This document shows positions 1 to 64,000 of a stretch of DNA of 64,000 nucleotides, piece after piece; within the stretch, counting starts at the first letter, position 1, and each line of letters starts with the position of its first letter. Source of the stretch: Candidatus Bathyarchaeia archaeon (GTDB lineage: Archaea > Thermoproteota > Bathyarchaeia > Bathyarchaeales > Bathycorpusculaceae); assembly GCA_049516875.1 (NCBI GenBank), contig JBEKSS010000003.1, forward strand, positions 1-64,000, given 5' to 3'. Below the pieces are notes generated by a model. That model saw only the letters and a list, made by a program, of their open reading frames with translations. It had not been told where the DNA came from and did not search any database. The translations under genes were made by a program, and so were the position numbers.

Positions 1-75
1 TACAGTAATGTATAATACAGTAATGTATAATACAGTAATGTATAATACAGTAATGTATAATACAGTAATGTATAA
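1..75. repeat. Perfect tandem repeat, 5 x TACAGTAATGTATAA (15 bp), possibly continuing beyond the window start
   Basis: Five identical units read directly, with no spacers. The array ends just before a TATA-like TTATAAGTA at 81-89. Confidence 0.95.
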
Positions 76-120
76 GATCATTATAAGTATTTCGTCCAGT
101 GAGACAACAACAATGAAAAG

Positions 121-1314
121 ATGATACAAATGCCAAATCCCTTCAAATATGGCACAATAGTAACAGGTGAGGACTTTGCGGATAGAAAAGAAGAGCTGCA
201 GCTGCTAACTAGAGAACTAACAAGTGGGCAGAACATACTTTTGTATTCACCTCGGCGATACGGAAAGAGTTCATTAATGATGATGGTGCTCAAAGAACTT
301 CAGAAACAGAATATCATCACTGCGCTCGTTGACTTATATGGTTGCCTTTCTCTCTCAGATTTCATAGGTAAGCTCGTAGAGAAGACTGTTGTCCCTGCTT
401 ATAGCACAGTAGACAGTATGATGATTTTTCTCAAATCTGCCCTTTCTGGTTTTGCGCCAGAGGTAACTGTGAACCCCGATGGAAGCGTAAAACTGAGTTA
501 CAGAAAGGAAGCGTCGCAAATAGCCGAGAAAGACTTGTCAGAGGTTTTGGATGCCTCCGAGAAACTGGCCAAGACAAAGAACAAACGTCTAGTAGTAGTA
601 TTCGATGAATTTCAAGAAATAGTAAATCTCGATGGCGCGCGGGTCGAGCATCTAATGCGAACCGTATTCCAGCATCACAAACTCGTCACATACGTGTTTA
701 TGGGGAGCAAACGTCATTTATTGGAGCAAATGTTCAATGATGCCAATAGACCATTCTACAAGTTTGCAAAGCCATTTCCTTTAGGCAAGATTCCAGTGAA
801 GGAATTTAGTAGTTTTATAAGAGCAAAGTTCGAAAAGACAAAGATCAGCATACATTCATCAATTGTCGACTCGATTCTGAAGTTTACGGAAGGACATCCC
901 TACTTTACCCAAGAGCTTTGTCACGAAATATGGAACTTGTCTTGTGATAAAGGGCATGTAGAAAAAGACGATATTGAGAGGGCCAAAACCGATATTCTGA
1001 GGATGCAAAATGATCTATTTGTGAGAATGTGGGATAAGATGACTATTCCTCAAAGAAAACTCTTGGTTGCGATAAGCGAAGAGCGCCAAATATCTGCGAT
1101 ATATTCAACTTCGTTTATAGAAAGATACGGATTGATCTCGTCTTCTCATGTGTTAAGATCTGTCAATCAACTAATGACTGAGGGGATAATTGAGAGGGCA
1201 AACGGAGATTATTCGATACCAGATATTTTCCTTAGGGAATGGGTGATTGCCAAAACTACTTCAGATGAATCGAGATTGCATAAGCCTAAGATAAGTGATA
1301 TTCCACACAGCTGA
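121..1314 (+). CDS. Archaeal P-loop ATPase (AAA/ATPase_2 type) with probable C-terminal winged helix
   Basis: N-terminal NPFKYG..V.GEDFADR, Walker A SPRRYGKSS, Walker B VVVFDEFQE, GHPYFTQ motif. Confidence 0.85.
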   Translation: MIQMPNPFKYGTIVTGEDFADRKEELQLLTRELTSGQNILLYSPRRYGKSSLMMMVLKELQKQNIITALVDLYGCLSLSDFIGKLVEKTVVPAYSTVDSMMIFLKSALSGFAPEVTVNPDGSVKLSYRKEASQIAEKDLSEVLDASEKLAKTKNKRLVVVFDEFQEIVNLDGARVEHLMRTVFQHHKLVTYVFMGSKRHLLEQMFNDANRPFYKFAKPFPLGKIPVKEFSSFIRAKFEKTKISIHSSIVDSILKFTEGHPYFTQELCHEIWNLSCDKGHVEKDDIERAKTDILRMQNDLFVRMWDKMTIPQRKLLVAISEERQISAIYSTSFIERYGLISSSHVLRSVNQLMTEGIIERANGDYSIPDIFLREWVIAKTTSDESRLHKPKISDIPHS

Positions 1315-1529
1315 TTTCCGCTTTGTATACTATTGCGAAGCCCACTCTTTTCAGATGGAACCACAATTCCTTGCTCCATGTGCGTACAGGCTGAACTCAC
1401 ACTCAGTGGCGAAATCCCGCAAATCCCCTCTTTTTCCATTAAATGGCCAAGTCATAGGTTTACAAAGAGGAATGCCTTACAGACGATATCTGAATATTCA
1501 GGGTTACAATAATATGTCAGGGGGAATGA

Positions 1530-2447
1530 CTTACGGTTAGAGCTAAAGTTTTCATAAGCTGTGGTCAACGAAGAGACACTGACGAAGTCGAGATTGCGCG
1601 CAGAATAGCCGAACGGCTTCAACAGGATGGATATGAACCATATATCGCTGTTGAAGAGCAGACATTGAAAGGCCTTAAGGAGAACATATTGGCTCAGCTT
1701 GCTTCTTCTGAGTATTTTCTTTTTATCGATTTTAAGAGAGAAAAGCTAGAGACATCTGAATTAAAACGAGGTTCACTTTTTTGTCATCAGGAATTGGCGA
1801 TTGCGTCGTTTCTTGATATGCCTCTGATAGCCTTTCAAGAAAATGGTGTGAAAAGAGAAGACGGTCTTCTGGGTTTCCTCCAGAGTAACAGTATAATGTT
1901 TGCTGACAAGCTTACCCTTCCAGATGTTGTTGCAGATACTGTCAGGGTGCGAGATTGGAATCCTAACTGGAAGAACACTCTAGTACTTGAGAGAGAGATG
2001 GGTCAGTTTACCGATGCGCGCCAATACCCGGTGGGAATTGATGCTCGGTTCTTTCACATAAAGGTGCGAAATCAAAACCCTTACAGGCAGGCAAGTAGCT
2101 GCTACGCTTATGTAAAAGCTATAGAGAACCTTGGAACTCACGCTGTGCTCGAACTTTCGGGGAAAAGTGTCGAATTGAAATGGGCGGGATATGTTCTTCC
2201 CAATGCTCTTATCTTACCCTCGTCTCATAGGTTTCTTGACGGAGTCATCGTGGATCACAATCGACCTACACGTGCACGATTTAACACATTCTCGGATTCC
2301 ACGGAATTCATGACTTTCGTCGATGGGCCTGGAGATTACGTCATAACCTATATAGTATGTTCCGAGAACTTTCCTTCTATAGAAGCAGATTTCTTTCTTC
2401 ACCTAGAGACTTCAATGGATGACGTCATCTTCGAAATAATGGATTAA
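1530..2447 (+). CDS. TIR/DUF4062-like domain protein; start codon disrupted or non-canonical
   Basis: The frame of ORF 1665-2447 is open back to 1530 and reads RAKVFISCGQ...IARRIAERLQQDGYEPYIA. SLFCHQELAIA resembles the TIR catalytic-Glu helix. The ATG at 1526 is 1 nt out of frame. Confidence 0.6.
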   Translation, partial: LTVRAKVFISCGQRRDTDEVEIARRIAERLQQDGYEPYIAVEEQTLKGLKENILAQLASSEYFLFIDFKREKLETSELKRGSLFCHQELAIASFLDMPLIAFQENGVKREDGLLGFLQSNSIMFADKLTLPDVVADTVRVRDWNPNWKNTLVLEREMGQFTDARQYPVGIDARFFHIKVRNQNPYRQASSCYAYVKAIENLGTHAVLELSGKSVELKWAGYVLPNALILPSSHRFLDGVIVDHNRPTRARFNTFSDSTEFMTFVDGPGDYVITYIVCSENFPSIEADFFLHLETSMDDVIFEIMD

Positions 2448-2551
2448 CGCGCGCCAGACTTTGGCTAACATATCTGTAGAGCACTTTGGCTTTGTACCCT
2501 CTGCGTGCGGTCAAAAACTATTTTTGTCGATCATTCACACATACTTGACAT

Positions 2552-3160
2552 ATGCTGACACAGGCAGATTTAGCCATCATAATTAGTTTGGTTAGTCTGG
2601 GTGTAACGATCATTAGTGTGCTTGTAAAGTACTCGGGACTAAGCCTACAAAAACGCTCAGGCAGAACCCAACACATGATCTCAGACTTGGACATAACTGC
2701 TGAGAAGCTCAGAAAAATGGTTGAGTCTTCACCAATAGCAAAGCATTCTGCGAATGACGCGTTGGACCGAGCCCTACGTCAGGAATACAAGAATAGGGGA
2801 ATTTCAGTCCCAGAAGGAAAGCCCAAAGGTGAAGTTGAAAACAGGTTCATATCTTCTGTGACCGAACTTAACCAACAATGCCAAGACTATAATCAGATTT
2901 TCCTCAATTTGAGAGAGAAGGGATTCTTCAATCGGATACTCAAGATTGACAACTCACTAGCATGGGAATTGCTAAATACATCATACAAAACTGAGGACTT
3001 CCTCAATCTGAAACTTATAGACCAGTTGAGCAAAGAGAACTCTACGGTTCTGTCGGATCCTGGGACTCTCGTTACAACTATGAATATCGCAGGGCAGATA
3101 CTTGACACTTCGAAACTTTGTATTCAGAAACTTGAAAAATTCCTTGATATCCAAAGATAG
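2552..3160 (+). CDS. Hypothetical protein with N-terminal transmembrane helix
   Basis: 202-aa ORF with hydrophobic N-terminus, followed by a T-rich tract. Confidence 0.65.
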   Translation: MLTQADLAIIISLVSLGVTIISVLVKYSGLSLQKRSGRTQHMISDLDITAEKLRKMVESSPIAKHSANDALDRALRQEYKNRGISVPEGKPKGEVENRFISSVTELNQQCQDYNQIFLNLREKGFFNRILKIDNSLAWELLNTSYKTEDFLNLKLIDQLSKENSTVLSDPGTLVTTMNIAGQILDTSKLCIQKLEKFLDIQR

Positions 3161-3187
3161 AGTCTTCTTTCGGCTTTGTTTTCTCTT

Positions 3188-3277
3188 TCAGAACAAGAAG
3201 TTTGCCAACTCATAGAAGCAGGCTTCGAATTCGTCTGTGACTATGAAGGCAACAAAGTCTTCCGAAAACGGAAGTGA
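3188..3277 (+). pseudogene. C-terminal tail remnant of a tyrosine integrase
   Basis: Reads SEQEVCQLIEAGFEFVCDYEGNKVFRKRK*, homologous to the integrase remnant tail at 15885-15975 (ETDVCALIDAGFDYVCDYEGHKVFRKRKY*). Confidence 0.8.
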
Positions 3278-3285
3278 ACCCTTAA

Positions 3286-3344
3286 AAGAAATCTCATAAG
3301 ACCGGGCTGGGTTCGTCTGTAGCGGGCGGGGTTGGATTTGCACC
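3286..3344 (-). mobile_element. att-like copy of the tRNA-Arg 3' end plus flank (direct repeat of 14629-14687)
   Basis: 53/59 nt identical to 14629-14687 by manual alignment; includes the acceptor strand and part of the T-arm. Confidence 0.9.
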
Positions 3345-3526
3345 TCAGACCAGGTGACGAAATCTCCGCAACTCCCATTCCCTTCGTGTTTAGGAGTGCT
3401 TGCCTTCCAACGAATCGTCACACAGGGTCAGGAGCTTCAAAAGAACTGGTAAGTGTTTTTTTACTAAAGGTTTCTTTAGAAAAAGGGCTTTTAGAACCTT
3501 GGCACACATTCTTAGAGGGGTAAATC

Positions 3527-4561
3527 TTGTCTGAGAAGGAAGAGGAAACATACTCAGTCATGTTTTCATCCTTGAAGCATGCAGTCAGAAGGAAGATTCT
3601 GAGAATCTTGGTGGCAAAGTCGTACACTTTCACAGAAATACTTCAGCAGATCAACATTGAGAGTGCACACTTAAGCTATCACCTTGAAAGCCTAGGGGAT
3701 CTGATTAAAAAGAATAATGGGAAATATGAGCTGTCAGATCTTGGTTACGCGGCAGCATCTCTGATGACCAGAGTTGAGGAACCCGAAAGATTGGTTACTC
3801 CATCTGTCCTCAAGACGCCACGTCGGCTTCAAACAGTTCGCATCTTCTCGGTAGCTCTGATAGTAATCGGTATTCTGCTGCTCGTGAACGGCGCTCTTGC
3901 CTTGCCTGCAGTTGACTACAGACAGACTCGAATTCAATCAGGTATGGATGCTGACTACTGGGTGTTTCAGCCGGAAAACTCGCCGACTAAGTTGGGTTTT
4001 CCATATAACTTGACGAGCTTTTCCGGTTGCTATTACCTAGGACCCGGACTTTACGGCATACAGATTGACCTTCAGATAAATGATTCTTTCCAGGCTTTTC
4101 CATTGCTGGTGAGAATTTGTACACCGAAAACAGGTTCAGAGACTACTGACTTGTGGAATCAATCTTGGTACGAATTCTCTCGTCCTACCTCCGTAAACCA
4201 ACCTCAACATGAAAGATTCGCAGTCACGTTTCTCGCATCTGAAGATTCGGCTCAGATAATCACGCAGGAAGACTTTGGACATGTTCATCCGTCACCGGGA
4301 AAAGTTATCGGAGAATTCAGACCAACAAATGCACAGGTCCTCATCAGAGTAGCGTCTGACATCGGAGATCGAAATGTCACCCTTTCAGGGGGAAGACCAG
4401 ACCAAGCTTTCGCGATAGAATGGTTCTATTCCCCACAGCCTCGAGATGACTGGAAGAATCTGTTCATGTTGTCAGGCTTGAGTTTGATAGTCCCAAACGC
4501 GGTCTTCGTCCTCACGTCCAAGATTCTTAGAAGCAGGAAAGAAGATGCGTATAGACGATAG
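3527..4561 (+). CDS. ArsR-like winged-helix protein fused to membrane and extracellular domains
   Basis: FSSLKHAVRRKILRIL...HLSYHLESL HTH; two hydrophobic segments flank a soluble domain. Confidence 0.75.
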   Translation: MSEKEEETYSVMFSSLKHAVRRKILRILVAKSYTFTEILQQINIESAHLSYHLESLGDLIKKNNGKYELSDLGYAAASLMTRVEEPERLVTPSVLKTPRRLQTVRIFSVALIVIGILLLVNGALALPAVDYRQTRIQSGMDADYWVFQPENSPTKLGFPYNLTSFSGCYYLGPGLYGIQIDLQINDSFQAFPLLVRICTPKTGSETTDLWNQSWYEFSRPTSVNQPQHERFAVTFLASEDSAQIITQEDFGHVHPSPGKVIGEFRPTNAQVLIRVASDIGDRNVTLSGGRPDQAFAIEWFYSPQPRDDWKNLFMLSGLSLIVPNAVFVLTSKILRSRKEDAYRR

Positions 4562-4579
4562 CCTGGCGACAGAACGCGC

Positions 4580-4685
4580 GGACAAAAGAAATGGGGAAAG
4601 GTTATGGACGGAAGCACCACAAATCATGATGGACTACCTGTTCTTGTCAACAGACACCGTGCGAGCGCGGGCGCTGATTCCGTGA
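4580..4685 (+). pseudogene. Decayed RimJ/RimL-type GNAT fragment
   Basis: GKGYG followed, after a frameshift, by TEAPQIMMDYLFLSTDTVR; begins just after ACGCGCG at 4574. Confidence 0.45.
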
Positions 4686-4763
4686 CCATATGGAAAAAGT
4701 GCTGCTGGAGTCAGTGAAAACGGCAAAGCTTAAATTGTCGCCGAATTTTTCAGACCTTAGAGG

Positions 4764-5135
4764 ATGAAACGTTTGGATGGTCTAAAAGGCCAGCATGCAG
4801 GATATTATCCTGAAGTCATAACACGATTGCCGGAAGCGAATATTCAGTTCAAAGGCGTAAGGGCTTGGATATTGCAGAGCGAGAAACATCAATTGATTTT
4901 CTTTGAAATGGAACCTTCTGCACGGGTGCCAGAGCATCGTCACGATTATGCTCAATGGGGAATTGTAGTAGATGGAAAAGTGGAGCTCACTATTAACGGC
5001 AAAACAAGAACCTGTGAGAAAGGAGATGAATACGTCATCCCTGCCCACGCAGAGCATTACGCGAGATTCTTGGCCAAGTCCAGAGTGATAGATTTCTTCT
5101 CCGAAAACAGCAGATACAAGGCTAAATCACCCTGA
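4764..5135 (+). CDS. Cupin-domain protein
   Basis: PEHRHDYAQWGIVVDG...GDEYVIPAHAEH cupin motifs. Confidence 0.85.
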   Translation: MKRLDGLKGQHAGYYPEVITRLPEANIQFKGVRAWILQSEKHQLIFFEMEPSARVPEHRHDYAQWGIVVDGKVELTINGKTRTCEKGDEYVIPAHAEHYARFLAKSRVIDFFSENSRYKAKSP

Positions 5136-5414
5136 CAGTCATCTTCAAAGGCCACTCACAAGACAGAGTGGTCGAATCTGCTCCGATGCATGGAAGCAAG
5201 ATTCGCACTGGCAACCTTGGAGCAATATCTTGTCCCCGAGTTCCTTTTCTGCGAGGACACGCGTGATTCCTGTTTGTTTTCCAGCAGGGACGCGGGAGAA
5301 CCTTTTCTTACGAGTCTGGCCGCGCGTTCACCATGCAGAGCCCCTTTGCTATTCCACTTGAAGGAAGGCGTGTCTGCGTCTTCTGTTTGCGATTATGCCA
5401 GTTTCAACGGACAT

Positions 5415-5783
5415 TCAACGGGCAGATTTGTCGGTTTGCATCATGCCCCAGACGTTTCCTTCAGGATCTTTGAAGTAGGCCATCCACCCGACTCCGGGAA
5501 CGGCTAGTTTCGGCCTGATGATCTTTCCTCCGTTTGCTTTGACTTTCTTTGTGTATTCATCGACTGAAGGCACGTCGATGGTGTTGACTGTTGACGGCTG
5601 AGCTTCCGTTCTTTTCGACAGTCCCCCATCTATGCCCTGTTCCTTTTCTTTTCCAGTCATTATCAACCAATAGTCTACGGGCCCCTTCCACTTCTCAATC
5701 TTCCAGCCAAACACCTTTTCATAGAAGGTTATGGCGTTCTCAGGCTTTTTGGCGTCTATTTCAAAATGAACAACTCTTGGCAA
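5415..5783 (-). CDS. VOC/glyoxalase family protein
   Basis: RVVHFEI...FYEKVFGW...GWMAYFKDPEGN; TTG start at 5783 inferred. Confidence 0.88.
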   Translation of the reverse strand: MPRVVHFEIDAKKPENAITFYEKVFGWKIEKWKGPVDYWLIMTGKEKEQGIDGGLSKRTEAQPSTVNTIDVPSVDEYTKKVKANGGKIIRPKLAVPGVGWMAYFKDPEGNVWGMMQTDKSAR

Positions 5784-5809
5784 CTTCAACACCTCAGTTG
5801 TGGAAAGGG

Positions 5810-6298
5810 TCAGGCTTGACCTTTGTATGTCGTGTAACTGGTGTATGGCGGCGGAATATCGTGTTGCCAGTAGATGCATAGTATTTCTCCGCGGTGATGT
5901 ATCTCCTCTTCAATCACATGCATTAGAATATCTTCGGTTTTGTTCCGATTGATGTTCCCGTCTCTTCCTTTGAATTCGAACACGCTCTGGAGCTTCTCAT
6001 CCGTGAGTTTCTCCAAATATTCACTTGTCTCAACCTCAACTTTATCAGCATATTCTTGAATGGAATTGACATCTGCATATTTAGTGAATGGAGCGTTGTA
6101 GATTCCTTCTATGCTTTTTCCGCTCAAACGTCTCATCCAGAGATGCTCGGCCTGCAGACTGTGAACGAATATGTCTCGGATAGAGTCAAAGCTGGCTCCG
6201 CAGCTTTCTACAACCGTTTTCCAGGGGATTTCTGCCATGCTTTTCAGGAATTTGCGGCGCGAATACCAATTATATCCAAACAGATCCTTGATGTTCAA
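5810..6298 (-). CDS. DinB family protein
   Basis: SIRDIFVH...HVIEEEIHHRGE His motifs. Confidence 0.85.
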   Translation of the reverse strand: MNIKDLFGYNWYSRRKFLKSMAEIPWKTVVESCGASFDSIRDIFVHSLQAEHLWMRRLSGKSIEGIYNAPFTKYADVNSIQEYADKVEVETSEYLEKLTDEKLQSVFEFKGRDGNINRNKTEDILMHVIEEEIHHRGEILCIYWQHDIPPPYTSYTTYKGQA

Positions 6299-6531
6299 AT
6301 ATATCTCCAGAAAAAGCGTAATGTTTTGCTTTCTAATAACGTTTGTTAGCCAATCATGTTTTTATGACAAGATGGATCCCTGAATCAACTATCTGTTATA
6401 CTCTCCCCTTTTCTCAAAGTCGATTAGTACGCGCTTTGCGGACTAGCGTTTGCGTTGTGGGATTTTGACCCTCGCGCGCAGTGGTTTCAGAGTTTCCTTA
6501 TACGACCGCTTTCCTGCTGGTAGCGCGCGCT

Positions 6532-7989
6532 CTAGAGTTTGAGGCCTTTTGCCACTCGTTTGCCAAACTCTGGATCAGCTTCAGTAAGGTTCTCGACCAT
6601 CCGTTTCTGAATAGCTTTCTCTGCGTGACTCAGCGAATCCACAATGTTATCAACCAGGTGGTCTTGATCCATTTTGCCTAGTGAGCGGTAGCGTTCGCCT
6701 GCTTGCTTGAAGTCGTTTGTCAAACTGATTTTCTGACGCACGATGTCTGCGTCAAGATGCTCGTGGGTCGTGCCAGTGGCCGGAGCTTCATGCGGCATTC
6801 CATCTGCTAGCGTGTTGGGTTCGTAGTTGACTGTTCCTCCACCGTAGGGCGCATACTGCATGGCGCCGTCGCGTTGATTGTTATTGACAGGTGCCTGTGG
6901 CCGATTGATTGGGAGTTGCAGATAATTAGCACCCAATCTGTGCCTTTGGGTATCTGCGTAGGAGAAGATTCTACCCTGCAGGAGCTTGTCAGCGGAGAAG
7001 TCGATGCCTGGAACAACAGAGGCTGGGCAGAAAGCTGCTTGCTCTGTTTCGGCGAAGAAGTTCTCGGGGTTGTGGTTCAACACCATCTTGCCCACGGATG
7101 TGAGGGGGAACTTGTCTTCTGGCCAGGTCTTTGTGGCGTCAAGCGGGTCGAAGTCCTGCTTCAACTCATCCGCGATTTCCATGATTTGAACGCACAATTC
7201 GTACTCAACTGTCTTTCCTGAAGCAATGGTTTCGTACAAGTCGCGAGTAGCAACGTCAGGGTCCTCACCAGCTAGGCGAGTGGCTTCGTGACGGTCTATT
7301 GTTTCTATTCCCGCTTTTGGCTTCCAATGATACTTGACGTAGACTGCTTTGCCCTTGGCGTTTACCCACTTGTACGTATTGACGCCAAATCCTTCCATTT
7401 TTCTGTAGCTCCTTACTGTCCCTCGGTCTGAGAAGAGCCAAGTGATCATGTGAGTCGATTCAGGAGCCAGCGAGATGAAGTCCCAAAAGCGACTGTTTGC
7501 CGACGAGCTTGTGGGGTAACCAGTGTCAGGGGCAGGCTTGAAGGCGTGCACCATATCAGGAAACTTGATGGCGTCTCGGATGAAAAAGACTGGCAAGTTG
7601 TTGCCTACCAAGTCATAGTTTCCGTCTTCAGTGTAAAACTTCACAGCAAAGCCCCTTGGATCGCGAGCCGTATCTGCAGATCCTCTTGAGCCCACAACTG
7701 TGGAGAAACGGACGAAGACAGGTGTTTTCTTCTTTGGGTCTTGAAGGAATTTTGCACACGTGTATTTTGCCATGCTCTTGTACACTTGGAAATATCCGTG
7801 TGCGCCGGCACCTTTCGCGTGCACCACACGCTCGGGAATACGCTCACGGTCAAAGTGTGCAAGCTTCTCAATCAAATGCACATCCTGCAGCAAAACAGGA
7901 CCGCGCTCGCCTGCGGAGAGCGAATTCTGGTTGTCAGAGACAGGAACACCCTGATTCGTCGTGAGATGTTTCTCTTTCATAACTTTCAC
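6532..7989 (-). CDS. katA: Monofunctional heme catalase
   Basis: FDRERIPERVVHAKG active-site motif and RIFSYADTQRHR heme-ligand motif. Confidence 0.95.
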   Translation of the reverse strand: MKVMKEKHLTTNQGVPVSDNQNSLSAGERGPVLLQDVHLIEKLAHFDRERIPERVVHAKGAGAHGYFQVYKSMAKYTCAKFLQDPKKKTPVFVRFSTVVGSRGSADTARDPRGFAVKFYTEDGNYDLVGNNLPVFFIRDAIKFPDMVHAFKPAPDTGYPTSSSANSRFWDFISLAPESTHMITWLFSDRGTVRSYRKMEGFGVNTYKWVNAKGKAVYVKYHWKPKAGIETIDRHEATRLAGEDPDVATRDLYETIASGKTVEYELCVQIMEIADELKQDFDPLDATKTWPEDKFPLTSVGKMVLNHNPENFFAETEQAAFCPASVVPGIDFSADKLLQGRIFSYADTQRHRLGANYLQLPINRPQAPVNNNQRDGAMQYAPYGGGTVNYEPNTLADGMPHEAPATGTTHEHLDADIVRQKISLTNDFKQAGERYRSLGKMDQDHLVDNIVDSLSHAEKAIQKRMVENLTEADPEFGKRVAKGLKL

Positions 7990-8040
7990 ATCCCTTTTCT
8001 GTTGTTTTGTAACGTCTTACGCTGTCAAAGACTAAAGGCT

Positions 8041-8067
8041 TATTTAAGATTTGTTATTATCTAATAA
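8041..8067. promoter_or_regulatory. TATA-like box plus AT-rich palindrome TTATTA-TC-TAATAA (putative Fur/PerR operator)
   Basis: The palindrome at 8054-8067 lies between the divergent catalase and Fur-family genes. Confidence 0.45.
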
Positions 8068-8072
8068 AAGGT

Positions 8073-8513
8073 ATGAGTCGCTTTCAGAAATCAGACGCAT
8101 TGATAATCGAAACTCTCCGAAAGAAAGGATACAAAGCCACTACGCAAAGAATAGCTATTTGTCGATTTGCCCTCCATAGCCGAGACCATCCGAGCGCGCA
8201 AAGAGTCTACGATGAAGTAAGGAGAGTTCATCCAACTGTCAGTCTTGCAACAGTCTACAAGACACTTCAGATTCTGACGAAACACGGCCTAGTCCAAGAA
8301 CTGGATTTGCCAGAAAGTCAGGCAAGATTCGATTCTTATGTGGAGCCTCACATTAACCTGATCTGCATGCGGTGTGGCAACATTCAAGATTTCGATGATA
8401 GTGCTGCTCGAGAAATGGTTGAGAGAGTGGCAGCCAAAGCAGAATTCACGCGGACGGGGCAACGCTTGGATATTTATGGCGTTTGCAAGACTTGCCGCAG
8501 CAGCAACAAATAG
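8073..8513 (+). CDS. Fur family regulator, PerR-like
   Basis: HPSA..VY, SLATVYKTL, two CxxC motifs; divergent from catalase. Confidence 0.9.
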   Translation: MSRFQKSDALIIETLRKKGYKATTQRIAICRFALHSRDHPSAQRVYDEVRRVHPTVSLATVYKTLQILTKHGLVQELDLPESQARFDSYVEPHINLICMRCGNIQDFDDSAAREMVERVAAKAEFTRTGQRLDIYGVCKTCRSSNK

Positions 8514-8998
8514 CACGCAGGTTAGAACCCAAAGAGGTTCAGACTTCTACCGTCCTACACCGAAAGAGCAAACGCGATACAAAGCTCCAAAAGCTTCCTG
8601 TCGCACATACCTTGCCACTAACCTGAAGACCTATCAAGACTGCCAAGGAAATCTTGTCGACCTACGTTCTCTTTGAAACCCCTCTTTTTTAGCGCGCTTT
8701 CCTTAGCAGCTTTCACAACTTTATTATCGTAGCAATGACTTCGGACTGTTGAGGTGATTTTGATGGGTGTGAAGCGCGCGCGAGAAGAGCCAGCATCATA
8801 TCCATTCTCATCCTATTCAGAAGCAGAGTTAGACTATTGGAACTCATTAGCATGTGATGTATTGTCTCCATTAGCATCATAATAATCTTCATTCTTCCTA
8901 TCCGCTCTCTGTTGCTTGTTCGAGTGTATGTTGCTTGACGTTGTTGTACATCGGAAAACGTATATTAACACTCAAGTCTCAGATGTATTGGGTTCATA

Positions 8999-9247
8999 AT
9001 GCTTAAACTCTACAACTTTCATTATTTGCAAAAAGATGGGATGTTGATAACGACCAAAAGACTTTGCGAACATTTTAGCGATGCTTTGGAATTAGCTCAA
9101 GATCTTGCTGATGAACATGAATGGAGACTAACGCATGTTGAGCAAGCAGCGATTATAGGATTGTCATTAAATACGCAGCCAGATCATGTTCAACCTCAAT
9201 TCATCAGTCATCCATACAAGAAGAACAATAAGAAGACGAGACTTTAG
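8999..9247 (+). CDS. Small hypothetical protein in an AT-rich, foreign-looking segment
   Basis: 82-aa ORF preceded by a TATA-like TATATTAA; no family recognised. Confidence 0.45.
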   Translation: MLKLYNFHYLQKDGMLITTKRLCEHFSDALELAQDLADEHEWRLTHVEQAAIIGLSLNTQPDHVQPQFISHPYKKNNKKTRL

Positions 9248-9520
9248 ATAAAGTTGCTTCAATAAAGCTTGCACATTTTCATGTTAATCTATCGTACGAT
9301 ATGACGCTGCACAAATGAAGTCGACAGATTAATCCGATCAGACAATGGCAGTTTGATGAATTAATGTGGCATCTAGGGCATCAACTTTCACCGTTAGATG
9401 TAAGTGATGTACTGAAGTGTGCTAGTTAAGAGAAAAAAGAGAGGGAAGAAAAAGCTAGTCATTGTCTAACTAGCTATCAACATTATGTCGAAAGTGCAGA
9501 ACAGAAAAACGCAATGAATC

Positions 9521-9982
9521 CTATTTTCCAGTTTTCAGTTTGAGATTAGCCATTGAATACAAGGCTCTCTTTGTCTCACGCAAAAGGTGAAGGTCTTTCT
9601 CCATTAGGAAAGCATCCACGTCTGCAAGTGCAACTTTTTTCAGATTATTGATTCTAGCCCAATCCACACATTTACCAACCAGCGAAGGAAGCTCATCTTT
9701 TTCCTCTTGTAGTGCTCGCCTTTGAGCAAGGAAATCTGCTCTTTGCATCTTTGACTGAACTTCGAAAGGCATTAGGAATTCTTGAACCCCCTTGCTTTCC
9801 CAGAAATGGCGAGAAGCAGAATCATAGTCAAGTCCTACTTCTGTTTGTTCCTTCTTTGTGAACTCAAAGATTTCCACAGCAAGCTCCTCAGATGTTCTCT
9901 TCTCTATCCAGTCTGGAACTTCTGCTTCCTCTCTGTGAAAAATCAATCCACCTCTCTCTATGCCCTCTTGTATCAGAGGCAT
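9521..9982 (-). CDS. Hypothetical protein
   Basis: 153-aa ORF with protein-like composition, co-oriented with 10053-10910. Confidence 0.55.
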   Translation of the reverse strand: MPLIQEGIERGGLIFHREEAEVPDWIEKRTSEELAVEIFEFTKKEQTEVGLDYDSASRHFWESKGVQEFLMPFEVQSKMQRADFLAQRRALQEEKDELPSLVGKCVDWARINNLKKVALADVDAFLMEKDLHLLRETKRALYSMANLKLKTGK

Positions 9983-10052
9983 TCCTCAGCTCTGAACATC
10001 ATGCATTCATTTCCCTTACAAGTCTCTCTTAGGAATGGACAGAAAGTATTGG

Positions 10053-10910
10053 TCATGTTTCTACTTTCTTTATCTCTTCAAATATTTCGTCAATCTTACC
10101 GCTAAGTGTTCTCTTGTAGGTATTTACTAGGGCAATCAGTTCATCAAGTCTGTTTTTGCAGGTTGTTCTGAGACTATCTGCAATTCTCGAGATTGCATCT
10201 ATGGATTCTATGTTTTTCTGAAGTTCCAAGCAATGATTGTTTATTTTAGTAATGACTTTACCGAGTTCTTCTCCTTTCAGTTCTTTCTTCTTCATTGAGT
10301 CTAATTCAGCTACTTTCTTAATCACATAGAAGGCGAAAAGATGCCCAGACCAATTCAGTTCACTGTTGACAACAAAGACTGCTGTTCTATTCATTTCAGT
10401 CTTGAGGTTAATACAGCCTGAGCACTTTGTTATCCCAGAACGCATAGAGACAAAGATGCCATAACGTGTTCCACGTCTCTCCATATCTCTCCAGAATTTA
10501 TCAATCTCTTGAGAAGGAACTGTTCCTTTGTAATCCTTAAGTTCAATCATAACGGGTATCTTAGTATCAGAAGTGGTAGCTAGAATATCAGTATACTTCC
10601 CTATTCCTGAAACATCCTCAAACGAGTCGTCCATGAAGTGTTCTTGAAGACTTCGGAAGATTGTTTCTACTGTAATCTCTCCTTTCTTTGCTGGTGTTGC
10701 TATGGTTGGGATAATTAACTTCAATTGCTCCCTTATCATCTCAATGTCTGACTTCAGTGGTGCAAAGAAATCCTCTATTGTCTCCTTTCGTGTTCCTATT
10801 GATGCGTGAGAGACAACCATCTCTCCAAGAATGATATATTTTTCAATAATCTCATCTCTTCGAGTGGCTGGAACCCCCTCAACAATTTCTATGGCTCTAG
10901 GGTCTGTCAA
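10053..10910 (-). CDS. Restriction-endonuclease-like PD-(D/E)XK protein with coiled coils
   Basis: KKGE...TDIL...VMIELKDY...EIDKFWRDM. An upstream ATG near 10954 is out of frame across an A7 run. Confidence 0.6.
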   Translation of the reverse strand: MTDPRAIEIVEGVPATRRDEIIEKYIILGEMVVSHASIGTRKETIEDFFAPLKSDIEMIREQLKLIIPTIATPAKKGEITVETIFRSLQEHFMDDSFEDVSGIGKYTDILATTSDTKIPVMIELKDYKGTVPSQEIDKFWRDMERRGTRYGIFVSMRSGITKCSGCINLKTEMNRTAVFVVNSELNWSGHLFAFYVIKKVAELDSMKKKELKGEELGKVITKINNHCLELQKNIESIDAISRIADSLRTTCKNRLDELIALVNTYKRTLSGKIDEIFEEIKKVET

Positions 10911-11096
10911 TGTCAGATTTAACTTTTTTTCTTAACAGAGAGTGAGACTGTCATGTTCTCACGGATAAAGTACCAGTTGATTCAACTTATAGTTTATGAA
11001 TGACAGATAAGAATCAAAGGTTATGCTTCATGGGAAATGCAAAACACAGAAATCTTAAGTCTGCACAGAAACAGAAGACAAACTAGGGGTCCAAAA

Positions 11097-11597
11097 ATGA
11101 GTGAAAAGAAAATGGTTAGAAGAAATGTCGCTGTTGCACTTGGAATAATCTGCGTCATATTGATAGCTGCATTAGGTGTGGCGATGAGTGAGGCTTTCTA
11201 TTCGAGTTCACGAGTGGCTGACCTTACCAATACTCTTAATCTAGGAAAAACTGAGGTTTGGGTGATGGAGAAAAACTATTATCAACTGCCGAGTAATTAC
11301 ACTGATTGGACATTCTCCATCAACGTTTCGGGTTACGTTCTAGTCTCCTTGGTAACCCTTGGTAACGTATACGTCCGAGTAATCTACAATGCTTCTGTCC
11401 CCGTTGGTATCGTGGATGGTACGCTATTCGACTATGGCACATTTTATAATTATCAATATGATTCCCAGATAACTGTCAGTGGTCGCGGAACAGCAGTTTT
11501 TCCAGTCTTGCCCTCTTCAAACATTGAAATCAGAATCGGCAACACATATACGTTTGGTGGGTCAGGTGAAACCGTATCAATAATATACTACTACTAA
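11097..11597 (+). CDS. Hypothetical membrane-anchored protein
   Basis: MSEKKMVRRNVAVALGIICVILIAAL anchor, beta-rich C-terminus, T-rich tract after the stop. Confidence 0.7.
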   Translation: MSEKKMVRRNVAVALGIICVILIAALGVAMSEAFYSSSRVADLTNTLNLGKTEVWVMEKNYYQLPSNYTDWTFSINVSGYVLVSLVTLGNVYVRVIYNASVPVGIVDGTLFDYGTFYNYQYDSQITVSGRGTAVFPVLPSSNIEIRIGNTYTFGGSGETVSIIYYY

Positions 11598-11871
11598 ACC
11601 CGTTCTCTTTTTTCAGTTTAAGCCATGCAGTACAGAAGGCTCTAGCACGACTCAAAGCGCGTGCGACGTTTTACATCAGACTCAGAAGAATGTATCCATA
11701 ACGTCTAACAAAAGAGGGCCTAAAGCACCTACCTTCTACACATCAAATAGGTCACTCATTTAAAGCCCATACATTTGCTGTTGACTTGTATTCCATATCC
11801 GTATAAAAACGGGGTTTGCAAATACTAGTAAGGGGCATCTGAAAGCTACAAACACAATACCCAAAACATCA

Positions 11872-12110
11872 CAGGGTACCATCATAGATTTTGCATGGCA
11901 ACTTAAGAAAGATGGGTTAAGCGATACGACCATTAGGAATTATTCGCTGTCATTGGAAATGTTGGTGAAGAGAGGCGCTGATATCTTCGATCCAGATTCC
12001 ATTAAGGCTGTCATTGCATCTCAGAAATCGAGTAATGCTACTAAGGTACAGGTCATTGCTGCTTACAAGAAGTTTGCTGTTATCAATAACATCTCATGGA
12101 CTCCACGCAT
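11872..12110 (+). pseudogene. N-terminal (core-binding) fragment of a tyrosine integrase
   Basis: IIDFAWQLKKDGLSDTTIRNYS..LEMLVKRGADIFDPDSIKAVIA...AYKKF...SWTP resembles archaeal integrase N-termini; similarity ends at GCGCGCTA (12111). Confidence 0.7.
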
Positions 12111-12285
12111 GCGCGCTAGAAGATGGATTAATTTATGGATATCATGATGACCATTTGACTAGGCTTCAAGCGATACTTCTATTACAGAGGTTGAATAAGT
12201 TCGGTCTAGTTGAAGGATTTAAGGGAACTCAAAGTCATTTTGGAAAATCAACCATTAAGTTTGTAGAATAAGAAGGTGAGAAAAG

Positions 12286-12441
12286 ATGAGCGAGAGAAGA
12301 TACAACAGAAGTAAAAACTACAGATGTCCATCATGTAGTCTAGAATTCAAGAGTGAGGGAGTACCTGGACACTGTCCACGATGTCACTCTGTAATTGAGA
12401 TTAAAGAAAATAATAGGAGATCCCAGCGCGCGCGCTATTAG
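12286..12441 (+). CDS. Small zinc-ribbon protein (51 aa, CPSC...CPRC), below the ORF-track cutoff
   Basis: AAGGTGA RBS then MSERRYNRSKNYRCPSCSLEFKSEGVPGHCPRCHSVIEI; the last codons run through the GCGCGC junction. Confidence 0.6.
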   Translation: MSERRYNRSKNYRCPSCSLEFKSEGVPGHCPRCHSVIEIKENNRRSQRARY

Positions 12442-12482
12442 TGGTACTGAAAAAGCATTAAGCTCAAGCGCGCCAAAGAGGA

Positions 12483-12683
12483 TTAGGGCCGTCTTTGTAT
12501 GAGTATCCTGTCTATTTTTCCTTCTGCTAGTTGTTCCTGCAACTCTTTGACGAAGCTGTAGAATTCGTCTGGAAACATGGCGGCTTCTGTGTTCATGTCG
12601 AACGTTTTTGTCTGGGCCACCGTGTTGGCGTAAAGGCCGTTCTTAATTCCTTCCACACTAACCCGTACCATACCATCAGCCAT
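12483..12683 (-). CDS. Small hypothetical protein
   Basis: 66-aa ORF with a TATA-like element upstream, between junction motifs. Confidence 0.55.
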   Translation of the reverse strand: MADGMVRVSVEGIKNGLYANTVAQTKTFDMNTEAAMFPDEFYSFVKELQEQLAEGKIDRILIQRRP

Positions 12684-12738
12684 AGAAAGAAGAAAGGAAG
12701 ATAGATTATATACATATCTAACAAGTCAAGGCGCGCTA

Positions 12739-12936
12739 CTATTTCATTATTGATTGTACTCTGCCGACTTTGCCGTCTGTCAGTCGTACCTTGATTCCGT
12801 GGGGGTGAGTTGAGCTGTTGGTGAGGATATTCTTGACGATGCCCTCAGTTAATTTGCCGTTGCGTTGGTCCTGCTTCAAGACGATTCTTACGCGGATACC
12901 AGGATTGATTTGGCTCCTCTGCTGATTAGGTTGCAT
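12739..12936 (-). CDS. YwbE/DUF2196 family protein
   Basis: IVLKQDQRNGKLTEGIVKNILTNSSTHPHGIKVRL..GKVGRV signature. Confidence 0.9.
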   Translation of the reverse strand: MQPNQQRSQINPGIRVRIVLKQDQRNGKLTEGIVKNILTNSSTHPHGIKVRLTDGKVGRVQSIMK

Positions 12937-13079
12937 TTCCGATAATAGGTGCTTCGCGGCTTATAGTGTATTCGCACTGCTTATCCAAAACGATGAATTG
13001 GTGCCGAGGGCAAGCGCGCGCACATATTAAGCCGCACCAACAAATACGATTCATATGTTTGCGGAGATGAACGGCAGGC

Positions 13080-13310
13080 ATGAATATGTGGAAGTGGCTT
13101 TCAGCATTATGTGCGTTTCAATTCATAGTAATGGTCATTGCAGTTTCTTTGTTTTACTATCCATTAAGAATTCAACTAATGCAATTGTCGGATTTCTTAT
13201 TCGGCATAGGGCTTTCAGTGGCGATATTTCTAATAGGCACACCCCTCTTTTGGTTGCGGGGAACAGAAGCGGATAAACGCCATCGTATGAAGACTAAAGA
13301 TGATATCTGA
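13080..13310 (+). CDS. Small membrane protein
   Basis: Two hydrophobic helices. Confidence 0.5.
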   Translation: MNMWKWLSALCAFQFIVMVIAVSLFYYPLRIQLMQLSDFLFGIGLSVAIFLIGTPLFWLRGTEADKRHRMKTKDDI

Positions 13311-13323
13311 ATGCCTAAGAAGA

Positions 13324-14118
13324 TCAAACTTTGTCCAGAATAGCGCGCACTGTTTCCGCCGGAATATTCTTTTTCACTAGGATCGGAATGAGTAAGCCGT
13401 ACGCTGAGATGAATATGAGTGGCGTGTGAAGGATCAAATTCCATAAGGTATAGCCTGGCATCATAAAAAATGACATGGCGTTAAACACACCGATTACCAG
13501 ACCAACGAAACTTGTGGTTCTTAGAACAAACATGTTTACCTTTGGATAGATTAGGGTTAGGATGGCTATTATGAGGGGCGTGGTGGGACAGTACATCACT
13601 CCGAAGGAAGATGTGAGTACCAACAAAGGATTGAAGTCTGGATTCAGGCTAGCGTTTATCGGAGACCAAAAAGCCAGGAAAACAAAGGGCAAAACCCAGT
13701 ATCTCCAAGCGGGGAGCCTCTCAAAAGTATACTCGTTATGAGGTCTGTAGACTTCCCACATCCAGAACAGACCCACGACAAAAATAGGGACCAAATTACC
13801 TGTTATCACGGCAAGCCCATAGTGTTCAGTCACAGCGATGTGATTACTGAAAGCAAAGAAGAAGAACAGGATTCCGAAAAAGGCGTCGGTAACTCTGCCT
13901 ATTCTCGATCCGTATAGATACAAGGCTATGAGAAGTACAATAGTGATAACGTGAATTATTGGACTGAGCCACAGGTACGCAGCAGAGGTTTGTATCAGGA
14001 CGTCTTTAATCACAAGTGAGCTGTCTTGCGGAGAGAAAGGCACAGCAGCAAAAGATGGAAGAAATACGCAACCCAAAAGCAGTACAAGAATTAGTATGGT
14101 CTTTCTGCTTTCCTTCAT
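13324..14118 (-). CDS. Polytopic membrane protein of unknown function
   Basis: About 8 hydrophobic segments; TAGCGCGC falls within the last codons. Confidence 0.7.
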   Translation of the reverse strand: MKESRKTILILVLLLGCVFLPSFAAVPFSPQDSSLVIKDVLIQTSAAYLWLSPIIHVITIVLLIALYLYGSRIGRVTDAFFGILFFFFAFSNHIAVTEHYGLAVITGNLVPIFVVGLFWMWEVYRPHNEYTFERLPAWRYWVLPFVFLAFWSPINASLNPDFNPLLVLTSSFGVMYCPTTPLIIAILTLIYPKVNMFVLRTTSFVGLVIGVFNAMSFFMMPGYTLWNLILHTPLIFISAYGLLIPILVKKNIPAETVRAILDKV

Positions 14119-14318
14119 AAGCTCATCAAGGCAACTATAACTACGCCCGCGTTTAAAAGTCAAACTTGACGAGGAACGCAATAATCAAGCACACGCGCGC
14201 CTCACAAACATTACACTCATTTTCATATGCTTAACATCGAGCGTGCTTCATGCTGGAATCACAAAAACATTAATCTGCTCGAATATCCACGAAAGGGTTT
14301 TTGCGGAGCTAAAATAGT

Positions 14319-14615
14319 TCATTCAGATCCGAAAGATGTTTGTGAACGTTGCAGTGCACCGTTCTCATCTTTCCTTCTTCGTCTTCGCCGGGCATTGAGA
14401 AACAGAGCTAATTCCACTATAAGGAAGACTATTATCACAGAAGTCACGAGTACTGGAATTACGTAGGGGGCCCAAACGCATGGGATTTTCACTTGTCCAA
14501 ACAGGGGCAACTCCCAGACAACCCACATGTTGGAGAAAGCATCCACGTAGATGCCGTAGATGTTTTGGATCGAAGAGTCAAAAAGAACGATCCTCGCGTC
14601 GTTACTGTGGTTCAA
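14319..14615 (-). pseudogene. Probable 5'-truncated membrane-protein gene fragment
   Basis: TM helix plus basic tail (LALFLNARRRRRR); the protein-like part starts immediately at the TAGCGCACGCGCTA junction. Confidence 0.45.
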
Positions 14616-14665
14616 TAGCGCACGCGCTAAGAGATTTCGTAAGACCGGGCTGGGTTCGTCCGTAG

Positions 14666-14768
14666 CGGGCGGGGTGGGATTTGAACCCACGACCACCAAC
14701 TTAGGAGGCTGGTGCTCTATCCGTGCTGAGCTTCGGTAGAGAGCTAATTAGACTCCCTCTACCCGCCC
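14666..14768 (-). tRNA. tRNA-Arg(CCT) with a 28-nt intron at position 9/10 (intron 14732-14759)
   Basis: Spliced sequence GGGCGGG TA GCTC AGCACGGATA GAGC A CCAGC CT-CCT-AA GTTGG TGGTC GTGGG TTCAAAT CCCAC CCCGCCC G folds as a cloverleaf; the intron boundary forms a BHB-like motif. Confidence 0.88.
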
Positions 14769-15559
14769 ATATTTTCCCGCCCACTATTTCCCAAGTTTTC
14801 CAGCGTTATTACTGCAACATTTGGGCCATGGAGTAATCTTGAGTATTGAGATTTATATTTCTGAATGGTTACGATAACAGTTTCGTTGAACCCCGATTTT
14901 TGGTAATCCCTGATTTTCTGATTCAACTCTCTTGCCCTTTGTTCTACATCATGCCAATACGTGGCCTCCAGTATTACGCGGTCTATTGTGAAGTCAGGAA
15001 GATAGAACCTATTTTCACAGTTTACGAGTTGCTCGTATTCAAATCTGACGCTATTCTCCGTGAGTATCTTTGCTACATCTAATTCCAAAGGATTGCGGTA
15101 TTTTTGGTTGTGATATTTGTACTTGTATTTCAGAGAATGTTTGATTTTCGCTTGTTGCATCTGATGATATTCATACGGCTTGTTGATCTTCATCTGAGTG
15201 TGCCAGTTCCGTGATCCAACTCTCCCTCCTCTGCACTTCCAAGAGTGCTGTTGCTGCGCGTATTTTGGATCGAAGAAACCGTGCCCACTCTTTTTGGTGT
15301 TGAAACCGCCTAAGCGTCGGCCCCAATTGTCCTTTCTGAGCCCAGTCAGAGAGGTTCTGAACTTCCCGCACTCTGAGAAAGTCGCGACAAGCTTCTGGAA
15401 AACCCTGTAATGCATCAAATATTTCTCGTCGCGCCAGTCTCGCACAGTACTGGACCCAATGCCAAGTTTGGACGCCATGTTTTTCCAAGACGTTCCGTAC
15501 AGATCTCTTGCAAAGAGTATCAATTCTCTTTGTTTTCCTTCGGTGAATATGCATCGCAT
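14759..15559 (-). CDS. Free-standing putative homing-type endonuclease (HTH + basic linker + PD-(D/E)XK/Vsr-like domain)
   Basis: SWKNMASKLGIGSSTVRDWR HTH; NWGRRLGG and CRGGRVG linker; LELDVAKIL...FEYEQ...FYLPDFTI..VILEATYWHD nuclease motifs. Confidence 0.7.
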   Translation of the reverse strand: MRCIFTEGKQRELILFARDLYGTSWKNMASKLGIGSSTVRDWRDEKYLMHYRVFQKLVATFSECGKFRTSLTGLRKDNWGRRLGGFNTKKSGHGFFDPKYAQQQHSWKCRGGRVGSRNWHTQMKINKPYEYHQMQQAKIKHSLKYKYKYHNQKYRNPLELDVAKILTENSVRFEYEQLVNCENRFYLPDFTIDRVILEATYWHDVEQRARELNQKIRDYQKSGFNETVIVTIQKYKSQYSRLLHGPNVAVITLENLGNSGRENMGG

Positions 15560-15618
15560 ACTGTTGTCAATTTCAAGAATATTTTTAGCTACTTAAGACT
15601 ATGGTCAGAAGGTACTGA

Positions 15619-15629
15619 CTACTCGCCCA
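15619..15629 (-). repeat. Second copy of the tRNA-Arg 5' end (TGGGCGAGTAG vs TGGGCGGGTAG at 14759-14769)
   Basis: 10/11 match; followed by a GTCAG/CTGAC hairpin and preceded by TATA-like TTAAGTTAAAA about 30-40 nt upstream. Confidence 0.55.
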
Positions 15630-15681
15630 CGCACGCTCAAAACATTAGACGCTTGTGGATTTTAACTTAATGTCACGCTCC

Positions 15682-15697
15682 CGAAAAACTTTAACTA
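15682..15697 (+). promoter_or_regulatory. BRE/TATA promoter of tRNA-Leu
   Basis: CGAAAAAC-TTTAACTA about 30 nt upstream of the tRNA 5' end. Confidence 0.55.
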
Positions 15698-15725
15698 CGA
15701 AGGAACATCAACCTAAGTGGCTAAA

Positions 15726-15842
15726 GCGGGGGTACCCGAGCCAGGTCTAAATAGGCGGGCCAGAAAAAGCCTAAGACAAGGGGGAGGACTTAAGATCCTC
15801 TGGCGAAGGCCTCCGTGGGTTCGAATCCCACCCCCCGCACCA
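15726..15842 (+). tRNA. tRNA-Leu(TAA) with encoded CCA and a 29-nt D-arm intron (15751-15779, position ~22/23)
   Basis: GCGGGGG/CCCCCGC acceptor stem, GAGGA-CT-TAA-GA-TCCTC anticodon arm, long variable arm, GTGGG TTCGAAT CCCAC T-arm; intron with GTCT/AGAC central helix and TAGGC/GCCTA inner helix. Confidence 0.92.
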
Positions 15843-15884
15843 CCTATGGTGAAAACGACGGGGGGTTTGTCCAGAAGCCTAGTT

Positions 15885-16080
15885 TCAGTATTTCCGTTTC
15901 CTGAAGACTTTGTGGCCTTCATAGTCGCAGACATAATCGAACCCTGCGTCTATTAGCGCACACACGTCGGTTTCAGTTTTGGCAACTTTGGAAACGTATT
16001 CTTGTTGATCTTTGAAAAGTCCTTCGGCAAGTTGGACATACATAAGCGTGTTCTTGATGCTTTTGTGGCCGAGTGTCTGC
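15885..16080 (-). pseudogene. C-terminal fragment of a tyrosine integrase
   Basis: QTLGHKSIKNTLMY (box II His and catalytic Tyr); 5' part lost at the GCGCGCGCG run at 16082; converges on tRNA-Leu. Confidence 0.85.
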
Positions 16081-16179
16081 AGCGCGCGCGGCGTCACAAT
16101 TTTCACAAAAATTACGATCCTTCTAGTGCGTCTAGTTAATTATCTAGCGCGCGAGCCGAGAAATAAGCGCGCCTATGCT

Positions 16180-16761
16180 TCAAGATGCCAGCCGTTTGAT
16201 TTGGTCATGCCGGAAGCAGTGGACGAGATGATCATTCACCATGCCCACGGCCTGCATAAAGGCATAACAGATCGTGGGTCCGACGAACTTGAACCCCCTC
16301 TTTTTCAGCTCCCTGCTCATCGCCCTCGACTCCTCGGATTCTGCCGGCAGATTTGAGAAATCTCTAAGAGCATGGTTGATCGTTCTTCCCTGAACGAACT
16401 TCCAAATGAACGCGTCGAAGGAACCGAATTCTTTCCTAACTTCTCTGAACCGGCCTGCATTGTTGATGGCCGCCAGAATCTTCGCCCTGTTCCGAATCAC
16501 GCCTGGATCGTTCATCAAGCGCTCCACGTCTTCATCCATGTATCGGGCTATCTTCTCCGGGTTGAAATTGTCGAAGGCTTTTCTCAGAGCCACTCTTCTC
16601 TTGAGTATGAGCTCCCACGTTAACCCTGCCTGGAACCCTTCGAGCGTTAGAAACTCAAACAGCGTCCTATCATCATGAACCGGAGTTCCCCACTCCTCAT
16701 CATGATACTTAACGTAAAGCGGGTTATCCGTGTCCCAGCATCTAATCGGCTTCTTTTCCAT
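16180..16761 (-). CDS. tag: DNA-3-methyladenine glycosylase I
   Basis: RCW...YHDEEWG.P..DD..LFE.L.LEGFQAGL.W, IRNRAKI, FKFVGPT..YAFMQAVG.VNDH...C. Confidence 0.95.
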   Translation of the reverse strand: MEKKPIRCWDTDNPLYVKYHDEEWGTPVHDDRTLFEFLTLEGFQAGLTWELILKRRVALRKAFDNFNPEKIARYMDEDVERLMNDPGVIRNRAKILAAINNAGRFREVRKEFGSFDAFIWKFVQGRTINHALRDFSNLPAESEESRAMSRELKKRGFKFVGPTICYAFMQAVGMVNDHLVHCFRHDQIKRLAS

Positions 16762-16925
16762 AGTTTACAATGGTCCCGCTGGAGATTTAAACTTCTTGAG
16801 GCATCTGAAATCACAGAAAGACTATCGAAAATACCCAACTAGCGCGCGTGCCTGCCGCAATTCTTAATATTCAAAAGTACTAATTACCGCAGCAGAAGAG
16901 ACATAGCGCGCGCGGCGTACCTGTG

Positions 16926-17291
16926 TTAGCGTTTGGTGTCCTTACCTAGGCTTTTTCTTAGTTGGTCAAGCGTTTCTTTTGGCTTTGGCGCTTGTTCGTG
17001 GAGTTTGGAAATCTTTTCACATTTGTAGTCCTCGCAGTAGGCACAATTCTCGATGTTTCTCTCTTGTCCGCATTTTCTGATCTCGCATATTTTAGTGTAG
17101 TTAAAGACGCGTGTTCCTTTGGTTTGGCAGCCGTCGCAGTTGATGTCTTCTGGCTTGAACGGGTGACCGTACTCTTTTGTCCATAGCTCCGCCACTCTAA
17201 TCCTTTCCGCATCATCATTCGTCTTCGTTGCTACGAAGGTCGGGCAATCAGAACACGTAATTCCACAATAGGCTATGATCTTCTCCATCAA
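16926..17291 (-). CDS. DUF3795 Cys-rich protein
   Basis: IAYCGITCSDCP...CDGC...C.IRKC...NCAYCEDY.C. Confidence 0.85.
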   Translation of the reverse strand: MMEKIIAYCGITCSDCPTFVATKTNDDAERIRVAELWTKEYGHPFKPEDINCDGCQTKGTRVFNYTKICEIRKCGQERNIENCAYCEDYKCEKISKLHEQAPKPKETLDQLRKSLGKDTKR

Positions 17292-17419
17292 GATCCCTCA
17301 GAATAGATTGGCTTGTGCGCAACGCCGCTAATATCTGTAGCGCTCGCTGGGAACGAATAATATTTTTCAGAAAGTCAAAAGACCAAAAATCGGTTGCGAA
17401 GGGCAGTTGCGCGCGCGCT

Positions 17420-17638
17420 CAGATTTGATTTTGGTTTGACACACGAGATAAAACTTTGCCCCCAAACCCCAAAACGTACGACTACTACTCCTATATACTC
17501 TACCCCTATTATCTCTCTGTTACATACAGTTACAATTACAGACAGACAAAGACACAGACAGACACAGACAAACAAAAAGAACGAGCTTTGCGGAAAAGTT
17601 ATAGCTGAACCGAAAGAACCAGTAATCGTGGTGAGAGT
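17420..17638. repeat. Low-complexity, strand-biased non-coding segment with GACA(CA) microrepeats
   Basis: acagacagacaaagacacagacagacacagacaaac; flanked by GCGCGC runs at 17409 and 17641. Confidence 0.6.
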
Positions 17639-17686
17639 TAGCGCGCGCCTTCTATCAGTCTGTTTGAGCCAGTTTTTGGTTTTGCG

Positions 17687-19204
17687 TCAATCTTGCTGTT
17701 TCAGTTTTTTCAGCATTGCGTTCCCATTTTGGTTATCTGGGTTCAGCTCGAGTGATTTCTCATAGTTTTCGATAGCATGCACTTTATCTCCTGAATGCAA
17801 GTACATTTCTCCTAGAGTATCATATGCGTTCCAGTACTTCGGGTATTCGTTGATAGCATGCTTCATTATTTTGATTGCATCGTGGAGTTTTTGGTCGAAG
17901 ACAAGTAAGTAGGCCAAGAAGATTAGAGTGTTCTCGCCTGCTACGCTTAGACCAGAGCCTGTTCTGCTTATTTCTCGATGTTTTTCTATCGCAGCTGCGA
18001 CTCCTTTTCGCTGCGTTAATAGGAATAGTGTGGTCAAGGCTTCAGGATGGACACGTTTTGGTGGAACATAATTCCATTCATACTCTCTTGCTATATTCTG
18101 AACCAAGTATTCTTCGACAAGCATTCCAACCTGAGAATTGGTCATTAAAGCTGCACCTTTTCCTGTGTTACCATACAAGACAAGCATTGCCTGGAAGCCA
18201 GCATCGTCTCCGATGTGCCCGAACAAGTCCGGTCTTGTTTCGTCACCTAGAAAGAAGCCTAGTCCCATTCTGTCTGGGTGTTCATCATTGCCTAAGGCAA
18301 GTTCTTCTACACGCTCTACCTGTGGTTTCAGCATCTCTCGAGTCATAATCTCAGATAGTAGCAGATTTGATTTGCCCAGCCTTGACAAAGCAATCTCAAT
18401 TGCGAATCTGGCTAGGTCAGAAGGCGTAGTCCATAATCCTCCTGCAGCCATCTCGGGGTAAACATGCCATTTTCCATGGACAACTTTGCCGTCAGCGAGG
18501 GTTCCGCTTGCCGCCTCAGCAATCCGCGATTCTGGAAGCGGTTGTTCAAAAGTACTGTGCTCCATTCCGATCTTGCTGAGTACCATGTCATGCATGAGTC
18601 GAGGAAACGGTCTGCCAGTTACATCTATCATTAGTTGTTGAGCAATCATCGTTCCTCCACCTGAGTAACGCCATCTTGTACCTGGAACAGAATCTATACG
18701 AATTGGCAAATTGCTCGCAGGAGGCTCCCCGTTCAGGACTTGGAGTAGAGAAGGGATCGATTCATCTATGTCATAACCGTTGAAGCCATGCACTGTTAGT
18801 CCAGCACTGTGACAAAGGATGCGGCGCAGTGTGACCTTCTCATCTTTAGTAAATCTATTTTCAGGCACTTTCCAGCTGACAAGTCTCTTGTTCACGTCCT
18901 CATCAAGCGAAAGCTTTCGTCGTTCTACGAGATACAATGCTCCAGCTGCGGCGACAGGTTTGCTAACTGAGCCTGCCTGAAAGAGTGTATTTGTCGTGAC
19001 AGGCGTCGTCGTACCTGCTTCTGCTACACCATAACCTTTGGCCCATACGATCTTGAAGTTATCGATGACAGCGACGCTTAAGCCTGGAACCCTGTACATT
19101 TGCATCAATTTCTGAAGGGTCAGTTCGAAAGGTAATTCATTTTTATCCAGCAATATCGGGTGAAACCCGTTCTCGACCCTCTCAATTCGCTCAGCCAATT
19201 TCAT
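17687..19204 (-). CDS. Serine hydrolase (beta-lactamase/AmpC-like) with C-terminal TPR
   Basis: FQAGSVSKP (SxxK), RYSGGG, FGHIG; NAYDTLGEMY...YEKSLELNPDN TPR. Confidence 0.9.
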   Translation of the reverse strand: MKLAERIERVENGFHPILLDKNELPFELTLQKLMQMYRVPGLSVAVIDNFKIVWAKGYGVAEAGTTTPVTTNTLFQAGSVSKPVAAAGALYLVERRKLSLDEDVNKRLVSWKVPENRFTKDEKVTLRRILCHSAGLTVHGFNGYDIDESIPSLLQVLNGEPPASNLPIRIDSVPGTRWRYSGGGTMIAQQLMIDVTGRPFPRLMHDMVLSKIGMEHSTFEQPLPESRIAEAASGTLADGKVVHGKWHVYPEMAAGGLWTTPSDLARFAIEIALSRLGKSNLLLSEIMTREMLKPQVERVEELALGNDEHPDRMGLGFFLGDETRPDLFGHIGDDAGFQAMLVLYGNTGKGAALMTNSQVGMLVEEYLVQNIAREYEWNYVPPKRVHPEALTTLFLLTQRKGVAAAIEKHREISRTGSGLSVAGENTLIFLAYLLVFDQKLHDAIKIMKHAINEYPKYWNAYDTLGEMYLHSGDKVHAIENYEKSLELNPDNQNGNAMLKKLKQQD

Positions 19205-19357
19205 AGAAATACAGGGGCCTCCAGTTTGTGACACACGAGTCTTTATGTTCATGACGAAACCTTTTTGAAAATTCGATTTGACCCTAATAAAGTCAACTCA
19301 CCCTTGGTAATCACACAGTGTTAGTCTTCAATACGAATTTCACAAGAGAATTGCTTC

Positions 19358-19942
19358 TCAAAGTAGTTTCACGCCACTAAGGGCTTCAAATAGGAAAAGG
19401 ACCCCAAACACAACAAAAATCAAAGATGCTCCAATCTTAACGTAGCGTGCAGAGATGTATCGAGAAATGATTTTTCCGAGAACTGCACCAAGAGCCGTTA
19501 ACAAGGCAAACGCAAGCATAACTCCGAGAAATACTTGAATAGGTGCACCGTATTCTGCGGATAAGGCAATAACTGCAAGCTGTGTCTTATCACCAAGCTC
19601 CATTATGGCTATCAGAAAGAACGATGTTGCAACGGTTTTTGAGTGCTCTTTGATTTTGACTATCACATCTTCTTTCGAAAATAGTGTGAATACTCCGAAA
19701 ATGAGGAATGAAATGCCAGCTCCCAAACCTATCCAAAATGCTGGAACAAAGGGGGCGATGGCTCCGCCCACTATTGCACTAACACCATCAACTAGAGCAA
19801 AAGCCAGAAGAGCACCAATGAAAACCGACCTTGGTCTGTGTTTAGCACTCAGACTAACGACTGCAATCTGTGTCTTGTCACCGAATTCGGCTAATGCAAC
19901 AATAGCGAACGTCGATAATAGTGGAAGCAAATCTAGTGCCAT
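19358..19942 (-). CDS. TMEM165/GDT1 (UPF0016) Mn/Ca transporter
   Basis: Two E(F/L)GDKTQ motifs. Confidence 0.92.
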   Translation of the reverse strand: MALDLLPLLSTFAIVALAEFGDKTQIAVVSLSAKHRPRSVFIGALLAFALVDGVSAIVGGAIAPFVPAFWIGLGAGISFLIFGVFTLFSKEDVIVKIKEHSKTVATSFFLIAIMELGDKTQLAVIALSAEYGAPIQVFLGVMLAFALLTALGAVLGKIISRYISARYVKIGASLIFVVFGVLFLFEALSGVKLL

Positions 19943-20126
19943 ATTTCTCTCATCAACATTACTGAAAGCAATAGCGGTATTGTCAAGCTAGACGATATTT
20001 AAGTAAGATGAGTTTTTGGCTAGAAGACACTTCTATCAGTCTTTTTAGGTCAGTTTGACCCGTCTATTCTTTAGAAGAAAACGGTCGTGTGACGACGGAA
20101 TTCGGGAGACATCGCCACTGACCATA

Positions 20127-20203
20127 GGGTTCGAATCTCCCGCACCACGTGTGGTAAAAATAGCGGGGGTTTATCCAGAGGCTCATGTTTGCTTTTCCTG
20201 AAG
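20127..20203 (+). mobile_element. Degenerate att-like copy of the tRNA-Leu 3' end, flank and integrase stop region
   Basis: GGGTTCGAATC..CCCGCACCAC.TGTGGT.AAAA...GGGGGTTT.TCCAGA.GC...TTTCCTGAAG aligns with 15817-15906. Confidence 0.8.
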
Positions 20204-20233
20204 GTTTTGGCGCGGTTGAAGTTTCACGCGTGT

Positions 20234-21586
20234 CTATTTTCCCGCTATGGTGAGTTCTGCAAGTTTGACTGTTGGTGAGGAGACGCTCACGTTTCCCATT
20301 CCGACGCTGTTCCTGAGATCGTTGCTAATCATTTCCACTCCGTCCCTGAACAGTTCCTGGAAGTTTCCTGCGATTACTACCCCATTGACAAGTTGAGCTT
20401 CTTTGCCGTTTTCTATGAGGACCCCGTGAGTCACCGTAGCATTGAGGTTGCCACTTACAGGGTTCGAGAGCCATTCTCCAATCGTCTGTTCAACGTACAA
20501 TCCTTTCTTTGTTTCCTGAATCATCTCTTCGAGTTTTGCCTTCTCAGGTTTCAGAATCAGGTTGCTAGGCAATGGTTGCAATTTCGTCCAGTAGCCAAAG
20601 GGTTTGCGGGCGTTGCCGGTTGATTCCACGTTGTCCTGCAGCGCAGTGTAAGTGTCGTAGAGGTAGTTCTTGAGTACGCCTTTCTCGATGATCGGGGTTC
20701 TTTGAGTTGGGTGCCCCTCGTCGTCAAAGGGTTCGGTCCGTAAACCTCCTGGCAATGTTCCATCATCAACGAGGTCAATGTTCTCCGAAGCGATATGCTT
20801 CCCGAGTTTGCCTGACAACGGCGATCTTCCTTTCTGTACCCAATCAGCATTTATGGGGCCGCTCAGAAAGATTCCAAGCATATTTGCAAAGATCTGGTTT
20901 CTGATAATCACCGGCATCTTTCCGCTCGGGATGGGCTTTGCCTTCAAATACTTCACGGCCTTTTCTGCTGCCTTGCTGGCTAAATCTTCGAATTTGATTT
21001 CTTTCCAGCTTCTCGCTTGTTGTATTTCTGCTCCAGTGCTGTTCAACCCGGCTTCTTCAACCTTGGCTGACAGAAAAACACCTATCTCTGTCCCCTTTCT
21101 TTCGATGCTTTCCCTGTAGTTGTTTGCCACTGAAACATGCTCCAGCGCAACGGAGAAGAAACCGCGTGTAGGTTTAACTCTCCTGTCGTATTCCTTCATG
21201 CGATCTACCGCTGCCATCAACGTCTCAATGATTTCTTTGTAGTCAGGGTTTTCCAGCTTTTTGTCATAGCATCCTTCAACGGGTGTCGTGGCAAATTTCT
21301 TGTTCAGATGCTTCCAGAACGAATCTTCAGAGGCTACTTTAGCTATTTTGACTGCCCTCACCGACAGCTCGTCGATTTCTGTCTTGCCTAGAATGGAAGT
21401 AGAACAGATTGCCGTTTTCTTTCCGACGGCTACCCTCAAACCTATTCCCGTTGATTCGACTGTTTTTAAGTTCTCAACTTTGTCTGTGAACGTGACGAAT
21501 AGGGTGTTTGTTCTTTGCGCGTAGGCTTCTGCTTCAGTTGCCCCTGCCTTGAGAGCTTTCTCAACTGCAAGATCAGCTAGTTCCAT
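20234..21586 (-). CDS. pmbA: TldE/PmbA family protein
   Basis: PFDDEGHPT, STGNA; lacks HExxxH; downstream of tldD. Confidence 0.88.
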   Translation of the reverse strand: MELADLAVEKALKAGATEAEAYAQRTNTLFVTFTDKVENLKTVESTGIGLRVAVGKKTAICSTSILGKTEIDELSVRAVKIAKVASEDSFWKHLNKKFATTPVEGCYDKKLENPDYKEIIETLMAAVDRMKEYDRRVKPTRGFFSVALEHVSVANNYRESIERKGTEIGVFLSAKVEEAGLNSTGAEIQQARSWKEIKFEDLASKAAEKAVKYLKAKPIPSGKMPVIIRNQIFANMLGIFLSGPINADWVQKGRSPLSGKLGKHIASENIDLVDDGTLPGGLRTEPFDDEGHPTQRTPIIEKGVLKNYLYDTYTALQDNVESTGNARKPFGYWTKLQPLPSNLILKPEKAKLEEMIQETKKGLYVEQTIGEWLSNPVSGNLNATVTHGVLIENGKEAQLVNGVVIAGNFQELFRDGVEMISNDLRNSVGMGNVSVSSPTVKLAELTIAGK

Positions 21587-21590
21587 TATT

Positions 21591-22994
21591 TCACCTTCCT
21601 CCCACGGTCATCTTGCGAACTCTAACGTGCGGACCTCCAAAACCAACCGTGGCTCTCTGTGAATCTTTTCCACAGCCGCCGAAAACGCTCGTTATGACCT
21701 TCAAATCTTTCCCAGCAGCATCGATCGTCTTAAGCGTGTCAAGAATGGAACCACTGATAACCACGCCCTTAACCGTCTCGGCGAGTTCACCCTTTCTTAT
21801 GACCTTTGAAGGCCCAACACCAAAAGTGAATGTTCCCACGCCTGGGTCGACCTCCCCTCCACCGGCACCCTTTCCTCTTACATAAATTCCAAACTCGATG
21901 TCCTCGATCATCTCCTCAAACTCTGCATCCCTTGGCTGTAAGTAGTAGTTGGTTTGTCTCACTATGGGTAAGTTATCGAAGTCTTGTGCCCTAGCATTAC
22001 CGGTTGGTTTAGCTTCCAGTTCGTGCGCGGTGTTTCTGCTGTGAAGGAAATTCTTCAGAACCCCGTTTTCAACTACGACCGTTTTCTCCTTTTTCGTTCC
22101 CTCATCGTCAAATGGATAGAAGTATCCTCCCTCAATCGTCCCCTCATCAATTATGGTTACCCTGTCACTTGCTAGTTTATCCCCGAGCTTGCCGCGAAGC
22201 ACAGATTCGCCTGAGGACACGACATCGCCTTCGGATGCATGTCCAAAGGCCTCGTGGAGAACGAGTCCGAGAACATGGGGGTCAACCACTACCGTGTACG
22301 TGCCAGGAGGCGGGGTTCCAGAGTTTGCAGCTTCAATGGCGAGTTTGGACACGCCCGCCGTGAATGAACTCCAATCTCTTGACTTGATGAACTCAAATCC
22401 TGCGCATCGGGATTCTCCCATGTCGGTAACGCTTTCCATCGTTCCGTTGATTTTTGCAACGCTTGCATGCGCAAGACCCACCAATGCTGTTTCAACTTCT
22501 ATGCATGCTCCCTGGGTTGACATGAACAGCCTGGAATCCTTGACTAGCCCAAGCATTGTCATAGCGTTCTTCACGTCCTTGTCAATCCATCCAGCTTTGT
22601 TTGCGTCCAGAACTATAGAGACTTTGTCTTCCGGTGGAACGTTGGCGGGATCAATTTTTGCTGGCGACTTGACGTTGGTCTTGTTGATTTTGGTCTCAGC
22701 AAAGACGTGTTTCTGGCCTTTAATGGACTTTGCAGTTCTGATGGCGTTTTGGAGAGTTCTTTCAAGGCTGTTTTGACTCAGATCGCTCGTGGAAGCATAG
22801 CCGATCGCTCCTTCTATGACAACTCTTATCCCTATTCCGCTGAGTCTTCTTGAGGAGTAATTCTTCAGCTCCTTATTTTCCACGGTGATCAGTTCATCGT
22901 CAAAACATTGATAGCGAGCGTCCGCGTACGACGCATGGAGGGCAATGGCTTTGTCAAGGATTCTCTGCAAGTCGGGCTCCTTGCTCTCACCCAT
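21591..22994 (-). CDS. tldD: TldD family metalloprotease
   Basis: HEAFGHASEGD, FDDEG, PIVRQTN, GGCGK...GGPH. Confidence 0.92.
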   Translation of the reverse strand: MGESKEPDLQRILDKAIALHASYADARYQCFDDELITVENKELKNYSSRRLSGIGIRVVIEGAIGYASTSDLSQNSLERTLQNAIRTAKSIKGQKHVFAETKINKTNVKSPAKIDPANVPPEDKVSIVLDANKAGWIDKDVKNAMTMLGLVKDSRLFMSTQGACIEVETALVGLAHASVAKINGTMESVTDMGESRCAGFEFIKSRDWSSFTAGVSKLAIEAANSGTPPPGTYTVVVDPHVLGLVLHEAFGHASEGDVVSSGESVLRGKLGDKLASDRVTIIDEGTIEGGYFYPFDDEGTKKEKTVVVENGVLKNFLHSRNTAHELEAKPTGNARAQDFDNLPIVRQTNYYLQPRDAEFEEMIEDIEFGIYVRGKGAGGGEVDPGVGTFTFGVGPSKVIRKGELAETVKGVVISGSILDTLKTIDAAGKDLKVITSVFGGCGKDSQRATVGFGGPHVRVRKMTVGGR

Positions 22995-23067
22995 AGTTAC
23001 ACACTTCTCCTGAGGGCTTGGGACACTCTGAACAAAAGCATGGCGATCGTGGTCAGAAGCGCAATCA

Positions 23068-24048
23068 TCATGGAAACTCTGCCACCATTCCATCTATCAT
23101 AAGAGTCTCTCTGAATCCTAGATTCTTCACCGTTTCTGTGAGTTCTTGTCTTGTTGTGGGAACAATTATGCGGATTTTTCTCACTCCCGCTTTCTCAATT
23201 TCGTTGCTTGCTGCGTTTATAAGCATTTTCTCGACACCGAGCGACTTACCTTCAGGGCTCACGTGGATGAAACCGATCCTGCCCACTTCTTTTGGCGTGG
23301 TGTACGATGCCTCGGCATACCCGACTATTCTGCCATCGAAAACCGCAACTATCTTCTTCTCAGTCGAGAAACGGAACAAGCGCTGCAGGAATGGCGTTCT
23401 CAGGTTTTTCTTACCGAAGTCAAAGATTCTCAAGCGAGTAGGGTCTTCTGAGGCCCTTATCAGCCTGTAGACTGCGTCCAAGTCGTCCTTCTGAAAAGGT
23501 CTGATCTGGACTCCACAAGTGTCCTGCGGTGCGCACAGGCAATCTGTTTCCTGCACAAAATACACCGCATGTTCAAACGCCCTGAACCCCAGTTTGACGT
23601 ACATGTCTATTGCGGGAGTATTCGTTGACGCTACATTCAAGACGGCTCTGGCCTTCTTCCTTTCTCGGATGTAGCCAAGAGCACTTGTCATCAGTCTTGT
23701 GGCAATTCCTTTTCTTCTGTGGCCTGGATGGACCATAACTGCCGATATGGAGCCGGCTTTTCCCCTATCATCAATGATTGTTGTGCCAACAACTTTGCCG
23801 TCAGCTTCTGCAACCAAGAACTTCATTGGTTCTCTTCCACAGAGCCGCAACAGCCCAAGGAAAAGCCTACCAGTTCTTCCGAACGCGCGGTTGACCATGT
23901 CTCTTGTATGAACTGGATCAAAGCCCGAAACCTCGAACTCCTCGGCAAAACACTCGGGCAAAAGGCACAGCAAATTGTTCAAGTCAGACTTGCGAAAATC
24001 TCTGATCAAAAACGTTGTCTTCCTTTCTGCCAAGGTCCTCAGCCTCAC
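23068..24048 (-). CDS. Tandem GNAT acetyltransferase
   Basis: VHPGHRRKGIA...N.PAI.MY.KLGF plus a second GNAT-like domain. Confidence 0.85.
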   Translation of the reverse strand: MRLRTLAERKTTFLIRDFRKSDLNNLLCLLPECFAEEFEVSGFDPVHTRDMVNRAFGRTGRLFLGLLRLCGREPMKFLVAEADGKVVGTTIIDDRGKAGSISAVMVHPGHRRKGIATRLMTSALGYIRERKKARAVLNVASTNTPAIDMYVKLGFRAFEHAVYFVQETDCLCAPQDTCGVQIRPFQKDDLDAVYRLIRASEDPTRLRIFDFGKKNLRTPFLQRLFRFSTEKKIVAVFDGRIVGYAEASYTTPKEVGRIGFIHVSPEGKSLGVEKMLINAASNEIEKAGVRKIRIIVPTTRQELTETVKNLGFRETLMIDGMVAEFP

Positions 24049-24419
24049 TCATAACACTATAGCGCGCTTGCCGTCGTAGATCTTGCACAAAGCTACAGAT
24101 TTGACAGCGCTAGGGTCCAACTCGCTCACATCCTCTTTCAATCAAGCTTGACCGTTCTCTTAAACCCGACTCTCAACAAGCAATCACAAACTGTGACTAC
24201 CGCATGACGCGGTCGTTGATTCTCTCCGGCTTTTTCGCTTCAAAGAGTAAAGGGACTGGCCATTCCAGTTAGGGGTTCTGTGCAAAAAGTGATCAACAGA
24301 ATGGTCACCCGCTTGGCGCGCGCCAGGCAGGTTGGACCTTTAAATCATAAATATGTGTGGCACACAATTGCAATGGTCGTCTAGTGAGAGAGCCAAGAAT
24401 CAGGTCTGGAGGTTATCTG

Positions 24420-25100
24420 ATGGGAAAATTGAGTATGGAAGATGTCTTTAAGGCCTTGGCAAAGCCGCTCCCTGAATTCGAAATGAAGCCGGGGAAGACA
24501 GCCTTGCTTCTGGTTGACTTTCAAAACCTTGTGAGCTCAAAACCACTGCTTCAAGAGGCACTGGATGCAGGGTTGCCTGAAAGAGAAGTGAGAGAGGCCT
24601 TGCGAGAATATGATCAAAGGGTCAAGAGAGCGGTGAAAAACGCACGGAGGATACTGCAGGCCTGCAGAAAGAAAGGTTACGACATAGTGCATATCAAGTT
24701 AGGGGCGCAGACCAGCAATCCCAGGCATACGGCGAAGGTAAACAGAAAAGCTAACTTCATTGTGCCGATGGACGCGGAAAAAGGCAGGTTCCTCGATGAG
24801 GTGAAGCCGGTGAAAGGAGAATTAATTTTCCCAAAGACAAACGGGGGAGCATTCACGGGGACCAATCTAGACTTCGTCCTAAGGAACATGGATATCGAGA
24901 GCATCATCGTAACGGGATTCCTAACCGATCAATGCGTCCTCGCAACTGTAATCTACGGCGGAGACATAGGGTACGACGTTCTCTTGGTTGAGGATGCGTG
25001 CACAGGAACCACCAAAGAAAATCATGATGCGGTAATAAGACTTGCAAGAGACGTGTTCCTAAAGGTCAAACCAACTGCGGAACTCCTGCGAATTCTGTAA
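24420..25100 (+). CDS. Isochorismatase-like cysteine hydrolase
   Basis: ALLLVDFQN, K...AF.GT.L, GFLTDQCV, VEDAC. Confidence 0.9.
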   Translation: MGKLSMEDVFKALAKPLPEFEMKPGKTALLLVDFQNLVSSKPLLQEALDAGLPEREVREALREYDQRVKRAVKNARRILQACRKKGYDIVHIKLGAQTSNPRHTAKVNRKANFIVPMDAEKGRFLDEVKPVKGELIFPKTNGGAFTGTNLDFVLRNMDIESIIVTGFLTDQCVLATVIYGGDIGYDVLLVEDACTGTTKENHDAVIRLARDVFLKVKPTAELLRIL

Positions 25101-25149
25101 GAAGAAGCATCTTTAGATTCTCTACACCTGCTTGCGAATAGCGCGCGCG

Positions 25150-25353
25150 ACGACGATGTTGAAGGACGTGTCCCAGGCATGGATAGCCATCAATATGACA
25201 GACCTGACTCTTGGCAGCTCTTGCTCAGGCGTTTTGAGAACACCGACGTAGTCGATCTTTCCATAGGGCAAGTCGCGGAGCCTGCCAGGATTTGAAATGC
25301 CCACAGCTGCGAAACCGACTTTCCTTGCTTCTTTCTTCATGTTCTGGGCCAAC
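25150..25353 (-). pseudogene. 3'-truncated epoxyqueuosine-reductase (QueG)-like Fe-S protein fragment
   Basis: KKEARKVGFAAVGIS...PEQELPRVRSVILMA; cut at TAGCGCGCGCG (25139) before any Cys clusters. Confidence 0.6.
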
Positions 25354-25371
25354 GTCACGATTAAGCACTTC

Positions 25372-25725
25372 CTACTGGCTCTGGAGTGTCTTCCGAATCT
25401 TTTCGAGGTTTTTTGTGGCAACGGGGTCGCCCGACAAATACTCTTTCAGCTTCGCGCAGGGATAATCGTCACAGTTGGCACAGGTCTTGACTTTCTTTTC
25501 TCTTGCGCACGGTCGTATATCGCAGAGTTTTCGGCAAAAACCAGAAACCAGATTGGATTTGCATCCGTGACAATCAACGTCTTCTGGTTTGAACTTGATC
25601 TCGCCTTGATCAGACCAGTGTCTGGCTATCTGCTTCTTCCATTCAACGTCTTTCAATTGAGTCGCTTTAAACGCCTTATACTCGTTGCAGTCCAGTCCAC
25701 AATAAGCAATCATTTCAGACATCAT
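25372..25725 (-). CDS. DUF3795 Cys-rich protein (second copy)
   Basis: IAYCGLDC...CHGC...FC...CDIRPC...TCANCDDYPC. Confidence 0.85.
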   Translation of the reverse strand: MMSEMIAYCGLDCNEYKAFKATQLKDVEWKKQIARHWSDQGEIKFKPEDVDCHGCKSNLVSGFCRKLCDIRPCAREKKVKTCANCDDYPCAKLKEYLSGDPVATKNLEKIRKTLQSQ

Positions 25726-25889
25726 TTCTACCTACCTCCCTTTCAACAGCATCGCATATTGAATGATTGTAGTCAACGAGATAACCGTTCTACAGTCATA
25801 TGACAGCTAGCGTGCGTTTCCCTTCTGTGCTGCTCTTAGAATTTTCGCTTCCCCCTTTGCCCGCGCGCGCGAGGGAGCATCCATTCATC

Positions 25890-25905
25890 GTATTATGCAT
25901 AACAC
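25890..25905. promoter_or_regulatory. Palindrome GT-a-TTATGCATAA-c-AC upstream of tupA (possible ModE-type operator)
   Basis: Palindrome about 50 nt upstream of tupA; a ModE-family gene lies nearby. Confidence 0.3.
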
Positions 25906-25952
25906 TTATTAGCTGTGTCGATATGAATCCAGAAGCATAACGGTGAGAAAGA

Positions 25953-26933
25953 ATGAAAGCATGGAAAATAATGTTAATGGTAGCCACTCTAGCCACAATC
26001 GTTGTGATCGGAGGAACCCTTGCCTACTTTGATTACTTCGCCCGAAGGCGCCTAAGAATCTCAACGACTACAAGTCTCTACGACACTGGATTACTGGACG
26101 AAATAGAGAAACAATACGAAACAACTCACAGCGTTGACCTTAACATCATATCAGCTGGAACAGGCATAGCTCTCCAACAAGCACAATCCGGAGACGCAGA
26201 CGTCGTGCTAGTCCACTCTCCATCCCAAGAACAGACTTTCCTCGAAAATGGCTATGGGGTCTGCAGAAAAATAATCGCTTATAACTTCTTCACGATAGTA
26301 GGTCCAACCACTGACCCAGCGGGAACCACAGGAAAAAACGCCACCGACGCTTTGAAAAGTGTAGTGGCCTATGGAAGAAACCATCAAACGATCGCATGGG
26401 TTTCGCGAGGAGACAACTCTGGCACGTTTTCAAAAGAGCAAAGCCTCTGGACAGCAGCAGGCTACAACCAGACCCAAATATCCACAGAGATTTCGTGGTA
26501 CGCAACCACGGGCTCGGGAATGGCTGATACGTTGAACGTGGCCAACCAGAAATCGGCGTACACTCTTTCAGACCTTGGCACCTACCTCAAACTATCACAG
26601 GACGGCACGATATCCTTGAAGTCGCTCATATCGGGAGGGAAATCCCTGCTAAACGTCTACAGCGTGATGGCAGTGAATCCGACGAAAGTCTCTAATGTCA
26701 GCTTCAACGACGCCGTAGACTTCATAAAATGGCTTGTTTCAGACACAGGTCAACAGGTAATAGAAAACTACGGCAAAGCCAATTACTCGCAGAGTCTCTT
26801 TTACGCCGCAGTTCAACCCCTCAAGGACAACAATCCTCAGCAGATAGTCCAGTGGATACAGAGCTACGCCTTCTTCAACGCCACAGAATGCCCACAGCAG
26901 TACAGAGATGACCATCCAGAACTCTACCCTTAG
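25953..26933 (+). CDS. tupA: Tungstate ABC transporter substrate-binding protein
   Basis: STTTSLYDTGLL, GTGIAL, SRGDNSGT. Confidence 0.9.
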   Translation: MKAWKIMLMVATLATIVVIGGTLAYFDYFARRRLRISTTTSLYDTGLLDEIEKQYETTHSVDLNIISAGTGIALQQAQSGDADVVLVHSPSQEQTFLENGYGVCRKIIAYNFFTIVGPTTDPAGTTGKNATDALKSVVAYGRNHQTIAWVSRGDNSGTFSKEQSLWTAAGYNQTQISTEISWYATTGSGMADTLNVANQKSAYTLSDLGTYLKLSQDGTISLKSLISGGKSLLNVYSVMAVNPTKVSNVSFNDAVDFIKWLVSDTGQQVIENYGKANYSQSLFYAAVQPLKDNNPQQIVQWIQSYAFFNATECPQQYRDDHPELYP

Positions 26934-26945
26934 AGGCAAACGGAA

Positions 26946-27665
26946 TTGAACCAAATCCTTGACGGCATAGTGAAAGCGCTACAGCTGATTTTTTCAGGCG
27001 ACCCAACGGTCTATGGCATCGTCTACCGCTCCCTCCTTTTTTCAGGGATAGCTACGATTATCGCCGTACTGTGGGGAACCCCCATAGCGATGCTGCTGGG
27101 TCTCAGAGACTTCCATGGAAAATCAATACTCAAAGGGCTCTTTAACGCTTTAATCGGCATGCCTACAGTAGCCTTAGGCTTAATCCTTCTCCTCATTCTT
27201 TCAAAGGATGGGCCATTAGGATTTCTAGGAATACTATACACGCCGGCAGCCATAATCTTAGGCGAAGCCGTGCTTGTGACACCTTTAGTTGTCAGTATCA
27301 CTACGGCAGCTATTGAAGCCGTTGACCCTGAAATGATGAACCTGGCCAAAACGCTGGGCGCATCAGAATCGCAAGCGTCGATAGTAGTTTTAAAGGAAGC
27401 GATGAACGGAGTCATTTTATCGGATATCGCCAGTTTCAATCGAGCAACAGCTGAGCTCGGCGTAGCCCTGCTGGTAGGAGGCAACATTGCGGGCTTGACC
27501 GACGTGCTGACCACAGATATTTCGAAGTACACTCAACGGGGTGACTTCAGTTATGCCATAGCACTCGCCATAATACTGCTTGTAATAGTCTTTGGGATAA
27601 ATCTAATAATAGTCAGCGCTCGAAAGGTGAAAATACTGCTTACTTTGGGCAGAATGCCGCAGTAA
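26946..27665 (+). CDS. tupB: Tungstate ABC transporter permease
   Basis: GPLGFLGILYTP, RATAELG..L.VGGNI.G.T.VLTT. Confidence 0.9.
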   Translation: MNQILDGIVKALQLIFSGDPTVYGIVYRSLLFSGIATIIAVLWGTPIAMLLGLRDFHGKSILKGLFNALIGMPTVALGLILLLILSKDGPLGFLGILYTPAAIILGEAVLVTPLVVSITTAAIEAVDPEMMNLAKTLGASESQASIVVLKEAMNGVILSDIASFNRATAELGVALLVGGNIAGLTDVLTTDISKYTQRGDFSYAIALAIILLVIVFGINLIIVSARKVKILLTLGRMPQ

Positions 27666-27715
27666 ATCCTAGAAATCATCGTTCAGGTGACCAAAAGACG
27701 ACAACACTTGTAGAA

Positions 27716-28759
27716 TTGAAGAACTTGACTAAATGTTTCGGCAACAGAAAAGCGTTGGACGGCGTAACTTTGCAGATCCAAGAAGGCGAAATCCTAGCGT
27801 TGCTGGGACCTAACGGGTCAGGAAAAACTACTTTGCTGAAAGTTCTGGCTTTCCTAGAAAAACCCACAGGCGGGGAAAACAAATTCCAAGGCGAGATAGT
27901 CACAGGAAAGAATGCGGAACGGATGCGACTGCAGAGCGCAATGGTGTTTCAAAGAACTCTCCTCTTCAGCACCACGGTCTATAACAACGTTGCGTACGGG
28001 CTGAAAATGCGGAAAATGCCGAAGAAAATCATCGAAGAAGAGGTCAAGAAAGCCTTGAAACTCGTGAAATTAGAAGGTTTCGAGAAACGTTCCGCTAAGA
28101 AACTTTCCGGCGGAGAAGAGCAAAGAGTAGCGTTAGCCAGAGCCTTGGTTCTAAAAACTAAGCTTCTCCTCTTGGACGAGCCTACCGCAAACTTGGACCC
28201 GAAGAACGCTTCAATACTCGAGGAAGTAATAGCCACGGTCAACCATGAACTAAAAACCACAATTGTGATGGCTACGCATAACATGTTCCAAGCCAAGACT
28301 TTGCCCCATCGCGTCGCACTAATAAACGATGGAAGGATATCCGAAGTTGGAACGACAGCAGAAATTTTTGGCAAGCTCTCAAAGAGTCTGGCCAGTTTCG
28401 CCGCAGTCGACAACACTTTCGCTGGAACTGCAAAAATCACGGAAGCAGGCACGACAATTGTAGACGTCGGCAATGGCGTGCAAATCGAAGCAACACTTCA
28501 AAAACAAGGTGAAACCTCCATCTTCATAAGCCCCCAAGACATAATCCTGTCTAAAAACCCACTGAAATCAAGCGCCAGAAACGTGTTCAAAGGCAAAATC
28601 ATCCAAATCGCAGATTTAGGCTTGCTCGTCAAGCTCACGGTTGACGTTGGAAAACCCTTCATGGTCCAGATAACCAAACGTTCTTTCAGTGAGATGGCGC
28701 TTAACCTGAACGTTGAAGTCTTCATCGTCTTTAAAGCGTCAAGCGTTCAGGCGATCTAG
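27716..28759 (+). CDS. tupC: Tungstate/molybdate ABC ATPase with TOBE domain
   Basis: GPNGSGKT, LSGGE, LLLDEP, SSARN TOBE motif. Confidence 0.88.
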   Translation: MKNLTKCFGNRKALDGVTLQIQEGEILALLGPNGSGKTTLLKVLAFLEKPTGGENKFQGEIVTGKNAERMRLQSAMVFQRTLLFSTTVYNNVAYGLKMRKMPKKIIEEEVKKALKLVKLEGFEKRSAKKLSGGEEQRVALARALVLKTKLLLLDEPTANLDPKNASILEEVIATVNHELKTTIVMATHNMFQAKTLPHRVALINDGRISEVGTTAEIFGKLSKSLASFAAVDNTFAGTAKITEAGTTIVDVGNGVQIEATLQKQGETSIFISPQDIILSKNPLKSSARNVFKGKIIQIADLGLLVKLTVDVGKPFMVQITKRSFSEMALNLNVEVFIVFKASSVQAI

Positions 28760-29019
28760 ATTGGGCTTTTTCTTTTCTCTGACAACTCATACAAGATGAC
28801 TGATGCCTCCCGAAAGACATATTCACCTAGTCGCCAGTTCGGCCACAGCCATATCAGGTTTTTCGCGCAGTATCGCCTCTAGTGCGCGCAAGCGCTTTAC
28901 GCTTCTACCGTTCCGCGCGGGCGCGCGATGTCTGCATGCGACATTAATCACACTTGGTCGCGCGCAGTTCCAAGCGAAACAAACAAACTAACAACAATTT
29001 CAAAAACGGCTTCATGATA

Positions 29020-29100
29020 CTGACCATACTCGTGATGTCACCAGTCCCTTCAGAGTAAGCCTGGACGACATCATCCTCATACTCGACGCTTTCCAGTTCG
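29020..29100 (+). pseudogene. Dockerin-like gene remnant
   Basis: RDVTSPFRVSLDDIILILDAF resembles an archaeal dockerin repeat; lies just past a GCGCGC cluster. Confidence 0.35.
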
Positions 29101-29202
29101 AAGAAGCCTGGTCATGCTTTGAAGCAGAGTTATTGTCGCCAGTTTAAGTGAGATTTCTTCAAAGCAGAACTTATAAACGTGATGCAATAATAGAAAACCA
29201 GA

Positions 29203-29760
29203 ATGCTTGCCCAAAAAGAACACAAGTTCTCCTACAAAATCTGGATAGAAGACAGAGGAAAGCCCATACTAGGCAAGGGCGGAGCCGAGATTCTTGAACA
29301 AATAGGAAAGGAGAAATCAATTTCAAAGGCTGCCAAAAAACTAGGCATGTCCTACCGTTACGTTTGGAACTACTTGCAGAAGATTGAAAAGACAGCCGAT
29401 GAACCTGTTGTGGAAACTTTCAGGGGTGGAAAGTCAGGAGGCGGTGGGGCCCAACTGACCGGGTTAGGGAAGAGCCTGCTGGGTGAGTACAAGCGCCTGG
29501 AAGCCCATTTGGGCGAGGTTCTGGGTGGGGAAAGTAGTCTGGAGGTGAAAAGATTGAAGATCAGCGCAAGAAACCGATTGAAGGGAAAGGTCACTCGTGT
29601 TGAGAAGGACGGCTTGATGGCAAAAGTCAAAGTTGAGATAACAGTGCCAGCCACTGTGACAGCCATGATTTCAAAGGAAGCGGTTGAAGACTTGGGCATA
29701 AAAGTTGGAGACCAAGTGGAAGCAATCGTGAAAGCAACTGAAGTGATGATAGCAAAATAG
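29203..29760 (+). CDS. modE: ModE-family regulator (wHTH + TOBE)
   Basis: SISKAAKKLGMSYRYVW, RGGKSGGGAQLT, ISARNRLKG. Confidence 0.88.
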   Translation: MLAQKEHKFSYKIWIEDRGKPILGKGGAEILEQIGKEKSISKAAKKLGMSYRYVWNYLQKIEKTADEPVVETFRGGKSGGGGAQLTGLGKSLLGEYKRLEAHLGEVLGGESSLEVKRLKISARNRLKGKVTRVEKDGLMAKVKVEITVPATVTAMISKEAVEDLGIKVGDQVEAIVKATEVMIAK

Positions 29761-29991
29761 AACCCAACTGAAGGAAATCCCCCGCACGATGCATGCAGAA
29801 CAAGAACAAAGAAGCTCCAGCTGACTGATATCATTCGAAAAAGTCCATTTTAGCTTTTGAGAATACTGGTTTGAGAAGGCAGCTTTCCTCGAAAGAGGGG
29901 AAATGCAGCAACCCAGTCATGTAGAAACAGTGCTTCAAGAAAGGTTTACATTTGAAAGGGCAGATACGTTAAGTGTGATTGTAACGACTTC

Positions 29992-30330
29992 ATGGAGAAT
30001 GTAGCAGTGGACGACAACACTAGACGCATAGCGAGGCAACGTGTTCAAACGCTCTTCAGTTTGGCAAAAAACAACTTTGACAAAGACCCAGCGATGGCAC
30101 AACAATATGTGGACACCGCTAGAAAAATAGCCATGTCGGCAAAGATTCGTTTGCCAAGAGAATACAGGCGCCAAATCTGCAGGCACTGCAAAAGCTTCGT
30201 CTTGCCAGGTGTCAACTGTCGCGTACGGATAAAACAGTTGAGAGAACCGCATGTCGTAATTACGTGCCTTAACTGCGGGAAACAAACGCGAATACCCCTA
30301 TCAAAAAAAGAAGGAAGACTGAAATCATGA
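29992..30330 (+). CDS. rnp4: RNase P protein subunit Rpp21
   Basis: IARQRV..LF, ICRHC..F..PG.N..VR, TCLNCG. Confidence 0.92.
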   Translation: MENVAVDDNTRRIARQRVQTLFSLAKNNFDKDPAMAQQYVDTARKIAMSAKIRLPREYRRQICRHCKSFVLPGVNCRVRIKQLREPHVVITCLNCGKQTRIPLSKKEGRLKS

Positions 30331-30607
30331 GCAGAATGACTGCTGGAAAGAAACGGTACGTTAAGCGCACGCTTGCGCAGGGAAAGCCTACGGTGTTTAT
30401 GGGTAAAAGCGGCGCTTCGCAAGAACTATTGAAGGAAATCGAGAAACAATTAAAGAAAGAACAGATGGTTAAAGTTAGGATCTTGAAAAGCGCCCTCGCC
30501 CATGATGAGGCAAAACAGATTGCTCGAGGATTACTAAACAAACAGAAGCATCATTGGTTGAAGTCAGAGGCTACACGTTCATGCTTCACAAATCTGACAA
30601 AAAGTGA
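30327..30607 (+). CDS. YhbY/CRM RNA-binding protein, frameshifted near 30524
   Basis: KPTVFMGKSG...VKVRILKS, continuing in another frame as ITKQTEASLVEVRGYTFMLHKSDKK*. Confidence 0.85.
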
Positions 30608-30666
30608 AAGCCTTTATATGAGGCTTCATGATTTTACTGGAAGAAACGCCAAGAGGGCAAAGAGTC

Positions 30667-31134
30667 TTGATAACTCCCAACGATGTTCCAGCATCCAAAC
30701 TCATAGAAAAACTAGCCAAGTACCTGAAAGAAAACGTGGATGCTGTAACTCCGCCCACGTGGGCCAGCATGGCAAAGACCGGCACACATGTCGAAAAACA
30801 GCCGCAAAACCCAGACTGGTGGTACGTCCGGTCGGCTTCTCTGTTAAGAAAAATCTATGTCCATGGCCCAATAGGCATCGAGAAGCTAAGAGCTTATTAC
30901 GGCGGAAGAAAGAACTACGGAGTCAAACCCAGCCACGTAGCCAAAGCAGGCGGCTCAATTGTGAGAAAGGCACTTCAGCAGCTGGAAACCGCAGGTTACA
31001 TTGAAACATTCAAACCTCGCGGAAGGAGACTGACCCGCGAGGGAAGAAAGCTTCTGCGGGAATTGACTGAAGAGCTTGGCAGGGAGTTGGTGAAGGAGCT
31101 TCCAGAACTGGAGAAGTACCAGAAAGGTGAGTGA
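30667..31134 (+). CDS. rps19e: 30S ribosomal protein S19e
   Basis: KTG...E..P.NPDWWYVRSASLLRK.Y...YGG, IVRKALQQLE. Confidence 0.95.
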   Translation: MITPNDVPASKLIEKLAKYLKENVDAVTPPTWASMAKTGTHVEKQPQNPDWWYVRSASLLRKIYVHGPIGIEKLRAYYGGRKNYGVKPSHVAKAGGSIVRKALQQLETAGYIETFKPRGRRLTREGRKLLRELTEELGRELVKELPELEKYQKGE

Positions 31135-31465
31135 AATGTCAGATGAAGAACTGGAAGAACTCCGCAGGAAAAAGCTTTCAGCGCTTCAAAGGCAAGTATC
31201 CGATGAGCAGAGAAGCGCCCAAATGGAACAACAACTGGAGCAGCAGAAACAGGCACTACTGAGAAATATACTGACGCCCGAAGCTAGGCAGAGATTGACA
31301 AACCTGAAAATGGTCAAACCTGAATTTACAGATCAATTAGAGTTGCAGCTTATCCAGTTGGCACAGCAGGGAAAAATACCAATCCCACTAGCGGATGAGC
31401 AGCTCAAGAAGATACTGGTCCAGCTTCAATCTCGTAAACGCGAAACAACAATAAGAAGGAAATGA
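31127..31465 (+). CDS. PDCD5-like DNA-binding protein
   Basis: [10 protein letters not shown]...[16 protein letters not shown]; conserved position after rps19e. Confidence 0.92.
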
Positions 31466-31467
31466 GC

Positions 31468-31623
31468 ATGACGCGAAACAAGCCAACGGCAAAGAAACGC
31501 AGGCTGGCAAAAGCTGGAAAACAGAAGAGGCCAGTCCCAACATGGGTTATAGCCAAGACAGCGGGCAAATTCAGATCGACTCCCAAGAGAAGGCAATGGC
31601 GAACAAGGAAGATAAGGGCCTAG
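31468..31623 (+). CDS. rpl39e: 50S ribosomal protein L39e (not in ORF track)
   Basis: Manual translation [31 protein letters not shown]...[11 protein letters not shown]. Confidence 0.93.
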
Positions 31624-31634
31624 GAGGGAAAGGC

Positions 31635-32138
31635 TTGACGGAACAAGAGAACAAGGAAGAAGAGCAGAAAACTGAGGAAGCACAAGAAGAAATAACTGAA
31701 ACCGTCGAAGAGACACCGGAAAAGGAGGCAGAAGAAGGCGTTACTCCAGAAGAGGCCGAACCCAAGGAGGAAGAGAAGCAGGCACCTTCCGAGAAGGAAG
31801 AAGTCAAGCCGTCCTTGCGGAAAAAGAAGACTGAGGAAGAAGAGATAGTTGAAGAAAGAATTTACACAGTTCCTCTAGGCAAGGCCTGGATTATGCCGCC
31901 GAGAAAGAGAACGCCAAGAGCGATGCGGATGATTAGAGCCTTCGTAATCAAGCATATGAAGCTGGAAGCCAAAAAAGAGGAAGAAGAGGAAGAAGAGCCT
32001 AGAAAACTGGTTATTAGTAACGAAGTGAATGAGAAGGTGTGGGAAAGGGGCGTAGAGAAACCTCCTAGAAAAATTCGGATAAGAGCTGCAAAAGACAAAG
32101 AAGGCAATATTACGGTTTATCTGGCTGAAGGAGATTAA
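31635..32138 (+). CDS. rpl31e: 50S ribosomal protein L31e with acidic N-terminal extension
   Basis: ERIYTVPL...RTPRA...VNEKVWERG.EKPPRKIR; GGAGG RBS then TTG. Confidence 0.92.
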   Translation: MTEQENKEEEQKTEEAQEEITETVEETPEKEAEEGVTPEEAEPKEEEKQAPSEKEEVKPSLRKKKTEEEEIVEERIYTVPLGKAWIMPPRKRTPRAMRMIRAFVIKHMKLEAKKEEEEEEEPRKLVISNEVNEKVWERGVEKPPRKIRIRAAKDKEGNITVYLAEGD

Positions 32139-32141
32139 TCC

Positions 32142-32849
32142 TTGGCCATCTACATTTCAAGTCTTATGGGAAGCGCAAGCATAGGTGTCTATTCACTTGC
32201 AACAGACAGAATGCTTATAGTTCCAAAATCTGTACCGGCCAAAAAGGCTGAAAGACTCAGCCGATGGTTGAAAGTCAACCTGGTACAGACGGCAATCGGC
32301 GGAACCGCACTTGCAGGTGCACTTGCGTGTGCGAATTCAAACGGAATCCTCCTTCCCAGCTTCGTTCGAGAAGAGGAGCTTGAAAGCATAAGGTGCAGTT
32401 TCAAAGGAAACATAACGATAATGGAAACCAAGAAAACTGCGTACGGAAACTTGGTTCTGGCAAACGATCACGGCGCAATTGTTGACCCACGATTGAAGAG
32501 TTCGGAGCTGCAGAGCATATCTGAGACTCTGTGTGTTGAGACCGTTCCAAGCGAAATTGCCGGACTACCGTACGTCGGCTCCCTATCGGTGGCCACAAAC
32601 AAAGGCGTTTTAGCACATCCTTTGTTGAAGGACTCGGAAAGGAAAACCTTGGAAGATGTGTTGAAAGTTCCAGTCGATGTTGGTACAATAAACTGTGGAA
32701 TACCCTACGTCGGAACTGGTCTGATCGCCAACAGCCATGCCGCCGTTGCTGGTTTGTTTACGACAGGACCCGAGATGTTTATAATTGGGAGTGCTTTGGA
32801 TGTTGTAAAAGAGGATGAAGAGATTGAAAGTTTTCAAAGTAATAGGTGA
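32142..32849 (+). CDS. eif6: Translation initiation factor 6
   Basis: GNLVLANDHGA, GTINCG.PYVG.G..AN, TTGPE. Confidence 0.95.
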   Translation: MAIYISSLMGSASIGVYSLATDRMLIVPKSVPAKKAERLSRWLKVNLVQTAIGGTALAGALACANSNGILLPSFVREEELESIRCSFKGNITIMETKKTAYGNLVLANDHGAIVDPRLKSSELQSISETLCVETVPSEIAGLPYVGSLSVATNKGVLAHPLLKDSERKTLEDVLKVPVDVGTINCGIPYVGTGLIANSHAAVAGLFTTGPEMFIIGSALDVVKEDEEIESFQSNR

Positions 32850-33063
32850 AATCCTGAAACCGAATCTGAAGACTTCTTTCAGAAAGGAGATAGTGGCAGA
32901 GAAAGCTGAGCATGCTGTGGAAAAGGTTTACGCCGAGTTAGGAAGCAAACACCGTGTTAAGCGTTACCACATAAAGATAACAAGTGTCGAAGAGATCCCT
33001 CCCGACCAGATAGAAAACCCGTTGCTGAAGAAAATTGTCACCGGTGAGGAAGAGGTTGGCTAG
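32815..33063 (+). CDS. rpl18a: 50S ribosomal protein L18a/LX
   Basis: EKVYAELGSKHRVKR..I.I..VEEI. Confidence 0.9.
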   Translation: MKRLKVFKVIGEILKPNLKTSFRKEIVAEKAEHAVEKVYAELGSKHRVKRYHIKITSVEEIPPDQIENPLLKKIVTGEEEVG

Positions 33064-33493
33064 CAAAAACGAGGAAGAGATTCGAAAAATCAGCGTTGAA
33101 CTGCGATTTCTCGAGCAAACGGCAGAGGCGTTACAGTCTAGACTCAACATGTTAAATGCTGTTACCACGGACTTGACCTACGCAAACATGACATTAGAGA
33201 GCCTGGAAAAAGAAAAGGAGAACTCCGAGCTTCTCGTCCCAATCGGCGGCACCTCATACATCAGGGCAAAACTGTACAACCCAGACAAGATAATCGTTGG
33301 AATAGGCGCAGGAGTCTCGGTTGAAAAGACGCGTCAAGAAGCAAAGGAGGTCATCAAAAAGCGTATGGAAGACTTGGGGAAGGCAAGAACAGCAACGCAA
33401 CAACAATTCGCCCAAGTCGCAGAGAAAATCAGCGAAGATAGAGAGAAATTCGAGGCGCTAGTTGCCACGGTAAGAGGAGAGAAAACTTCCTAA
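33056..33493 (+). CDS. pfdA: Prefoldin alpha subunit
   Basis: LLVPIGG.SY, IVGIGAGVSVEK, coiled coils. Confidence 0.92.
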   Translation: MASKNEEEIRKISVELRFLEQTAEALQSRLNMLNAVTTDLTYANMTLESLEKEKENSELLVPIGGTSYIRAKLYNPDKIIVGIGAGVSVEKTRQEAKEVIKKRMEDLGKARTATQQQFAQVAEKISEDREKFEALVATVRGEKTS

Positions 33494-33494
33494 A

Positions 33495-34400
33495 ATGTTC
33501 GAGAAGCTGAAATCAGGGTTAAAAGGACTTGTAAACAAGGTCACCACAACCGAACTCAAACCCGAAAACCTGCATCCACTGCTCTCCGAGTTCAAGATGA
33601 ATCTCGTCGAGAACGACGTTGCGTTCCCAGTTGCAGAACGGGTTTGCGACGAAATGGAGAAACGTTTGGACAAAGTCCAGGTTAAGCGACTCGAAGACCG
33701 TAAAAAAATCGTGGAGAAGAACCTCCGGGAAGTTCTTATGGAAACGATGCAGACGAACAGCAGGATAGATCTACTAAAGGCTATTCAAGAGAAACGAAAG
33801 AAAGGCGAACCATACGTCATTGTCTTTGTTGGAATAAACGGCACTGGAAAAACCACGACCATTGCCAAAGTCTGCCGCTTCTTAAACAAGAAAGGATACT
33901 CCGCTGTCATTGCCTGCAGCGACACCTACCGAGCCGGTTCCATTGAACAATTGGAAGAACATGCCAAAAGACTGGGAACAAAGATGATCAAACACGCTTA
34001 CGGGGCTGACCCTGCGGCAGTTGCCTATGACACGATAAGCCACGCCAAAGCACACGGAATAAACGTTGTCCTAATAGACACTGCGGGACGAATGCAGACA
34101 AACAAAAACTTGATGAACGAACTGGCAAAAATCAAACGAGTCGTAAACCCAGACCTGACGATTTTAACCTTGGATTCCCTCATTGGAAACGACGCCGTCA
34201 TGCAGGCAGAAGAGTTCAACAAATGCGTGGGAATAGACGCCACGATATTGACGAAGGTTGACGCTGACGTCAAGGGCGGCTCAGCCTTGAGCGTGACGCA
34301 CGTCACCCAGAAACCAATCTTGTTCATCGGAACAGGGCAAAGATACGACGATTTAGAAGAGTTCAACCCAGAAAGATTCGTCCAAATGATCCTCAAATGA
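33495..34400 (+). CDS. ftsY: SRP receptor FtsY
   Basis: GINGTGKTTT, DTYRAG, DTAGR, TKVDAD.KGG. Confidence 0.95.
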   Translation: MFEKLKSGLKGLVNKVTTTELKPENLHPLLSEFKMNLVENDVAFPVAERVCDEMEKRLDKVQVKRLEDRKKIVEKNLREVLMETMQTNSRIDLLKAIQEKRKKGEPYVIVFVGINGTGKTTTIAKVCRFLNKKGYSAVIACSDTYRAGSIEQLEEHAKRLGTKMIKHAYGADPAAVAYDTISHAKAHGINVVLIDTAGRMQTNKNLMNELAKIKRVVNPDLTILTLDSLIGNDAVMQAEEFNKCVGIDATILTKVDADVKGGSALSVTHVTQKPILFIGTGQRYDDLEEFNPERFVQMILK

Positions 34401-34431
34401 ACACAGCACGCGGACGCTGTAGCCGAATAGT

Positions 34432-35346
34432 CTAGTACTTTTCAAGCAGTTTCAGCAGAATTGTTTTTGCGGAGTACAGCCGGTTCTCGCTCTGTTCATA
34501 TATCAATGATTTTGGACTTTCAATGACTTCTGCGGTTATTTCGTATCCCCTGTGGATCGGCATGTCATGCATCACATAGGCGCTGCTGTTCTTCAACAAT
34601 TCCATGCTTAACTGATAAGGCATCATCAGCTTGACTCGTTTCTCCTTTTCCACCGCGAATTTCGGGTCAGTGAAGAACTCCATATCCACCCAAGTGTCAG
34701 TGTAAACGAAGTCCGCATCCCTAACAGCCGCTTCCACGTCAAGTGTTGTCTCCCAAAGCCCAGTTCCCCGGGCATCTTCCAGAAGTTCATCGTCACGCGC
34801 AGGCTCATTGAATACCGGCGTCACAGTGGTTATTCTGACGCCCGTCTTGGTGCATCCCTCCACGAGCGAGTTGCAAACGTTGTTATGGATACCTATGTAG
34901 ACGAGTTTCGCACCCTTCAACTTCCCCTTCTTCTCTTTGAGAGTAATCAAGTCAGCGATTGCCTGGCTGGGATGATACTTTTCGTCGCAGCCGTTGATAA
35001 CAGGGACGCGTGAATTCTTGGCCATAGCTTCCAGATCAGTGTTTTTCAGCAGCCTCGCCATTATGCAGTCAACATTGCGAGAGAGATATTGAGTCTCATC
35101 ACCTATGTTTGCAAGGGCAAAGTTCGTCGTCCTCCAGTCGATGAAGAGGCCGTGGCCACCGAGTTGAGTCATGGCTACCTCAAAAGAGACCCGTGTTCTG
35201 GTGGAAGTTTTTTGAAAAATAAGAGCTAGAGACTTGCCCTCCAATGCCTTTCGATACTTTCCGGGGTCACGCTTGATTTGGATACCCTTATCAACCATTT
35301 CTGCAAGTTGCTGTCCACTCAATTCCTTAAAATTAATCAGATGCAT
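34432..35346 (-). CDS. argF: Ornithine carbamoyltransferase
   Basis: STRTR, HPSQ, DTWVDM, HDMP. Confidence 0.88.
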   Translation of the reverse strand: MHLINFKELSGQQLAEMVDKGIQIKRDPGKYRKALEGKSLALIFQKTSTRTRVSFEVAMTQLGGHGLFIDWRTTNFALANIGDETQYLSRNVDCIMARLLKNTDLEAMAKNSRVPVINGCDEKYHPSQAIADLITLKEKKGKLKGAKLVYIGIHNNVCNSLVEGCTKTGVRITTVTPVFNEPARDDELLEDARGTGLWETTLDVEAAVRDADFVYTDTWVDMEFFTDPKFAVEKEKRVKLMMPYQLSMELLKNSSAYVMHDMPIHRGYEITAEVIESPKSLIYEQSENRLYSAKTILLKLLEKY

Positions 35347-35456
35347 GTCTTCCACCTTTAGCTGAGCTTTAAACGCTTCAACCAATTTCAACAATTATAA
35401 GCTTTGTGCAAACCTTTTTCTCAGAAGACCATACCTCACATATGGAAGAGTGGACG

Positions 35457-36281
35457 ATGATTCTGGTTGTGGCCTCAAACAAGGATCCAGCAAGCCTGAA
35501 CATCAAAAAGCAGATTCTGACCCATTACCGTTTCAACGAAACAACAGAAAGATTCCAAGAAAACACGACCTATGCCAGCCAAGTCAACAGCAAAGATGTC
35601 AAGCTCATAACCCTAAACCAAGAATCCATACACGCGCAGGATTTGACCACGTTCTTCACAGAACCAGAACTTGTAGTGTTCATTTCAAGACACAGCAGCA
35701 TGAGCGGTACACCGACTCTTTCGGTTCACACACCCGGCAATTTGGGCGAAGCAGAGCTTGGCGGTAACCCGAGGGATGTTTCGGTTTCTCCAGCTAATGC
35801 AATGCGAGACGCTTTGAAGGTCATGGCGAAAATGAAAGAAGAAATACAGCTCAAGTATCAAGTTTCATATGAAAGCACTCATCACGGACCATCATTGAAT
35901 GCCCCAACCATGTTTGCCGAACTTGGAAGCTCACCTGAACAATGGAGCGATGCAGCAGCTGCTGAAGCCGTTGCACATGCGACAATGGAGGCGGTCTCAA
36001 AATTCGGCAGTTTTCCAGCCGAAACAGTTCTGGGCATAGGTGGACCGCACTACAACAGCAAGTTTACTAGGAAGGCCTTAGAGAAGCAAGTTGCGTTCGG
36101 ACACATGATCGCTAAGCATTCCGTACCGCAGATAAGCTCAGAAATACTTCAGCAATGCATCAGAAAAACGTTAGAAAAAGTAGAATACGTTGTCCTGGAC
36201 TGGAAAGGAATAAGGGGAGACGACAAACCGAGACTGATCGAAATGCTCAACGAGACAGGCCTTCAGATCCAAAAAGTTTAA
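35457..36281 (+). CDS. dtdA: D-aminoacyl-tRNA deacylase (archaeal)
   Basis: SRH.S...TLSVH.PGN, E.THHGP, ELGS, GGPHY. Confidence 0.92.
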   Translation: MILVVASNKDPASLNIKKQILTHYRFNETTERFQENTTYASQVNSKDVKLITLNQESIHAQDLTTFFTEPELVVFISRHSSMSGTPTLSVHTPGNLGEAELGGNPRDVSVSPANAMRDALKVMAKMKEEIQLKYQVSYESTHHGPSLNAPTMFAELGSSPEQWSDAAAAEAVAHATMEAVSKFGSFPAETVLGIGGPHYNSKFTRKALEKQVAFGHMIAKHSVPQISSEILQQCIRKTLEKVEYVVLDWKGIRGDDKPRLIEMLNETGLQIQKV

Positions 36282-36323
36282 CCTTGTCCTTTAACAACTT
36301 TCCCTTTGTACGAGAAGAATTAG

Positions 36324-37013
36324 ATGAAAACCATTGAAGCAAGCGCGTTGATTCTATTACTGTTATTTGCAGCTTCAATTGTCAGCGTTTCAGCCGTGAC
36401 AAGCTTCAGTTTTGGTGGAAAAAGTGGAGACTGGATAAAATACGAGTTGCAAGAAACATTCAGTTTGGCAGGTGAGCAATCGGAGACAATAGAGTTTCTG
36501 AACGTTACAGGGACAACGGTGACGGTTCGGGCGACATTTTACATGGGGAGCTTGCCAATGAACAAAACACAGACCGTTGATTTGACATCCCAAGATGATT
36601 TTTCAATGGCACCATGGTTCAATGCACGTGTGTATTTCATTCCTGGAGGATTGGACATAAATGATTCCATTTACCTAGGCGAACCGTTTGGCAATACAAC
36701 CATCGTGGGCGAAACAACGGGATCTTACGCAGGCGCAGACAGAAGAGTCATCTACGCAAACTTCACAACAAAGCAAGGTAACAACTACACCTTTTACTGG
36801 GACAAACAGACTGGTGTCTTGACAGAGGGAACGATGGTTCTCGGTACCGGATTTACAGATGTCCTCGTGAGCGACACAAACATGTGGAGCCCGGAAGTAC
36901 CATGGTGGCTCTGGATCGTCCTCTGGATCATCATCATAATTGTCATTGCGCTTGGCGTGTTATCCTCAAAAAAGAGCATTGTGAAAAGGTTTCGCAGAAA
37001 ACGCGATGCTTAG
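36324..37013 (+). CDS. Secreted/membrane-anchored hypothetical protein
   Basis: Signal peptide, K.GDWIKY and YWDKQTGVL motifs, C-terminal TM plus basic tail. Confidence 0.75.
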   Translation: MKTIEASALILLLLFAASIVSVSAVTSFSFGGKSGDWIKYELQETFSLAGEQSETIEFLNVTGTTVTVRATFYMGSLPMNKTQTVDLTSQDDFSMAPWFNARVYFIPGGLDINDSIYLGEPFGNTTIVGETTGSYAGADRRVIYANFTTKQGNNYTFYWDKQTGVLTEGTMVLGTGFTDVLVSDTNMWSPEVPWWLWIVLWIIIIIVIALGVLSSKKSIVKRFRRKRDA

Positions 37014-37328
37014 CTTGCCTCCGTTACAGGTCATTTCTTCTGTCCGTTTCTCAAGAGGCGCAGGCTGCAAACAGTCGCCAACAGGCCTCATCTTGACAGG
37101 ATAAAGAAGCAATTCAAGACTTGACGATGAAGGCAGCTCAGAAGAGCATGAAGAGAGCTGCTTATGAACAAATGTAGACGATTTGACAGACTCGAATGCC
37201 AAGATTGCATTTACAAGGCGCGTCGCACGCGCCACTCAGCGAAAGAAGACAGAAGCCTCTTCTAGTACTTAGTTAGACAAACTCTTAATTTAACGCGTGG
37301 CATATAGTCCATAGAGAAAGGGGACGCG

Positions 37329-39497
37329 ATGAGTAGAGTAGTTCCTGGAATAATATTGGCATTGCTCTTAACCAACGTGTTTCTAGTGACTCTTGACGTC
37401 AAACCAGCCAAAGAAACCGCAACTCTAGCAGATAACATCGCATCGATACTTAACAACGTAAACTTCAACACAGGATCCTTGACAACCACACATTATGGAG
37501 TCATTTTCAACAAACTTCCTCTGAATGCTTACGATTCAACTACTAGCACGGACGGAACTGACAACTCCTTTGACTCAGCATTGTGGATCGAGAGGATGGC
37601 GCAAGTTGACGGTTACACCTCTGCAACCTTAGACGCAAATGCAAAAAATGCTCTGCAAAACATGGCCATGATAGGCCACATTCCCATAACTTACGACCCG
37701 CAGGCATGTTGGTTGGACTACCACAGGTTTATCTGCGAAGCTTTTGACTGGGCGCAGAGTTGGGGCGTATCAAGATGGGACACGCAGGCATGTTTCAATG
37801 AAGTCTTGGTTGCCTACCAGAGCCACGGCTCACCACTGCTCGGCTATCCAGGCTGGGCGTTCTCGTCTAGATACTACGATGAGTATGCCGAAAGTCTAGA
37901 CATTTTCAACAAGCTCAACGGATCAGATCAAGGTCTCTGGCAGGCTATAAACGACAAACATTGGAGCAGTTCCGCACAACTATACGGTTACACGGCTGGG
38001 AGCTCTATGTACGAGTGTGAGGCTGGACCATTTGCGTTTATCATCGCGTACTATCGTGCTACCCACGGCAACGACATTCCCTATTTCGACAGGATCGCAA
38101 CCGACTTGAGAACAAAGTTTTTGGCGAACGGATGGAGCAGCCCAGCGTGGGGGCAGCCTGGCATCGTTCAGCACGCTACTAGTAACCCTCAATTAAGATT
38201 GCAGAATACATTCATTGCCATAGCCGCCATGCAACTGTACTACAAAATTGCGCCTTGGCAAACCGAGTTTGTCAACATGCTGAATGGTACAACCTATCCC
38301 TCGGCATGGCAGGGCGCGTTGAACAGTCAACTCTTTGACGGAACCAAATTTGCAATGCTCTCTGGTCAAGCTGGTTCAGACGAAGCAAGTGCTGTTGGAT
38401 TGATGATGCTGTTCTTGGAAGGAATAATCCCTGATACCGGAAGCCTTGCAATGCCGATTTCGGAAGAAAGGTACGAGGACACATTGTCTTTCACGCCAGC
38501 CTCCAACTTCAACTATGACTCGAACAATCACAGAATAAGGATTCCAGTGTGGGCTGGAACATTGAAGTTTCAGTTCGGCTCGCAAATCACGTCGGCAAAC
38601 TTTCCTTCCGACGGAGTATACGAAGTCCAATTCAGTAGTGACTGGAACACTGTAACCAGCGTAAACGAGGTTTCTTCACTTTCACCGAATTTCTACTACA
38701 TGAATCGTTCTTCTCAAACACCGTCCACATACAATGCCACAGTTAATGCTTACTGCAGCCAAGAGAACAACTATGTTAATGTGAGCTTATCGATCGACGG
38801 TGTATCGTCCGGCTTTACTCCGTGCACATTTGCTGCGTTGACGGGGACACATACTTTTACAGTGCCAAACACCGACCAAGATGGCCATCCATTCACGCAA
38901 TGGAATACTGGCCAAACAAGCACTACTGTGACCGTTAGTTCAGGCGGAACATATACGGCGTACTACAGAGCACCTGTGCATGCCGTCGCCATCACGGATG
39001 TTACATGTTCAAAAACTGTTGTTGGTCAAGGCTACAGCCTAAACGTGACCGTTACAGCAGCAGACTTGGGCGACTACCCAGAAACGTTCAACACAACGAT
39101 CTATGCTAATGCGATGGCCATATACGTGCAGGCGGTGAACCTGGAAAACGGCGCGTCAACAACACTCTCCTTCGCCTGGGACACGACGAACTTTGCTTAT
39201 GGCAACTACACCATAAGCGCTTATGCTTCGCCTGTTCTAGGAGAAAACGACACAACAAACAACACTTGCGTTTCCGACGTTCCAGTCCATGTGGGCCTTC
39301 CTGGCGACATGTCCAGCACAGTACCAGGCGTTTATGACGGAATTGTCAATATGAAAGACATAGCCTATCTGGTAGTGAAATTCAATACTTTTTCAGAGAA
39401 AGCCGGCTGGGATCCAAACGCGGACGTCAACAACGACGGCCTCTGCAACATGAGCGACATAGCAATAGCCATCGTCAACTTCAACAAACACGAATAA
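37329..39497 (+). CDS. Secreted multidomain protein: helical (possibly glycoside-hydrolase-like) domain, Ig/CARDB-like domains and C-terminal dockerin
   Basis: Signal peptide; KTVVGQG...V...N/D.G..ETFN CARDB-like segment; GDM...DGIVNMKDI and ADVNNDGLCNMSDI dockerin repeats. Confidence 0.75.
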   Translation: MSRVVPGIILALLLTNVFLVTLDVKPAKETATLADNIASILNNVNFNTGSLTTTHYGVIFNKLPLNAYDSTTSTDGTDNSFDSALWIERMAQVDGYTSATLDANAKNALQNMAMIGHIPITYDPQACWLDYHRFICEAFDWAQSWGVSRWDTQACFNEVLVAYQSHGSPLLGYPGWAFSSRYYDEYAESLDIFNKLNGSDQGLWQAINDKHWSSSAQLYGYTAGSSMYECEAGPFAFIIAYYRATHGNDIPYFDRIATDLRTKFLANGWSSPAWGQPGIVQHATSNPQLRLQNTFIAIAAMQLYYKIAPWQTEFVNMLNGTTYPSAWQGALNSQLFDGTKFAMLSGQAGSDEASAVGLMMLFLEGIIPDTGSLAMPISEERYEDTLSFTPASNFNYDSNNHRIRIPVWAGTLKFQFGSQITSANFPSDGVYEVQFSSDWNTVTSVNEVSSLSPNFYYMNRSSQTPSTYNATVNAYCSQENNYVNVSLSIDGVSSGFTPCTFAALTGTHTFTVPNTDQDGHPFTQWNTGQTSTTVTVSSGGTYTAYYRAPVHAVAITDVTCSKTVVGQGYSLNVTVTAADLGDYPETFNTTIYANAMAIYVQAVNLENGASTTLSFAWDTTNFAYGNYTISAYASPVLGENDTTNNTCVSDVPVHVGLPGDMSSTVPGVYDGIVNMKDIAYLVVKFNTFSEKAGWDPNADVNNDGLCNMSDIAIAIVNFNKHE

Positions 39498-39686
39498 ACT
39501 TACATAGTTCGCCTCCACTCACAGGCGACATATCATAGACACCAGCACGCCTTAAAAAGACATAAATACTCGCCTACGTCTTCTTAAAAAAGCGCAGTAG
39601 AAGAAAAAGACTTGCCAACCTAGGTAATTGGTTAGGTTCCAAGCAAGCAATGATATCAGGTAAGAATGTTGAGAGAGCGATGAATC

Positions 39687-39872
39687 ATGGGCTTAAGAGA
39701 TTTCCTGTCTCAGTGTGCAAGAACATTAAGACTTGCTGTTAAACCTGGAAGAAGCGAGCTTTGGCTCTCAATAAAGATATGCCTTCTAGGCATCGCAGCA
39801 ATCGGATTGATAGGGTATATAATCAAAGTGATATCAGCCGTTGTGAACCCTGGCGGCGCAACCACTGGTTGA
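39687..39872 (+). CDS. secE: Protein translocase SecE/Sec61-gamma
   Basis: RTLRLAVKP...E, single TM, upstream of spt5. Confidence 0.9.
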   Translation: MGLRDFLSQCARTLRLAVKPGRSELWLSIKICLLGIAAIGLIGYIIKVISAVVNPGGATTG

Positions 39873-39893
39873 GCCTAGAAGGAAGAAGCTTTC

Positions 39894-40382
39894 ATGGAGA
39901 GGCACGAGGAAATCCCGACAAAGATTTTTGCAGTGAAGACAACAACCGGCCAAGAGAGGAATGTTGCTAGACTCGTTGCCGCAAAAGTCGAAATGAAAAA
40001 GATACCTGTCAGGACCATTCTCGTGCCCGAAGCATTAAGGGGATACGTCTTCATAGAGGCTCAAGGCCCCCATCTGGTGGAAGAAGCCATAACAGGCGTG
40101 AAACACGTGCGGTCAAGGATTCCGGGCATCGTGAGCTTCGCAGAGATTGAAAGATACATCGTCAAAAAACCAATCATTGAAGAGTTAAATGAAAATGACA
40201 TAGTCGAAGTGACGGGCGGACCATTCAAAGGCATGCGAGCAAAAATAACTCGAATTGACAAAACCAAGGCAGAGGTTACCCTCGAGTTGCTAGAAGCAAC
40301 CTTCACACTGCCAATAACCGTGAATTCCGATTACGTAAAGCTGGTTGAAAAGTCCAAAGCCGCAAGCGGGGGTGAATTGTAA
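39894..40382 (+). CDS. spt5: Transcription elongation factor Spt5
   Basis: TTTGQE, GYVFIEA, KOW motif GPFKG. Confidence 0.95.
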   Translation: MERHEEIPTKIFAVKTTTGQERNVARLVAAKVEMKKIPVRTILVPEALRGYVFIEAQGPHLVEEAITGVKHVRSRIPGIVSFAEIERYIVKKPIIEELNENDIVEVTGGPFKGMRAKITRIDKTKAEVTLELLEATFTLPITVNSDYVKLVEKSKAASGGEL

Positions 40383-40383
40383 A

Positions 40384-40872
40384 ATGGCTGACAAGAAAAC
40401 CGTGGAACTCCTAGTTAGCGGAGGACAAGCAAACGCAGGACCACCCTTGGGCCCAGCACTCGGCCCCTTAGGCGTAAACGTCATGGCGATTGTGAATAGA
40501 ATAAATGAATTGACAAAAGACTACGCTGGAATGAAGGTTCCAGTGAAGGTGCTTGTGGACCCCGACACCAAGCAGTTTGACGTGACCATTGGAACGCCCA
40601 CTGCCTCCGCCCTAATTGTCAGCGAACTCAAAATCGAGAAAGGCTCAGGTACTCCAAGCACACAGAAAGTCGGCAACCTCACAATCGACCAAGTGGTGCG
40701 CATAGCAAAGATGAAACGCGCAGAGCTTCTAGCAAGAACCCTCAAGACAGCAACAAAGGAGATTCTTGGAGTCTGCGTTAGCATGGGAGTGACCGCTGAA
40801 GGCAAAGATCCCCGTGAAGTGCAGCGGGAAATTGACGAAGGCAAGTACGACGAGATACTTAGTAAGAGTTAG
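40384..40872 (+). CDS. rpl11: 50S ribosomal protein L11
   Basis: GGQANAGPPLGPALGPLG. Confidence 0.96.
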   Translation: MADKKTVELLVSGGQANAGPPLGPALGPLGVNVMAIVNRINELTKDYAGMKVPVKVLVDPDTKQFDVTIGTPTASALIVSELKIEKGSGTPSTQKVGNLTIDQVVRIAKMKRAELLARTLKTATKEILGVCVSMGVTAEGKDPREVQREIDEGKYDEILSKS

Positions 40873-40931
40873 AGCCAAGCGAATATTTTTATAACCCCGT
40901 TCCATTCCCTCATTGGCACGAGGACTCCAAA

Positions 40932-41582
40932 ATGCCCTTAGACCAAAAAACGATACTGAACGCAGTAAAAGAAGCAAGGGAGAAATCTGAAAAGAGAAAG
41001 TTTAACCAATCAGTAGAGCTAATCCTGAAACTACAAGACATCGACATGAAATCGCCCGAAGCCAGAATACAAGAAATTGTCGAGCTACCCTACGCCCTTG
41101 AGAAACCAAACAAAATCTGCGTCATTGCGTCAGGAGAACTCGCAATGAAAGCGAGGAAGGCAAACGCAGACCACGTTGTTGAAAAATCTGAGCTTGAAAG
41201 CTTAGCCGGCAAGAAACAGGAAATGCGGAAGATAGCTAACGAGTACGATTTTTTCATCGCTGAAGCCCCATTGATGCCTTTGGTCGGAAAAACCTTGGGT
41301 TCCGTCTTGGGTCCAAGGGGGAAAATGCCTGTACCAGTGCCACCGTCAGCAGACATAGCCAGCCTAATAGCAAAACACCGAAAAACGGTTACGGTAAGAT
41401 TGCGCAACCAACCGATTCTGCAGTCTCGCATCGGAATGGAGAACATGAAAGACGAAGAGATAACTGAGAACATCCTAGTGGTCCTGAGGGTTCTAGAAGG
41501 AAAACTCAAGAGAGGAATGAAAAACATAAAGGTCGCCTACATCAAAACAGCCATGGGTGCGCCCGTGAAGGTTAAACCGTAG
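40932..41582 (+). CDS. rpl1: 50S ribosomal protein L1
   Basis: RKFNQSVEL, LGPRGKMP, KTAMG. Confidence 0.96.
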   Translation: MPLDQKTILNAVKEAREKSEKRKFNQSVELILKLQDIDMKSPEARIQEIVELPYALEKPNKICVIASGELAMKARKANADHVVEKSELESLAGKKQEMRKIANEYDFFIAEAPLMPLVGKTLGSVLGPRGKMPVPVPPSADIASLIAKHRKTVTVRLRNQPILQSRIGMENMKDEEITENILVVLRVLEGKLKRGMKNIKVAYIKTAMGAPVKVKP

Positions 41583-41598
41583 AAAGAGGAAAAAGTGG

Positions 41599-42483
41599 AT
41601 GCCATCCGAACAAGCTCTTCAAGGAAAAATCAAGGAAGTCGAAGAAATAACTGACCTGGTAAAGAAATATAAGGTCGTAGGCATTGCCAGCCTGCAGAAG
41701 GTCAGGGCAGCTCAAATGCAGGAATTCAAGAAGAACTTGGCGGACAAGGTCTACATGAGAGTCATGAAGAATACATTGATGAAACTGGCGATAGAAAACT
41801 GTAAGGAGAAGCCAGACCTGAAGAAACTTGAAGAGCACCTTCAGGGGGCGAATGTTTACATATTCACGGATGAGGATCCGTTCAAACTGGCCCTAATCCT
41901 GGAAAGAGGGAAGGTCAAAACAACGGCTAAGTCAGGGGACACAGCAGCCTTCGACGTCGTCGTCCCGGCAGGGAACACCGGCCAACCTCCCGGACCTATA
42001 ATCAGTCAGCTGAACGCTGTGGGTTTGCCGACGAGAATCGAATCCGGAAGCGTCTGGATCAACAAGGACACGTTGGTTGTCAAGAAGGGTGAAGCAATCA
42101 ACGAAAGACTCGCCAGCATGTTGTCAAAACTTGGAATCAAACCTGTTGAATCTGGCCTTGCAATGACCTACGTGTTCGAAGAGGGCCTGATCATAAATCA
42201 AGAACAGCTTAAACTCGACCTGGATGGAATAAAACATGACATTGAAAGAGCCTACGCAGATTCTCTTGCGCTGTCTCTGAGCGCCGCTTATCCAACAAAA
42301 GAAAACATGACAATGCTACTGCAAATAGCCCACAGAGAAGCATACGCGCTTTCAGTAAACGCGGCAATACCCACTAAGGAGACGATAGAGGACTTGGTTA
42401 GAAAGGCCCATGCTGAAATGTTAAGTTTAAGTAGTAGATTGCCCACCTTAGAGCAAAAGGTTACGCCAACTGAAAAAAGTTAA
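41599..42483 (+). CDS. rpl10: 50S ribosomal protein L10 (P0)
   Basis: KNTL, VPAGNTGQPPGP; operon position. Confidence 0.95.
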   Translation: MPSEQALQGKIKEVEEITDLVKKYKVVGIASLQKVRAAQMQEFKKNLADKVYMRVMKNTLMKLAIENCKEKPDLKKLEEHLQGANVYIFTDEDPFKLALILERGKVKTTAKSGDTAAFDVVVPAGNTGQPPGPIISQLNAVGLPTRIESGSVWINKDTLVVKKGEAINERLASMLSKLGIKPVESGLAMTYVFEEGLIINQEQLKLDLDGIKHDIERAYADSLALSLSAAYPTKENMTMLLQIAHREAYALSVNAAIPTKETIEDLVRKAHAEMLSLSSRLPTLEQKVTPTEKS

Positions 42484-42510
42484 AATAGTTGAGGTGAGAG
42501 GTGAAAAAAT

Positions 42511-42819
42511 ATGGAATACATCTACGCTGCAATGCTCCTTCACAAAGCAGGTAAAGAGATAAACGAAGCAAATCTGACACAAGTTCTTGCGGCAGCAGGC
42601 GTAAACGCCGACACAGTACGCGTCAAAGCACTCGTAGCTTCCCTAGCTGAAGTCAAAATCGACGAAGCGATCAAGTCTGCCCCAACGATGATGGCCGCAC
42701 CAGCAGCAGCAGCCCCAGCAACACCAGCAGTAGAAGCCAAACCAAAAGAAGAAAAGAAGGAAGACGAGAAACAGAAAGAAGAAGCAGCACTCGAAGGCTT
42801 AGGCGCATTATTCGGTTAA
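42511..42819 (+). CDS. rpl12: 50S ribosomal protein L12 (aP1)
   Basis: [11 protein letters not shown]...GLGALFG. Confidence 0.96.
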
Positions 42820-42904
42820 AACCTCTCTTCATTCAATTTTCTAGATCACATTAATAACAAGAGTTTACTAGCTCATACTCCAACATCTTCTAAGGCGATC
42901 AGTC

Positions 42905-43870
42905 TTGAAAGCTACAGCCGTAGCGCACCCAATACAGGGACTGATAAAATATCATGGATTAAAGAATTCTAAGCAAAGAATCCCGTACCACGACAGCATA
43001 TCCGCATGCATCCAAGCCTTATCCACCACAACAACCGTTGAGACGATACGAGAATCAAAGAAAAACGAAATAACAATCAACGGGAGACAACCAGATACCA
43101 CCGAAAGGAAACGAGTCGAAACCGTTCTTAACAAGCTCAAGGAGCTGGCAGAGTTCTCAGGTAGCTTCAAAGTCGTCTCTCAAAATAGTCTTGAAACAGG
43201 CAAGGGCTTGGGATTTTCAGCCTCCGGTTTTGCAGCTATGGGCTTGGCCACAAAGGAAGCGCTTGTTCTTAATCTCGACGGTGTTTCGCTCTCAGGAATC
43301 GTCAGACTCGGAGCGGGTTCTGCCACAAGGAGTTTGGCAGGAGGCTTCGCAGTATGGTATGCCAACAGGAACAGCAGATCCTACGCTGAGCAGCTGGAGA
43401 CGCCAAGAAACATGGATTTTTCAATGGTAATCGTGCCCGTGCACTCCGACGTGAAGACTGACGAAGCACACGCCGAAGTGCTCAGTTCATGCCTTTTCAA
43501 AGCACGACTGAGGAACATTCGTGGATTGCTTGAAACGATGAAAGAGGCCATCAACAACGGAGACACTGCAACGATAGGCAAGCTTGCTGAAGAGGACACA
43601 CTAAATCTTCACGCGATAACGATGACAGGCAAATCGCACATGGTATTGTGGGAACCAGATACGGTCCGAATAATTAAGGAAATCATCCGAATGAGAGAAG
43701 AGGGAACGCCAGCGTGGTACTCGATGGACACTGGACCATCAGTCTTCATCAACACCTACAAGAGGACCACAGCGAAAATAGCCGAGCGATTCCAAGAAAT
43801 GGGATTTGCGAATGTATTAGTGAGCACGGTTGGCGAAAAGCCATTTCTAACCGGAAACCATCTTTTCTAA
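42905..43870 (+). CDS. mvaD: Mevalonate-pathway GHMP decarboxylase, probably phosphomevalonate decarboxylase
   Basis: AHPIQGLIKYHG, GLGFSASGFAA, RLGAGSATRS, SMDTGPSV. Confidence 0.85.
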   Translation: MKATAVAHPIQGLIKYHGLKNSKQRIPYHDSISACIQALSTTTTVETIRESKKNEITINGRQPDTTERKRVETVLNKLKELAEFSGSFKVVSQNSLETGKGLGFSASGFAAMGLATKEALVLNLDGVSLSGIVRLGAGSATRSLAGGFAVWYANRNSRSYAEQLETPRNMDFSMVIVPVHSDVKTDEAHAEVLSSCLFKARLRNIRGLLETMKEAINNGDTATIGKLAEEDTLNLHAITMTGKSHMVLWEPDTVRIIKEIIRMREEGTPAWYSMDTGPSVFINTYKRTTAKIAERFQEMGFANVLVSTVGEKPFLTGNHLF

Positions 43871-45238
43871 GTTCGCGCCTTTGGTCTTTCTCCAGTTTCT
43901 CAGAGTCTTGATAAGTACGAACGGTACCCAACCGCAGATAATCATCAAGGTGCCAGGAAAAGCTCCAATACTGAAGGTCAGAATGAAGGCCTCGAAAATG
44001 GAGAACGATACGGTCATTCCCACAACCGATGCTATCGCCAATCGTTTCCCGTATTTCTTGAATGTCTGAATGGCAAGCAAACCTGCAAAGAAAAAGTCTC
44101 CCAGGCCCAAGCTCAGTATTAGAAGGCCAGTTCCAGTCCTAATCAATGGAACAAGCGGCAAAGAAACCAGCACAGGAAGACTCAGACTCACAGCAGCGTT
44201 TGCGGCCTGAACCATTGTTTTCGTTACTAAGACAAGAACTATGTCCATGCCCGTTATCAGGACGCCAAAAACTGCGGTAGTTTTCCAGTTAAACAAACTT
44301 GCTAGGTAAAGAGTGATCAAGATAGCGAAAACAAGACCGTAAACGTTAGACAGGTAATAAGTCCAGAGAAAACTGTCCCTCAAGAATACATATAACAGAA
44401 TGAAAACCGCCGGCGGTATGACGCCTACGTACCAACGCTTGTTGGACAGCAGATAACTAAACGTGTACAGTAGCAGGGAGTAAGAGAACAGGAAGAGCAC
44501 CATCAGAATTACGCTGAGCTGCCGAACGATGACTATGAGTGTGATCATGACCGCCATCAAGCCAACAAGCAAAACGGCATCCCGAACCCGAAACTCTGTC
44601 TCTTCAAACACTCCTTTGAGTTTGTTCTCTGTCTTCAAATTTAGAAACATAGAGGCGAATGTTACAGCAAGAAGAGTCAGAGGCATGGTTAGGTCAAAAT
44701 TAAATTTGTTGTTGAAATACCCGTCATAGGCCGTATACTGCAGATATGTTCCCGCAGAATCGTACAGAAAAGCGTCGATGTGAAGACTCGTCTCACCCGT
44801 ACCCTTAACTTGAAACGTCAACGTGACCAAAGTTCCGTTGCTGTCGACTGTAGCGTTTGGAGAAGTGAAGTTTATCGAAGCATAGACGTTACCCGCAGTG
44901 TTGTCTTTGACGAAGTCCGTAATGCCGAAGCCTTTGAACAAATCACCCTCTCCAACCGTTGCGCAATTGATCAAATTAGGATCGTAGCCCAATCTCATTG
45001 TGAACCCGTGAAGGTTGATTGTCCCCAAGGCGGTGATATTAACATTGACAGTAAACTTATCGCCAGAAACTGCCGAGTAGTTCATGATCACCAAAGGCCT
45101 CACAACCAAGGCTATCTCGTTGGTTTCGTCATCTGTTTCAGCTACTGCAAAGGCCGGCTTAACGGCTGACACCGTTAAGAAAAGGACAGCCATCAACAGG
45201 ATTATTGCAAAAACTGCGAGCTTCTTATCTTCCGGCAT
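43847..45238 (-). CDS. Cohesin domain fused to a presenilin/SPP-like GxGD intramembrane aspartyl protease
   Basis: FTVNVNI...L.YDPNLI...EGD.F...GTLVTLTFQV.G.G cohesin; TM region with GMD, LGLGD and FPGT motifs. Confidence 0.75.
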   Translation of the reverse strand: MPEDKKLAVFAIILLMAVLFLTVSAVKPAFAVAETDDETNEIALVVRPLVIMNYSAVSGDKFTVNVNITALGTINLHGFTMRLGYDPNLINCATVGEGDLFKGFGITDFVKDNTAGNVYASINFTSPNATVDSNGTLVTLTFQVKGTGETSLHIDAFLYDSAGTYLQYTAYDGYFNNKFNFDLTMPLTLLAVTFASMFLNLKTENKLKGVFEETEFRVRDAVLLVGLMAVMITLIVIVRQLSVILMVLFLFSYSLLLYTFSYLLSNKRWYVGVIPPAVFILLYVFLRDSFLWTYYLSNVYGLVFAILITLYLASLFNWKTTAVFGVLITGMDIVLVLVTKTMVQAANAAVSLSLPVLVSLPLVPLIRTGTGLLILSLGLGDFFFAGLLAIQTFKKYGKRLAIASVVGMTVSFSIFEAFILTFSIGAFPGTLMIICGWVPFVLIKTLRNWRKTKGANLEKMVSG

Positions 45239-45542
45239 TTATCTAGCACTCATCCATTTCACGAAGACCTACTCTATTAGAGTCGACATCAGATGCTAAA
45301 TGCATACGGGCACATACGTACAACGCACATTTATCTCTTTATCTAGAAGAGCACCACCTTGGACTTTCAATCAGGGGTCTTGCAGGAAAGCGACGTAATC
45401 CAACATTCCCTAAAAACGGTCTTCGAGAACTGAACTTGAGAATCATCAACTTTCTAAATCTCGCCTACGAAAGTTATGTTTGGCGCACTTAACATATCAT
45501 GATTCTTGAGAACTTGAAGACGCCGAGCTCTTGTTGATCTCT

Positions 45543-45996
45543 TCAACGAATTTGCCAACCTTTGAACTGTACTGGCCAATCATCACTTCCTCTTTTCGTA
45601 AGAGCAAGAGTAGCGACTGGCGGGCGACCTGGAACTTCAGCCATGTACGCGAACACCTTTTCGCTCCCAGTCCCGTCGCCTGTTAGGAAAAAAGCAACTT
45701 TCCTGAAGCGATATTTTCTGGAAAAGATAGTTCTGACGGGAGTAGACATCTTCGTAGCGCAGACAGGTGTACCGATCGCAACGACATCGTAAATGGCAGG
45801 ATCTTTCTCTGCCTTCTTTATCACGTCAGCCGCTTGAAAGTGGCATCCACTCAGGACCTTAAGTAACCGAAAACGCCCATTCTGTTCCTCGTGTCAAAAA
45901 TCTCTTCGACATCGCACCGAAGAACCCGCGAAATCGTTTCAACAGCTTGTCTCGTGGTTCCCGTTCGGGAATAAAAACAAAAAACGCTTCACTTCA
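45543..45996 (-). pseudogene. Flavodoxin-like pseudogene
   Basis: FYSRTGTT...YLRS*VDA and YDVVAIGTPV; in-frame stop plus frameshifts. Confidence 0.75.
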
Positions 45997-46056
45997 ACAA
46001 ACCACAATCTAGTTCTATTCACTCCGTGAATAACCTTTCCTTACCGAAAAGAGAGT

Positions 46057-46917
46057 TTACCATTCTAACGCAAGAATGATGTTAAAGATCGCTAAAGAAG
46101 CGATAAGCGCCTCTTCGGTCCTGACAGTCTCCGTTCCCTGCATTGGAACAGTGTTAACCACAAAATCCACAAGCTCACTCAACTGGCGACCCTCACGCCC
46201 AACTATATCGCCCAATCCTTGGCTTGGTGCCCCAAAAGCCACAAGAACCCTGTTTGCTGCTTTCCATTTTTCAACAATCTCTCCAGCCACATCGGCAAAA
46301 GGCAAACCGTACCTGGAAGTGGCAACGATTAGATCAATACCGCCCTCCTTCAGGAAACTTGCGAACGGACGCTTTTCGACAGTGACAGTGTAACCCCAGT
46401 ACGAGGGTGCTTCATCTCGATTAACTAGCTCGACCTCGACAAGCTTTCCAACTTTGACAACCTTGACAGTGACCCGTTTACCTACGGCTAAACCTTTGCC
46501 TCGAATCAGTGCCGGCTGTTCCACACCAATGTCCACGAAAGTTTGCCTATCTGTTCTGGATAATGTGACAGCTTCGCGAAACTCGCCAACTTTCAATTCC
46601 TTCATTTGGCGGTTCAGAGGATGGTGCGGTGTCCGCAGAGGCGGCAGTATGCCAGCGTACTGCAAATCCGGGTTCAACTTGAACAGTCTCTTCCGAAGAT
46701 ACTGCGGTGTTTCCAGATAGCTCAGCAGCGTCGAAACCAGAGTCATCTCAGGCTTCTGACTGCCGTTAGGAACGTCTGGGAAGATTACGATTTCATCAAC
46801 TTTGAAAATAGCAGCCGTTCTGCCTATCAAGCCTATCTTGGAAGTCTTTTCACGCAAGTGCGGCGTGTCAGACACGACAGAGGCAGGTATTGCTATGCAA
46901 AGTCTCTTCCTCACCAA
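46057..46917 (-). CDS. SPOUT RNA methyltransferase (DUF171)
   Basis: Y.ETPQYLRK, GILPPLRTPHH, PMQGTETVRTEEA. Confidence 0.9.
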   Translation of the reverse strand: MVRKRLCIAIPASVVSDTPHLREKTSKIGLIGRTAAIFKVDEIVIFPDVPNGSQKPEMTLVSTLLSYLETPQYLRKRLFKLNPDLQYAGILPPLRTPHHPLNRQMKELKVGEFREAVTLSRTDRQTFVDIGVEQPALIRGKGLAVGKRVTVKVVKVGKLVEVELVNRDEAPSYWGYTVTVEKRPFASFLKEGGIDLIVATSRYGLPFADVAGEIVEKWKAANRVLVAFGAPSQGLGDIVGREGRQLSELVDFVVNTVPMQGTETVRTEEALIASLAIFNIILALEW

Positions 46918-47020
46918 CTCAGCCTTCCGCCTTGTTTTTCGCCAACACTATTATGGGGCAATCTGTTTAAAAACTCAAAGCGTCACATTGTTTTCAGAAC
47001 AAGAAAGGAGAACGAAGAGG

Positions 47021-48133
47021 ATGACAAAACTGGAAATTGTTGATGATCCTAACGAGACTAGAAGAATCGACAAGAGCAACATGCTTTCCTTCTGTGTTGA
47101 AGCCCCCAAACATTACGCACAAGCCGCAAAACTCGCCAAAACCCTTCCAGTCAATTACCCTAAACCTAACACGATTGTCGTTGCAGGCATGGGAGGCTCC
47201 GGCATCGGCGGCGAACTTCTAAAAGACTGGACAAGAGACAGAATCACCGTTCCCATCGAAGTGTGCAAGGAATACTCACTACCCGCATACGCACACAAAA
47301 ACACCCTGGTGTTCGTCGTCAGTTACTCCGGAGAAACTGAGGAAACCCTCAGCGTCTTCCGTGACGCCATCAAAAGAAAATGCATGATTATCTGCATAAG
47401 CTCGGGTGGAAACCTGCACGAGTTTGCTGAAAAACTAGGCTTCCCGCACCTGCTCGTCCCCTCAGGAATGGCGCCCCGTGCAACCCTTCCATACCTTTTC
47501 ATGCCCTTGATTACCACACTGGAAAAAATGGGTTTAGTTTCAGGCGTTGATGAAGAGGTTTCGGAAACCACCAAAGTATTGGAGCAAGTCAGCGCGGATA
47601 ACTCTCCTGAAAAACCACTGAGCCGCAACTTCTCAAAGAAGCTAGCTGAGAACATTAACGGAACTGTTCCGGCAGTTTATGGTTTCGGGTTCCATCGAAC
47701 TGTGGCTCAACGGCTTAAGACGCAGTTCAACGAGAACAGCAAGAACCCGGCAAAATGGGAAGTCTTTCCAGAACTCAACCACAACGAGATTGTAGGCTGG
47801 GAAGAAGCGAAGGAATTCGCAGAGTGGTTCTCTGTAATCTTTGTCCGCGACGCCGAAGAACCGGCTGAAATACGCAAGAGAATCGAGGCAACAAAAGAAT
47901 TAATGAACCGACAGATTAAAAAGCTCTTTGAAGTTCACAGCCGTGGAACGAGCCGCCTAGCGAAGATGGCGTCCGTCATTTGCACCGGAGATTTCACAAG
48001 CGTGTATTTGGCCATCCTGCGCGGCATAGACCCGACGCCCGTGAAGACAATAGCCCTGTTGAAAGATGAGCTAAAACAAGGTGGCGCGAAAGAAAAAGTG
48101 TTGCGTGAACTGCAAAGCCTTGCCGTGAAATAA
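47021..48133 (+). CDS. Bifunctional phosphoglucose/phosphomannose isomerase
   Basis: GMGGSGIGG, SYSGETEET, QFNENSK, PELNHNEIVG. Confidence 0.93.
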   Translation: MTKLEIVDDPNETRRIDKSNMLSFCVEAPKHYAQAAKLAKTLPVNYPKPNTIVVAGMGGSGIGGELLKDWTRDRITVPIEVCKEYSLPAYAHKNTLVFVVSYSGETEETLSVFRDAIKRKCMIICISSGGNLHEFAEKLGFPHLLVPSGMAPRATLPYLFMPLITTLEKMGLVSGVDEEVSETTKVLEQVSADNSPEKPLSRNFSKKLAENINGTVPAVYGFGFHRTVAQRLKTQFNENSKNPAKWEVFPELNHNEIVGWEEAKEFAEWFSVIFVRDAEEPAEIRKRIEATKELMNRQIKKLFEVHSRGTSRLAKMASVICTGDFTSVYLAILRGIDPTPVKTIALLKDELKQGGAKEKVLRELQSLAVK

Positions 48134-48142
48134 GGGGTCTGT

Positions 48143-49201
48143 TCACTCTTCCTCGGTGACAAATTGAGCGAACATTTTTTCCGCGGCCTCAAGCGCCACT
48201 AACTGAGGCGGATGCTTGAAGCCATAGGCGCAGATCGGCCTTACAGCTCCTTTCATTTTTCTTTCCAGAGCCAGTTTCGTCGCCCTCACCACGTCAAACA
48301 GAACAGAACCGGCATTCGGTGCGTCAACGGTTGAAAGTTTCAGATCTATTTGTATCGGCACATTGCAGAAGTGCACGCCCCTAATCCAGAAGTAACTGTC
48401 ACGCTTGTTCTGCAGGAAATCCACGTAATCCGTGGAACCAGCGACAACAGAAGCCGCGTAAGGCAACGCTGCTTCAACAGATTTAGTCTTGATGGCACGT
48501 TTAACGTCTCTCGTCCGATCCAGAGTATCCAAGGACTCTGTGCCCCCACCAACATCAAGCTGATAAGTTTCAGTAATATGGACACCGTTCATCGACAGAA
48601 GCTGCAACAATGTCTTATGTAATGTGGTCGAGCCGACCTGATCAATCAAGTCATCTCCAACAACCGGCAGTTCAGCTGCCTCGAATTTCTGAGCCCACGC
48701 AGCGTCGCTGGCGATGAAGCTGGGGGCCGCGTTCACGAAGGCACAGCCTGAAACAAGAGCTTGTTCAGCATACCACTGCGAAGCCTTCACTGCTCCGCTT
48801 GGAAGCAGATTGAGGACAATCTCAGCGTTGCTCTCCTTCAAAACCATTGCAACGTTTGCTTCGGGGTGATCGCTTATTTGAACAACGTGCCTGGTGTACT
48901 CGCCCAGCCCGTCTAAAATAGGGCCCCTATGCACTACGACATTGGACAGTGACACGTCAGCTAGTTTTGAAACATTGTTGGGTTCTGCAAGGATGGCTTC
49001 AGATAAGTCTTTTCCAACTTTTCGGTCGTCTATGTCGAACGCCGCAACGACTTCAATGTCCTTCGGATGAAAGCTCCCGAGCACGGGGTTCCGTAGGCCG
49101 ACACTTTCATTTTCGCTGTTCGCACCATAGTACTGCAAGCCTTGAACGAGGGCAGATGCACAGTTTCCTACACCAACCAATGCGACCTTGATTTTCGGCA
49201 A
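48143..49201 (-). CDS. ino1: myo-Inositol-1-phosphate synthase family protein
   Basis: VGVGNCASALVQG, VVGDD...QVG.T, FKHPP. Confidence 0.88.
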   Translation of the reverse strand: MPKIKVALVGVGNCASALVQGLQYYGANSENESVGLRNPVLGSFHPKDIEVVAAFDIDDRKVGKDLSEAILAEPNNVSKLADVSLSNVVVHRGPILDGLGEYTRHVVQISDHPEANVAMVLKESNAEIVLNLLPSGAVKASQWYAEQALVSGCAFVNAAPSFIASDAAWAQKFEAAELPVVGDDLIDQVGSTTLHKTLLQLLSMNGVHITETYQLDVGGGTESLDTLDRTRDVKRAIKTKSVEAALPYAASVVAGSTDYVDFLQNKRDSYFWIRGVHFCNVPIQIDLKLSTVDAPNAGSVLFDVVRATKLALERKMKGAVRPICAYGFKHPPQLVALEAAEKMFAQFVTEEE

Positions 49202-49379
49202 GTTGTGACACCTTGTTTTGCAGTTCTTATTTAGCCGGTGACTTAAAAAATGCTACGCTATCGACTGTGCAGATTAGAGGTTTCAGGAACCGAAACTTGA
49301 AGGCTTGGGACACGTTCCGGGATTGTTCTAGTAAGCTTAAAGTCTTCGAGACGTTTAGTCTAGAACAGGCTGAACAGAA

Positions 49380-51137
49380 ATGACGGATGAAACCAAAACC
49401 CTTGACAAATTCACGGTTATAAATGAATTGGCTCGTCGGAGAGGCTTTTTCTGGCAGTCTTATGAGATCTACGGCGGCGCAAGCGGCTTCGCAACCTACG
49501 GTTATTTAGGGACAAGAGTGAAACAGAACATCGAAAGAAAGCTCAGAGAACTCTTCGTTTACAAGCTCGGAATCATGGAGATTGAGTCTCCTATAATCAC
49601 TCCTGAAAGGGTTTTCGAGGCTTCAGGTCACATTGAGCATTTCAAAGAACCTATGGTTGAGTGTTCCAAATGTAAAAAGAGATTTCGTGCTGATCACTTG
49701 CTTCGTGACTTTGCAAAAATAGGCGAGTCAGAAGCTGAAAAACTGAGCTTGGCTGAACTGAAAGAGGCGATTGAGAAGCAGAATATTCGCTGTCCAGAGT
49801 GTGACGGAACCTTCAATGAGCCCAAGTTGTTTCTAACAATGTTCAAAACGACCATAGGTCCCTATTCAGACGCGGTGGGTTACGGAAGGCCGGAAGCCGC
49901 GCAAGGTATATTTGTAGAGTTCAAGCGGCTCTATGAAATGGCGCGTGAGAAGCTTCCCTTTGGCGCAATGCAGATAGGTAGGGCGTTGAGGAATGAGATT
50001 TCACCGCGACAAGGCTTAGTACGGTTAAGGGAATTCACCATCGGCGACTTGGAATTCTTCTTCGACCCAGAGGAGCCGAACTGCTACCTACTCAAAGATG
50101 TAGAAAATGAAGCACTTCGACTCCTTCTGGCAAAGGAGAGACTGGAAGGCTCAGAGGAAATCACTGAAGTAACTGTGAAAGAAGCACTGGAAAAGGACTA
50201 CATCAGGTCTGAGTGGCAAGCAGTCTTCATGGCACTGGAAAAGAAGTTGCTTGTCGACCTGGGTGTCCCAGCTGAAAAACAGCGTTTCATTGAAAAGCAT
50301 CCGTGGGAAAGAGCTCACTACTCATCACAAACCTTCGACCAAGAGGTTCTTGTTGAACGATGGAGTTGGCTCGAAGTAAACGCGTGTGCCTGCCGAACAG
50401 ACTACGATCTGAAACGACACTCGGAATTCAGCGGCCAAGACATGCACGTCTTCAAAGAATATGAAAAACCCATTGAGAAAGAACAAATAACCATTAAACC
50501 TGTCATGGCCAAGCTGGGACCTGCCTTTAAGAAAGAAGCTGCAAAAGTCGCTGAAATGCTTTCCAAGACAAACCCAGAAGAGGTAGAAAAGATCTTGAAG
50601 GAAAACGGTTACTTTACGCTTGACAAGTACAGAATTCTGTCAGAACACGTGGACATCAAACATGAGAAAACCCTTGAACGCGGAAGACACTTTATACCCT
50701 ACGACGTCGAACCGACCTTCGGCTCCGACCGACTTTTCTATGTAGCTTTCGAATATGCCTATCGCGTCAAAGATGACAGAACATTTCTAAGCTTCCCGAG
50801 AGACATTGCTCCCATACAAGTCGGCATATACCCCCTCGTAAGCAAGGACGGACTGCCTGGAAAAGCATTGGAACTACACAAAATGCTGCTCAACGAGGGT
50901 TTCGTGGCTGAGTACGATGAAGCTGGATCTATCGGCAGGCGATATGCGCGTGCAGACGAAGTTGGCATTCCCCTTGGCATTACAGTTGACTACGATACTC
51001 TCAAAGATGAGACTGTCACAATCCGCGACAGAGACACCTGGAAGCAAGTCAGAAACCGAATCGGAGAATTACCTGAGCTTCTGCGCAAGTATTTCCGATG
51101 GAAAATCAACTTTGAAGAGCTAGGCACTCCAATTTGA
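49380..51137 (+). CDS. glyS: Glycine-tRNA ligase (alpha2 type)
   Basis: RPEAAQGIF, RNEISPRQG..RLREF, GSIGRRYAR.DE.G. Confidence 0.95.
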   Translation: MTDETKTLDKFTVINELARRRGFFWQSYEIYGGASGFATYGYLGTRVKQNIERKLRELFVYKLGIMEIESPIITPERVFEASGHIEHFKEPMVECSKCKKRFRADHLLRDFAKIGESEAEKLSLAELKEAIEKQNIRCPECDGTFNEPKLFLTMFKTTIGPYSDAVGYGRPEAAQGIFVEFKRLYEMAREKLPFGAMQIGRALRNEISPRQGLVRLREFTIGDLEFFFDPEEPNCYLLKDVENEALRLLLAKERLEGSEEITEVTVKEALEKDYIRSEWQAVFMALEKKLLVDLGVPAEKQRFIEKHPWERAHYSSQTFDQEVLVERWSWLEVNACACRTDYDLKRHSEFSGQDMHVFKEYEKPIEKEQITIKPVMAKLGPAFKKEAAKVAEMLSKTNPEEVEKILKENGYFTLDKYRILSEHVDIKHEKTLERGRHFIPYDVEPTFGSDRLFYVAFEYAYRVKDDRTFLSFPRDIAPIQVGIYPLVSKDGLPGKALELHKMLLNEGFVAEYDEAGSIGRRYARADEVGIPLGITVDYDTLKDETVTIRDRDTWKQVRNRIGELPELLRKYFRWKINFEELGTPI

Positions 51138-51221
51138 ATGCCGAAGTTTTCGTTACCTTTTTTAACACTCAGACATATGTAGAGGCAGGGAAAACAGCCC
51201 TTTTTGTGGGCGGGAAAACCT

Positions 51222-51881
51222 TTGGTGCTTCCAGCAGAAACTGAAGAGCGCGTGAAGCGAAGAGCCTTAAACGTCTGCCAAGACCACCTACGGAAGGTCT
51301 TAGACCTGACTAGAAAAGTCCCTCAGATGATAGATTACTTCATGAAGAACGACAAAGACGGGGCAACACAGCTTTTCAACGAAGTCACAGGCAGCGAGGC
51401 TGAAGTGGACAAGGCAAGGCGACTGGTTTCACAGGAACTCGCCGAAATAGGAGCAATCCTACTCAGCAGAGAAGATTTCCTAAGATTCACCAACGTGACA
51501 AGCGAAATCGCAGATTTTTCTGAAGGCATAGCTTTCCGACTTGTCGAAATCATGCAGCACAACTGGAACGTGCCGATGGACATAAAGAAAGATCTACTGA
51601 AACTCTCGGAGGCCGTTTTCGAAACCGTGCTCAAGCTCAGAGAGATGGTGATGGCTCTTAACTACGGCTCAACCAAAACCATGGAAAAAGCCAGAGATGT
51701 GGAGGTTGCCGAACAGAACGTTGATGTGCTTTACCGCGAACTCGAGATAAAACTTCTCGGCAGCAAAGTGGATTTTCCTGCTCTGATATTGCTAAGGGAT
51801 GTTCTGCAACTGTTGGAGGATTCAGCGGACAAAGCTGAAGACGCTTCTGACGCCGCGCGAATTCTTTCGTTTATGATGTGA
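51222..51881 (+). CDS. DUF47/PhoU-like helical protein
   Basis: E.EVD..RR, REDFLR, LED.AD.AEDA. Confidence 0.8.
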   Translation: MVLPAETEERVKRRALNVCQDHLRKVLDLTRKVPQMIDYFMKNDKDGATQLFNEVTGSEAEVDKARRLVSQELAEIGAILLSREDFLRFTNVTSEIADFSEGIAFRLVEIMQHNWNVPMDIKKDLLKLSEAVFETVLKLREMVMALNYGSTKTMEKARDVEVAEQNVDVLYRELEIKLLGSKVDFPALILLRDVLQLLEDSADKAEDASDAARILSFMM

Positions 51882-51896
51882 AAGGCGGAAAACACG

Positions 51897-52454
51897 GTGC
51901 GCAAGAAGATCGGCGTGGAGCTAATCGAAAACTTTCTAGTGGTTTGGAACCCAGAAGAAGGCTCAGAACTTTACAAAAGAGGCTTCTACGGAAAACCCCT
52001 TGGAATCGCCAAACCCAAAATCCCAGAGTTCAACGTTCCGCTAATTCTGGACCTGATGGAAGGCCTGTATCTCGTAGAAAAACAAAACATAACTGTGTAC
52101 GAAGGCAACGCAAAAAAGAAGGTAAGTCTCAAAAAACTCCGCCAAATGGCCAAACAACTGTATGGAGAGTTTGAAGAAAAATACTCTGTTTATCGTGACC
52201 TTCGCGACAACGGCCTAGTCGTAACACCTGGAATAAAGTTCGGATGCGACTTCGCGGTCTACAAACACGGGCCAGGCGTAGAACACGCGCCTTACATGGT
52301 TTCCGTGAAACTGGCCGACTCTGAGATGACGGCCACAGAAATCGTTAAAGCTGGAAGACTGGCAACGACCGTCCGAAAAAGATTCATCATCGCAGTACCT
52401 GGCCTAGAGAAGGACAAGATAGAATATCTGATCTTCAAATGGTTCAAAGCCTGA
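51897..52454 (+). CDS. endA: tRNA-splicing endonuclease catalytic subunit
   Basis: VYRDLR..G..V.PGIKFG.DF.VY..GPG..HAPY...R....VRK, containing the Tyr-His-Lys triad. Confidence 0.93.
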   Translation: MRKKIGVELIENFLVVWNPEEGSELYKRGFYGKPLGIAKPKIPEFNVPLILDLMEGLYLVEKQNITVYEGNAKKKVSLKKLRQMAKQLYGEFEEKYSVYRDLRDNGLVVTPGIKFGCDFAVYKHGPGVEHAPYMVSVKLADSEMTATEIVKAGRLATTVRKRFIIAVPGLEKDKIEYLIFKWFKA

Positions 52455-52491
52455 ACACGCAATCAACAATGTAAAGAGTTGTAGAGCACGG

Positions 52492-52965
52492 CTATTGTTT
52501 GGACTTGATGATTTCGCTGATTTCTTGTTCTAGAGTAGGTTGGTGCGAGGGGTTTTCAACTATTCTGCCTATTTCTCTCCCATCTGTGTCGGCTAGTATG
52601 ATTAGCGGAATCTTGTCGACGTTGAATGTTTCCACTTCTTGCGGCGAGGGTGGCATTCGCCATTTGTGTCCTTGACCCAGCGGATCTTTCTTTAGACCCC
52701 CGAAGACTCTGACCTCCAGTCCTGCGGCCTCATTTATCAAGGCCAAAACTGGAACGTTTACTGCGCAGTCCTTGCACCATCCTGTTGAAAAAGCAATGAT
52801 CACGCATTTACCCGCAAATGCTCTGAGTTGACTGATTGCTTCTCGATTAGGCTGATATGTTTGTTTCCTCGTCAAGAATTTCTCCTTGAAAGGCTCTTCC
52901 AAATTGCTGATGTAATCGTCTGCCGAAACCGTTCTCGTCATGATTTCCATCAAGTTGACAGGCAT
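52492..52965 (-). CDS. Thioredoxin-like protein
   Basis: WCKDC...VP and EIGRIVENP. Confidence 0.85.
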   Translation of the reverse strand: MPVNLMEIMTRTVSADDYISNLEEPFKEKFLTRKQTYQPNREAISQLRAFAGKCVIIAFSTGWCKDCAVNVPVLALINEAAGLEVRVFGGLKKDPLGQGHKWRMPPSPQEVETFNVDKIPLIILADTDGREIGRIVENPSHQPTLEQEISEIIKSKQ

Positions 52966-53061
52966 GTTGGATCTTCACCCTTGAGAATGTTGTCTTAATC
53001 TGGAAAAACAGATTTAAACGTTGGCGGTCCGTACAAGATTGATCTAGCACGTTGATTGGAT

Positions 53062-54333
53062 TTAGCCGGGCATTAGTGTTTGGTTTGTGAATTGCCCTCT
53101 CACGTATTGATGTGGATAGATTTTCGTTCCTTCCAGCATGCAGCCTTCAGCTATTACCACGTCGTCGGCGATGACCGTGGTTGAATCTATTTTTGTGGGT
53201 TTTTTCGAGGTTGATTGGACGGTTACGTGTCGTCCTATGATGCTCTCTTTCACCTCAGCATTATCGCCCACTATAACCCTGTCCATGACTGCGGAGTTTT
53301 CTATTTCCACGTTCTTGCCAACTTGTGTGTAGTTGTCTATGCACGAGTTGACTATTCTCACTCCGTCTGCTATCTTGCAGTGTCTTCCGATGAGGACAGA
53401 TCCTTCAATCTCTATTTTCTTCTGCTTGATTTTCCGGATGATTTCCCTCCTTCTCTTCATCGACTCCGTGCTTTCTCCCTGGACCCATATCCGTTTTCCC
53501 TCATCTATTCTTCCACCGAAATCGGTCAGCGACGAAAAACGTCCGTCCAGCATGTCATGCATGGCTTCCAAATAACGTCGAGGTGTTCCCACATCGTACC
53601 AGCTTCCCTCCAAGGCGAAGCCGTAAACTGGTCTGCCAGTGCTTATCAAATAGGGGATGAAGTCATAGCCGAAGTCCAAGCGATGTCTCTCTTTGATTAG
53701 CTGCGTGACTCCTTTTTCTTTGAATATCTTCCTTATTTCGGGAGAAAACATGTACAGACCGGTGTTGGCAAGGTCCGACGGAGCCTCCTTGGGCGTGGGT
53801 TTTTCAACAAACCTGGAAATCTTCATGTCCTTGTTTATGTCAGCTATTCCGTAGCCATCGACGTTTTCGACTCTCCTCAACGCTATGGTCATGAGGGCGC
53901 CCTTTTTTTCATGAAACTTAACGAGTTTCTTCACATCGACATCAAAAATGTTGTCTCCTTGAACTGCAAAAACGGGATCCCTGACGTTGTAGTACTCCAT
54001 GTTTATCATAGCGGAGCTTGCGCTGCCAAAATCGTCCACGTTCGGTTGATATTTTATGTGAACGCGCGGTGTTATACCGTATCTGGCAGAAAACCCGTAG
54101 CCCGACTCAAAATAATCATGCAAGTCCCTGTAGTTAGTGTAGCCTTTAACACCGAAGATGAAGTTCTTGATGCCTTGACGTGCAAGGGGTAACAATGAGA
54201 AATCTATCAGTGGCCTGTTCAACAGGCGCAAGCACGCCTTGCTGGTCTCCGCTGTGAGCGGCAGCAGACGAGTTGCTTTTCCACCGACTGGAATTATTAC
54301 TCTCAATCTGTCCAACGCATAATTGTTGCGCAA
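53062..54333 (-). CDS. NDP-sugar pyrophosphorylase with left-handed beta-helix
   Basis: GGKATRLLPLT...K, FVEKP, W.DVG, hexapeptide repeats. Confidence 0.9.
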   Translation of the reverse strand: MRNNYALDRLRVIIPVGGKATRLLPLTAETSKACLRLLNRPLIDFSLLPLARQGIKNFIFGVKGYTNYRDLHDYFESGYGFSARYGITPRVHIKYQPNVDDFGSASSAMINMEYYNVRDPVFAVQGDNIFDVDVKKLVKFHEKKGALMTIALRRVENVDGYGIADINKDMKISRFVEKPTPKEAPSDLANTGLYMFSPEIRKIFKEKGVTQLIKERHRLDFGYDFIPYLISTGRPVYGFALEGSWYDVGTPRRYLEAMHDMLDGRFSSLTDFGGRIDEGKRIWVQGESTESMKRRREIIRKIKQKKIEIEGSVLIGRHCKIADGVRIVNSCIDNYTQVGKNVEIENSAVMDRVIVGDNAEVKESIIGRHVTVQSTSKKPTKIDSTTVIADDVVIAEGCMLEGTKIYPHQYVRGQFTNQTLMPG

Positions 54334-54461
54334 GACATCATCACCAACAAGCTTTTCAATGGATTATTCACCTGAAACGTATTAAACTTTCTAATTCATA
54401 CGCGAATTTTATGACACTCTCTGCTGAAAACCTTAAGAGCCAAGTCAAGGTTTGAACGGTT

Positions 54462-55310
54462 ATGAGCAAAATTGGCGGCTACCTGCGCTTAATGCGTCTC
54501 ATAAACTGCGCGATGGTGGGCCTTGCCGTCCTTGTTGGCGTAGTGCTTGCCAACCCGAATATCGGGCACAATTCCTGGCAAAACCTTGTCTACGGCTTCG
54601 TCACTGGTTTCACGCTAACCGCTGCCTCGATGACCATAAACGATTACTACGACCGGCAGATCGACGCCATAAATGAACCGAAACGTCCTATCCCGAGCGG
54701 TCTAATCAAACCCAGAGAGGCCTTGATGTTTGCAGCGATTCTTTCAATTCTAGGTTTTGCCGCCGCGTACTTGACAAATACGTATTGCCTCGTAACCGCT
54801 ATAATTGCTTGGATGGTCGCCGCTGCTTACACCACTGTTGGAAAGAGAACCGGCCTGCCGGGTAACTTTCTCGTTAGCATAATTGTGACAATACCCTTCC
54901 TGTATGGAATGGCAATCGTGGCTGACATTAGATTGAATGTTCTGCTTTGCGCGTCCACGGCTTTTCTTTCGATCACTGGAAGGGAGATAACAAAGGGGAT
55001 TGTGGATGTGAAGGGAGACAAGACGGCAAACGTTAAGACTCTAGCTGTGCGTTACGGAGAGAAAAAGGCGGCCACAGCAGCTGCATCATTTTATGTTTCT
55101 GCGATCTTACTGAGCCCGCTACCTTGGCTCATGGACCTTGTATCTTTCTGGTTCATTCCCTTAGTGCTCATAACCGACATTGGACTTGCAGTGTCATCGT
55201 TTATACTGCTCAAGGACTATTCAAGGGAAAGCGCTAGAAAGATCAAGAAAAACGTGCTTCTGTGGCTTATCATTGGACTGCTAGCGTTTATGATAGGCGC
55301 GATAAGGTGA
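54462..55310 (+). CDS. Digeranylgeranylglyceryl-phosphate synthase (UbiA family)
   Basis: INDYYD..ID.IN.P.RPIPSG and REI.K.I.D..GD. Confidence 0.88.
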   Translation: MSKIGGYLRLMRLINCAMVGLAVLVGVVLANPNIGHNSWQNLVYGFVTGFTLTAASMTINDYYDRQIDAINEPKRPIPSGLIKPREALMFAAILSILGFAAAYLTNTYCLVTAIIAWMVAAAYTTVGKRTGLPGNFLVSIIVTIPFLYGMAIVADIRLNVLLCASTAFLSITGREITKGIVDVKGDKTANVKTLAVRYGEKKAATAAASFYVSAILLSPLPWLMDLVSFWFIPLVLITDIGLAVSSFILLKDYSRESARKIKKNVLLWLIIGLLAFMIGAIR

Positions 55311-55314
55311 AATA

Positions 55315-56026
55315 TTGCCCTTTGAAGAAGTCTTTTCAAACGTCCTTCTAATGTTACTATGCTACGGTTACGTGTTTTTCATAATAGTCATTTCAGGAAA
55401 GATGGAGAAGACCCTTCATGTCTCGCGGAAAGCTTCGCGTAAGTTCTTGCATATAATGATTGGGAACCTTCCATTCATTATTCCGTTTTTCACTCTGACC
55501 GTTTTTCCAGCTCTTGTCGCTGCCCCCATTTATCGTAGTAACTCTCCTTGCATCGCCTTGCAGCCCGTTTAAGAGACTCAGCAAAAGGATGAAGGGGCTA
55601 GCGGACATAAGTGATGAGGGACACCAATTGGGGCTTGTCTTCTACGCGATTTCCTATACGTGTTTGGCGTCGTTGTTCGCTTCGAAAGCCTACATCATTG
55701 CTGCGGGAATTCTGCCCATGGCTTACGGTGATGCCGCAGCTTCAATGGTCGGTGAAAGATGGGGCAGAAGAAAATACAACGTTGTTGCAGAGAAGAGTTT
55801 AGAAGGCTCAGCAGCAATGTTTCTCTTCAGCTTCATCAGCCTTGCCCTTGGCTTGGTTTTCTTCTCTGTCTTTTATCAGTTTGTGTTACCCGTCAAACTT
55901 GTTGCGGCGCTAGCAGCCGCTGCTGTTGCCACGGCGGTTGAAGGCTTTTCGCCCATGGGCTTCGACAACTTGACCGTCCCTGCCTTCAGCGTTCTGGTCT
56001 TTCTGATGTATGGTGGAGGCTTCTGA
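55315..56026 (+). CDS. Phytol/dolichol kinase-like membrane protein, frameshifted at the C5 run near 55523-55527
   Basis: SRKFLHI in the first frame; GDAAAS.VG, KSLEGS and DNL..P in the second. Confidence 0.8.
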
Positions 56027-56031
56027 ACAGG

Positions 56032-56604
56032 TTGGTGCTTGTAGTCATAGATGGATTAGACGCTTCAGGAAAGAGCACTCAGGCGATAAGTCTTTACATG
56101 CGTCTCAGAAAGCAGGGAAAAACCGCGTGTCTACGGATTCATCCTTCAAACGATAATCTTTTCGGAGCCAAAGCTAAGCAGTTTTTGTTCTCTAAAGGAA
56201 GGAGTGCACATTTTGGTTCTCCCATCTTTTACATGTTCGATGTTGTCCGTTCCGTTCTTCTATATTCTTGGCAAAAATACGATTATATGATTTTTGTTCG
56301 ATATCTGATGGGAACCGCCTATCTGCCGTCACCGTTACACAGAATTGGCTACCACTTCTTCACTTCCATAATGCCCACATCGGACTACATGTTCTTTCTC
56401 GACGTGTATCTTGAAGAAGCAGACAGAAGAATACGACAAACACGTGGCACACTGGAGATGTTCGAAAGCTTGGAGAACTTTAAACGAATCAGAAGAAAGG
56501 CGCTCTCATTGGTTTCATCAAGCAAATGGAGAATCATAAACGGAAACAAATCTGTGAAAGACATCGAAAAGGAAATTGCAAACGCTCTTGGACTACCGTT
56601 CTAA
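56032..56604 (+). CDS. Thymidylate-kinase-like P-loop kinase
   Basis: IDGLDASGKSTQ. Confidence 0.75.
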   Translation: MVLVVIDGLDASGKSTQAISLYMRLRKQGKTACLRIHPSNDNLFGAKAKQFLFSKGRSAHFGSPIFYMFDVVRSVLLYSWQKYDYMIFVRYLMGTAYLPSPLHRIGYHFFTSIMPTSDYMFFLDVYLEEADRRIRQTRGTLEMFESLENFKRIRRKALSLVSSSKWRIINGNKSVKDIEKEIANALGLPF

Positions 56605-56661
56605 TAATTGGAATTATAAGTGTCCCTGAGTTAGTATTAAAGTGGAGAGGCATGTTGCTCC

Positions 56662-57108
56662 TTGAATGCTGAAGATGAGGCTGTTTTTGAGTACGCGCTT
56701 CGCGGCAAAGACTGGAACGTGTATTGGCTTCTTTTGAAAAATGGTCGTTCCATGAGCGTTCGTGAAGTTCAGAAAACGCTACGTTTCAGCAGCCCGAGCG
56801 TGGCGCAGCATCATCTTGAACAGTTGCGACAGTTGGGACTGGTCAAGAAGGATGAGATTGGAGGCAATTATTCGTTGACGAGCGAAGTCAAGATTGGGGT
56901 GCTTCGGCATTTTGTTAAACTGGGGAGACTGCTGTTTCCGAGGTACTTCTTCTACGCGCTTTTCTCAACCACTTTCTACTTGATATACGTACTAGCGCTG
57001 ATGCAGGGATTCACGCGTGAGAACCTGTTCATTCTCACATTTGGAGCCATTGTTTCTGCAATCTTCTGGTTTGAGGCCTTACGCATATGGTCTATGAGAC
57101 CGTACTAG
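56662..57108 (+). CDS. Winged-helix protein with two C-terminal TM helices
   Basis: VREVQKTL.FSSPSVA.HHLE.L...GLV. Confidence 0.8.
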   Translation: MNAEDEAVFEYALRGKDWNVYWLLLKNGRSMSVREVQKTLRFSSPSVAQHHLEQLRQLGLVKKDEIGGNYSLTSEVKIGVLRHFVKLGRLLFPRYFFYALFSTTFYLIYVLALMQGFTRENLFILTFGAIVSAIFWFEALRIWSMRPY

Positions 57109-57196
57109 CTTCTGGAAAATGCTGTACCAAGGCTTAGGATAGATTCAAAGAAGAGATAGGATAACAGTAGTGATTCAAGATATGTGCACCGCATCC

Positions 57197-58567
57197 CTAC
57201 CTTGACTCGATGTTAACGGTAATTGACGTTTCCACGAAGTGCTCCCTCAGCTTTTCCTCAATCTGCGACGCCAACCTGTGCGCTTCTTCGAGCGAGATAT
57301 GCTTGGTGAAACTGCAGTCAATGTTTATGTAACGTTTCTTTCTTGCGACGTAGGTCACTATTCCCTTGACATGAAAGTCTTGTCGATAGCTTTCGGCTAT
57401 ACTGTGAATTATGCTCCTGATTTCCTCCTCGTTGACCGAATAGCCCTTTCGGGTCTTCGAACTGAAAGGTTCCATGTGAACAGCCACATCTTCAACTTCC
57501 GGTATTCTTTCTTCAATTCTGGTCTCGATATTCTGAGCTATCTTATGGGCGGCTTCAACTGAGATTTTTGGATCCACGTTGGCGTGCAAAGTTATGTACA
57601 GCTTACCATCCGCGTGTGCAGTGCTGATTTCATGCACTTCTCTTACACCTTGAACATCTGTCGCAAGTTTCTCCACGAGTTTTTCGGTCGGCATTTCCGG
57701 CTTGCACGGCTCGGTGTGGATAACAACGTCGCAGTTACCCAACGTGTTCCTGATGTTCGTTTCTATTTTAGAGGCCAGTTCATGAGACTCTTCAAGGTTC
57801 AGATAGTCTGGCACTTGAACGGTTGCTCTTACAAAGGCTTTTTCTCCTGCCTTTCTGATTTTCAAGGCTTCAAGCTTGCACACTCCTGCTGTTCCCACTA
57901 TTTCATGCCTTACCTTGTTTGCCACGTCTTTTGATATCGTGTCCGTCAGCTCCATTCCACTACTCCAAACAAGCCTCACACTAAGGTAGGTTAGCATCAC
58001 CCCAAGGACCATTGAAGAAACGGAATCTCCATAGTAGAACCCTAGAGTTGCCAATCCAAATCCCAAAAGTGCTATTACAGTTGAACTCAGGTCTGCAATG
58101 GCATGATAGAAACCTGCTCTCATCGTAATGCTTTCACTGCGGCGAGCTTTCAAAAGTGTTCCAACTCTGAAAAAGTCTATGCAGAACGTATAGCCAATAG
58201 CTATGAAGCCCGCATATTCTAATCCCAAGTTGATGCTTTGTCCACGCAGTATCTTCAACACGGCCTCGTATATTATCAGCAATGCTACAACTACAAGGGC
58301 AAGTCCCCCTACGAAGCCGCCTATGGACTCGAATTTTTCATGCCCATACATGTGCTCTTCATCCGGGGGTTTTTCAGACGCACGCATCGCCAAAAATAGG
58401 ACGAGAGTAGTTGAAGCGTCAAGTAATGCGTGCAAACCATCGCTTACAATTGCAAGGCTGTTTACTGCCAGGCCTATGGTTATTTCCACGAAAACTACGC
58501 TTGCTATCGCAACTGCCGAGCGTTTAAGCGTCCTTAGCTTGTAGCGACTTTCCAATGTTTCCAGCAC
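57197..58567 (-). CDS. Cation diffusion facilitator with repeated C-terminal ZT-dimer domains
   Basis: SDGLH..LD, PPDEEH.YGH.K.E, HAIAD; three (E)xxH..A..IE...V..EP-type repeats. Confidence 0.9.
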   Translation of the reverse strand: MLETLESRYKLRTLKRSAVAIASVVFVEITIGLAVNSLAIVSDGLHALLDASTTLVLFLAMRASEKPPDEEHMYGHEKFESIGGFVGGLALVVVALLIIYEAVLKILRGQSINLGLEYAGFIAIGYTFCIDFFRVGTLLKARRSESITMRAGFYHAIADLSSTVIALLGFGLATLGFYYGDSVSSMVLGVMLTYLSVRLVWSSGMELTDTISKDVANKVRHEIVGTAGVCKLEALKIRKAGEKAFVRATVQVPDYLNLEESHELASKIETNIRNTLGNCDVVIHTEPCKPEMPTEKLVEKLATDVQGVREVHEISTAHADGKLYITLHANVDPKISVEAAHKIAQNIETRIEERIPEVEDVAVHMEPFSSKTRKGYSVNEEEIRSIIHSIAESYRQDFHVKGIVTYVARKKRYINIDCSFTKHISLEEAHRLASQIEEKLREHFVETSITVNIESR

Positions 58568-58670
58568 TACTCGCCCTTTAATTCCAGATCTGGAGATTTA
58601 AGAATTATGGGTTTTCCACAGTTCCTGCGGCTTAGAACTTATATGCGTGGTTTTCCATGGCATCTGAACA

Positions 58671-59915
58671 ATGGAAACAATTTCACGGCTCGGCAGCCGT
58701 TACGCCTTCATCAGAGGAAATTTCCTAATCCTAATAATCACATGGATTCTCATGAACTTCACTGGACCAATCCCTCAAACTTACTCAAGCTTGTTTTTCA
58801 AAGGTTTAGGTGCGAACGACTTTCTTCTAGGCGTCATCGGTTTTGCTGGATCAATCGCACTGGCCCTTGTCCAGTTCCCAGGAGGCTACTTGGCTGATAA
58901 ACACGGACGACGCTTGCTCATCGTGACAATGACCTATGGTGTCGCTCTTTCCACTATTTTCTTTATACTTGCACCATCATGGCAATTCATAGTTTTCGGC
59001 CTAATAATACAGAATCTCTGTCTGCTCTACCAACCAGCACTGTTCGCAATCATGCTTGACTCCGTAACACCTGAAAATCGAGGAAGCGGATTCGCTTTCC
59101 AAGCTGTCATAAGCAACCTCGTGTCTTTACCTGCAGCAATTATAGCAGGCTATTTGATTTTAGTTTTCAACCTAGATTTCGGCATGCGAATAGCATACAC
59201 TATAGTTTTGATAGGCTACTTCATTGCTGCAACGTTAAGAATCAGGCTTAAAGAGACTTTGTCATCCGACAAAGTCCAAAGCCTTCCCAGTTTCTTAGTT
59301 GCCCTAAGAGAATATCCGAGATCCGTGAAAGAAAGCCTAGAAGTCTGGAGCAAAGTTCCGAAGACTGTCCTCTACCTTTTCCTAACGACGGCGGGCTTAA
59401 ACAGTCTGATTGCAGGCTGCCAAACATATTTTGTCGTGTATGCTACAGACGTTCTTCATGTAGAAAAGTTCGGTTGGGCGATTGTCATGGCCTTCATGTC
59501 ACTGAGTGTTTCAATCCCAGCAATACTTGCAGGCTTCAGGATGGATGCCGTGGGGCGCAGACGCTACCTAATCATAGGTTCTGTACTTTACACTCCAGCC
59601 ATGTTGATATTCATAAACGCAAACTTTTTCACACTGCTCATTGCCTTTTTCTTTTTCGGCCTCGCCCAGATGCTGCAGGGAACGAGCTACAACTCTCTTC
59701 TCGGAGACCTAACACCTCGGGAACTCAGAGGTAAGGTCATCGGATGTAGCCAATTCTTCATGTACTTAAGTCAAGCGTTCATGCAACTCTTAGCAGCTGC
59801 ACTTTATGTCTACATTTCACCACAAGTGCCTTTCATATTGCTGGGCATTGGCGCAATTCCACTATCAATTGTTGCATTTCTGAAAATCTTTGAAAACAGC
59901 GCCAAAGAAGTTTGA
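58671..59915 (+). CDS. MFS transporter
   Basis: GG.LADKHGRR motif A, about 12 TM segments. Confidence 0.9.
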   Translation: METISRLGSRYAFIRGNFLILIITWILMNFTGPIPQTYSSLFFKGLGANDFLLGVIGFAGSIALALVQFPGGYLADKHGRRLLIVTMTYGVALSTIFFILAPSWQFIVFGLIIQNLCLLYQPALFAIMLDSVTPENRGSGFAFQAVISNLVSLPAAIIAGYLILVFNLDFGMRIAYTIVLIGYFIAATLRIRLKETLSSDKVQSLPSFLVALREYPRSVKESLEVWSKVPKTVLYLFLTTAGLNSLIAGCQTYFVVYATDVLHVEKFGWAIVMAFMSLSVSIPAILAGFRMDAVGRRRYLIIGSVLYTPAMLIFINANFFTLLIAFFFFGLAQMLQGTSYNSLLGDLTPRELRGKVIGCSQFFMYLSQAFMQLLAAALYVYISPQVPFILLGIGAIPLSIVAFLKIFENSAKEV

Positions 59916-59971
59916 AACCCAAGATAGATATTTAGGTCTGCAGACAGTATTGAAAGAAAAGGTTGACCCAT

Positions 59972-61255
59972 ATGGACTTTGTTCCGATTCAACAGGTTCT
60001 AGGCGGGGGATTTGAAGACCAGAAAATTGCCGTCAGAGGGTGGATCTACCGCAAGAGAGAGGGAAAACAGACAATATTCTTACTGATACGTGACTCAACT
60101 GGAATCATCCAATGTCCAGTTAAGAAAGAAAGCCCAGCTTGGGATGAAGCCGGAAAAGTCACGATTGAATCTTCACTGGCACTTGAAGGGACGGTTAAGA
60201 AAGATGTGCGTGCTCCAGGCGGATATGAAGTCGTCACAGAAAAAGTATCGATAATAGGCCTCGCCGACCTCTTCCCGATAACAAAAGACAAAAGTGAAGA
60301 ATTTTTGCGTGATGTTCGCCACTTGTGGCTTCGAAGCCGCAAAATGAACCTAGTGATGAAAGTGCGAAGCGAGGTGCAAAGGTTCACGCATGAATTCTTC
60401 AGGAACCAGAAATTCACCGAAGTTTCTCCACCAATGTTCGTAACGAGCGCTGTCGAGGGGGGCTCAACGCTCTTTGGCCTGAAGTATTTTGACCAAAGCA
60501 TGTACCTAACCCAAAGCGCCCAGCTATACCTTGAGATTCTAATCTACTCGTTGGAAAAAGTCTATTGCATCGCTCCGTCTTTCAGAGCCGAAAAAAGCCG
60601 AACCATCAGACATCTGACCGAATACTGGCATATCGAAGCCGAACAAGCATTCGCAGACATGAATGACTTAACACGTCTGGAAGAGGAGCTCTTGGCTTAC
60701 ATATGCCGGCGAACTATTGAGACCTGCAAACCGGAGTTTGAAGAATTGGGTGCAGACCTTTCAAAACTCGCTTCAGTAAGGACGCCCTTCTCCAAAATAA
60801 CCTATGCAGATGCAATCGAAAAGCTGCACACAAAGAACTTTAAGACAAAATGGGGTGACGATCTTGGATACGAAGAAGAGAAGGCCCTGGCAGATGACTT
60901 CGGCAAACCGTTTTTCATATATGACTATCCTAAACAGATCAAAGCCTTCTACTGCAAAGCCTACAGGAACAAGCCGGAGCTAGCCATGTCAACTGACATG
61001 CTTGTTCCAAGAATAGGGGAAATATCCACTGGCGGCGCAAGAGAAGACGACAAGGAAATACTCGTTGCAAGACTTAAAGAACTCGGACAGAAGGAAGAAG
61101 ATTATGACTGGTACATTGATCTCCGACGCTACGGAACTGTTCCACACGTCGGCTTCGGAATGGGCTTGGAAAGATTGCTCACATGGATGCTTGACTTGGA
61201 GAACATAATAGACGCCATACCGTTCCCAAGGACAATCAGAAGATTCTACCCGTAA
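59972..61255 (+). CDS. asnS: Asparagine-tRNA ligase
   Basis: OB fold, TQSAQLYLE, FRAEKS.T.RHLTEYW, LRRYG.VPH.GFG.G.ER. Confidence 0.88.
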   Translation: MDFVPIQQVLGGGFEDQKIAVRGWIYRKREGKQTIFLLIRDSTGIIQCPVKKESPAWDEAGKVTIESSLALEGTVKKDVRAPGGYEVVTEKVSIIGLADLFPITKDKSEEFLRDVRHLWLRSRKMNLVMKVRSEVQRFTHEFFRNQKFTEVSPPMFVTSAVEGGSTLFGLKYFDQSMYLTQSAQLYLEILIYSLEKVYCIAPSFRAEKSRTIRHLTEYWHIEAEQAFADMNDLTRLEEELLAYICRRTIETCKPEFEELGADLSKLASVRTPFSKITYADAIEKLHTKNFKTKWGDDLGYEEEKALADDFGKPFFIYDYPKQIKAFYCKAYRNKPELAMSTDMLVPRIGEISTGGAREDDKEILVARLKELGQKEEDYDWYIDLRRYGTVPHVGFGMGLERLLTWMLDLENIIDAIPFPRTIRRFYP

Positions 61256-61351
61256 GAAGGCACATCAGGCGCAGTTGACAAATTGACTTCCGCCTAAACT
61301 CGCTATTGCACTGAGATACTGCTACAAATGGAAAGGGAGATGAGGTCAATG

Positions 61352-63292
61352 TTACTTCTTTTCGAGCTGTCTCCTCAGTTCTTCGTATGTTGCCTTGATC
61401 TCGTCTACTGAAGCTTCGTCTTCCAAAGTTGAGACGTCGCCTAAGGGTGCGCCGGCTAGCACCGCCTTCAAGAGCCTTCTCATGATTTTTCCACTGCGTG
61501 TCTTAGGAAGCCTGTTGACGATTACGATTGCATCCGGTGTTGCGATGGGGCCTATTGTGTTTCTTATGTGTTTCACAAGGTCAGCGCGCAGTTCGTCTGA
61601 CGGTGAGAAGCCGCTTCGTAAAGTGACAAAAGCCACGGGGACTTCGCCCTTGAGCGCGTCTTCTTTACCCATAACTGCAGCCTCTGAAACAGCTGGGTGT
61701 GACACAAGTGCACTCTCAAGCTCCACAGTGCCTATTCTGTGTCCGGCCACCTTCAATACTTCATCAGCTCTTCCGAGCAACCAGAAGTAACCATCCGGAT
61801 CCTTCACTGCATAATCGCCAGTGTAGTAGATGTTGGGCCATCTTCCGAAGTATGTTTGCCGGTACCTATCAGGGTCTTTCCATATCGTCTCCAGCATCCC
61901 GGGCCACGGCGTCCTAATCACTAGGAAGCCCTTTACACCTGTGGGTGTCGGCTGTCCTTTTTCATCATAGACTTCTGCGAGAATGCTTGGCAATGGATTT
62001 GTTGCTGATCCTGGCTTCAACGGCACAAGCTCTATGCCTGGTAGGGGAGCTATCATGAACCCGCCTGTTTCAGTCTGCCACCAAGTGTCTATGACCGGCA
62101 GTTTCTCTTTGCCTACAACGCGATAGTACCATCTCCAAGCCTCAGGATTTATTGGTTCACCGACTGTTCCCAAGAGTCTGAGCGTGCTCAGATCATGCCT
62201 GGTTACCCATTGTTCGCCGAACTTCATGAACATCCTGATCGCCGTCGGCGTAGTGTACAGTATCGTTACCCCGTGTCTTTCAATCATGTTCCACCAGCGA
62301 TCTTGGGCTGGATAGTCTGGCGTCCCTTCAAAAATAAATGAAGTTATTCCGAGAGCCAGCGGAGCGTAAACGTTGTAGGTGTGACCCGTGATCCAGCCTA
62401 TGTCCGCTGTGCACCACCAGATGTCCTTTTCATCTGGGTTGAAACCCCACTTGAGTGTCCAGTACGCCCACACTAGGTAGCCGCCCGTTCCATGCTGAAC
62501 CCCTTTGGGTTTACCTGTAGTTCCAGAAGTGTACAGTATGAACAGAGGTTCAGTAGATTCCATCGGCTCGGGTGCAACATAGGCGTTTGGTTCCACTTTG
62601 TCCATCGCTTCATTGTACCAGACATCGCGTCCTTCTTTCATCGGAACTTCCTGTCCAGTTCTTTTGATTACTATCATTTTCTCAACGTTCGGCGTGCTCT
62701 GCAGTGCTCGGTCAGCGGTGTCTTTTAGTGTCACCGTTTTTCCACGTCGGAAGGCGCCGTCTGCGGTTACAAGCATCTTTGCTCCTGAGTCGTTGATCCT
62801 ATCTGCGAGAGCCTCTGCGCTGAAGCCCGAAAAGACTACTGTGTGAACCGCACCTAATCGTGCACATGCAAGCAGCGTGATTGGAAGCTCCGGAATCATC
62901 GGCAGATAGACAGCCACTCTGTCGCCCTTCTTAAGTCCTAGATCTTTCATGATTTTTGCGAGTTTGTTTACCTCGCGGTAAAGTTGATAGAACGTACAGG
63001 TTCTCACTTCTCCGTCCTCCCCTTCCCAAATATAGGCTAGCATATTCTTTCTGGACGTTTTCAGGTGCCTGTCAAGTGCGTTGTAGCATATGTTCAGAAT
63101 GCCGCCAGGAAACCATTTGTAGAAGGGTCGGTTGGAATCGTCCAGAACTTTGTCCCATGTTCTGAACCAATCGATGGCTTCTGCTTTTTCAGCCCAAAAT
63201 TCTTGTGGGTTCTTTATTGATTTCTCCCATTCTTCTTTCAACCTATTTGTGGGGTATACTCTGTCATTGAATGGCAAACTAGCTTCTGACAT
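61352..63292 (-). CDS. acs: Acetyl-CoA synthetase (AMP-forming)
   Basis: YTSGTTGKPKG, DTWWQTETG, LPKTRSGKIMRR. Confidence 0.96.
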   Translation of the reverse strand: MSEASLPFNDRVYPTNRLKEEWEKSIKNPQEFWAEKAEAIDWFRTWDKVLDDSNRPFYKWFPGGILNICYNALDRHLKTSRKNMLAYIWEGEDGEVRTCTFYQLYREVNKLAKIMKDLGLKKGDRVAVYLPMIPELPITLLACARLGAVHTVVFSGFSAEALADRINDSGAKMLVTADGAFRRGKTVTLKDTADRALQSTPNVEKMIVIKRTGQEVPMKEGRDVWYNEAMDKVEPNAYVAPEPMESTEPLFILYTSGTTGKPKGVQHGTGGYLVWAYWTLKWGFNPDEKDIWWCTADIGWITGHTYNVYAPLALGITSFIFEGTPDYPAQDRWWNMIERHGVTILYTTPTAIRMFMKFGEQWVTRHDLSTLRLLGTVGEPINPEAWRWYYRVVGKEKLPVIDTWWQTETGGFMIAPLPGIELVPLKPGSATNPLPSILAEVYDEKGQPTPTGVKGFLVIRTPWPGMLETIWKDPDRYRQTYFGRWPNIYYTGDYAVKDPDGYFWLLGRADEVLKVAGHRIGTVELESALVSHPAVSEAAVMGKEDALKGEVPVAFVTLRSGFSPSDELRADLVKHIRNTIGPIATPDAIVIVNRLPKTRSGKIMRRLLKAVLAGAPLGDVSTLEDEASVDEIKATYEELRRQLEKK

Positions 63293-63376
63293 CTTCTAGC
63301 CTTCCGTGAGTTTGTGGAGAAACGTTCTTTCAGAAATATAAACGTTTTTGGTTGAAAATAAAAAGGGCGAAGGCTT

Positions 63377-63952
63377 CTATTTGCTCATAGGGCCTATGGG
63401 CAGGAAAGCTTTTCCATGAGCCTCGTTCAACACTTCAGCCAAGCCTAAGTAGACCGCGCTAAGTCCGCATATGACCCCTTCGCCACCAGCTATTTTGAGC
63501 AGCGTTGCATTTCCAGACAATTCCGAGGCAGTGAGAAGGAAGAACAGAATTGCCAAGCTCATAAAAACGAATTGTATAACCCTGTTTGCCTTTAATGTTC
63601 CAAAAAACATTACGAAGGTGAATAAGCCCCACATGAAGAAGTAGGCAGCCATGGCATTTGAATCAATGAATGAGTTCGAAACCCCTGAAACTAGCCTGGG
63701 CAGCAATATCAAGCCGACGAGGGACCACCAGAAGAAACCATAAGAGGAAAATGCAACGGTGCCGAAGGTGTTGCCCTTCTTAAACTCCATCGCGCCTGCT
63801 ATGATTTGAGCTAATCCACCATATGCCAAACCCATTGCCAAGATCATGCTAGTAGAAGAGTATAGCCCAGCGTTGCTGAGATTCAACAGAACGGTTGTCA
63901 GTCCGAAGGCTAACAGTCCCAGTGGTGCAGGATTTGCCAGTTTTTCGCTCAT
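63377..63952 (-). CDS. satP: Acetate uptake transporter (SatP/GPR1/Fun34)
   Basis: [22 protein letters not shown]; co-oriented upstream of acs. Confidence 0.92.
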
Positions 63953-64000
63953 TCCTTTTCAGCCCTTCAATTTCTATTGTTAGAAGCTTTTTTCACATTG

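Follow-up and report, generated by a model that had tools for sequence, protein, structure and literature searches.

The window, the whole stretch of 64,000 nucleotides analysed here, belongs to the 2.43-Mb genome of a peat archaeon, a Bathyarchaeia MAG (G000), whose four congeners are designated G001 to G004. Short (GC)n runs are dense in the window's first 29.9 kb, and are listed here with the features beside them (X5, X7, X8 and X12 are public metagenome runs).

635–640: GCGCGC, coding, inside an ATPase_2-like ORF (121–1314)
1596–1601: GCGCGC between the called genes 121–1314 and 1665–2447
2016–2021: GCGCGC, coding, inside ORF 1665–2447
2449–2454: GCGCGC, 1 nt past the stop of ORF 1665–2447
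6474–6479: GCGCGC, intergenic, between a DinB gene and a catalase gene
6523–6530: (GC)4, 1 nt from the stop of catalase ORF 6532–7989, minus strand (Pfam Catalase)
8194–8199: GCGCGC, coding, inside Fur ORF 8073–8513
8692–8697: TA-flanked GCGCGC, intergenic
8774–8781: (GC)4, intergenic; two X8 contigs depart from the window behind 8774
12111–12116: GCGCGC, left boundary of module A
12117–12425, plus strand: module A, a promoter region and a 50-aa zinc-ribbon ORF (12289–12441) reading through the next run
12426–12435: (GC)5, right end of module A, encoding the final residues of the zinc-ribbon ORF
12468–12473: GCGCGC; homology to G002:C9 stops at 12473
12474–12730, minus strand: module B, with a 66-aa ORF (12483–12683; no match in a Pfam search)
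12731–12736: GCGCGC at module C's left end, with the stop of the DUF2196 gene 2 nt away
12737–13013, minus strand: module C, with the DUF2196 gene (12739–12936)
13014–13021: (GC)4, right end of module C
13343–13348: GCGCGC, 9 nt before the end (13357) of a block 99.6–100% identical to G004:C12
14195–14200: GCGCGC, 26 nt before the end (14226) of a block 99% identical to G002:C2
14617–14630: degenerate run TAGCGCACGCGCTA, one base off TA(GC)5TA, with no exact GCGCGC
14673–14734, minus strand: tRNA-like, CCU anticodon loop (Arg); Rfam match over model positions 7–64 only
16082–16089: (GC)4, start of a 57-nt inter-run stretch replaced in an X8 contig
16147–16152: GCGCGC; homology to G001:C15 (Tag glycosylase module) begins at 16153
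16167–16172: GCGCGC, 8 nt from the stop of the Tag glycosylase ORF (16180–16761, minus strand)
16842–16847: TA-flanked GCGCGC, intergenic
16906–16913: (GC)4, intergenic; two X8 contigs depart before 16913
17409–17418: (GC)5, intergenic
17641–17648: (GC)4, intergenic, 3′ of a beta-lactamase-fold gene
24062–24067: GCGCGC, intergenic, upstream of a GNAT gene
24316–24323: (GC)4, intergenic
25141–25148: (GC)4, downstream of an isochorismatase gene
25863–25870: (GC)4, upstream of a molybdate-type ABC operon
28884–28965: three GCGCGC (28884, 28921, 28960) in one intergenic region between an ABC ATPase gene and a ModE-like gene
29938–37010: start of the syntenic DNA, 77–85% identical to all four congeners, with zero (GC)3 runs

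The window has 44 matches to GCGCGC where about 10 would be expected, a count reached in none of 100 dinucleotide-preserving shuffles (mean 10.17, sd 3.62, maximum 21). The matches, 43 of which start at or before 28960, merge into 31 clusters; all but one of these lie before 29 kb. The enrichment in the accessory region from which the original prediction set out is thus borne out, and the single core copy it placed inside acs is the sole GCGCGC of 30–64 kb (61584–61589), within an acetyl-CoA synthetase ORF with ACAS_N and AMP-binding matches. Of its 27 listed positions, 26 are no more than 4 nt away from an exact run; the one at 14616 marks the degenerate copy. Runs at 635, 1596, 2016 and 8194 were missing from that list, although the prediction did speak of 'a few coding hits'. 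As it stated, three runs abut stop codons, at 1 nt (2449), 1 nt (catalase) and 2 nt (the DUF2196 gene, there called ywbE). The label 'TIR-like' for ORF 1665–2447 was not upheld, since a Pfam search gave no match; nor was that of the tRNA-Arg, for which ARAGORN finds no tRNA and only the partial Rfam match speaks.

Distribution of the run in the genome and the genus

The genome of G000 carries 965 (GC)3–5 runs, and 710 of these lie in the 20% of its DNA left non-coding by crude gene calls, in agreement with the siting between genes that had been proposed. Per 10 kb there are 14.7 runs in non-coding and 1.31 in coding DNA, the density between genes being 11–20 times that inside them; G004:C1 repeats the pattern (16.4 versus 1.49), and other G+C palindromes, as a control, give non-coding/coding ratios of only 0.5–0.9. 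Under a maximal-order Markov model GCGCGC tops the observed/expected ratio among all 6-mers, and the commonest 8-mer of the genome is GCGCGCGC. The 10-mer AGCGCGCGCT has 98, 29, 87, 69 and 115 copies in the five genus genomes and 0–9 in 26 genomes of other genera, with 2–6 occurrences of its reversed control pattern. The motif in bulk is therefore a trait of all five genus genomes and is absent in bulk from the 26 other-genus genomes searched.

The placement of runs looks neutral, intergenic density being even apart from a dip within 40 nt before gene starts, and a special concentration at stop codons was not found genome-wide. Runs cluster in the variable, non-conserved part of the intergenic DNA, with 1.72 per kb where the intergenic DNA of G000 is unalignable to G004 versus 0.31 where it is alignable; between species, 6 run positions are shared, versus 18 and 21 that only one genome has. 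Lengths of 6, 8, 10 and 12 nt were counted 345, 212, 48 and 1 times, respectively, and in G004:C1 lengths of 6, 8 and 10 nt were counted 54, 40 and 15 times, with none longer. The phase G..C outnumbers C..G by 606 to 195. Neither conserved flanks beyond A/TA nor any orientation or polarity of the runs was found, and TA occurs independently on the two sides (36 both-sided versus about 35 expected), which argues against TA-duplication scars.

Modules, breakpoints and strain variants

Runs often mark the exact joint of a segment that has been exchanged, deleted or truncated. Homology breaks between genomes fall exactly on runs at 6532, 12111, 12421–12439, 12473, 12728, 13013–13021 and 16153 of the window, and the catalase and Fur homology to G001, G002 and G004 begins at 6531–6532, beside the (GC)4 at 6523–6530. 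Module A has five copies of 88–97% identity, in G001, G002 (two copies) and G003, and its left boundary at 12111 is common to four different left contexts (the window, G001, G002 and G003); the 8 nt left of this run (CACGCAT) are similar to a MITE inverted-repeat tip. At one junction the run was contributed by only one partner. Module C has identical sharp ends in three right-hand contexts (window/G002, G001 and G003), its left run having decayed to GCGTGC in G002 and G003 and being intact in G001 amid different neighbouring DNA, while its right run reads GCACGCGC in G003 and is missing in G001. Both A and C have moved recently (92–98% identity) and carry no inverted repeats beyond the run.

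Strain variants in public metagenome contigs also break on runs. In contigs of X5 and X7, 12434 is joined directly to 13023, the abundant strain of these metagenomes missing both modules B and C. In an X8 contig the 57 nt between the (GC)4 at 16082–16089 and the next run (joint 16081→16146) are swapped for 11 other letters. Loose contig ends lie at the runs near 6525 (three X8 contigs departing before it, at the (GC)4), 8774, 13013 (four X12 contigs departing behind it, at the (GC)4 of 13014–13021) and 16913.

The proposed coincidence of homology breakpoints with the motif thus holds repeatedly, between genomes and between strains, but the link is not universal, as 9 of 20 clean indels in syntenic DNA and a 2.6-kb insertion at 37010–39652 have no run. 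The tRNA-like feature at 14673–14734 is a joint hot spot in metagenome contigs (14665–14671, 14732) in which the motif is not involved. Within the G000 genome, junctions at repeat ends are weakly tied to runs: once TIR-like elements are removed, 36 of the 471 intergenic repeat breakpoints have a run within 5 nt, against a base rate of 2.5%. In alignable intergenic DNA, 6–7 runs stand in place of an equally long unrelated stretch, and the clean insertion of 8–10 nt predicted by a scar model was seen in none of them. A 1.5-kb insertion found only in G000 is laid out X-run-insert-X′-run, as circle insertion at a run would give; its flanking duplication is not general.

Transposon ends and candidate enzymes

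In the genus's IS5-family insertion sequences (1.08–1.1 kb) the terminal inverted repeats begin, at their outermost bases, with the GCGCGC run, and so do those of the non-autonomous derivatives, namely MITEs (about 160–300 bp) and a few cargo-carrying copies. Complete IS copies carrying DUF772 and DDE_Tnp_1 domains terminate in GCGCGC or (GC)4 in G000, G001, G002, G003 and G004, the transposase is present in all five genomes, and GCGCGC tips are seen on at least 16 of the MITE copies of G000. Since the run stands at both ends, each transposition plants two runs. The homologous tip of an outgroup IS is CGTGC, inverted and non-palindromic, so that the tip is part of the terminal repeat and no target duplication. 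Cargo is carried at G000:C10:117472–117951 (an HTH gene) and on C15 (a CGGC-domain gene, with a degenerate repeat). Moreover, new runs form the ends of truncated MITEs, one empty site reads TA(GC)4TA and is occupied by a MITE in G004, and one rearrangement is directly adjoined by a MITE end. The tips of these elements tie the run to a known kind of mobile DNA, hidden from the original prediction. IS or MITE repeats were not found in the window with up to 3 mismatches; genome-wide, only 54–65 of 1930 run sides are TIR-like and only 112 of 965 runs lie at a repeat end. G003 has 69 copies of the 10-mer yet only 3 TIR matches and 1 transposase match, and the motif load therefore does not track the IS or MITE load.

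No candidate enzyme was found within the window, as the original prediction had stated. The integron-like local array is not supported: none of the ten tyrosine recombinase hits of the genome lies on the window's contig, integron features (integrase on the contig, attC-like flanks, polarity) were not found, and the motif, with its 965 runs and no flanks beyond A/TA, is genome-wide and genus-wide. Tyrosine recombinase matches number 0–15 in motif-poor relatives and 3–22 in the genus; serine recombinase and Y1 transposase were not found in G000, nor a C5 cytosine methyltransferase above cut-off in any of the five genus genomes. An operon for Ku, LigD Prim-Pol and ligase/phosphoesterase lies at G000:C9:90886–93943. 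Searches for Ku gave no hit in G001 (77% complete) and G003 (93% complete), and Ku is present in the motif-poor G010 (1 copy of the 10-mer).

Origin of the run-marked junctions

Based on these findings, we propose, with a probability of roughly 45%, that the run acts as a breakage-and-rejoining microhomology seeded by transposon ends, and that, as an equally tentative part of this explanation, (GC)3–5, with a preference for A/TA flanks, is a palindrome found in non-essential DNA throughout the genus. Being a G+C-rich palindrome, the run offers a perfect microhomology of 6–10 bp between any two of its copies, in either orientation. Breaks at or beside runs could arise where the transposase cuts element tips or where the DNA is structurally fragile, and the host would reseal them by microhomology or end-joining repair, for which G000 encodes the complete Ku, LigD-polymerase and ligase set; self-complementary ends rejoined in different registers could yield 6, 8 or 10 bases and hardly ever more. 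Against this proposal count the IS- and MITE-free window, the few TIR-like run sides and runs at repeat ends, the scar-less replacements, the independent TA flanks, the motif load that does not follow IS or MITE load, the gaps in Ku and its presence in G010, the run-less indels, and modules A and C, whose recognition by the transposase is unexplained as they lack inverted repeats.

A dedicated, so far undescribed capture system of the kind originally proposed, in which an enzyme cuts and exchanges strands within (GC)n, excises run-to-run segments (perhaps as a circle with one run), inserts them at any other run and sometimes converts a visited pseudo-site to (GC)n, is unlikely. It would account for the sharp module ends re-used in differing contexts, the run-to-run joins of strain variants and the layout of the 1.5-kb insertion, and the replacement of 7–10 nt in place by (GC)4 would fit the conversion of a crossover core. 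Run lengths of 6–8 bases also match those of tyrosine recombinase overlap regions. A full-text literature search found neither the motif nor such a system described, in keeping with the original prediction, which did not recognise one. However, the runs have neither conserved recombinase-binding arms nor orientation, tyrosine recombinases are common in motif-poor relatives too and missing from the window's contig, the serine recombinase and Y1 transposase were not found in G000, one junction owes its run to a single partner, and the duplication flanking the 1.5-kb insertion is not general.

It is distinctly unlikely that practically every solitary run derives from IS5-family, MITE and cargo elements as a tip or an excision scar, the modules being decayed cargo elements moved by transposase alone. 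Every examined IS and MITE family of the genus does end in the run, and the cargo-carrying copies, the truncated MITEs terminating in new runs and the empty site TA(GC)4TA point the same way; but modules without repeats have moved recently, the window has no TIR, TA flanks are independent, runs take the place of existing sequence instead of adding to it, and G003 is motif-rich and IS/MITE-poor.

That the motif is under selection for a host function, as the binding site of a genus-specific protein or as a Z-DNA or supercoil-absorbing element, with IS tips mimicking or targeting it and the junction link secondary, appears quite improbable. In favour are its genus-specificity, its strong over-representation and its exclusion from genes; in-place gains resemble binding-site turnover, and insertion sequences are known to target host palindromes (REP sequences). 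Nevertheless, the distance of runs from gene starts or stops is not fixed, their positions are rarely conserved between species, and their density is 5.5 times lower in conserved intergenic DNA than in variable, the opposite of a maintained functional site.

Very improbable, too, is cutting of incoming and resident DNA by an enzyme like BssHII (G^CGCGC) with ligation of the CGCG ends in vivo, whose joints would keep GCGCGC, or have 8 or 10 bases if the ends were first partly or fully filled in. The series 6, 8, 10 with its hard stop at 10 would fit shifted annealing or fill-in of 4-nt CGCG overhangs, and the G..C phase prevails, but the search for C5 cytosine methyltransferases was negative, no candidate enzyme was identified, and a resident site, normally avoided, is here enriched about ninefold in intergenic DNA. 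Chance, compositional bias or assembly artefact, for which no supporting point was found, is negligible given the shuffles, the Markov ratio and the presence of the runs in independent assemblies, as contigs of three public metagenome runs from other studies contain 93–97% of the sampled words from 8500–18499 and the assemblies of four other species are motif-rich.

In conclusion, the earlier observation is confirmed, whereas its interpretation as site-directed capture or shuffling is partly supported: enrichment, intergenic siting and breaks on runs stand, but a local integron-like array does not, and the run is an IS5/MITE tip. Under the microhomology proposal, the island of 1–29.9 kb would be run-dense because it is a patchwork of recently exchanged pieces. 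The outcome looks like cassette shuffling, marked by runs and, unlike the site-specific recombination of integrons, not of the integron type.

Abundance and placement of the alternating GC runs

The hexamer GCGCGC occurs 44 times in the 64-kb window, against 10.2 ± 3.6 (maximum 21) in dinucleotide-preserving shuffles, none of 100 of which reached 44. As many as 43 of the 44 matches lie before position 28965, and the sole match between 30 and 64 kb, at 61584, falls within the acetyl-CoA synthetase (acs) ORF. Merging the matches gave 31 clusters of runs, that is, alternating GC repeats, (GC)3-5, mostly 6, 8 or 10 bases long and often flanked by A or TA; 30 clusters precede 29 kb, and by our own arithmetic the chance of finding 30 of 31 in the first 45% of the window would be ~1e-9 if they were evenly spread. 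Among the 27 motif positions named in the original prediction, 26 are exact runs, and the remaining one at 14616, TAGCGCACGCGCTA, is motif-like, one base off TA(GC)5TA, and not an exact run. According to the ORF list and Pfam scans, four window runs (635, 2016, 8194 and 61584) are clearly coding, those at 12426 and 13343 overlap the final codons of ORFs, and the remaining non-coding ones are intergenic. As a separate feature, AT skew on the + strand is strongly positive across the syntenic core of window 30000-52000, with 2-kb bins reaching 0.39.

The whole genome (G000; 2.43 Mb in 20 contigs, 47% G+C, with the window at C3:1-64000) contains 1412 GCGCGC matches, overlaps counted. Its acs relatives are all Bathyarchaeia or Bathyarchaeota MAGs, from peat, soil and sediment, more than 20 of them at 87-91% acs identity, and the genus is represented by dozens of MAGs. 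Its contig C18 (59% G+C) gave no Rfam family match. The supposed excess over a Markov expectation was borne out, as GCGCGC tops all 6-mers in the observed/expected ratio (1.53, maximal-order Markov model), and the most frequent 8-mer of all is GCGCGCGC. Alternating G/C runs of 6, 7, 8, 9, 10, 11, 12, 13 and 14 bases number 503, 204, 240, 112, 56, 5, 1, 1 and 1, and those in the G..C phase number 345, 212, 48 and 1 for 6, 8, 10 and 12 bases, while other dinucleotide runs fade by 8-10 bases. At the run flanks, A is found at -1 in 608 and T at +1 in 553 of 1123 cases, with a weaker TA preference and then no conservation further out. Additionally, the 10-mer AGCGCGCGCT has 98 copies in G000 and 29, 87, 69 and 115 in the genomes of four congeneric species (G001-G004), compared with 2-6 copies of its reversed control in the genus. 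Across 26 genomes of 25 other genera of the family and order it has 0-9 copies, with 0 or 1 in 24 of them and 9 and 5 in the two exceptions (G018 and G013). Therefore, the motif is not confined to the accessory island as a local array, as had been proposed, and an island-only feature is excluded by its genome-wide and genus-wide occurrence.

Our own crude gene calls in G000 gave 2249 genes covering 80% of the genome, and they missed some real genes, which makes the contrast between intergenic and coding DNA conservative. The presumed preference for intergenic DNA held genome-wide, with runs 11-20 times denser between genes than within them, and the coding frequency is near chance (about 1.6 per 10 kb in shuffles).

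Runs and control palindromes between and within genes of G000
Runs of (GC)3 or longer, counts: 710 intergenic, 255 coding
Runs of (GC)3 or longer, density per 10 kb: 14.7 intergenic, 1.31 coding, ratio 11-fold
Runs of (GC)4 or longer, counts: 324 intergenic, 64 coding, ratio 20-fold
Control palindromes GGCGCC, CCGCGG and GCCGGC: intergenic/coding ratio 0.5-0.9

A second species resembles G000, with 16.4 intergenic versus 1.49 coding runs per 10 kb on the 387-kb contig G004:C1, where runs of 6, 8 and 10 bases number 54, 40 and 15 and none is longer. Across intergenic DNA the run density is nearly flat (1.3-2.5 per kb), slightly raised in the 40 nt after stops and lowered in the 40 nt before starts, and runs occur alike in tandem, convergent and divergent intergenic regions. 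This flat placement is the pattern of something tolerated where harmless, unlike a positioned regulatory site, and a promoter or terminator element is ruled out by the lack of a fixed run distance to starts or stops. The runs also cluster, with a variance of 12.5 versus a mean of 3.9 in counts per 10-kb bin of G000, and spacings of 10-200 nt are 3-4 times commoner than expected. Variable DNA was compared over 217 kb of G000:C1 syntenic with G004:C1.

Runs per kb in the 217 kb of G000:C1 syntenic with G004:C1
Intergenic, aligned with G004: 0.31 (5 in 16.2 kb)
Intergenic, unaligned with G004: 1.72 (42 in 24.4 kb)
Coding DNA: 0.13-0.22

In the aligned blocks, 6 runs are common to both species, 18 are found in G000 only and 21 in G004 only, and so few shared positions correspond roughly to neutral decay at about 15% divergence, by our own estimate.

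Joints between species, between strains and within the genome

Synteny with all four congeners begins at ~29938, and window 1-29.9 kb is accessory DNA, the first 20 kb of which has only scattered DNA matches, some of them 97-100% identical versus about 77-86% in core genes.

Features of the window
8561-13357: 4.8 kb, 99.6-100% identical to G004:C12:66215-71013, up to the end of that contig
Near 9435-9511: stretch of ~75 nt, dozens of copies, often clustered, in all four congeners
11037-11597: 186-aa ORF without a Pfam match, whose two ends (11040-11180 and 11570-11645) have dozens of copies, often clustered, in all four congeners
12117-12425: module A, which with its run encodes a 50-aa zinc-ribbon protein
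12474-12730: module B, a small run-bounded gene segment
12737-13013: module C, with a DUF2196 gene
14664-14768, minus strand: tRNA-like match with a CCU anticodon loop, covering model positions 7-64 only
37010-39652: 2.6-kb insertion of G000 only, with a 722-aa ORF (weak CARDB match), where the four congeners have about 100 bp; no (GC)3 run at or near it

That homology breakpoints fall on the motif, as the original prediction expected, is seen at 6531-6532, 12111 (in three genomes), 12421-12439, 12473, 12728, 13013-13021 and 16153, and the match end at 13357 has a run within 9 nt. Module A, whose zinc-ribbon ORF crosses a (GC)5 run and meets its TAG stop just beyond, has five copies in four genomes with four different left neighbours, each joined at a run; the fifth copy is cut 45 nt inside the module, and its new joint bears a run missing there in the other copies. 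Module C is bounded identically in each of three different right-hand contexts; the run on that side is unaltered in the window and G002, has decayed by a single base in G003 and is missing from G001. Apart from the run, the ends of modules A and C have nothing in common, and neither module shows inverted repeats. The near-identity of 8561-13357, against about 85% in the core genes of G000 and G004, points to recent exchange between species.

Public peat and sediment metagenome contigs were compared with window 1-20000, leaving uncovered parts unused as evidence; such contigs do not reveal circles, molecule ends or rare variants. The alternative junctions foreseen at the motif were found, as contigs in two data sets (X5 and X7) join 12434 to 13023, so that an abundant strain there has module A linked to module D via one run, with modules B and C missing. 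On a contig from a third data set (X8), 11 other letters stand in place of the 57 nt separating the 16082 and 16147 runs, and the contig divergence points at 6525, 8774, 13013 and 16913 are all on runs. Many further joints and loose ends are off runs, for example in the tRNA-like gene (14665-14671 and 14732) and in the repeated gene family (about 9503-9512, 11041-11062 and 11619). Many joints in the metagenome contigs lie among copies of the 9435-9511, 11040-11180 and 11570-11645 repeats, and the repeats of the ORF ends suggest a family of genes conserved at both ends but variable in between. The tRNA-like site, itself a joint hot spot in these contigs, was not called by ARAGORN; GGGCGGG at 14762-14768 could pair with its 3′ acceptor half, which would imply an intervening sequence of about 25 nt near the tRNA start.

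Within G000, after repeats touching the repeat-like core were removed and endpoints clustered, 41 of 1113 breakpoints have a run no more than 5 nt away, versus 8-21 in eight shifted controls, a conservative figure since the terminal inverted repeat (TIR) mask was over-permissive (992 hits). Among the masked intergenic breakpoints the fraction is 36/471, versus a base rate of 2.5%; the unmasked self-BLAST gave 171 of 2281 endpoints, a figure raised by numerous MITE endpoints that are nearly identical. A shared run-marked end was seen in only 6 non-TIR repeat pairs. Among 20 clean indels between G000 and G004:C1, 9 are run-free in both alleles and 11 have at least one run, with a run within about 20 nt of the joint in 4 of the 20. 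A 1.65-kb repeat ending near runs proved to be a gene family and not a mobile element: its ~1100-aa TPR-like paralogues, at least six genes on G000 contigs C1, C2, C9 and C10 (for example C10:96555-99863), are about 70% identical in DNA and have conserved N-terminal sequences.

Elements tipped by the run, and solitary runs

Genome self-comparison of G000 revealed a MITE family of ~190 bp with at least 16 copies, whose terminal inverted repeats of ~45 bp open with GCGCGCATGC and which has TA on both sides in 8 of 12 aligned copies; a second family opens with GCGCGCTGCC. Full-length elements of 1.08-1.1 kb share the MITE terminal inverted repeats and carry two overlapping ORFs matching DUF772 and DDE_Tnp_1, the IS5-family architecture, and one element (L095) matches both. 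Full copies are present in G002 (two, with a transposase copy at C1:34476-35552), G000 (C7:36805-37906), G001, G003 and G004, and their ends are all GCGCGC or (GC)4. No direct repeats stand just outside the run at the seven full copies examined, and a duplication inside the palindromic run is indistinguishable from the repeat tip. Related elements in motif-poor outgroups have the tips CGCGC (G005) and CGTGC (G023), the latter non-palindromic and inverted at the two ends, so that the tip bases probably belong to the inverted repeat and not to a target duplication. All five genus genomes have the transposase (1, 2, 7, 1 and 12 matches); outside the genus, 6 of 26 genomes do, most of these matches being weak. 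The repeat tips have 6, 35, 3 and 56 matches in G001-G004. Passenger genes occur as well. A 480-bp cargo element of G000 (C10:117472-117951) holds a 125-aa HTH_20-like ORF between MITE repeats, and a CGGC-domain gene (G000:C15, 16976-17910) lies between (GC)4 plus a degenerate repeat and the next MITE's tip; the term mobile insertion cassette reportedly comes from work on Bacillus cereus. Comparison of empty and filled MITE sites at 20 loci of relatives versus G000 yielded one informative pair, as the intergenic flanks do not align at about 80-85% identity.

Few runs stand at repeats: in G000, an intragenomic repeat of any kind ends at 112 of 965 runs, the repeat-like core follows 54-65 of 1930 run sides, and neither TIR pattern matches anywhere in the window even when 3 mismatches are allowed. 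G003 has 69 copies of the 10-mer yet 3 repeat-tip matches and 1 transposase match. Therefore, the direct contribution of live elements to the runs is small. Where intergenic DNA can be aligned, there are 6-7 cases of a run facing an equally long unrelated stretch in the other species, and no clean +8-10-nt insertion of a run was found there. The run at G000 C1:390793 is missing from three other species, which agree on an alternative sequence, and it is thus probably derived in G000. On either side of a 1.5-kb insertion at G000:C1:393694-395217, which the four congeners lack, stands a diverged copy of a ~45-50-bp promoter-like stretch (GCATTTATTAATGG...) ending in a (GC)3-4 run; this is one case with none elsewhere, and long flanking duplications are not supported as a general signature. 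TA-duplication scars as a distinct class were likewise unsupported, TA on the two run sides being independent.

Origin and meaning of the run-marked joints

The palindrome occurs genus-wide in variable intergenic DNA, is the same as the tips of the genus's IS5-family elements and recurs at joints. We propose, with a probability of about 0.45, that transposition seeds the runs and microhomology repair joins through them, giving the look of cassettes without an integron-like machine. IS5-family transposition would seed (GC)n runs, any two of which would offer a perfect G+C-rich microhomology whatever their orientation; a break at a run or close by would thus be rejoined through the runs, and segments could be shuffled, deleted or captured. 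Annealing of self-complementary (GC) ends in different registers would yield lengths of 6, 8 and 10 and a stop at 10. (CG)n tracts are Z-DNA-prone fragile sites, and both microhomology-mediated and Ku/LigD end joining are known processes. Like their products, the junctions here share a short word rich in G+C, run lengths have the limit that annealing of self-complementary ends would set, and a Ku/LigD operon is present. In this compact operon (G000:C9:90886-93943), genes for Ku and a LigD primase-polymerase accompany one for an ATP-dependent ligase with a fused 3′-phosphoesterase domain; together they make up a complete bacterial-type end-joining set in a Bathyarchaeia MAG, which may act on the runs. 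Ku was found in 4 of 31 genomes, namely G000, G002 and G004 (3 of 5 in the genus) and G010 (1 of 26 others). However, seeding and microhomology repair leave the in-place replacements unaccounted for, as well as the acquisition of their own runs by repeat-free modules. No simple model covers the in-place replacements, the probably derived run at C1:390793, the 1.5-kb insertion with its flanking copies, or the independent TA flanks and lack of common polarity of the runs.

An unlikely alternative, though the strongest of the others, is a motif-specific cut-and-rejoin or strand-exchange system whose sole DNA requirement is the 6-10-bp (GC)n palindrome, moving single-gene modules among about 1000 sites per genome and between species as an orientation-free, integrase-less counterpart of the integron; the IS5-family elements would have taken on this palindrome as their tips or would be the source of the enzyme. 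As with integron gene cassettes, small, often single-gene modules stand in varied orders and neighbourhoods, and homology breaks at a short recurrent site; unlike them, the sites are spread over the whole genome and the orientation of genes and sites is mixed. The integron-like array first proposed is not upheld, with no integrase on C3, no attC-like repeat and no shared orientation. No attC-like imperfect inverted repeats were found, the runs of 6-10 bases lacking conservation beyond A/TA; genes of 1-30 kb lie on both strands, and cassette polarity was not found, the TA flanks of neighbouring runs having little polarity in common, with, for example, 22 left-left pairs versus 13.6 expected. 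The responsible enzyme, already said not to be identifiable in the window, was not found there, with no recombinase, transposase or nuclease candidate except at 10053-10910, where there is a weak match to Mrr. Tyrosine recombinases went undetected in Pfam scans of 30 window ORFs (1-30 kb); this family (PF00589) has 10 matches in G000 and none on C3, and it is as common in motif-poor relatives and not genus-specific. No serine recombinase was found in G000.

That the runs are pure transposon debris is improbable. Among known systems, IS5-family elements and MITEs come close, in that the genus has elements with DUF772 and DDE_Tnp_1, terminal inverted repeats, short non-autonomous copies and a few passenger-gene copies, but ~94% of runs are alone without an adjoining repeat, and the window is without such elements. 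REP/BIME palindromes with their RAYT transposases are targeted by insertion sequences, and like them the run is intergenic, repeated, palindromic and tied to mobile elements; however, it is far shorter than a REP hairpin, and no RAYT (Y1 or IS200-type transposase, PF01797) was matched in G000, which is 97.5% complete. A host site under selection is quite improbable. The run resembles the cyanobacterial palindrome HIP1 and the DNA uptake sequences known from Neisseria and Haemophilus in being a short lineage-specific word with hundreds to thousands of copies that turns over in place between species. HIP1 and uptake words are frequent within genes and conserved DNA, whereas the run is near chance in coding DNA and scarce in conserved intergenic DNA. 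Restriction-type cutting and ligation is very improbable, since GCGCGC is enriched and not avoided as expected of a resident restriction-modification site, and C5 methyltransferase (PF00145) has no match above the cut-off in the five genus genomes. Chance or artefact as the origin of the runs is practically negligible.

IS5-family elements, MITEs, iterated palindromes and microhomology joints are known kinds; what is new is their combination, in which a single fixed palindrome of 6-10 bases is both the transposon tip and the favoured joint throughout a genus. No system with one fixed palindrome as the preferred genome-wide joint is known to us, and a full-text literature search, at the level of listings and abstracts, found neither such a system nor an account of the GCGCGC motif in archaea.

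Bathyarchaeia are abundant uncultured archaea of peat and sediment, in which the movement of accessory genes is hardly known. A single palindrome at transposon tips and many module joints, in five species and several independent metagenomes, offers a testable handle on gene flow, and in annotating these MAGs the motif is a marker for variable DNA and junctions. A dedicated enzyme, if there is one, would represent a new, minimal kind of site-specific system and a possible tool. If the runs are transposon tips combined with microhomology repair, they would be a clear case of a mobile element reshaping the recombination landscape of its genome.

Follow-up and report, generated by a model that had tools for sequence, protein, structure and literature searches.

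Alternating-GC runs at module seams and gene cut-offs in a peat Bathyarchaeia genome suggest a previously undescribed mode of DNA rearrangement

Integrase remnants, tRNA genes and the module train

The window, a stretch of 64,000 nucleotides from the 2.43-Mb genome of a Bathyarchaeia peat archaeon (G000), contains three integrase pieces, two tRNA genes and a train of small modules. The modules are separated by alternating-GC runs of at least 6 nt, hereafter called GC runs. The features of this part of the window are as follows.

3188..3274, +, integrase C-terminal tail remnant (…EVCQLIEAGFEFVCDYEGNKVFRKRK and stop); HMM positions 343-371, E 7e-8
3286..3345, -, displaced att copy, tRNA-Arg 3' half plus ~25 nt downstream; aligned to 14629-14690
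11842..12108, +, integrase N-terminal (core-binding region) fragment, truncated on the C side; HMM positions 77-163, E 6e-28
12111..12116, unstranded, GCGCGC joint linking the integrase fragment to the first module
12117..14618, unstranded, module train between joints; GC runs at 12426-12435, 12468-12473, 12731-12736, 13014-13021, 13343-13348 and 14194-14200
12286-12441, +, Zn-ribbon ORF of the train
12483-12683, -, 66-aa ORF of the train
12739-12936, -, DUF2196 gene of the train
13080-13310, +, 76-aa ORF of the train
13324-14181, -, 285-aa membrane ORF of the train
14319-14618, -, ORF fragment of the train
14619..14628, unstranded, imperfect joint GCGCACGCGC (within TAGCGCACGCGCTA), immediately preceding the att arm
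14629..14690, -, att arm over the 3' half of the intact tRNA-Arg, from alignment to the displaced copy
14661..14769, -, tRNA-Arg, anticodon CCU by reading, non-canonical intron near the D arm
15726..15845, +, tRNA-Leu, anticodon UAA by reading, intron-containing; acceptor and T arm via the tmRNA model
15888..16079, -, integrase C-terminal fragment, LGH…Y plus tail; HMM positions 312-371 at 16079-15891, E 7.5e-23
16082..16090, unstranded, GCGCGCGCG joint where the tRNA-Leu integrase is truncated on its 5' side; GC run 2 nt upstream of the fragment start

The three pieces derive from integrases, as recognized with an HMM built from 18 full-length integrases related to the fragments. A Pfam search of the short fragments gave no match; the full-length relative L023 matched PF00589 (E 1.2e-21). 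Of the 151 genomes of the order, 93 contain relatives of the 79-aa N-terminal fragment, which match its residues 2-78 and lie inside open frames of ~310-490 aa. The C-terminal fragment at 15888..16079 converges on the 3' end of tRNA-Leu and the 3188-3274 tail on the att copy, a convergent layout that also occurs in full-length integrase relatives. Since the catalytic domain (Arg…His-x-x-Arg…His…Tyr) is incomplete, the tRNA-Leu piece having only LGH…Y and the N-terminal piece only HMM positions 77-163, all three pieces are inactive, and on sequence grounds we regard them as the decayed remains of archaeal tyrosine integrases of the tRNA-linked kind.

A preliminary description of this DNA had proposed that the integrase genes stop at a GC motif and that motif-delimited modules follow, and both statements were borne out; in all, five of its six points were confirmed. 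The N-terminal fragment ends 2 nt short of GCGCGC, and 12111-14628 is split by seven GC runs (at 12111, 12426, 12468, 12731, 13014, 13343 and 14194) and by the imperfect GCGCACGCGC at 14619. Each run-to-run interval holds 0-1 ORF, and both strands are used. The modules recur one at a time in other genomes; no homologue of the ORF fragment 14319-14618, the membrane-protein fragment of the preliminary description, was found in the 5 genomes searched. The att arm does resume directly after the motif, as had been claimed: similarity begins at ~14627-14629 and 3284-3286, directly after ...GCGCT, and spans ~60 nt into the 3' half of tRNA-Arg (Rfam tRNA match 14673-14734, 42.7 bits; outer ends by eye). 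The reverse arrangement reported for the tRNA-Leu side was likewise found, with the catalytic end kept and everything upstream lost at the GC run. There is no GC run in the 90 nt upstream of the 3188..3274 tail. The placement of tRNA-Leu beside tRNA-Arg is kept in 4 congeners. In one of the relatives, G004, the break in the tRNA-Leu integrase falls at another codon, likewise at CGCGCGCGCG; 3' of tRNA-Leu this genome reads GAC[CGCGCGCGC]TATTC, with added sequence relative to the GACGGGGGG of G002 and G000.

Abundance, placement and length of the GC run

The GC run is a (GC)3 to (GC)5 palindrome, often flanked A…T (G000: A at -1 in 54%, T at +1 in 49%, with no other conserved flank). The G000 genome contains 1,123 of them, roughly one per 2 kb; most are non-coding and they are concentrated in variable regions. 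Their lengths are 6 nt (503), 7 nt (204), 8 nt (240), 9 nt (112), 10 nt (56) and 11 nt or more (8). The number drops sharply after 10 nt, and the fall from (GC)5 to (GC)6 was repeated in 5 relatives. The window has 44 copies of GCGCGC, where 10.2 would be expected (100 shuffles gave at most 21), and the hexamer is not avoided in the genome. Non-coding DNA, which makes up 14% of the genome, holds 785 of the 1,412 GCGCGC copies, versus 5-19% for other GC hexamers; the coding/non-coding split is approximate because the ORF calls are crude (longest-ORF greedy).

Clustering of the GC runs was evident both in the window, with 34 in the variable part before 29.9 kb (an island of ~30 kb) versus 3 in the 34-kb syntenic core, and along the genome (variance/mean ~3 per 10 kb). 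The motif is lineage-specific. Totals of TAGCGCGCGC on both strands are 48-231 per genome within the genus and 142 in G021; of the 36 genomes that lie outside the genus, 30 have only 0-3. High abundance is confined to this genus and a small number of sister genera.

GC runs at broken genes, segment ends and population branch points

Seven of the 11 truncated integrase ends in G000 lie within 5 nt of a GC run, versus a background of 0.79% of genome positions (binomial 6e-13). Another 15 truncated ends come from relatives and from metagenome loci; by hand count, 5 of them (L031, L035, L038, L154 and L161) have a GC run at the end or within 10 nt of it, and at the truncated end of L041 it is 20 nt away. 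About half of all these truncated ends have no GC run, and some breakpoints lie 9-40 nt off it. The truncations at GC runs fall at seven different places in the gene. The check that had been proposed, for native GCGC in intact relatives, gave no GCGCGC in 18 intact integrase genes, and GCGC or CGCG near the seven positions in 9 of 126 gene-by-position windows, not above background.

The QueG-like gene named in the preliminary description is indeed cut at the motif:

25141..25149, unstranded, GCGCGCGCG joint where the QueG-like fragment ends
25152..25358, -, QueG-like (Fer4_16) protein, N-terminal 70 residues, remainder of the gene missing (BLASTP)

Residues 22-90 of ORF 25122-25421 (-) align with residues 2-70 of a Fer4_16 protein of G021 that is 248 aa long (BLASTP against the G021 ORF, 62% identity, E 6e-30; Pfam assigned on the full-length relative), and the homology stops at nt 25152, 3 nt from the GC run. 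The same kind of joint bounds MITEs, cargo units and ordinary genes across the genome. The proposal of motif-linked rearrangement joints holds; the process is not directed at integrases.

Core genes are 74-88% identical among congeners, versus 90-99.6% for the modules. The endpoints of segments that other species share at >=88% identity were merged, and 27 of the resulting 70 (39%) lay within 5 nt of a GC run, compared with expectations of 2.2% for random and 4.9% for intergenic positions (P 8e-18); roughly half of the endpoints have no nearby GC run. Comparison of G002 with G004 gave 26 replacement boundaries, 12 of them with a GC run no more than 8 nt away (the background being 0.7-0.9% of positions at a distance of up to 6 nt), and 12 pure indels, 4 of them with such a run; many of the indels have ordinary 5-14-nt direct repeats and no GC run. 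Only two filled-versus-empty pairs with GC runs were recovered, and their empty sites carried GCGC or GCGCACGCC and no full run. The window block 8561-13357, containing the N-terminal fragment, GCGCGC and modules, occurs in G004 at 99.6% identity beside MoeA-like genes and not at tRNA-Arg. The truncation is therefore older than the transfer of the whole block, and the earlier suggestion of a process acting in place after integration at tRNA-Arg is not supported. Boundary 12111 was reused in G001, G002, G003 and two metagenomes with differing left neighbours; those of G000/G004, G002 and the two metagenomes differ from one another.

Contigs from four independent peat/sediment metagenome runs diverge from the window at 12111 (two metagenome runs), 12436, 12473/12475, 12731 and 13013 (two metagenome runs). 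One contig joins 12434 to 13023, GC run to GC run, with two modules missing. The GC run at 12468 has an additional GC in three metagenome runs, and site 16082..16090 has population variants with DNA inserted or replaced.

A joining site and its alternatives

These results suggest that the GC runs are reusable joining sites of a lineage-specific recombination carried out by a dedicated putative enzyme with a staggered cut, a reading to which we assign a probability of about 0.55. Cutting and rejoining would take place inside or directly beside a GC run, so that single-gene modules, MITE-like elements and multi-module blocks could be gained, lost or replaced and could move from species to species, in either orientation and with one run remaining per seam. 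A GC run joined to an arbitrary or weakly similar place would leave the neighbouring gene truncated at the run, which may have been the fate of the integrases. With a staggered cut in GCGCGC by the putative enzyme, a length of 6 nt would result from rejoining in register, 8 nt from a slip by 2 nt and 10 nt from fill-in; we also infer in which direction and order the changes at the tRNA-Arg locus took place. We hold more tentatively the narrower proposal of a dedicated system in this peat/sediment Bathyarchaeia clade, with the (GC)3-5 palindrome as its sole site and a putative enzyme that would make the staggered cut and rejoin the ends in either orientation. Searches for a transposase, a cytosine-5 methyltransferase and repeated ORF families found no enzyme for run joining: PF00145 gave nothing over the cut-off in 5 genomes of the genus, and no multi-copy transposase-like family was seen among 2,146 ORFs.

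GC runs might instead act passively, with no enzyme of their own, as Z-DNA-prone, self-complementary microhomologies that favour breaks and microhomology-mediated joining; they would then spread because exchanged modules carry them. Joints of merely 6-10 nt with no flank conservation past A and T, the differences in run length by GC units among populations, the short GCGC-type sequence at empty sites and the presence of Ku in G000 are consistent with such hotspots; Ku is also encoded in G002 and G004, as well as in genomes without the motif. The near all-or-none abundance among genera is, however, hard to explain by DNA physics alone, the sharp 10-nt ceiling is unexpected from slippage, intact integrases have no GCGC excess at the truncation positions, and two 6-nt homologies would be a very inefficient route for foreign modules to integrate; we consider this explanation unlikely. 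Alternatively, the GC runs could be the 6 nt at the outer tips of the inverted repeats in IS630/Tc1-like, TA-duplicating MITEs, arising as solo ends, excision footprints or transposase-induced adjacent deletions. G000 does contain a MITE family (~150-300 bp, ~16 full pairs) whose terminal inverted repeats (TIRs) read GCGCGC-ATGYNTGTTCCKAAAWTGG; 46 TIRs directly follow GCGCGC, 31 of them preceded by TA (rows counted by hand), and TIR-bounded cargo units are present. A TIR adjoins the equivalent of the 12111 joint in G002, a MITE end adjoins the truncated integrase of metagenome locus L161, and excision footprints would be TA(GC)nTA palindromes. But only 46 of the 1,123 GC runs adjoin a recognizable TIR, 759 have TA on neither side and only 38 on both, and in metagenome loci 13 of the 19 TIRs that lack a partner have, by position, another GC run 59-1,248 nt inward. 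No matching transposase was found: the IS630-type domain PF13358 had no match in G000 and one in the genus, on a GC-rich 1.9-kb contig without the TIR, and none lay beside the 19 partner-less TIRs. Transposon ends alone are thus an improbable source.

It is very improbable that the GC runs are filler, added untemplated or by snap-back synthesis to broken ends whose self-complementary tails then anneal during end joining. Such filler would suit the clearest cases, in which the run is native to neither flank, as well as the seven different integrase cut positions and the length ceiling near 10 nt; the reuse of one module boundary with different partners fits a site rather than a scar, a run-to-run joint is present in a population, and both recovered empty sites already had GCGC-type sequence. 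That the motif is an ordinary intergenic signal (terminator, promoter element or protein-binding site), coinciding with breakpoints only because both are intergenic, is scarcely credible. It occurs in 16-26% of intergenic regions whatever their orientation, with a tendency to lie nearer stops than starts, but the endpoint excess far exceeds the intergenic-only expectation, GC runs are found inside broken genes, the syntenic core has few, and most related genera have none. The preliminary description had also argued against a simple terminator or regulatory motif, and the ties to truncations, inter-species segment ends and population branch points support it.

As a joining site, the GC run resembles parts of several known systems. 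Integron gene cassettes have been reported in archaeal MAGs; our literature search gave no paper on that. Like integron arrays, the trains consist of mostly single-gene modules between short palindromic recombination sites, with modules common to several species and variably present in populations. The sites are, however, 6-10 nt of alternating GC and not attC-type imperfect inverted repeats of 57-141 nt (no recurring inverted repeat was found at the module boundaries in 11800-17800), the modules lie on both strands, the sites are scattered genome-wide rather than in one array, and no integron integrase or attI platform adjoins the array, where the integrase HMM finds only truncated tRNA-type pieces. 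The likeness to IS630/Tc1-mariner-type MITEs lies in the GCGCGC-ended TIRs, the mostly TA flanks and the palindromic footprints expected of such elements; 96% of the GC runs lack a TIR and no transposase was found. BssHII-type cleavage (G^CGCGC) leaves a 4-nt stagger; the palindromic hexamer core is shared, and lengths of 6, 8 and 10 would fit in-register, slipped and filled-in rejoining of CGCG overhangs, but PF00145 found no C5 methyltransferase in the genus, the site is not avoided and no endonuclease was found. DNA uptake sequences, known from Neisseria and Pasteurellaceae, are comparable in lineage specificity and spacing, and genomes sharing the motif share high-identity DNA; the GC run differs in being palindromic, only 6-10 nt long, placed exactly at breakpoints and clustered in variable regions, not evenly through core genes. 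SSV-type integrases are partitioned on integration in archaea, and here too N- and C-terminal pieces are separated near tRNA genes. We rejected a split integrase of that type: the N-terminal fragment ends at GCGCGC without tRNA similarity, and att lies beyond the stop codon, not within the ORF.

The GC runs at module seams and gene cut-offs suggest a previously undescribed mode of DNA rearrangement. If the proposed system exists, any DNA between two GC runs would be a movable cassette with ~1,100 landing sites across the genome, gene shuffling in these archaea would be site-specific yet separate from integrons, transposons and phage integrases, and resident mobile elements would be eroded as a side effect.

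Truncated integrase genes at two tRNA genes

The source genome (G000; 2.43 Mb in 20 contigs) carries divergent tRNA-Arg and tRNA-Leu genes in the window, which is the opening 64 kb of contig C3, and the pair is adjacent in all four congeners (G001-G004). Their introns are non-canonical. Default ARAGORN reported no tRNA in the window, missing both genes, and mis-called tRNA-Arg as Gly when introns were allowed; Rfam and reading by eye were used in its place. A hidden Markov model (HMM) was built from 18 full-length integrase relatives, one of which has a Pfam Phage_integrase match (1.2e-21) and an N-terminal zinc ribbon. It matched three places in the window, bearing out the integrase origin proposed in the preliminary description; a Pfam search with the fragments themselves gave no match.

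tRNA genes and integrase fragments in the window
3188-3274, plus strand: integrase tail (HMM positions 343-371, E 7e-8)
11842-12108, plus strand: integrase N fragment (HMM positions 77-163, E 6e-28)
14661-14769, minus strand: tRNA-Arg, anticodon CCU by reading; intron-containing; Rfam match 14673-14734
15726-15845, plus strand: tRNA-Leu, anticodon UAA by reading; intron-containing; acceptor and T arm recovered with the tmRNA model
16079-15891, minus strand: C-terminal fragment of the tRNA-Leu integrase (HMM positions 312-371, E 7.5e-23)

The C terminus of the full-length relatives reads …AGFEYV…FRKRK*, and they converge on the tRNA 3' end, a layout shared by the tRNA-Leu piece and the tail at 3188-3274. 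The att repeat described earlier was recovered: the stretch 3286-3345 aligns with 14629-14690 over approximately 60 nt, the likeness starting directly after …GCGCACGCGCT. The two cuts also lay where they had been placed, with the N fragment on the tRNA-Arg side ending 2 nt short of GCGCGC at 12111 and the kept fragment on the tRNA-Leu side beginning 2 nt past GCGCGCGCG at 16082-16090. A second tRNA-Leu att copy was sought near 25100 and none was found. On contig C10 (8603-9610), the 5' part of a full-length integrase reads through tRNA-like sequence (…GSLGFEPR…), the layout to be expected of SSV-type integrases, whose att site lies within the gene.

Seven of the 11 truncated integrase ends in G000 have a run (a maximal alternating-GC stretch of at least 6 nt) no more than 5 nt away, at seven different protein positions; the background is 0.79% of G000 positions. 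Among further truncated ends in relatives and metagenome loci, a run was at or within 10 nt in 5 of 15 and 20 nt away in a sixth (our own count), and in G004 the cut in the tRNA-Leu integrase falls at a different codon, where there is a run too. The sequence 3' of tRNA-Leu is GAC[CGCGCGCGC]TATTC in G004 versus GACGGGGGG in G002 and G000. In G001 the N fragment has decayed past the point of showing the native bases at the break. Intact integrases, which might have carried the motif natively, had GCGCGC in none of 18 cases and GCGC or CGCG in 9 of 126 windows near the truncation positions, not above the level elsewhere; these relatives are distant, but their lack of the motif indicates that the run is not simply native sequence.

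In the QueG-like gene, likewise described as cut at the motif, homology stops at nt 25152, the run at 25141-25149 being 3 nt away. Residues 22-90 of its ORF (25122-25421, minus strand) correspond to residues 2-70 of a Fer4_16 protein of 248 aa in G021, a relative outside the genus, whose gene comes after a DUF3795 gene; the gene order is the same in the window. The membrane-protein fragment (14319-14618) had no homologue in the five genomes searched.

Genomic distribution of the runs

The GCGCGC motif is a genome-wide, lineage-specific feature, with 44 copies in the window (10.2 expected) and 1,412 in the genome. Non-coding DNA, outside ORFs of at least 60 aa, makes up 14% of the genome and holds 785 of these copies; for eleven other GC-rich hexamers, the overlapping CGCGCG excepted, 5-19% of copies are non-coding. 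The summed count of TAGCGCGCGC on both strands was 48-231 per genome in the five genomes of the genus, against 6-22 for a reversed control; elsewhere it was 142 in G021, 56 in G018 and 7-19 in G013, G019, G023 and G024, while the remaining 30 genomes searched had 0-3. Our full-text literature searches brought up no report of a motif like this in Bathyarchaeia.

The 1,123 runs of the genome occur in clusters, with a mean of 4.6 per 10 kb and a variance of 14.3. In the window, 34 runs precede position 29,938, where the sequence is a patchwork, and 3 follow it, where all four congeners align collinearly at 77-88% identity. Runs are preceded by A in 54% and followed by T in 49% of cases, with no further preference; TA stands on both sides in 38 cases versus 36 expected, so that the two flanks are statistically independent.

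Two other repeats were seen in the window. The contig begins in a tandem repeat (1-120; 16-nt unit, TACAGTAATGTATAAT…), and 45-122 also matches the end of contig C1. A multi-copy segment (C1, C7, C10, C14, C15 and all congeners) occupies 11042-11180 in the 5' part of ORF 11037-11597, and its contig depth is very high in each of the four metagenomes (bin 11027-11253).

Exchange of modules among genomes and populations

Core genes of the congeners are approximately 74-88% identical. Window positions 8561-13357 are 99.6% identical in G004, 12108-14226 are 97-99% identical in G002 in a different context, and single between-run intervals (modules) recur in G001, G003 and G021 at 90-98% identity. 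Four motif-rich regions of 20 kb each were aligned to five relatives, leaving out tRNA matches and any endpoint that fell at the end of a contig or query; 27 of the 70 merged endpoints of segments with at least 88% identity lay within 5 nt of a run, compared with 2.2% of random and 4.9% of intergenic positions in the same regions. Because the sequence past the run was unrelated at the inspected junctions, the runs at endpoints are not an alignment artefact. Between G002 and G004 (approximately 95% identity), a run lay within 8 nt at 12 of 26 boundaries of replaced segments and in 4 of 12 pure indels, the remaining indels having ordinary direct repeats of 5-14 nt. G002 contig C5 also carries an ordinary insertion sequence of 1,483 nt (reverse-complement coordinates 81510-82994 of the rebuilt contig), which is missing from the matching G004 site; its target duplication is 9 nt long (CAGTTTGTC), and its inverted repeats read GGTTCTGT(T/C)AACTTGTC.

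The module containing DUF2196 was dropped as stand-alone proof of transfer, the gene being 74-96% identical in many Bathyarchaeia; most of the loci retrieved from them have no run, and none has one within approximately 400 nt of the gene. The proposal that the integrase at tRNA-Arg was cut in place after integration was not supported. The same truncated block adjoins MoeA-like genes in G004, far from the tRNA-Arg gene of that genome, and the cut is therefore older than a transfer.

Contigs of peat, wetland and sediment metagenomes carry the window stretch. Independent populations gave a concordant picture. Contigs from four sequencing runs of four studies, one possibly near the source sample's habitat, were compared as evidence of presence only, excluding parts with low or zero contig cover. 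They leave the window at 12111 in two sequencing runs, each with a different neighbour, and branch at 12436, 12473/12475, 12731 and 13013 (the last in two sequencing runs). Two modules lying between two GC runs are skipped in one contig, which connects 12434 directly to 13023; the GC run at 12468 has one extra GC in three sequencing runs, and population DNA is inserted or replaced at 16080-16083 and 16081-16146.

Proposed joining at the runs and competing explanations

That the runs are joining sites of a lineage-specific rearrangement process is our main reading, at a probability of roughly 0.55, and the bare association of runs with seams is considerably more probable than this; the alternatives are that they form a passive hotspot, represent transposon ends only, result from filler synthesis or serve as a regulatory motif. 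Recombination at a palindromic site fits the single seam per junction, the use of both orientations, the reused boundaries and the run-to-run joint. Comparisons can be drawn with integrons in Archaea, BssHII, uptake sequences and SSV-type integrases. Run lengths in G000 are 6 nt (503), 8 nt (240) and 10 nt (56), with just 8 longer ones; chance flanks explain the odd lengths, and the drop from (GC)5 to (GC)6 is repeated in five relatives. A cut of GCGCGC with a 4-nt stagger would leave 6, 8 or 10 nt, depending on whether the ends were rejoined in register, had slipped by 2 nt or had been filled in, and we infer that the three lengths may have originated in this way.

For transposon ends, the relevant sequences are MITE-like elements of approximately 150-300 bp and cargo units of 467 bp, 0.9 kb and 2 kb, bounded by terminal inverted repeats (TIRs) of the form GCGCGC-ATGYNTGTTCCKAAAWTGG.

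MITE copies of approximately 170-190 bp with 30-nt inverted repeats, always between GCGCGC (about 13 more in addition to these)
G000 C9:103893-104080
G000 C9:105334-105518
G000 C1:49396-49582

TA precedes 31 of 46 GCGCGC-TIR ends (our own count), resembling IS630/Tc1-type elements; many contigs from peat and sediment metagenomes contain variants of 153-300 bp and a 467-bp form that carries a winged-helix gene; and in G002 a TIR end adjoins the joint that adjoins the integrase fragment in G000 and G004. A recognisable inverted repeat lies beside only 46 of the 1,123 runs, and the searches yielded no matching transposase. Partner-less TIRs in metagenome loci had a further run 59-1,248 nt inward in 13 of 19 cases, and no transposase was apparent beside these 19 when ORFs were judged by eye. 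ORFs of at least 100 aa contained no multi-copy transposase-like family at 50% identity or more, and the all-against-all genome comparison gave no MITE insertion polymorphism. The transposase contig G004:C58 was ruled out as the TIR source, having no GCGCGC TIR. This small contig (1-1927) has repeated ends, indicating a circular or tandem form, and encodes a 347-aa IS630-type transposase. The GC-richness of this transposase, in contrast to the AT-richer host, points to a foreign or mis-binned element. Insertion sequences at contig ends were rejected; these ends show assembly overlaps.

A dedicated enzyme behind run-linked joining is conceivable, at slightly less than even odds. Neither C5 methylase, IS630 transposase nor Ku tracks the motif. 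The Ku homologue (G000 C9:92481-93017, E 1.7e-40) also occurs in G002, G004 and three motif-free genomes; its presence means that end joining may exist in the lineage. A 266-aa orphan ORF between the two tRNA genes (14759-15559, minus strand) was rejected, occurring in G000 only among 41 genomes. It has weak N-terminal HTH matches, a weak Phage_endo_I match and, by eye, a PD-(D/E)xK-like …PDF…ILE… motif; population contigs without it join 14732 to approximately 15641-15726.

The alternating-GC runs provide a simple sequence marker of recently rearranged DNA in these genomes, and gene fragments that end at runs should be annotated as real truncations rather than assembly faults. If the enzyme exists, it would be a new kind of mobile-DNA machinery and a possible tool, namely a recombinase or nuclease that acts at a 6-bp palindrome and joins ends regardless of orientation. 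Run-linked joining would account for single-gene exchange among uncultured Bathyarchaeia species at only approximately 80% nucleotide identity.
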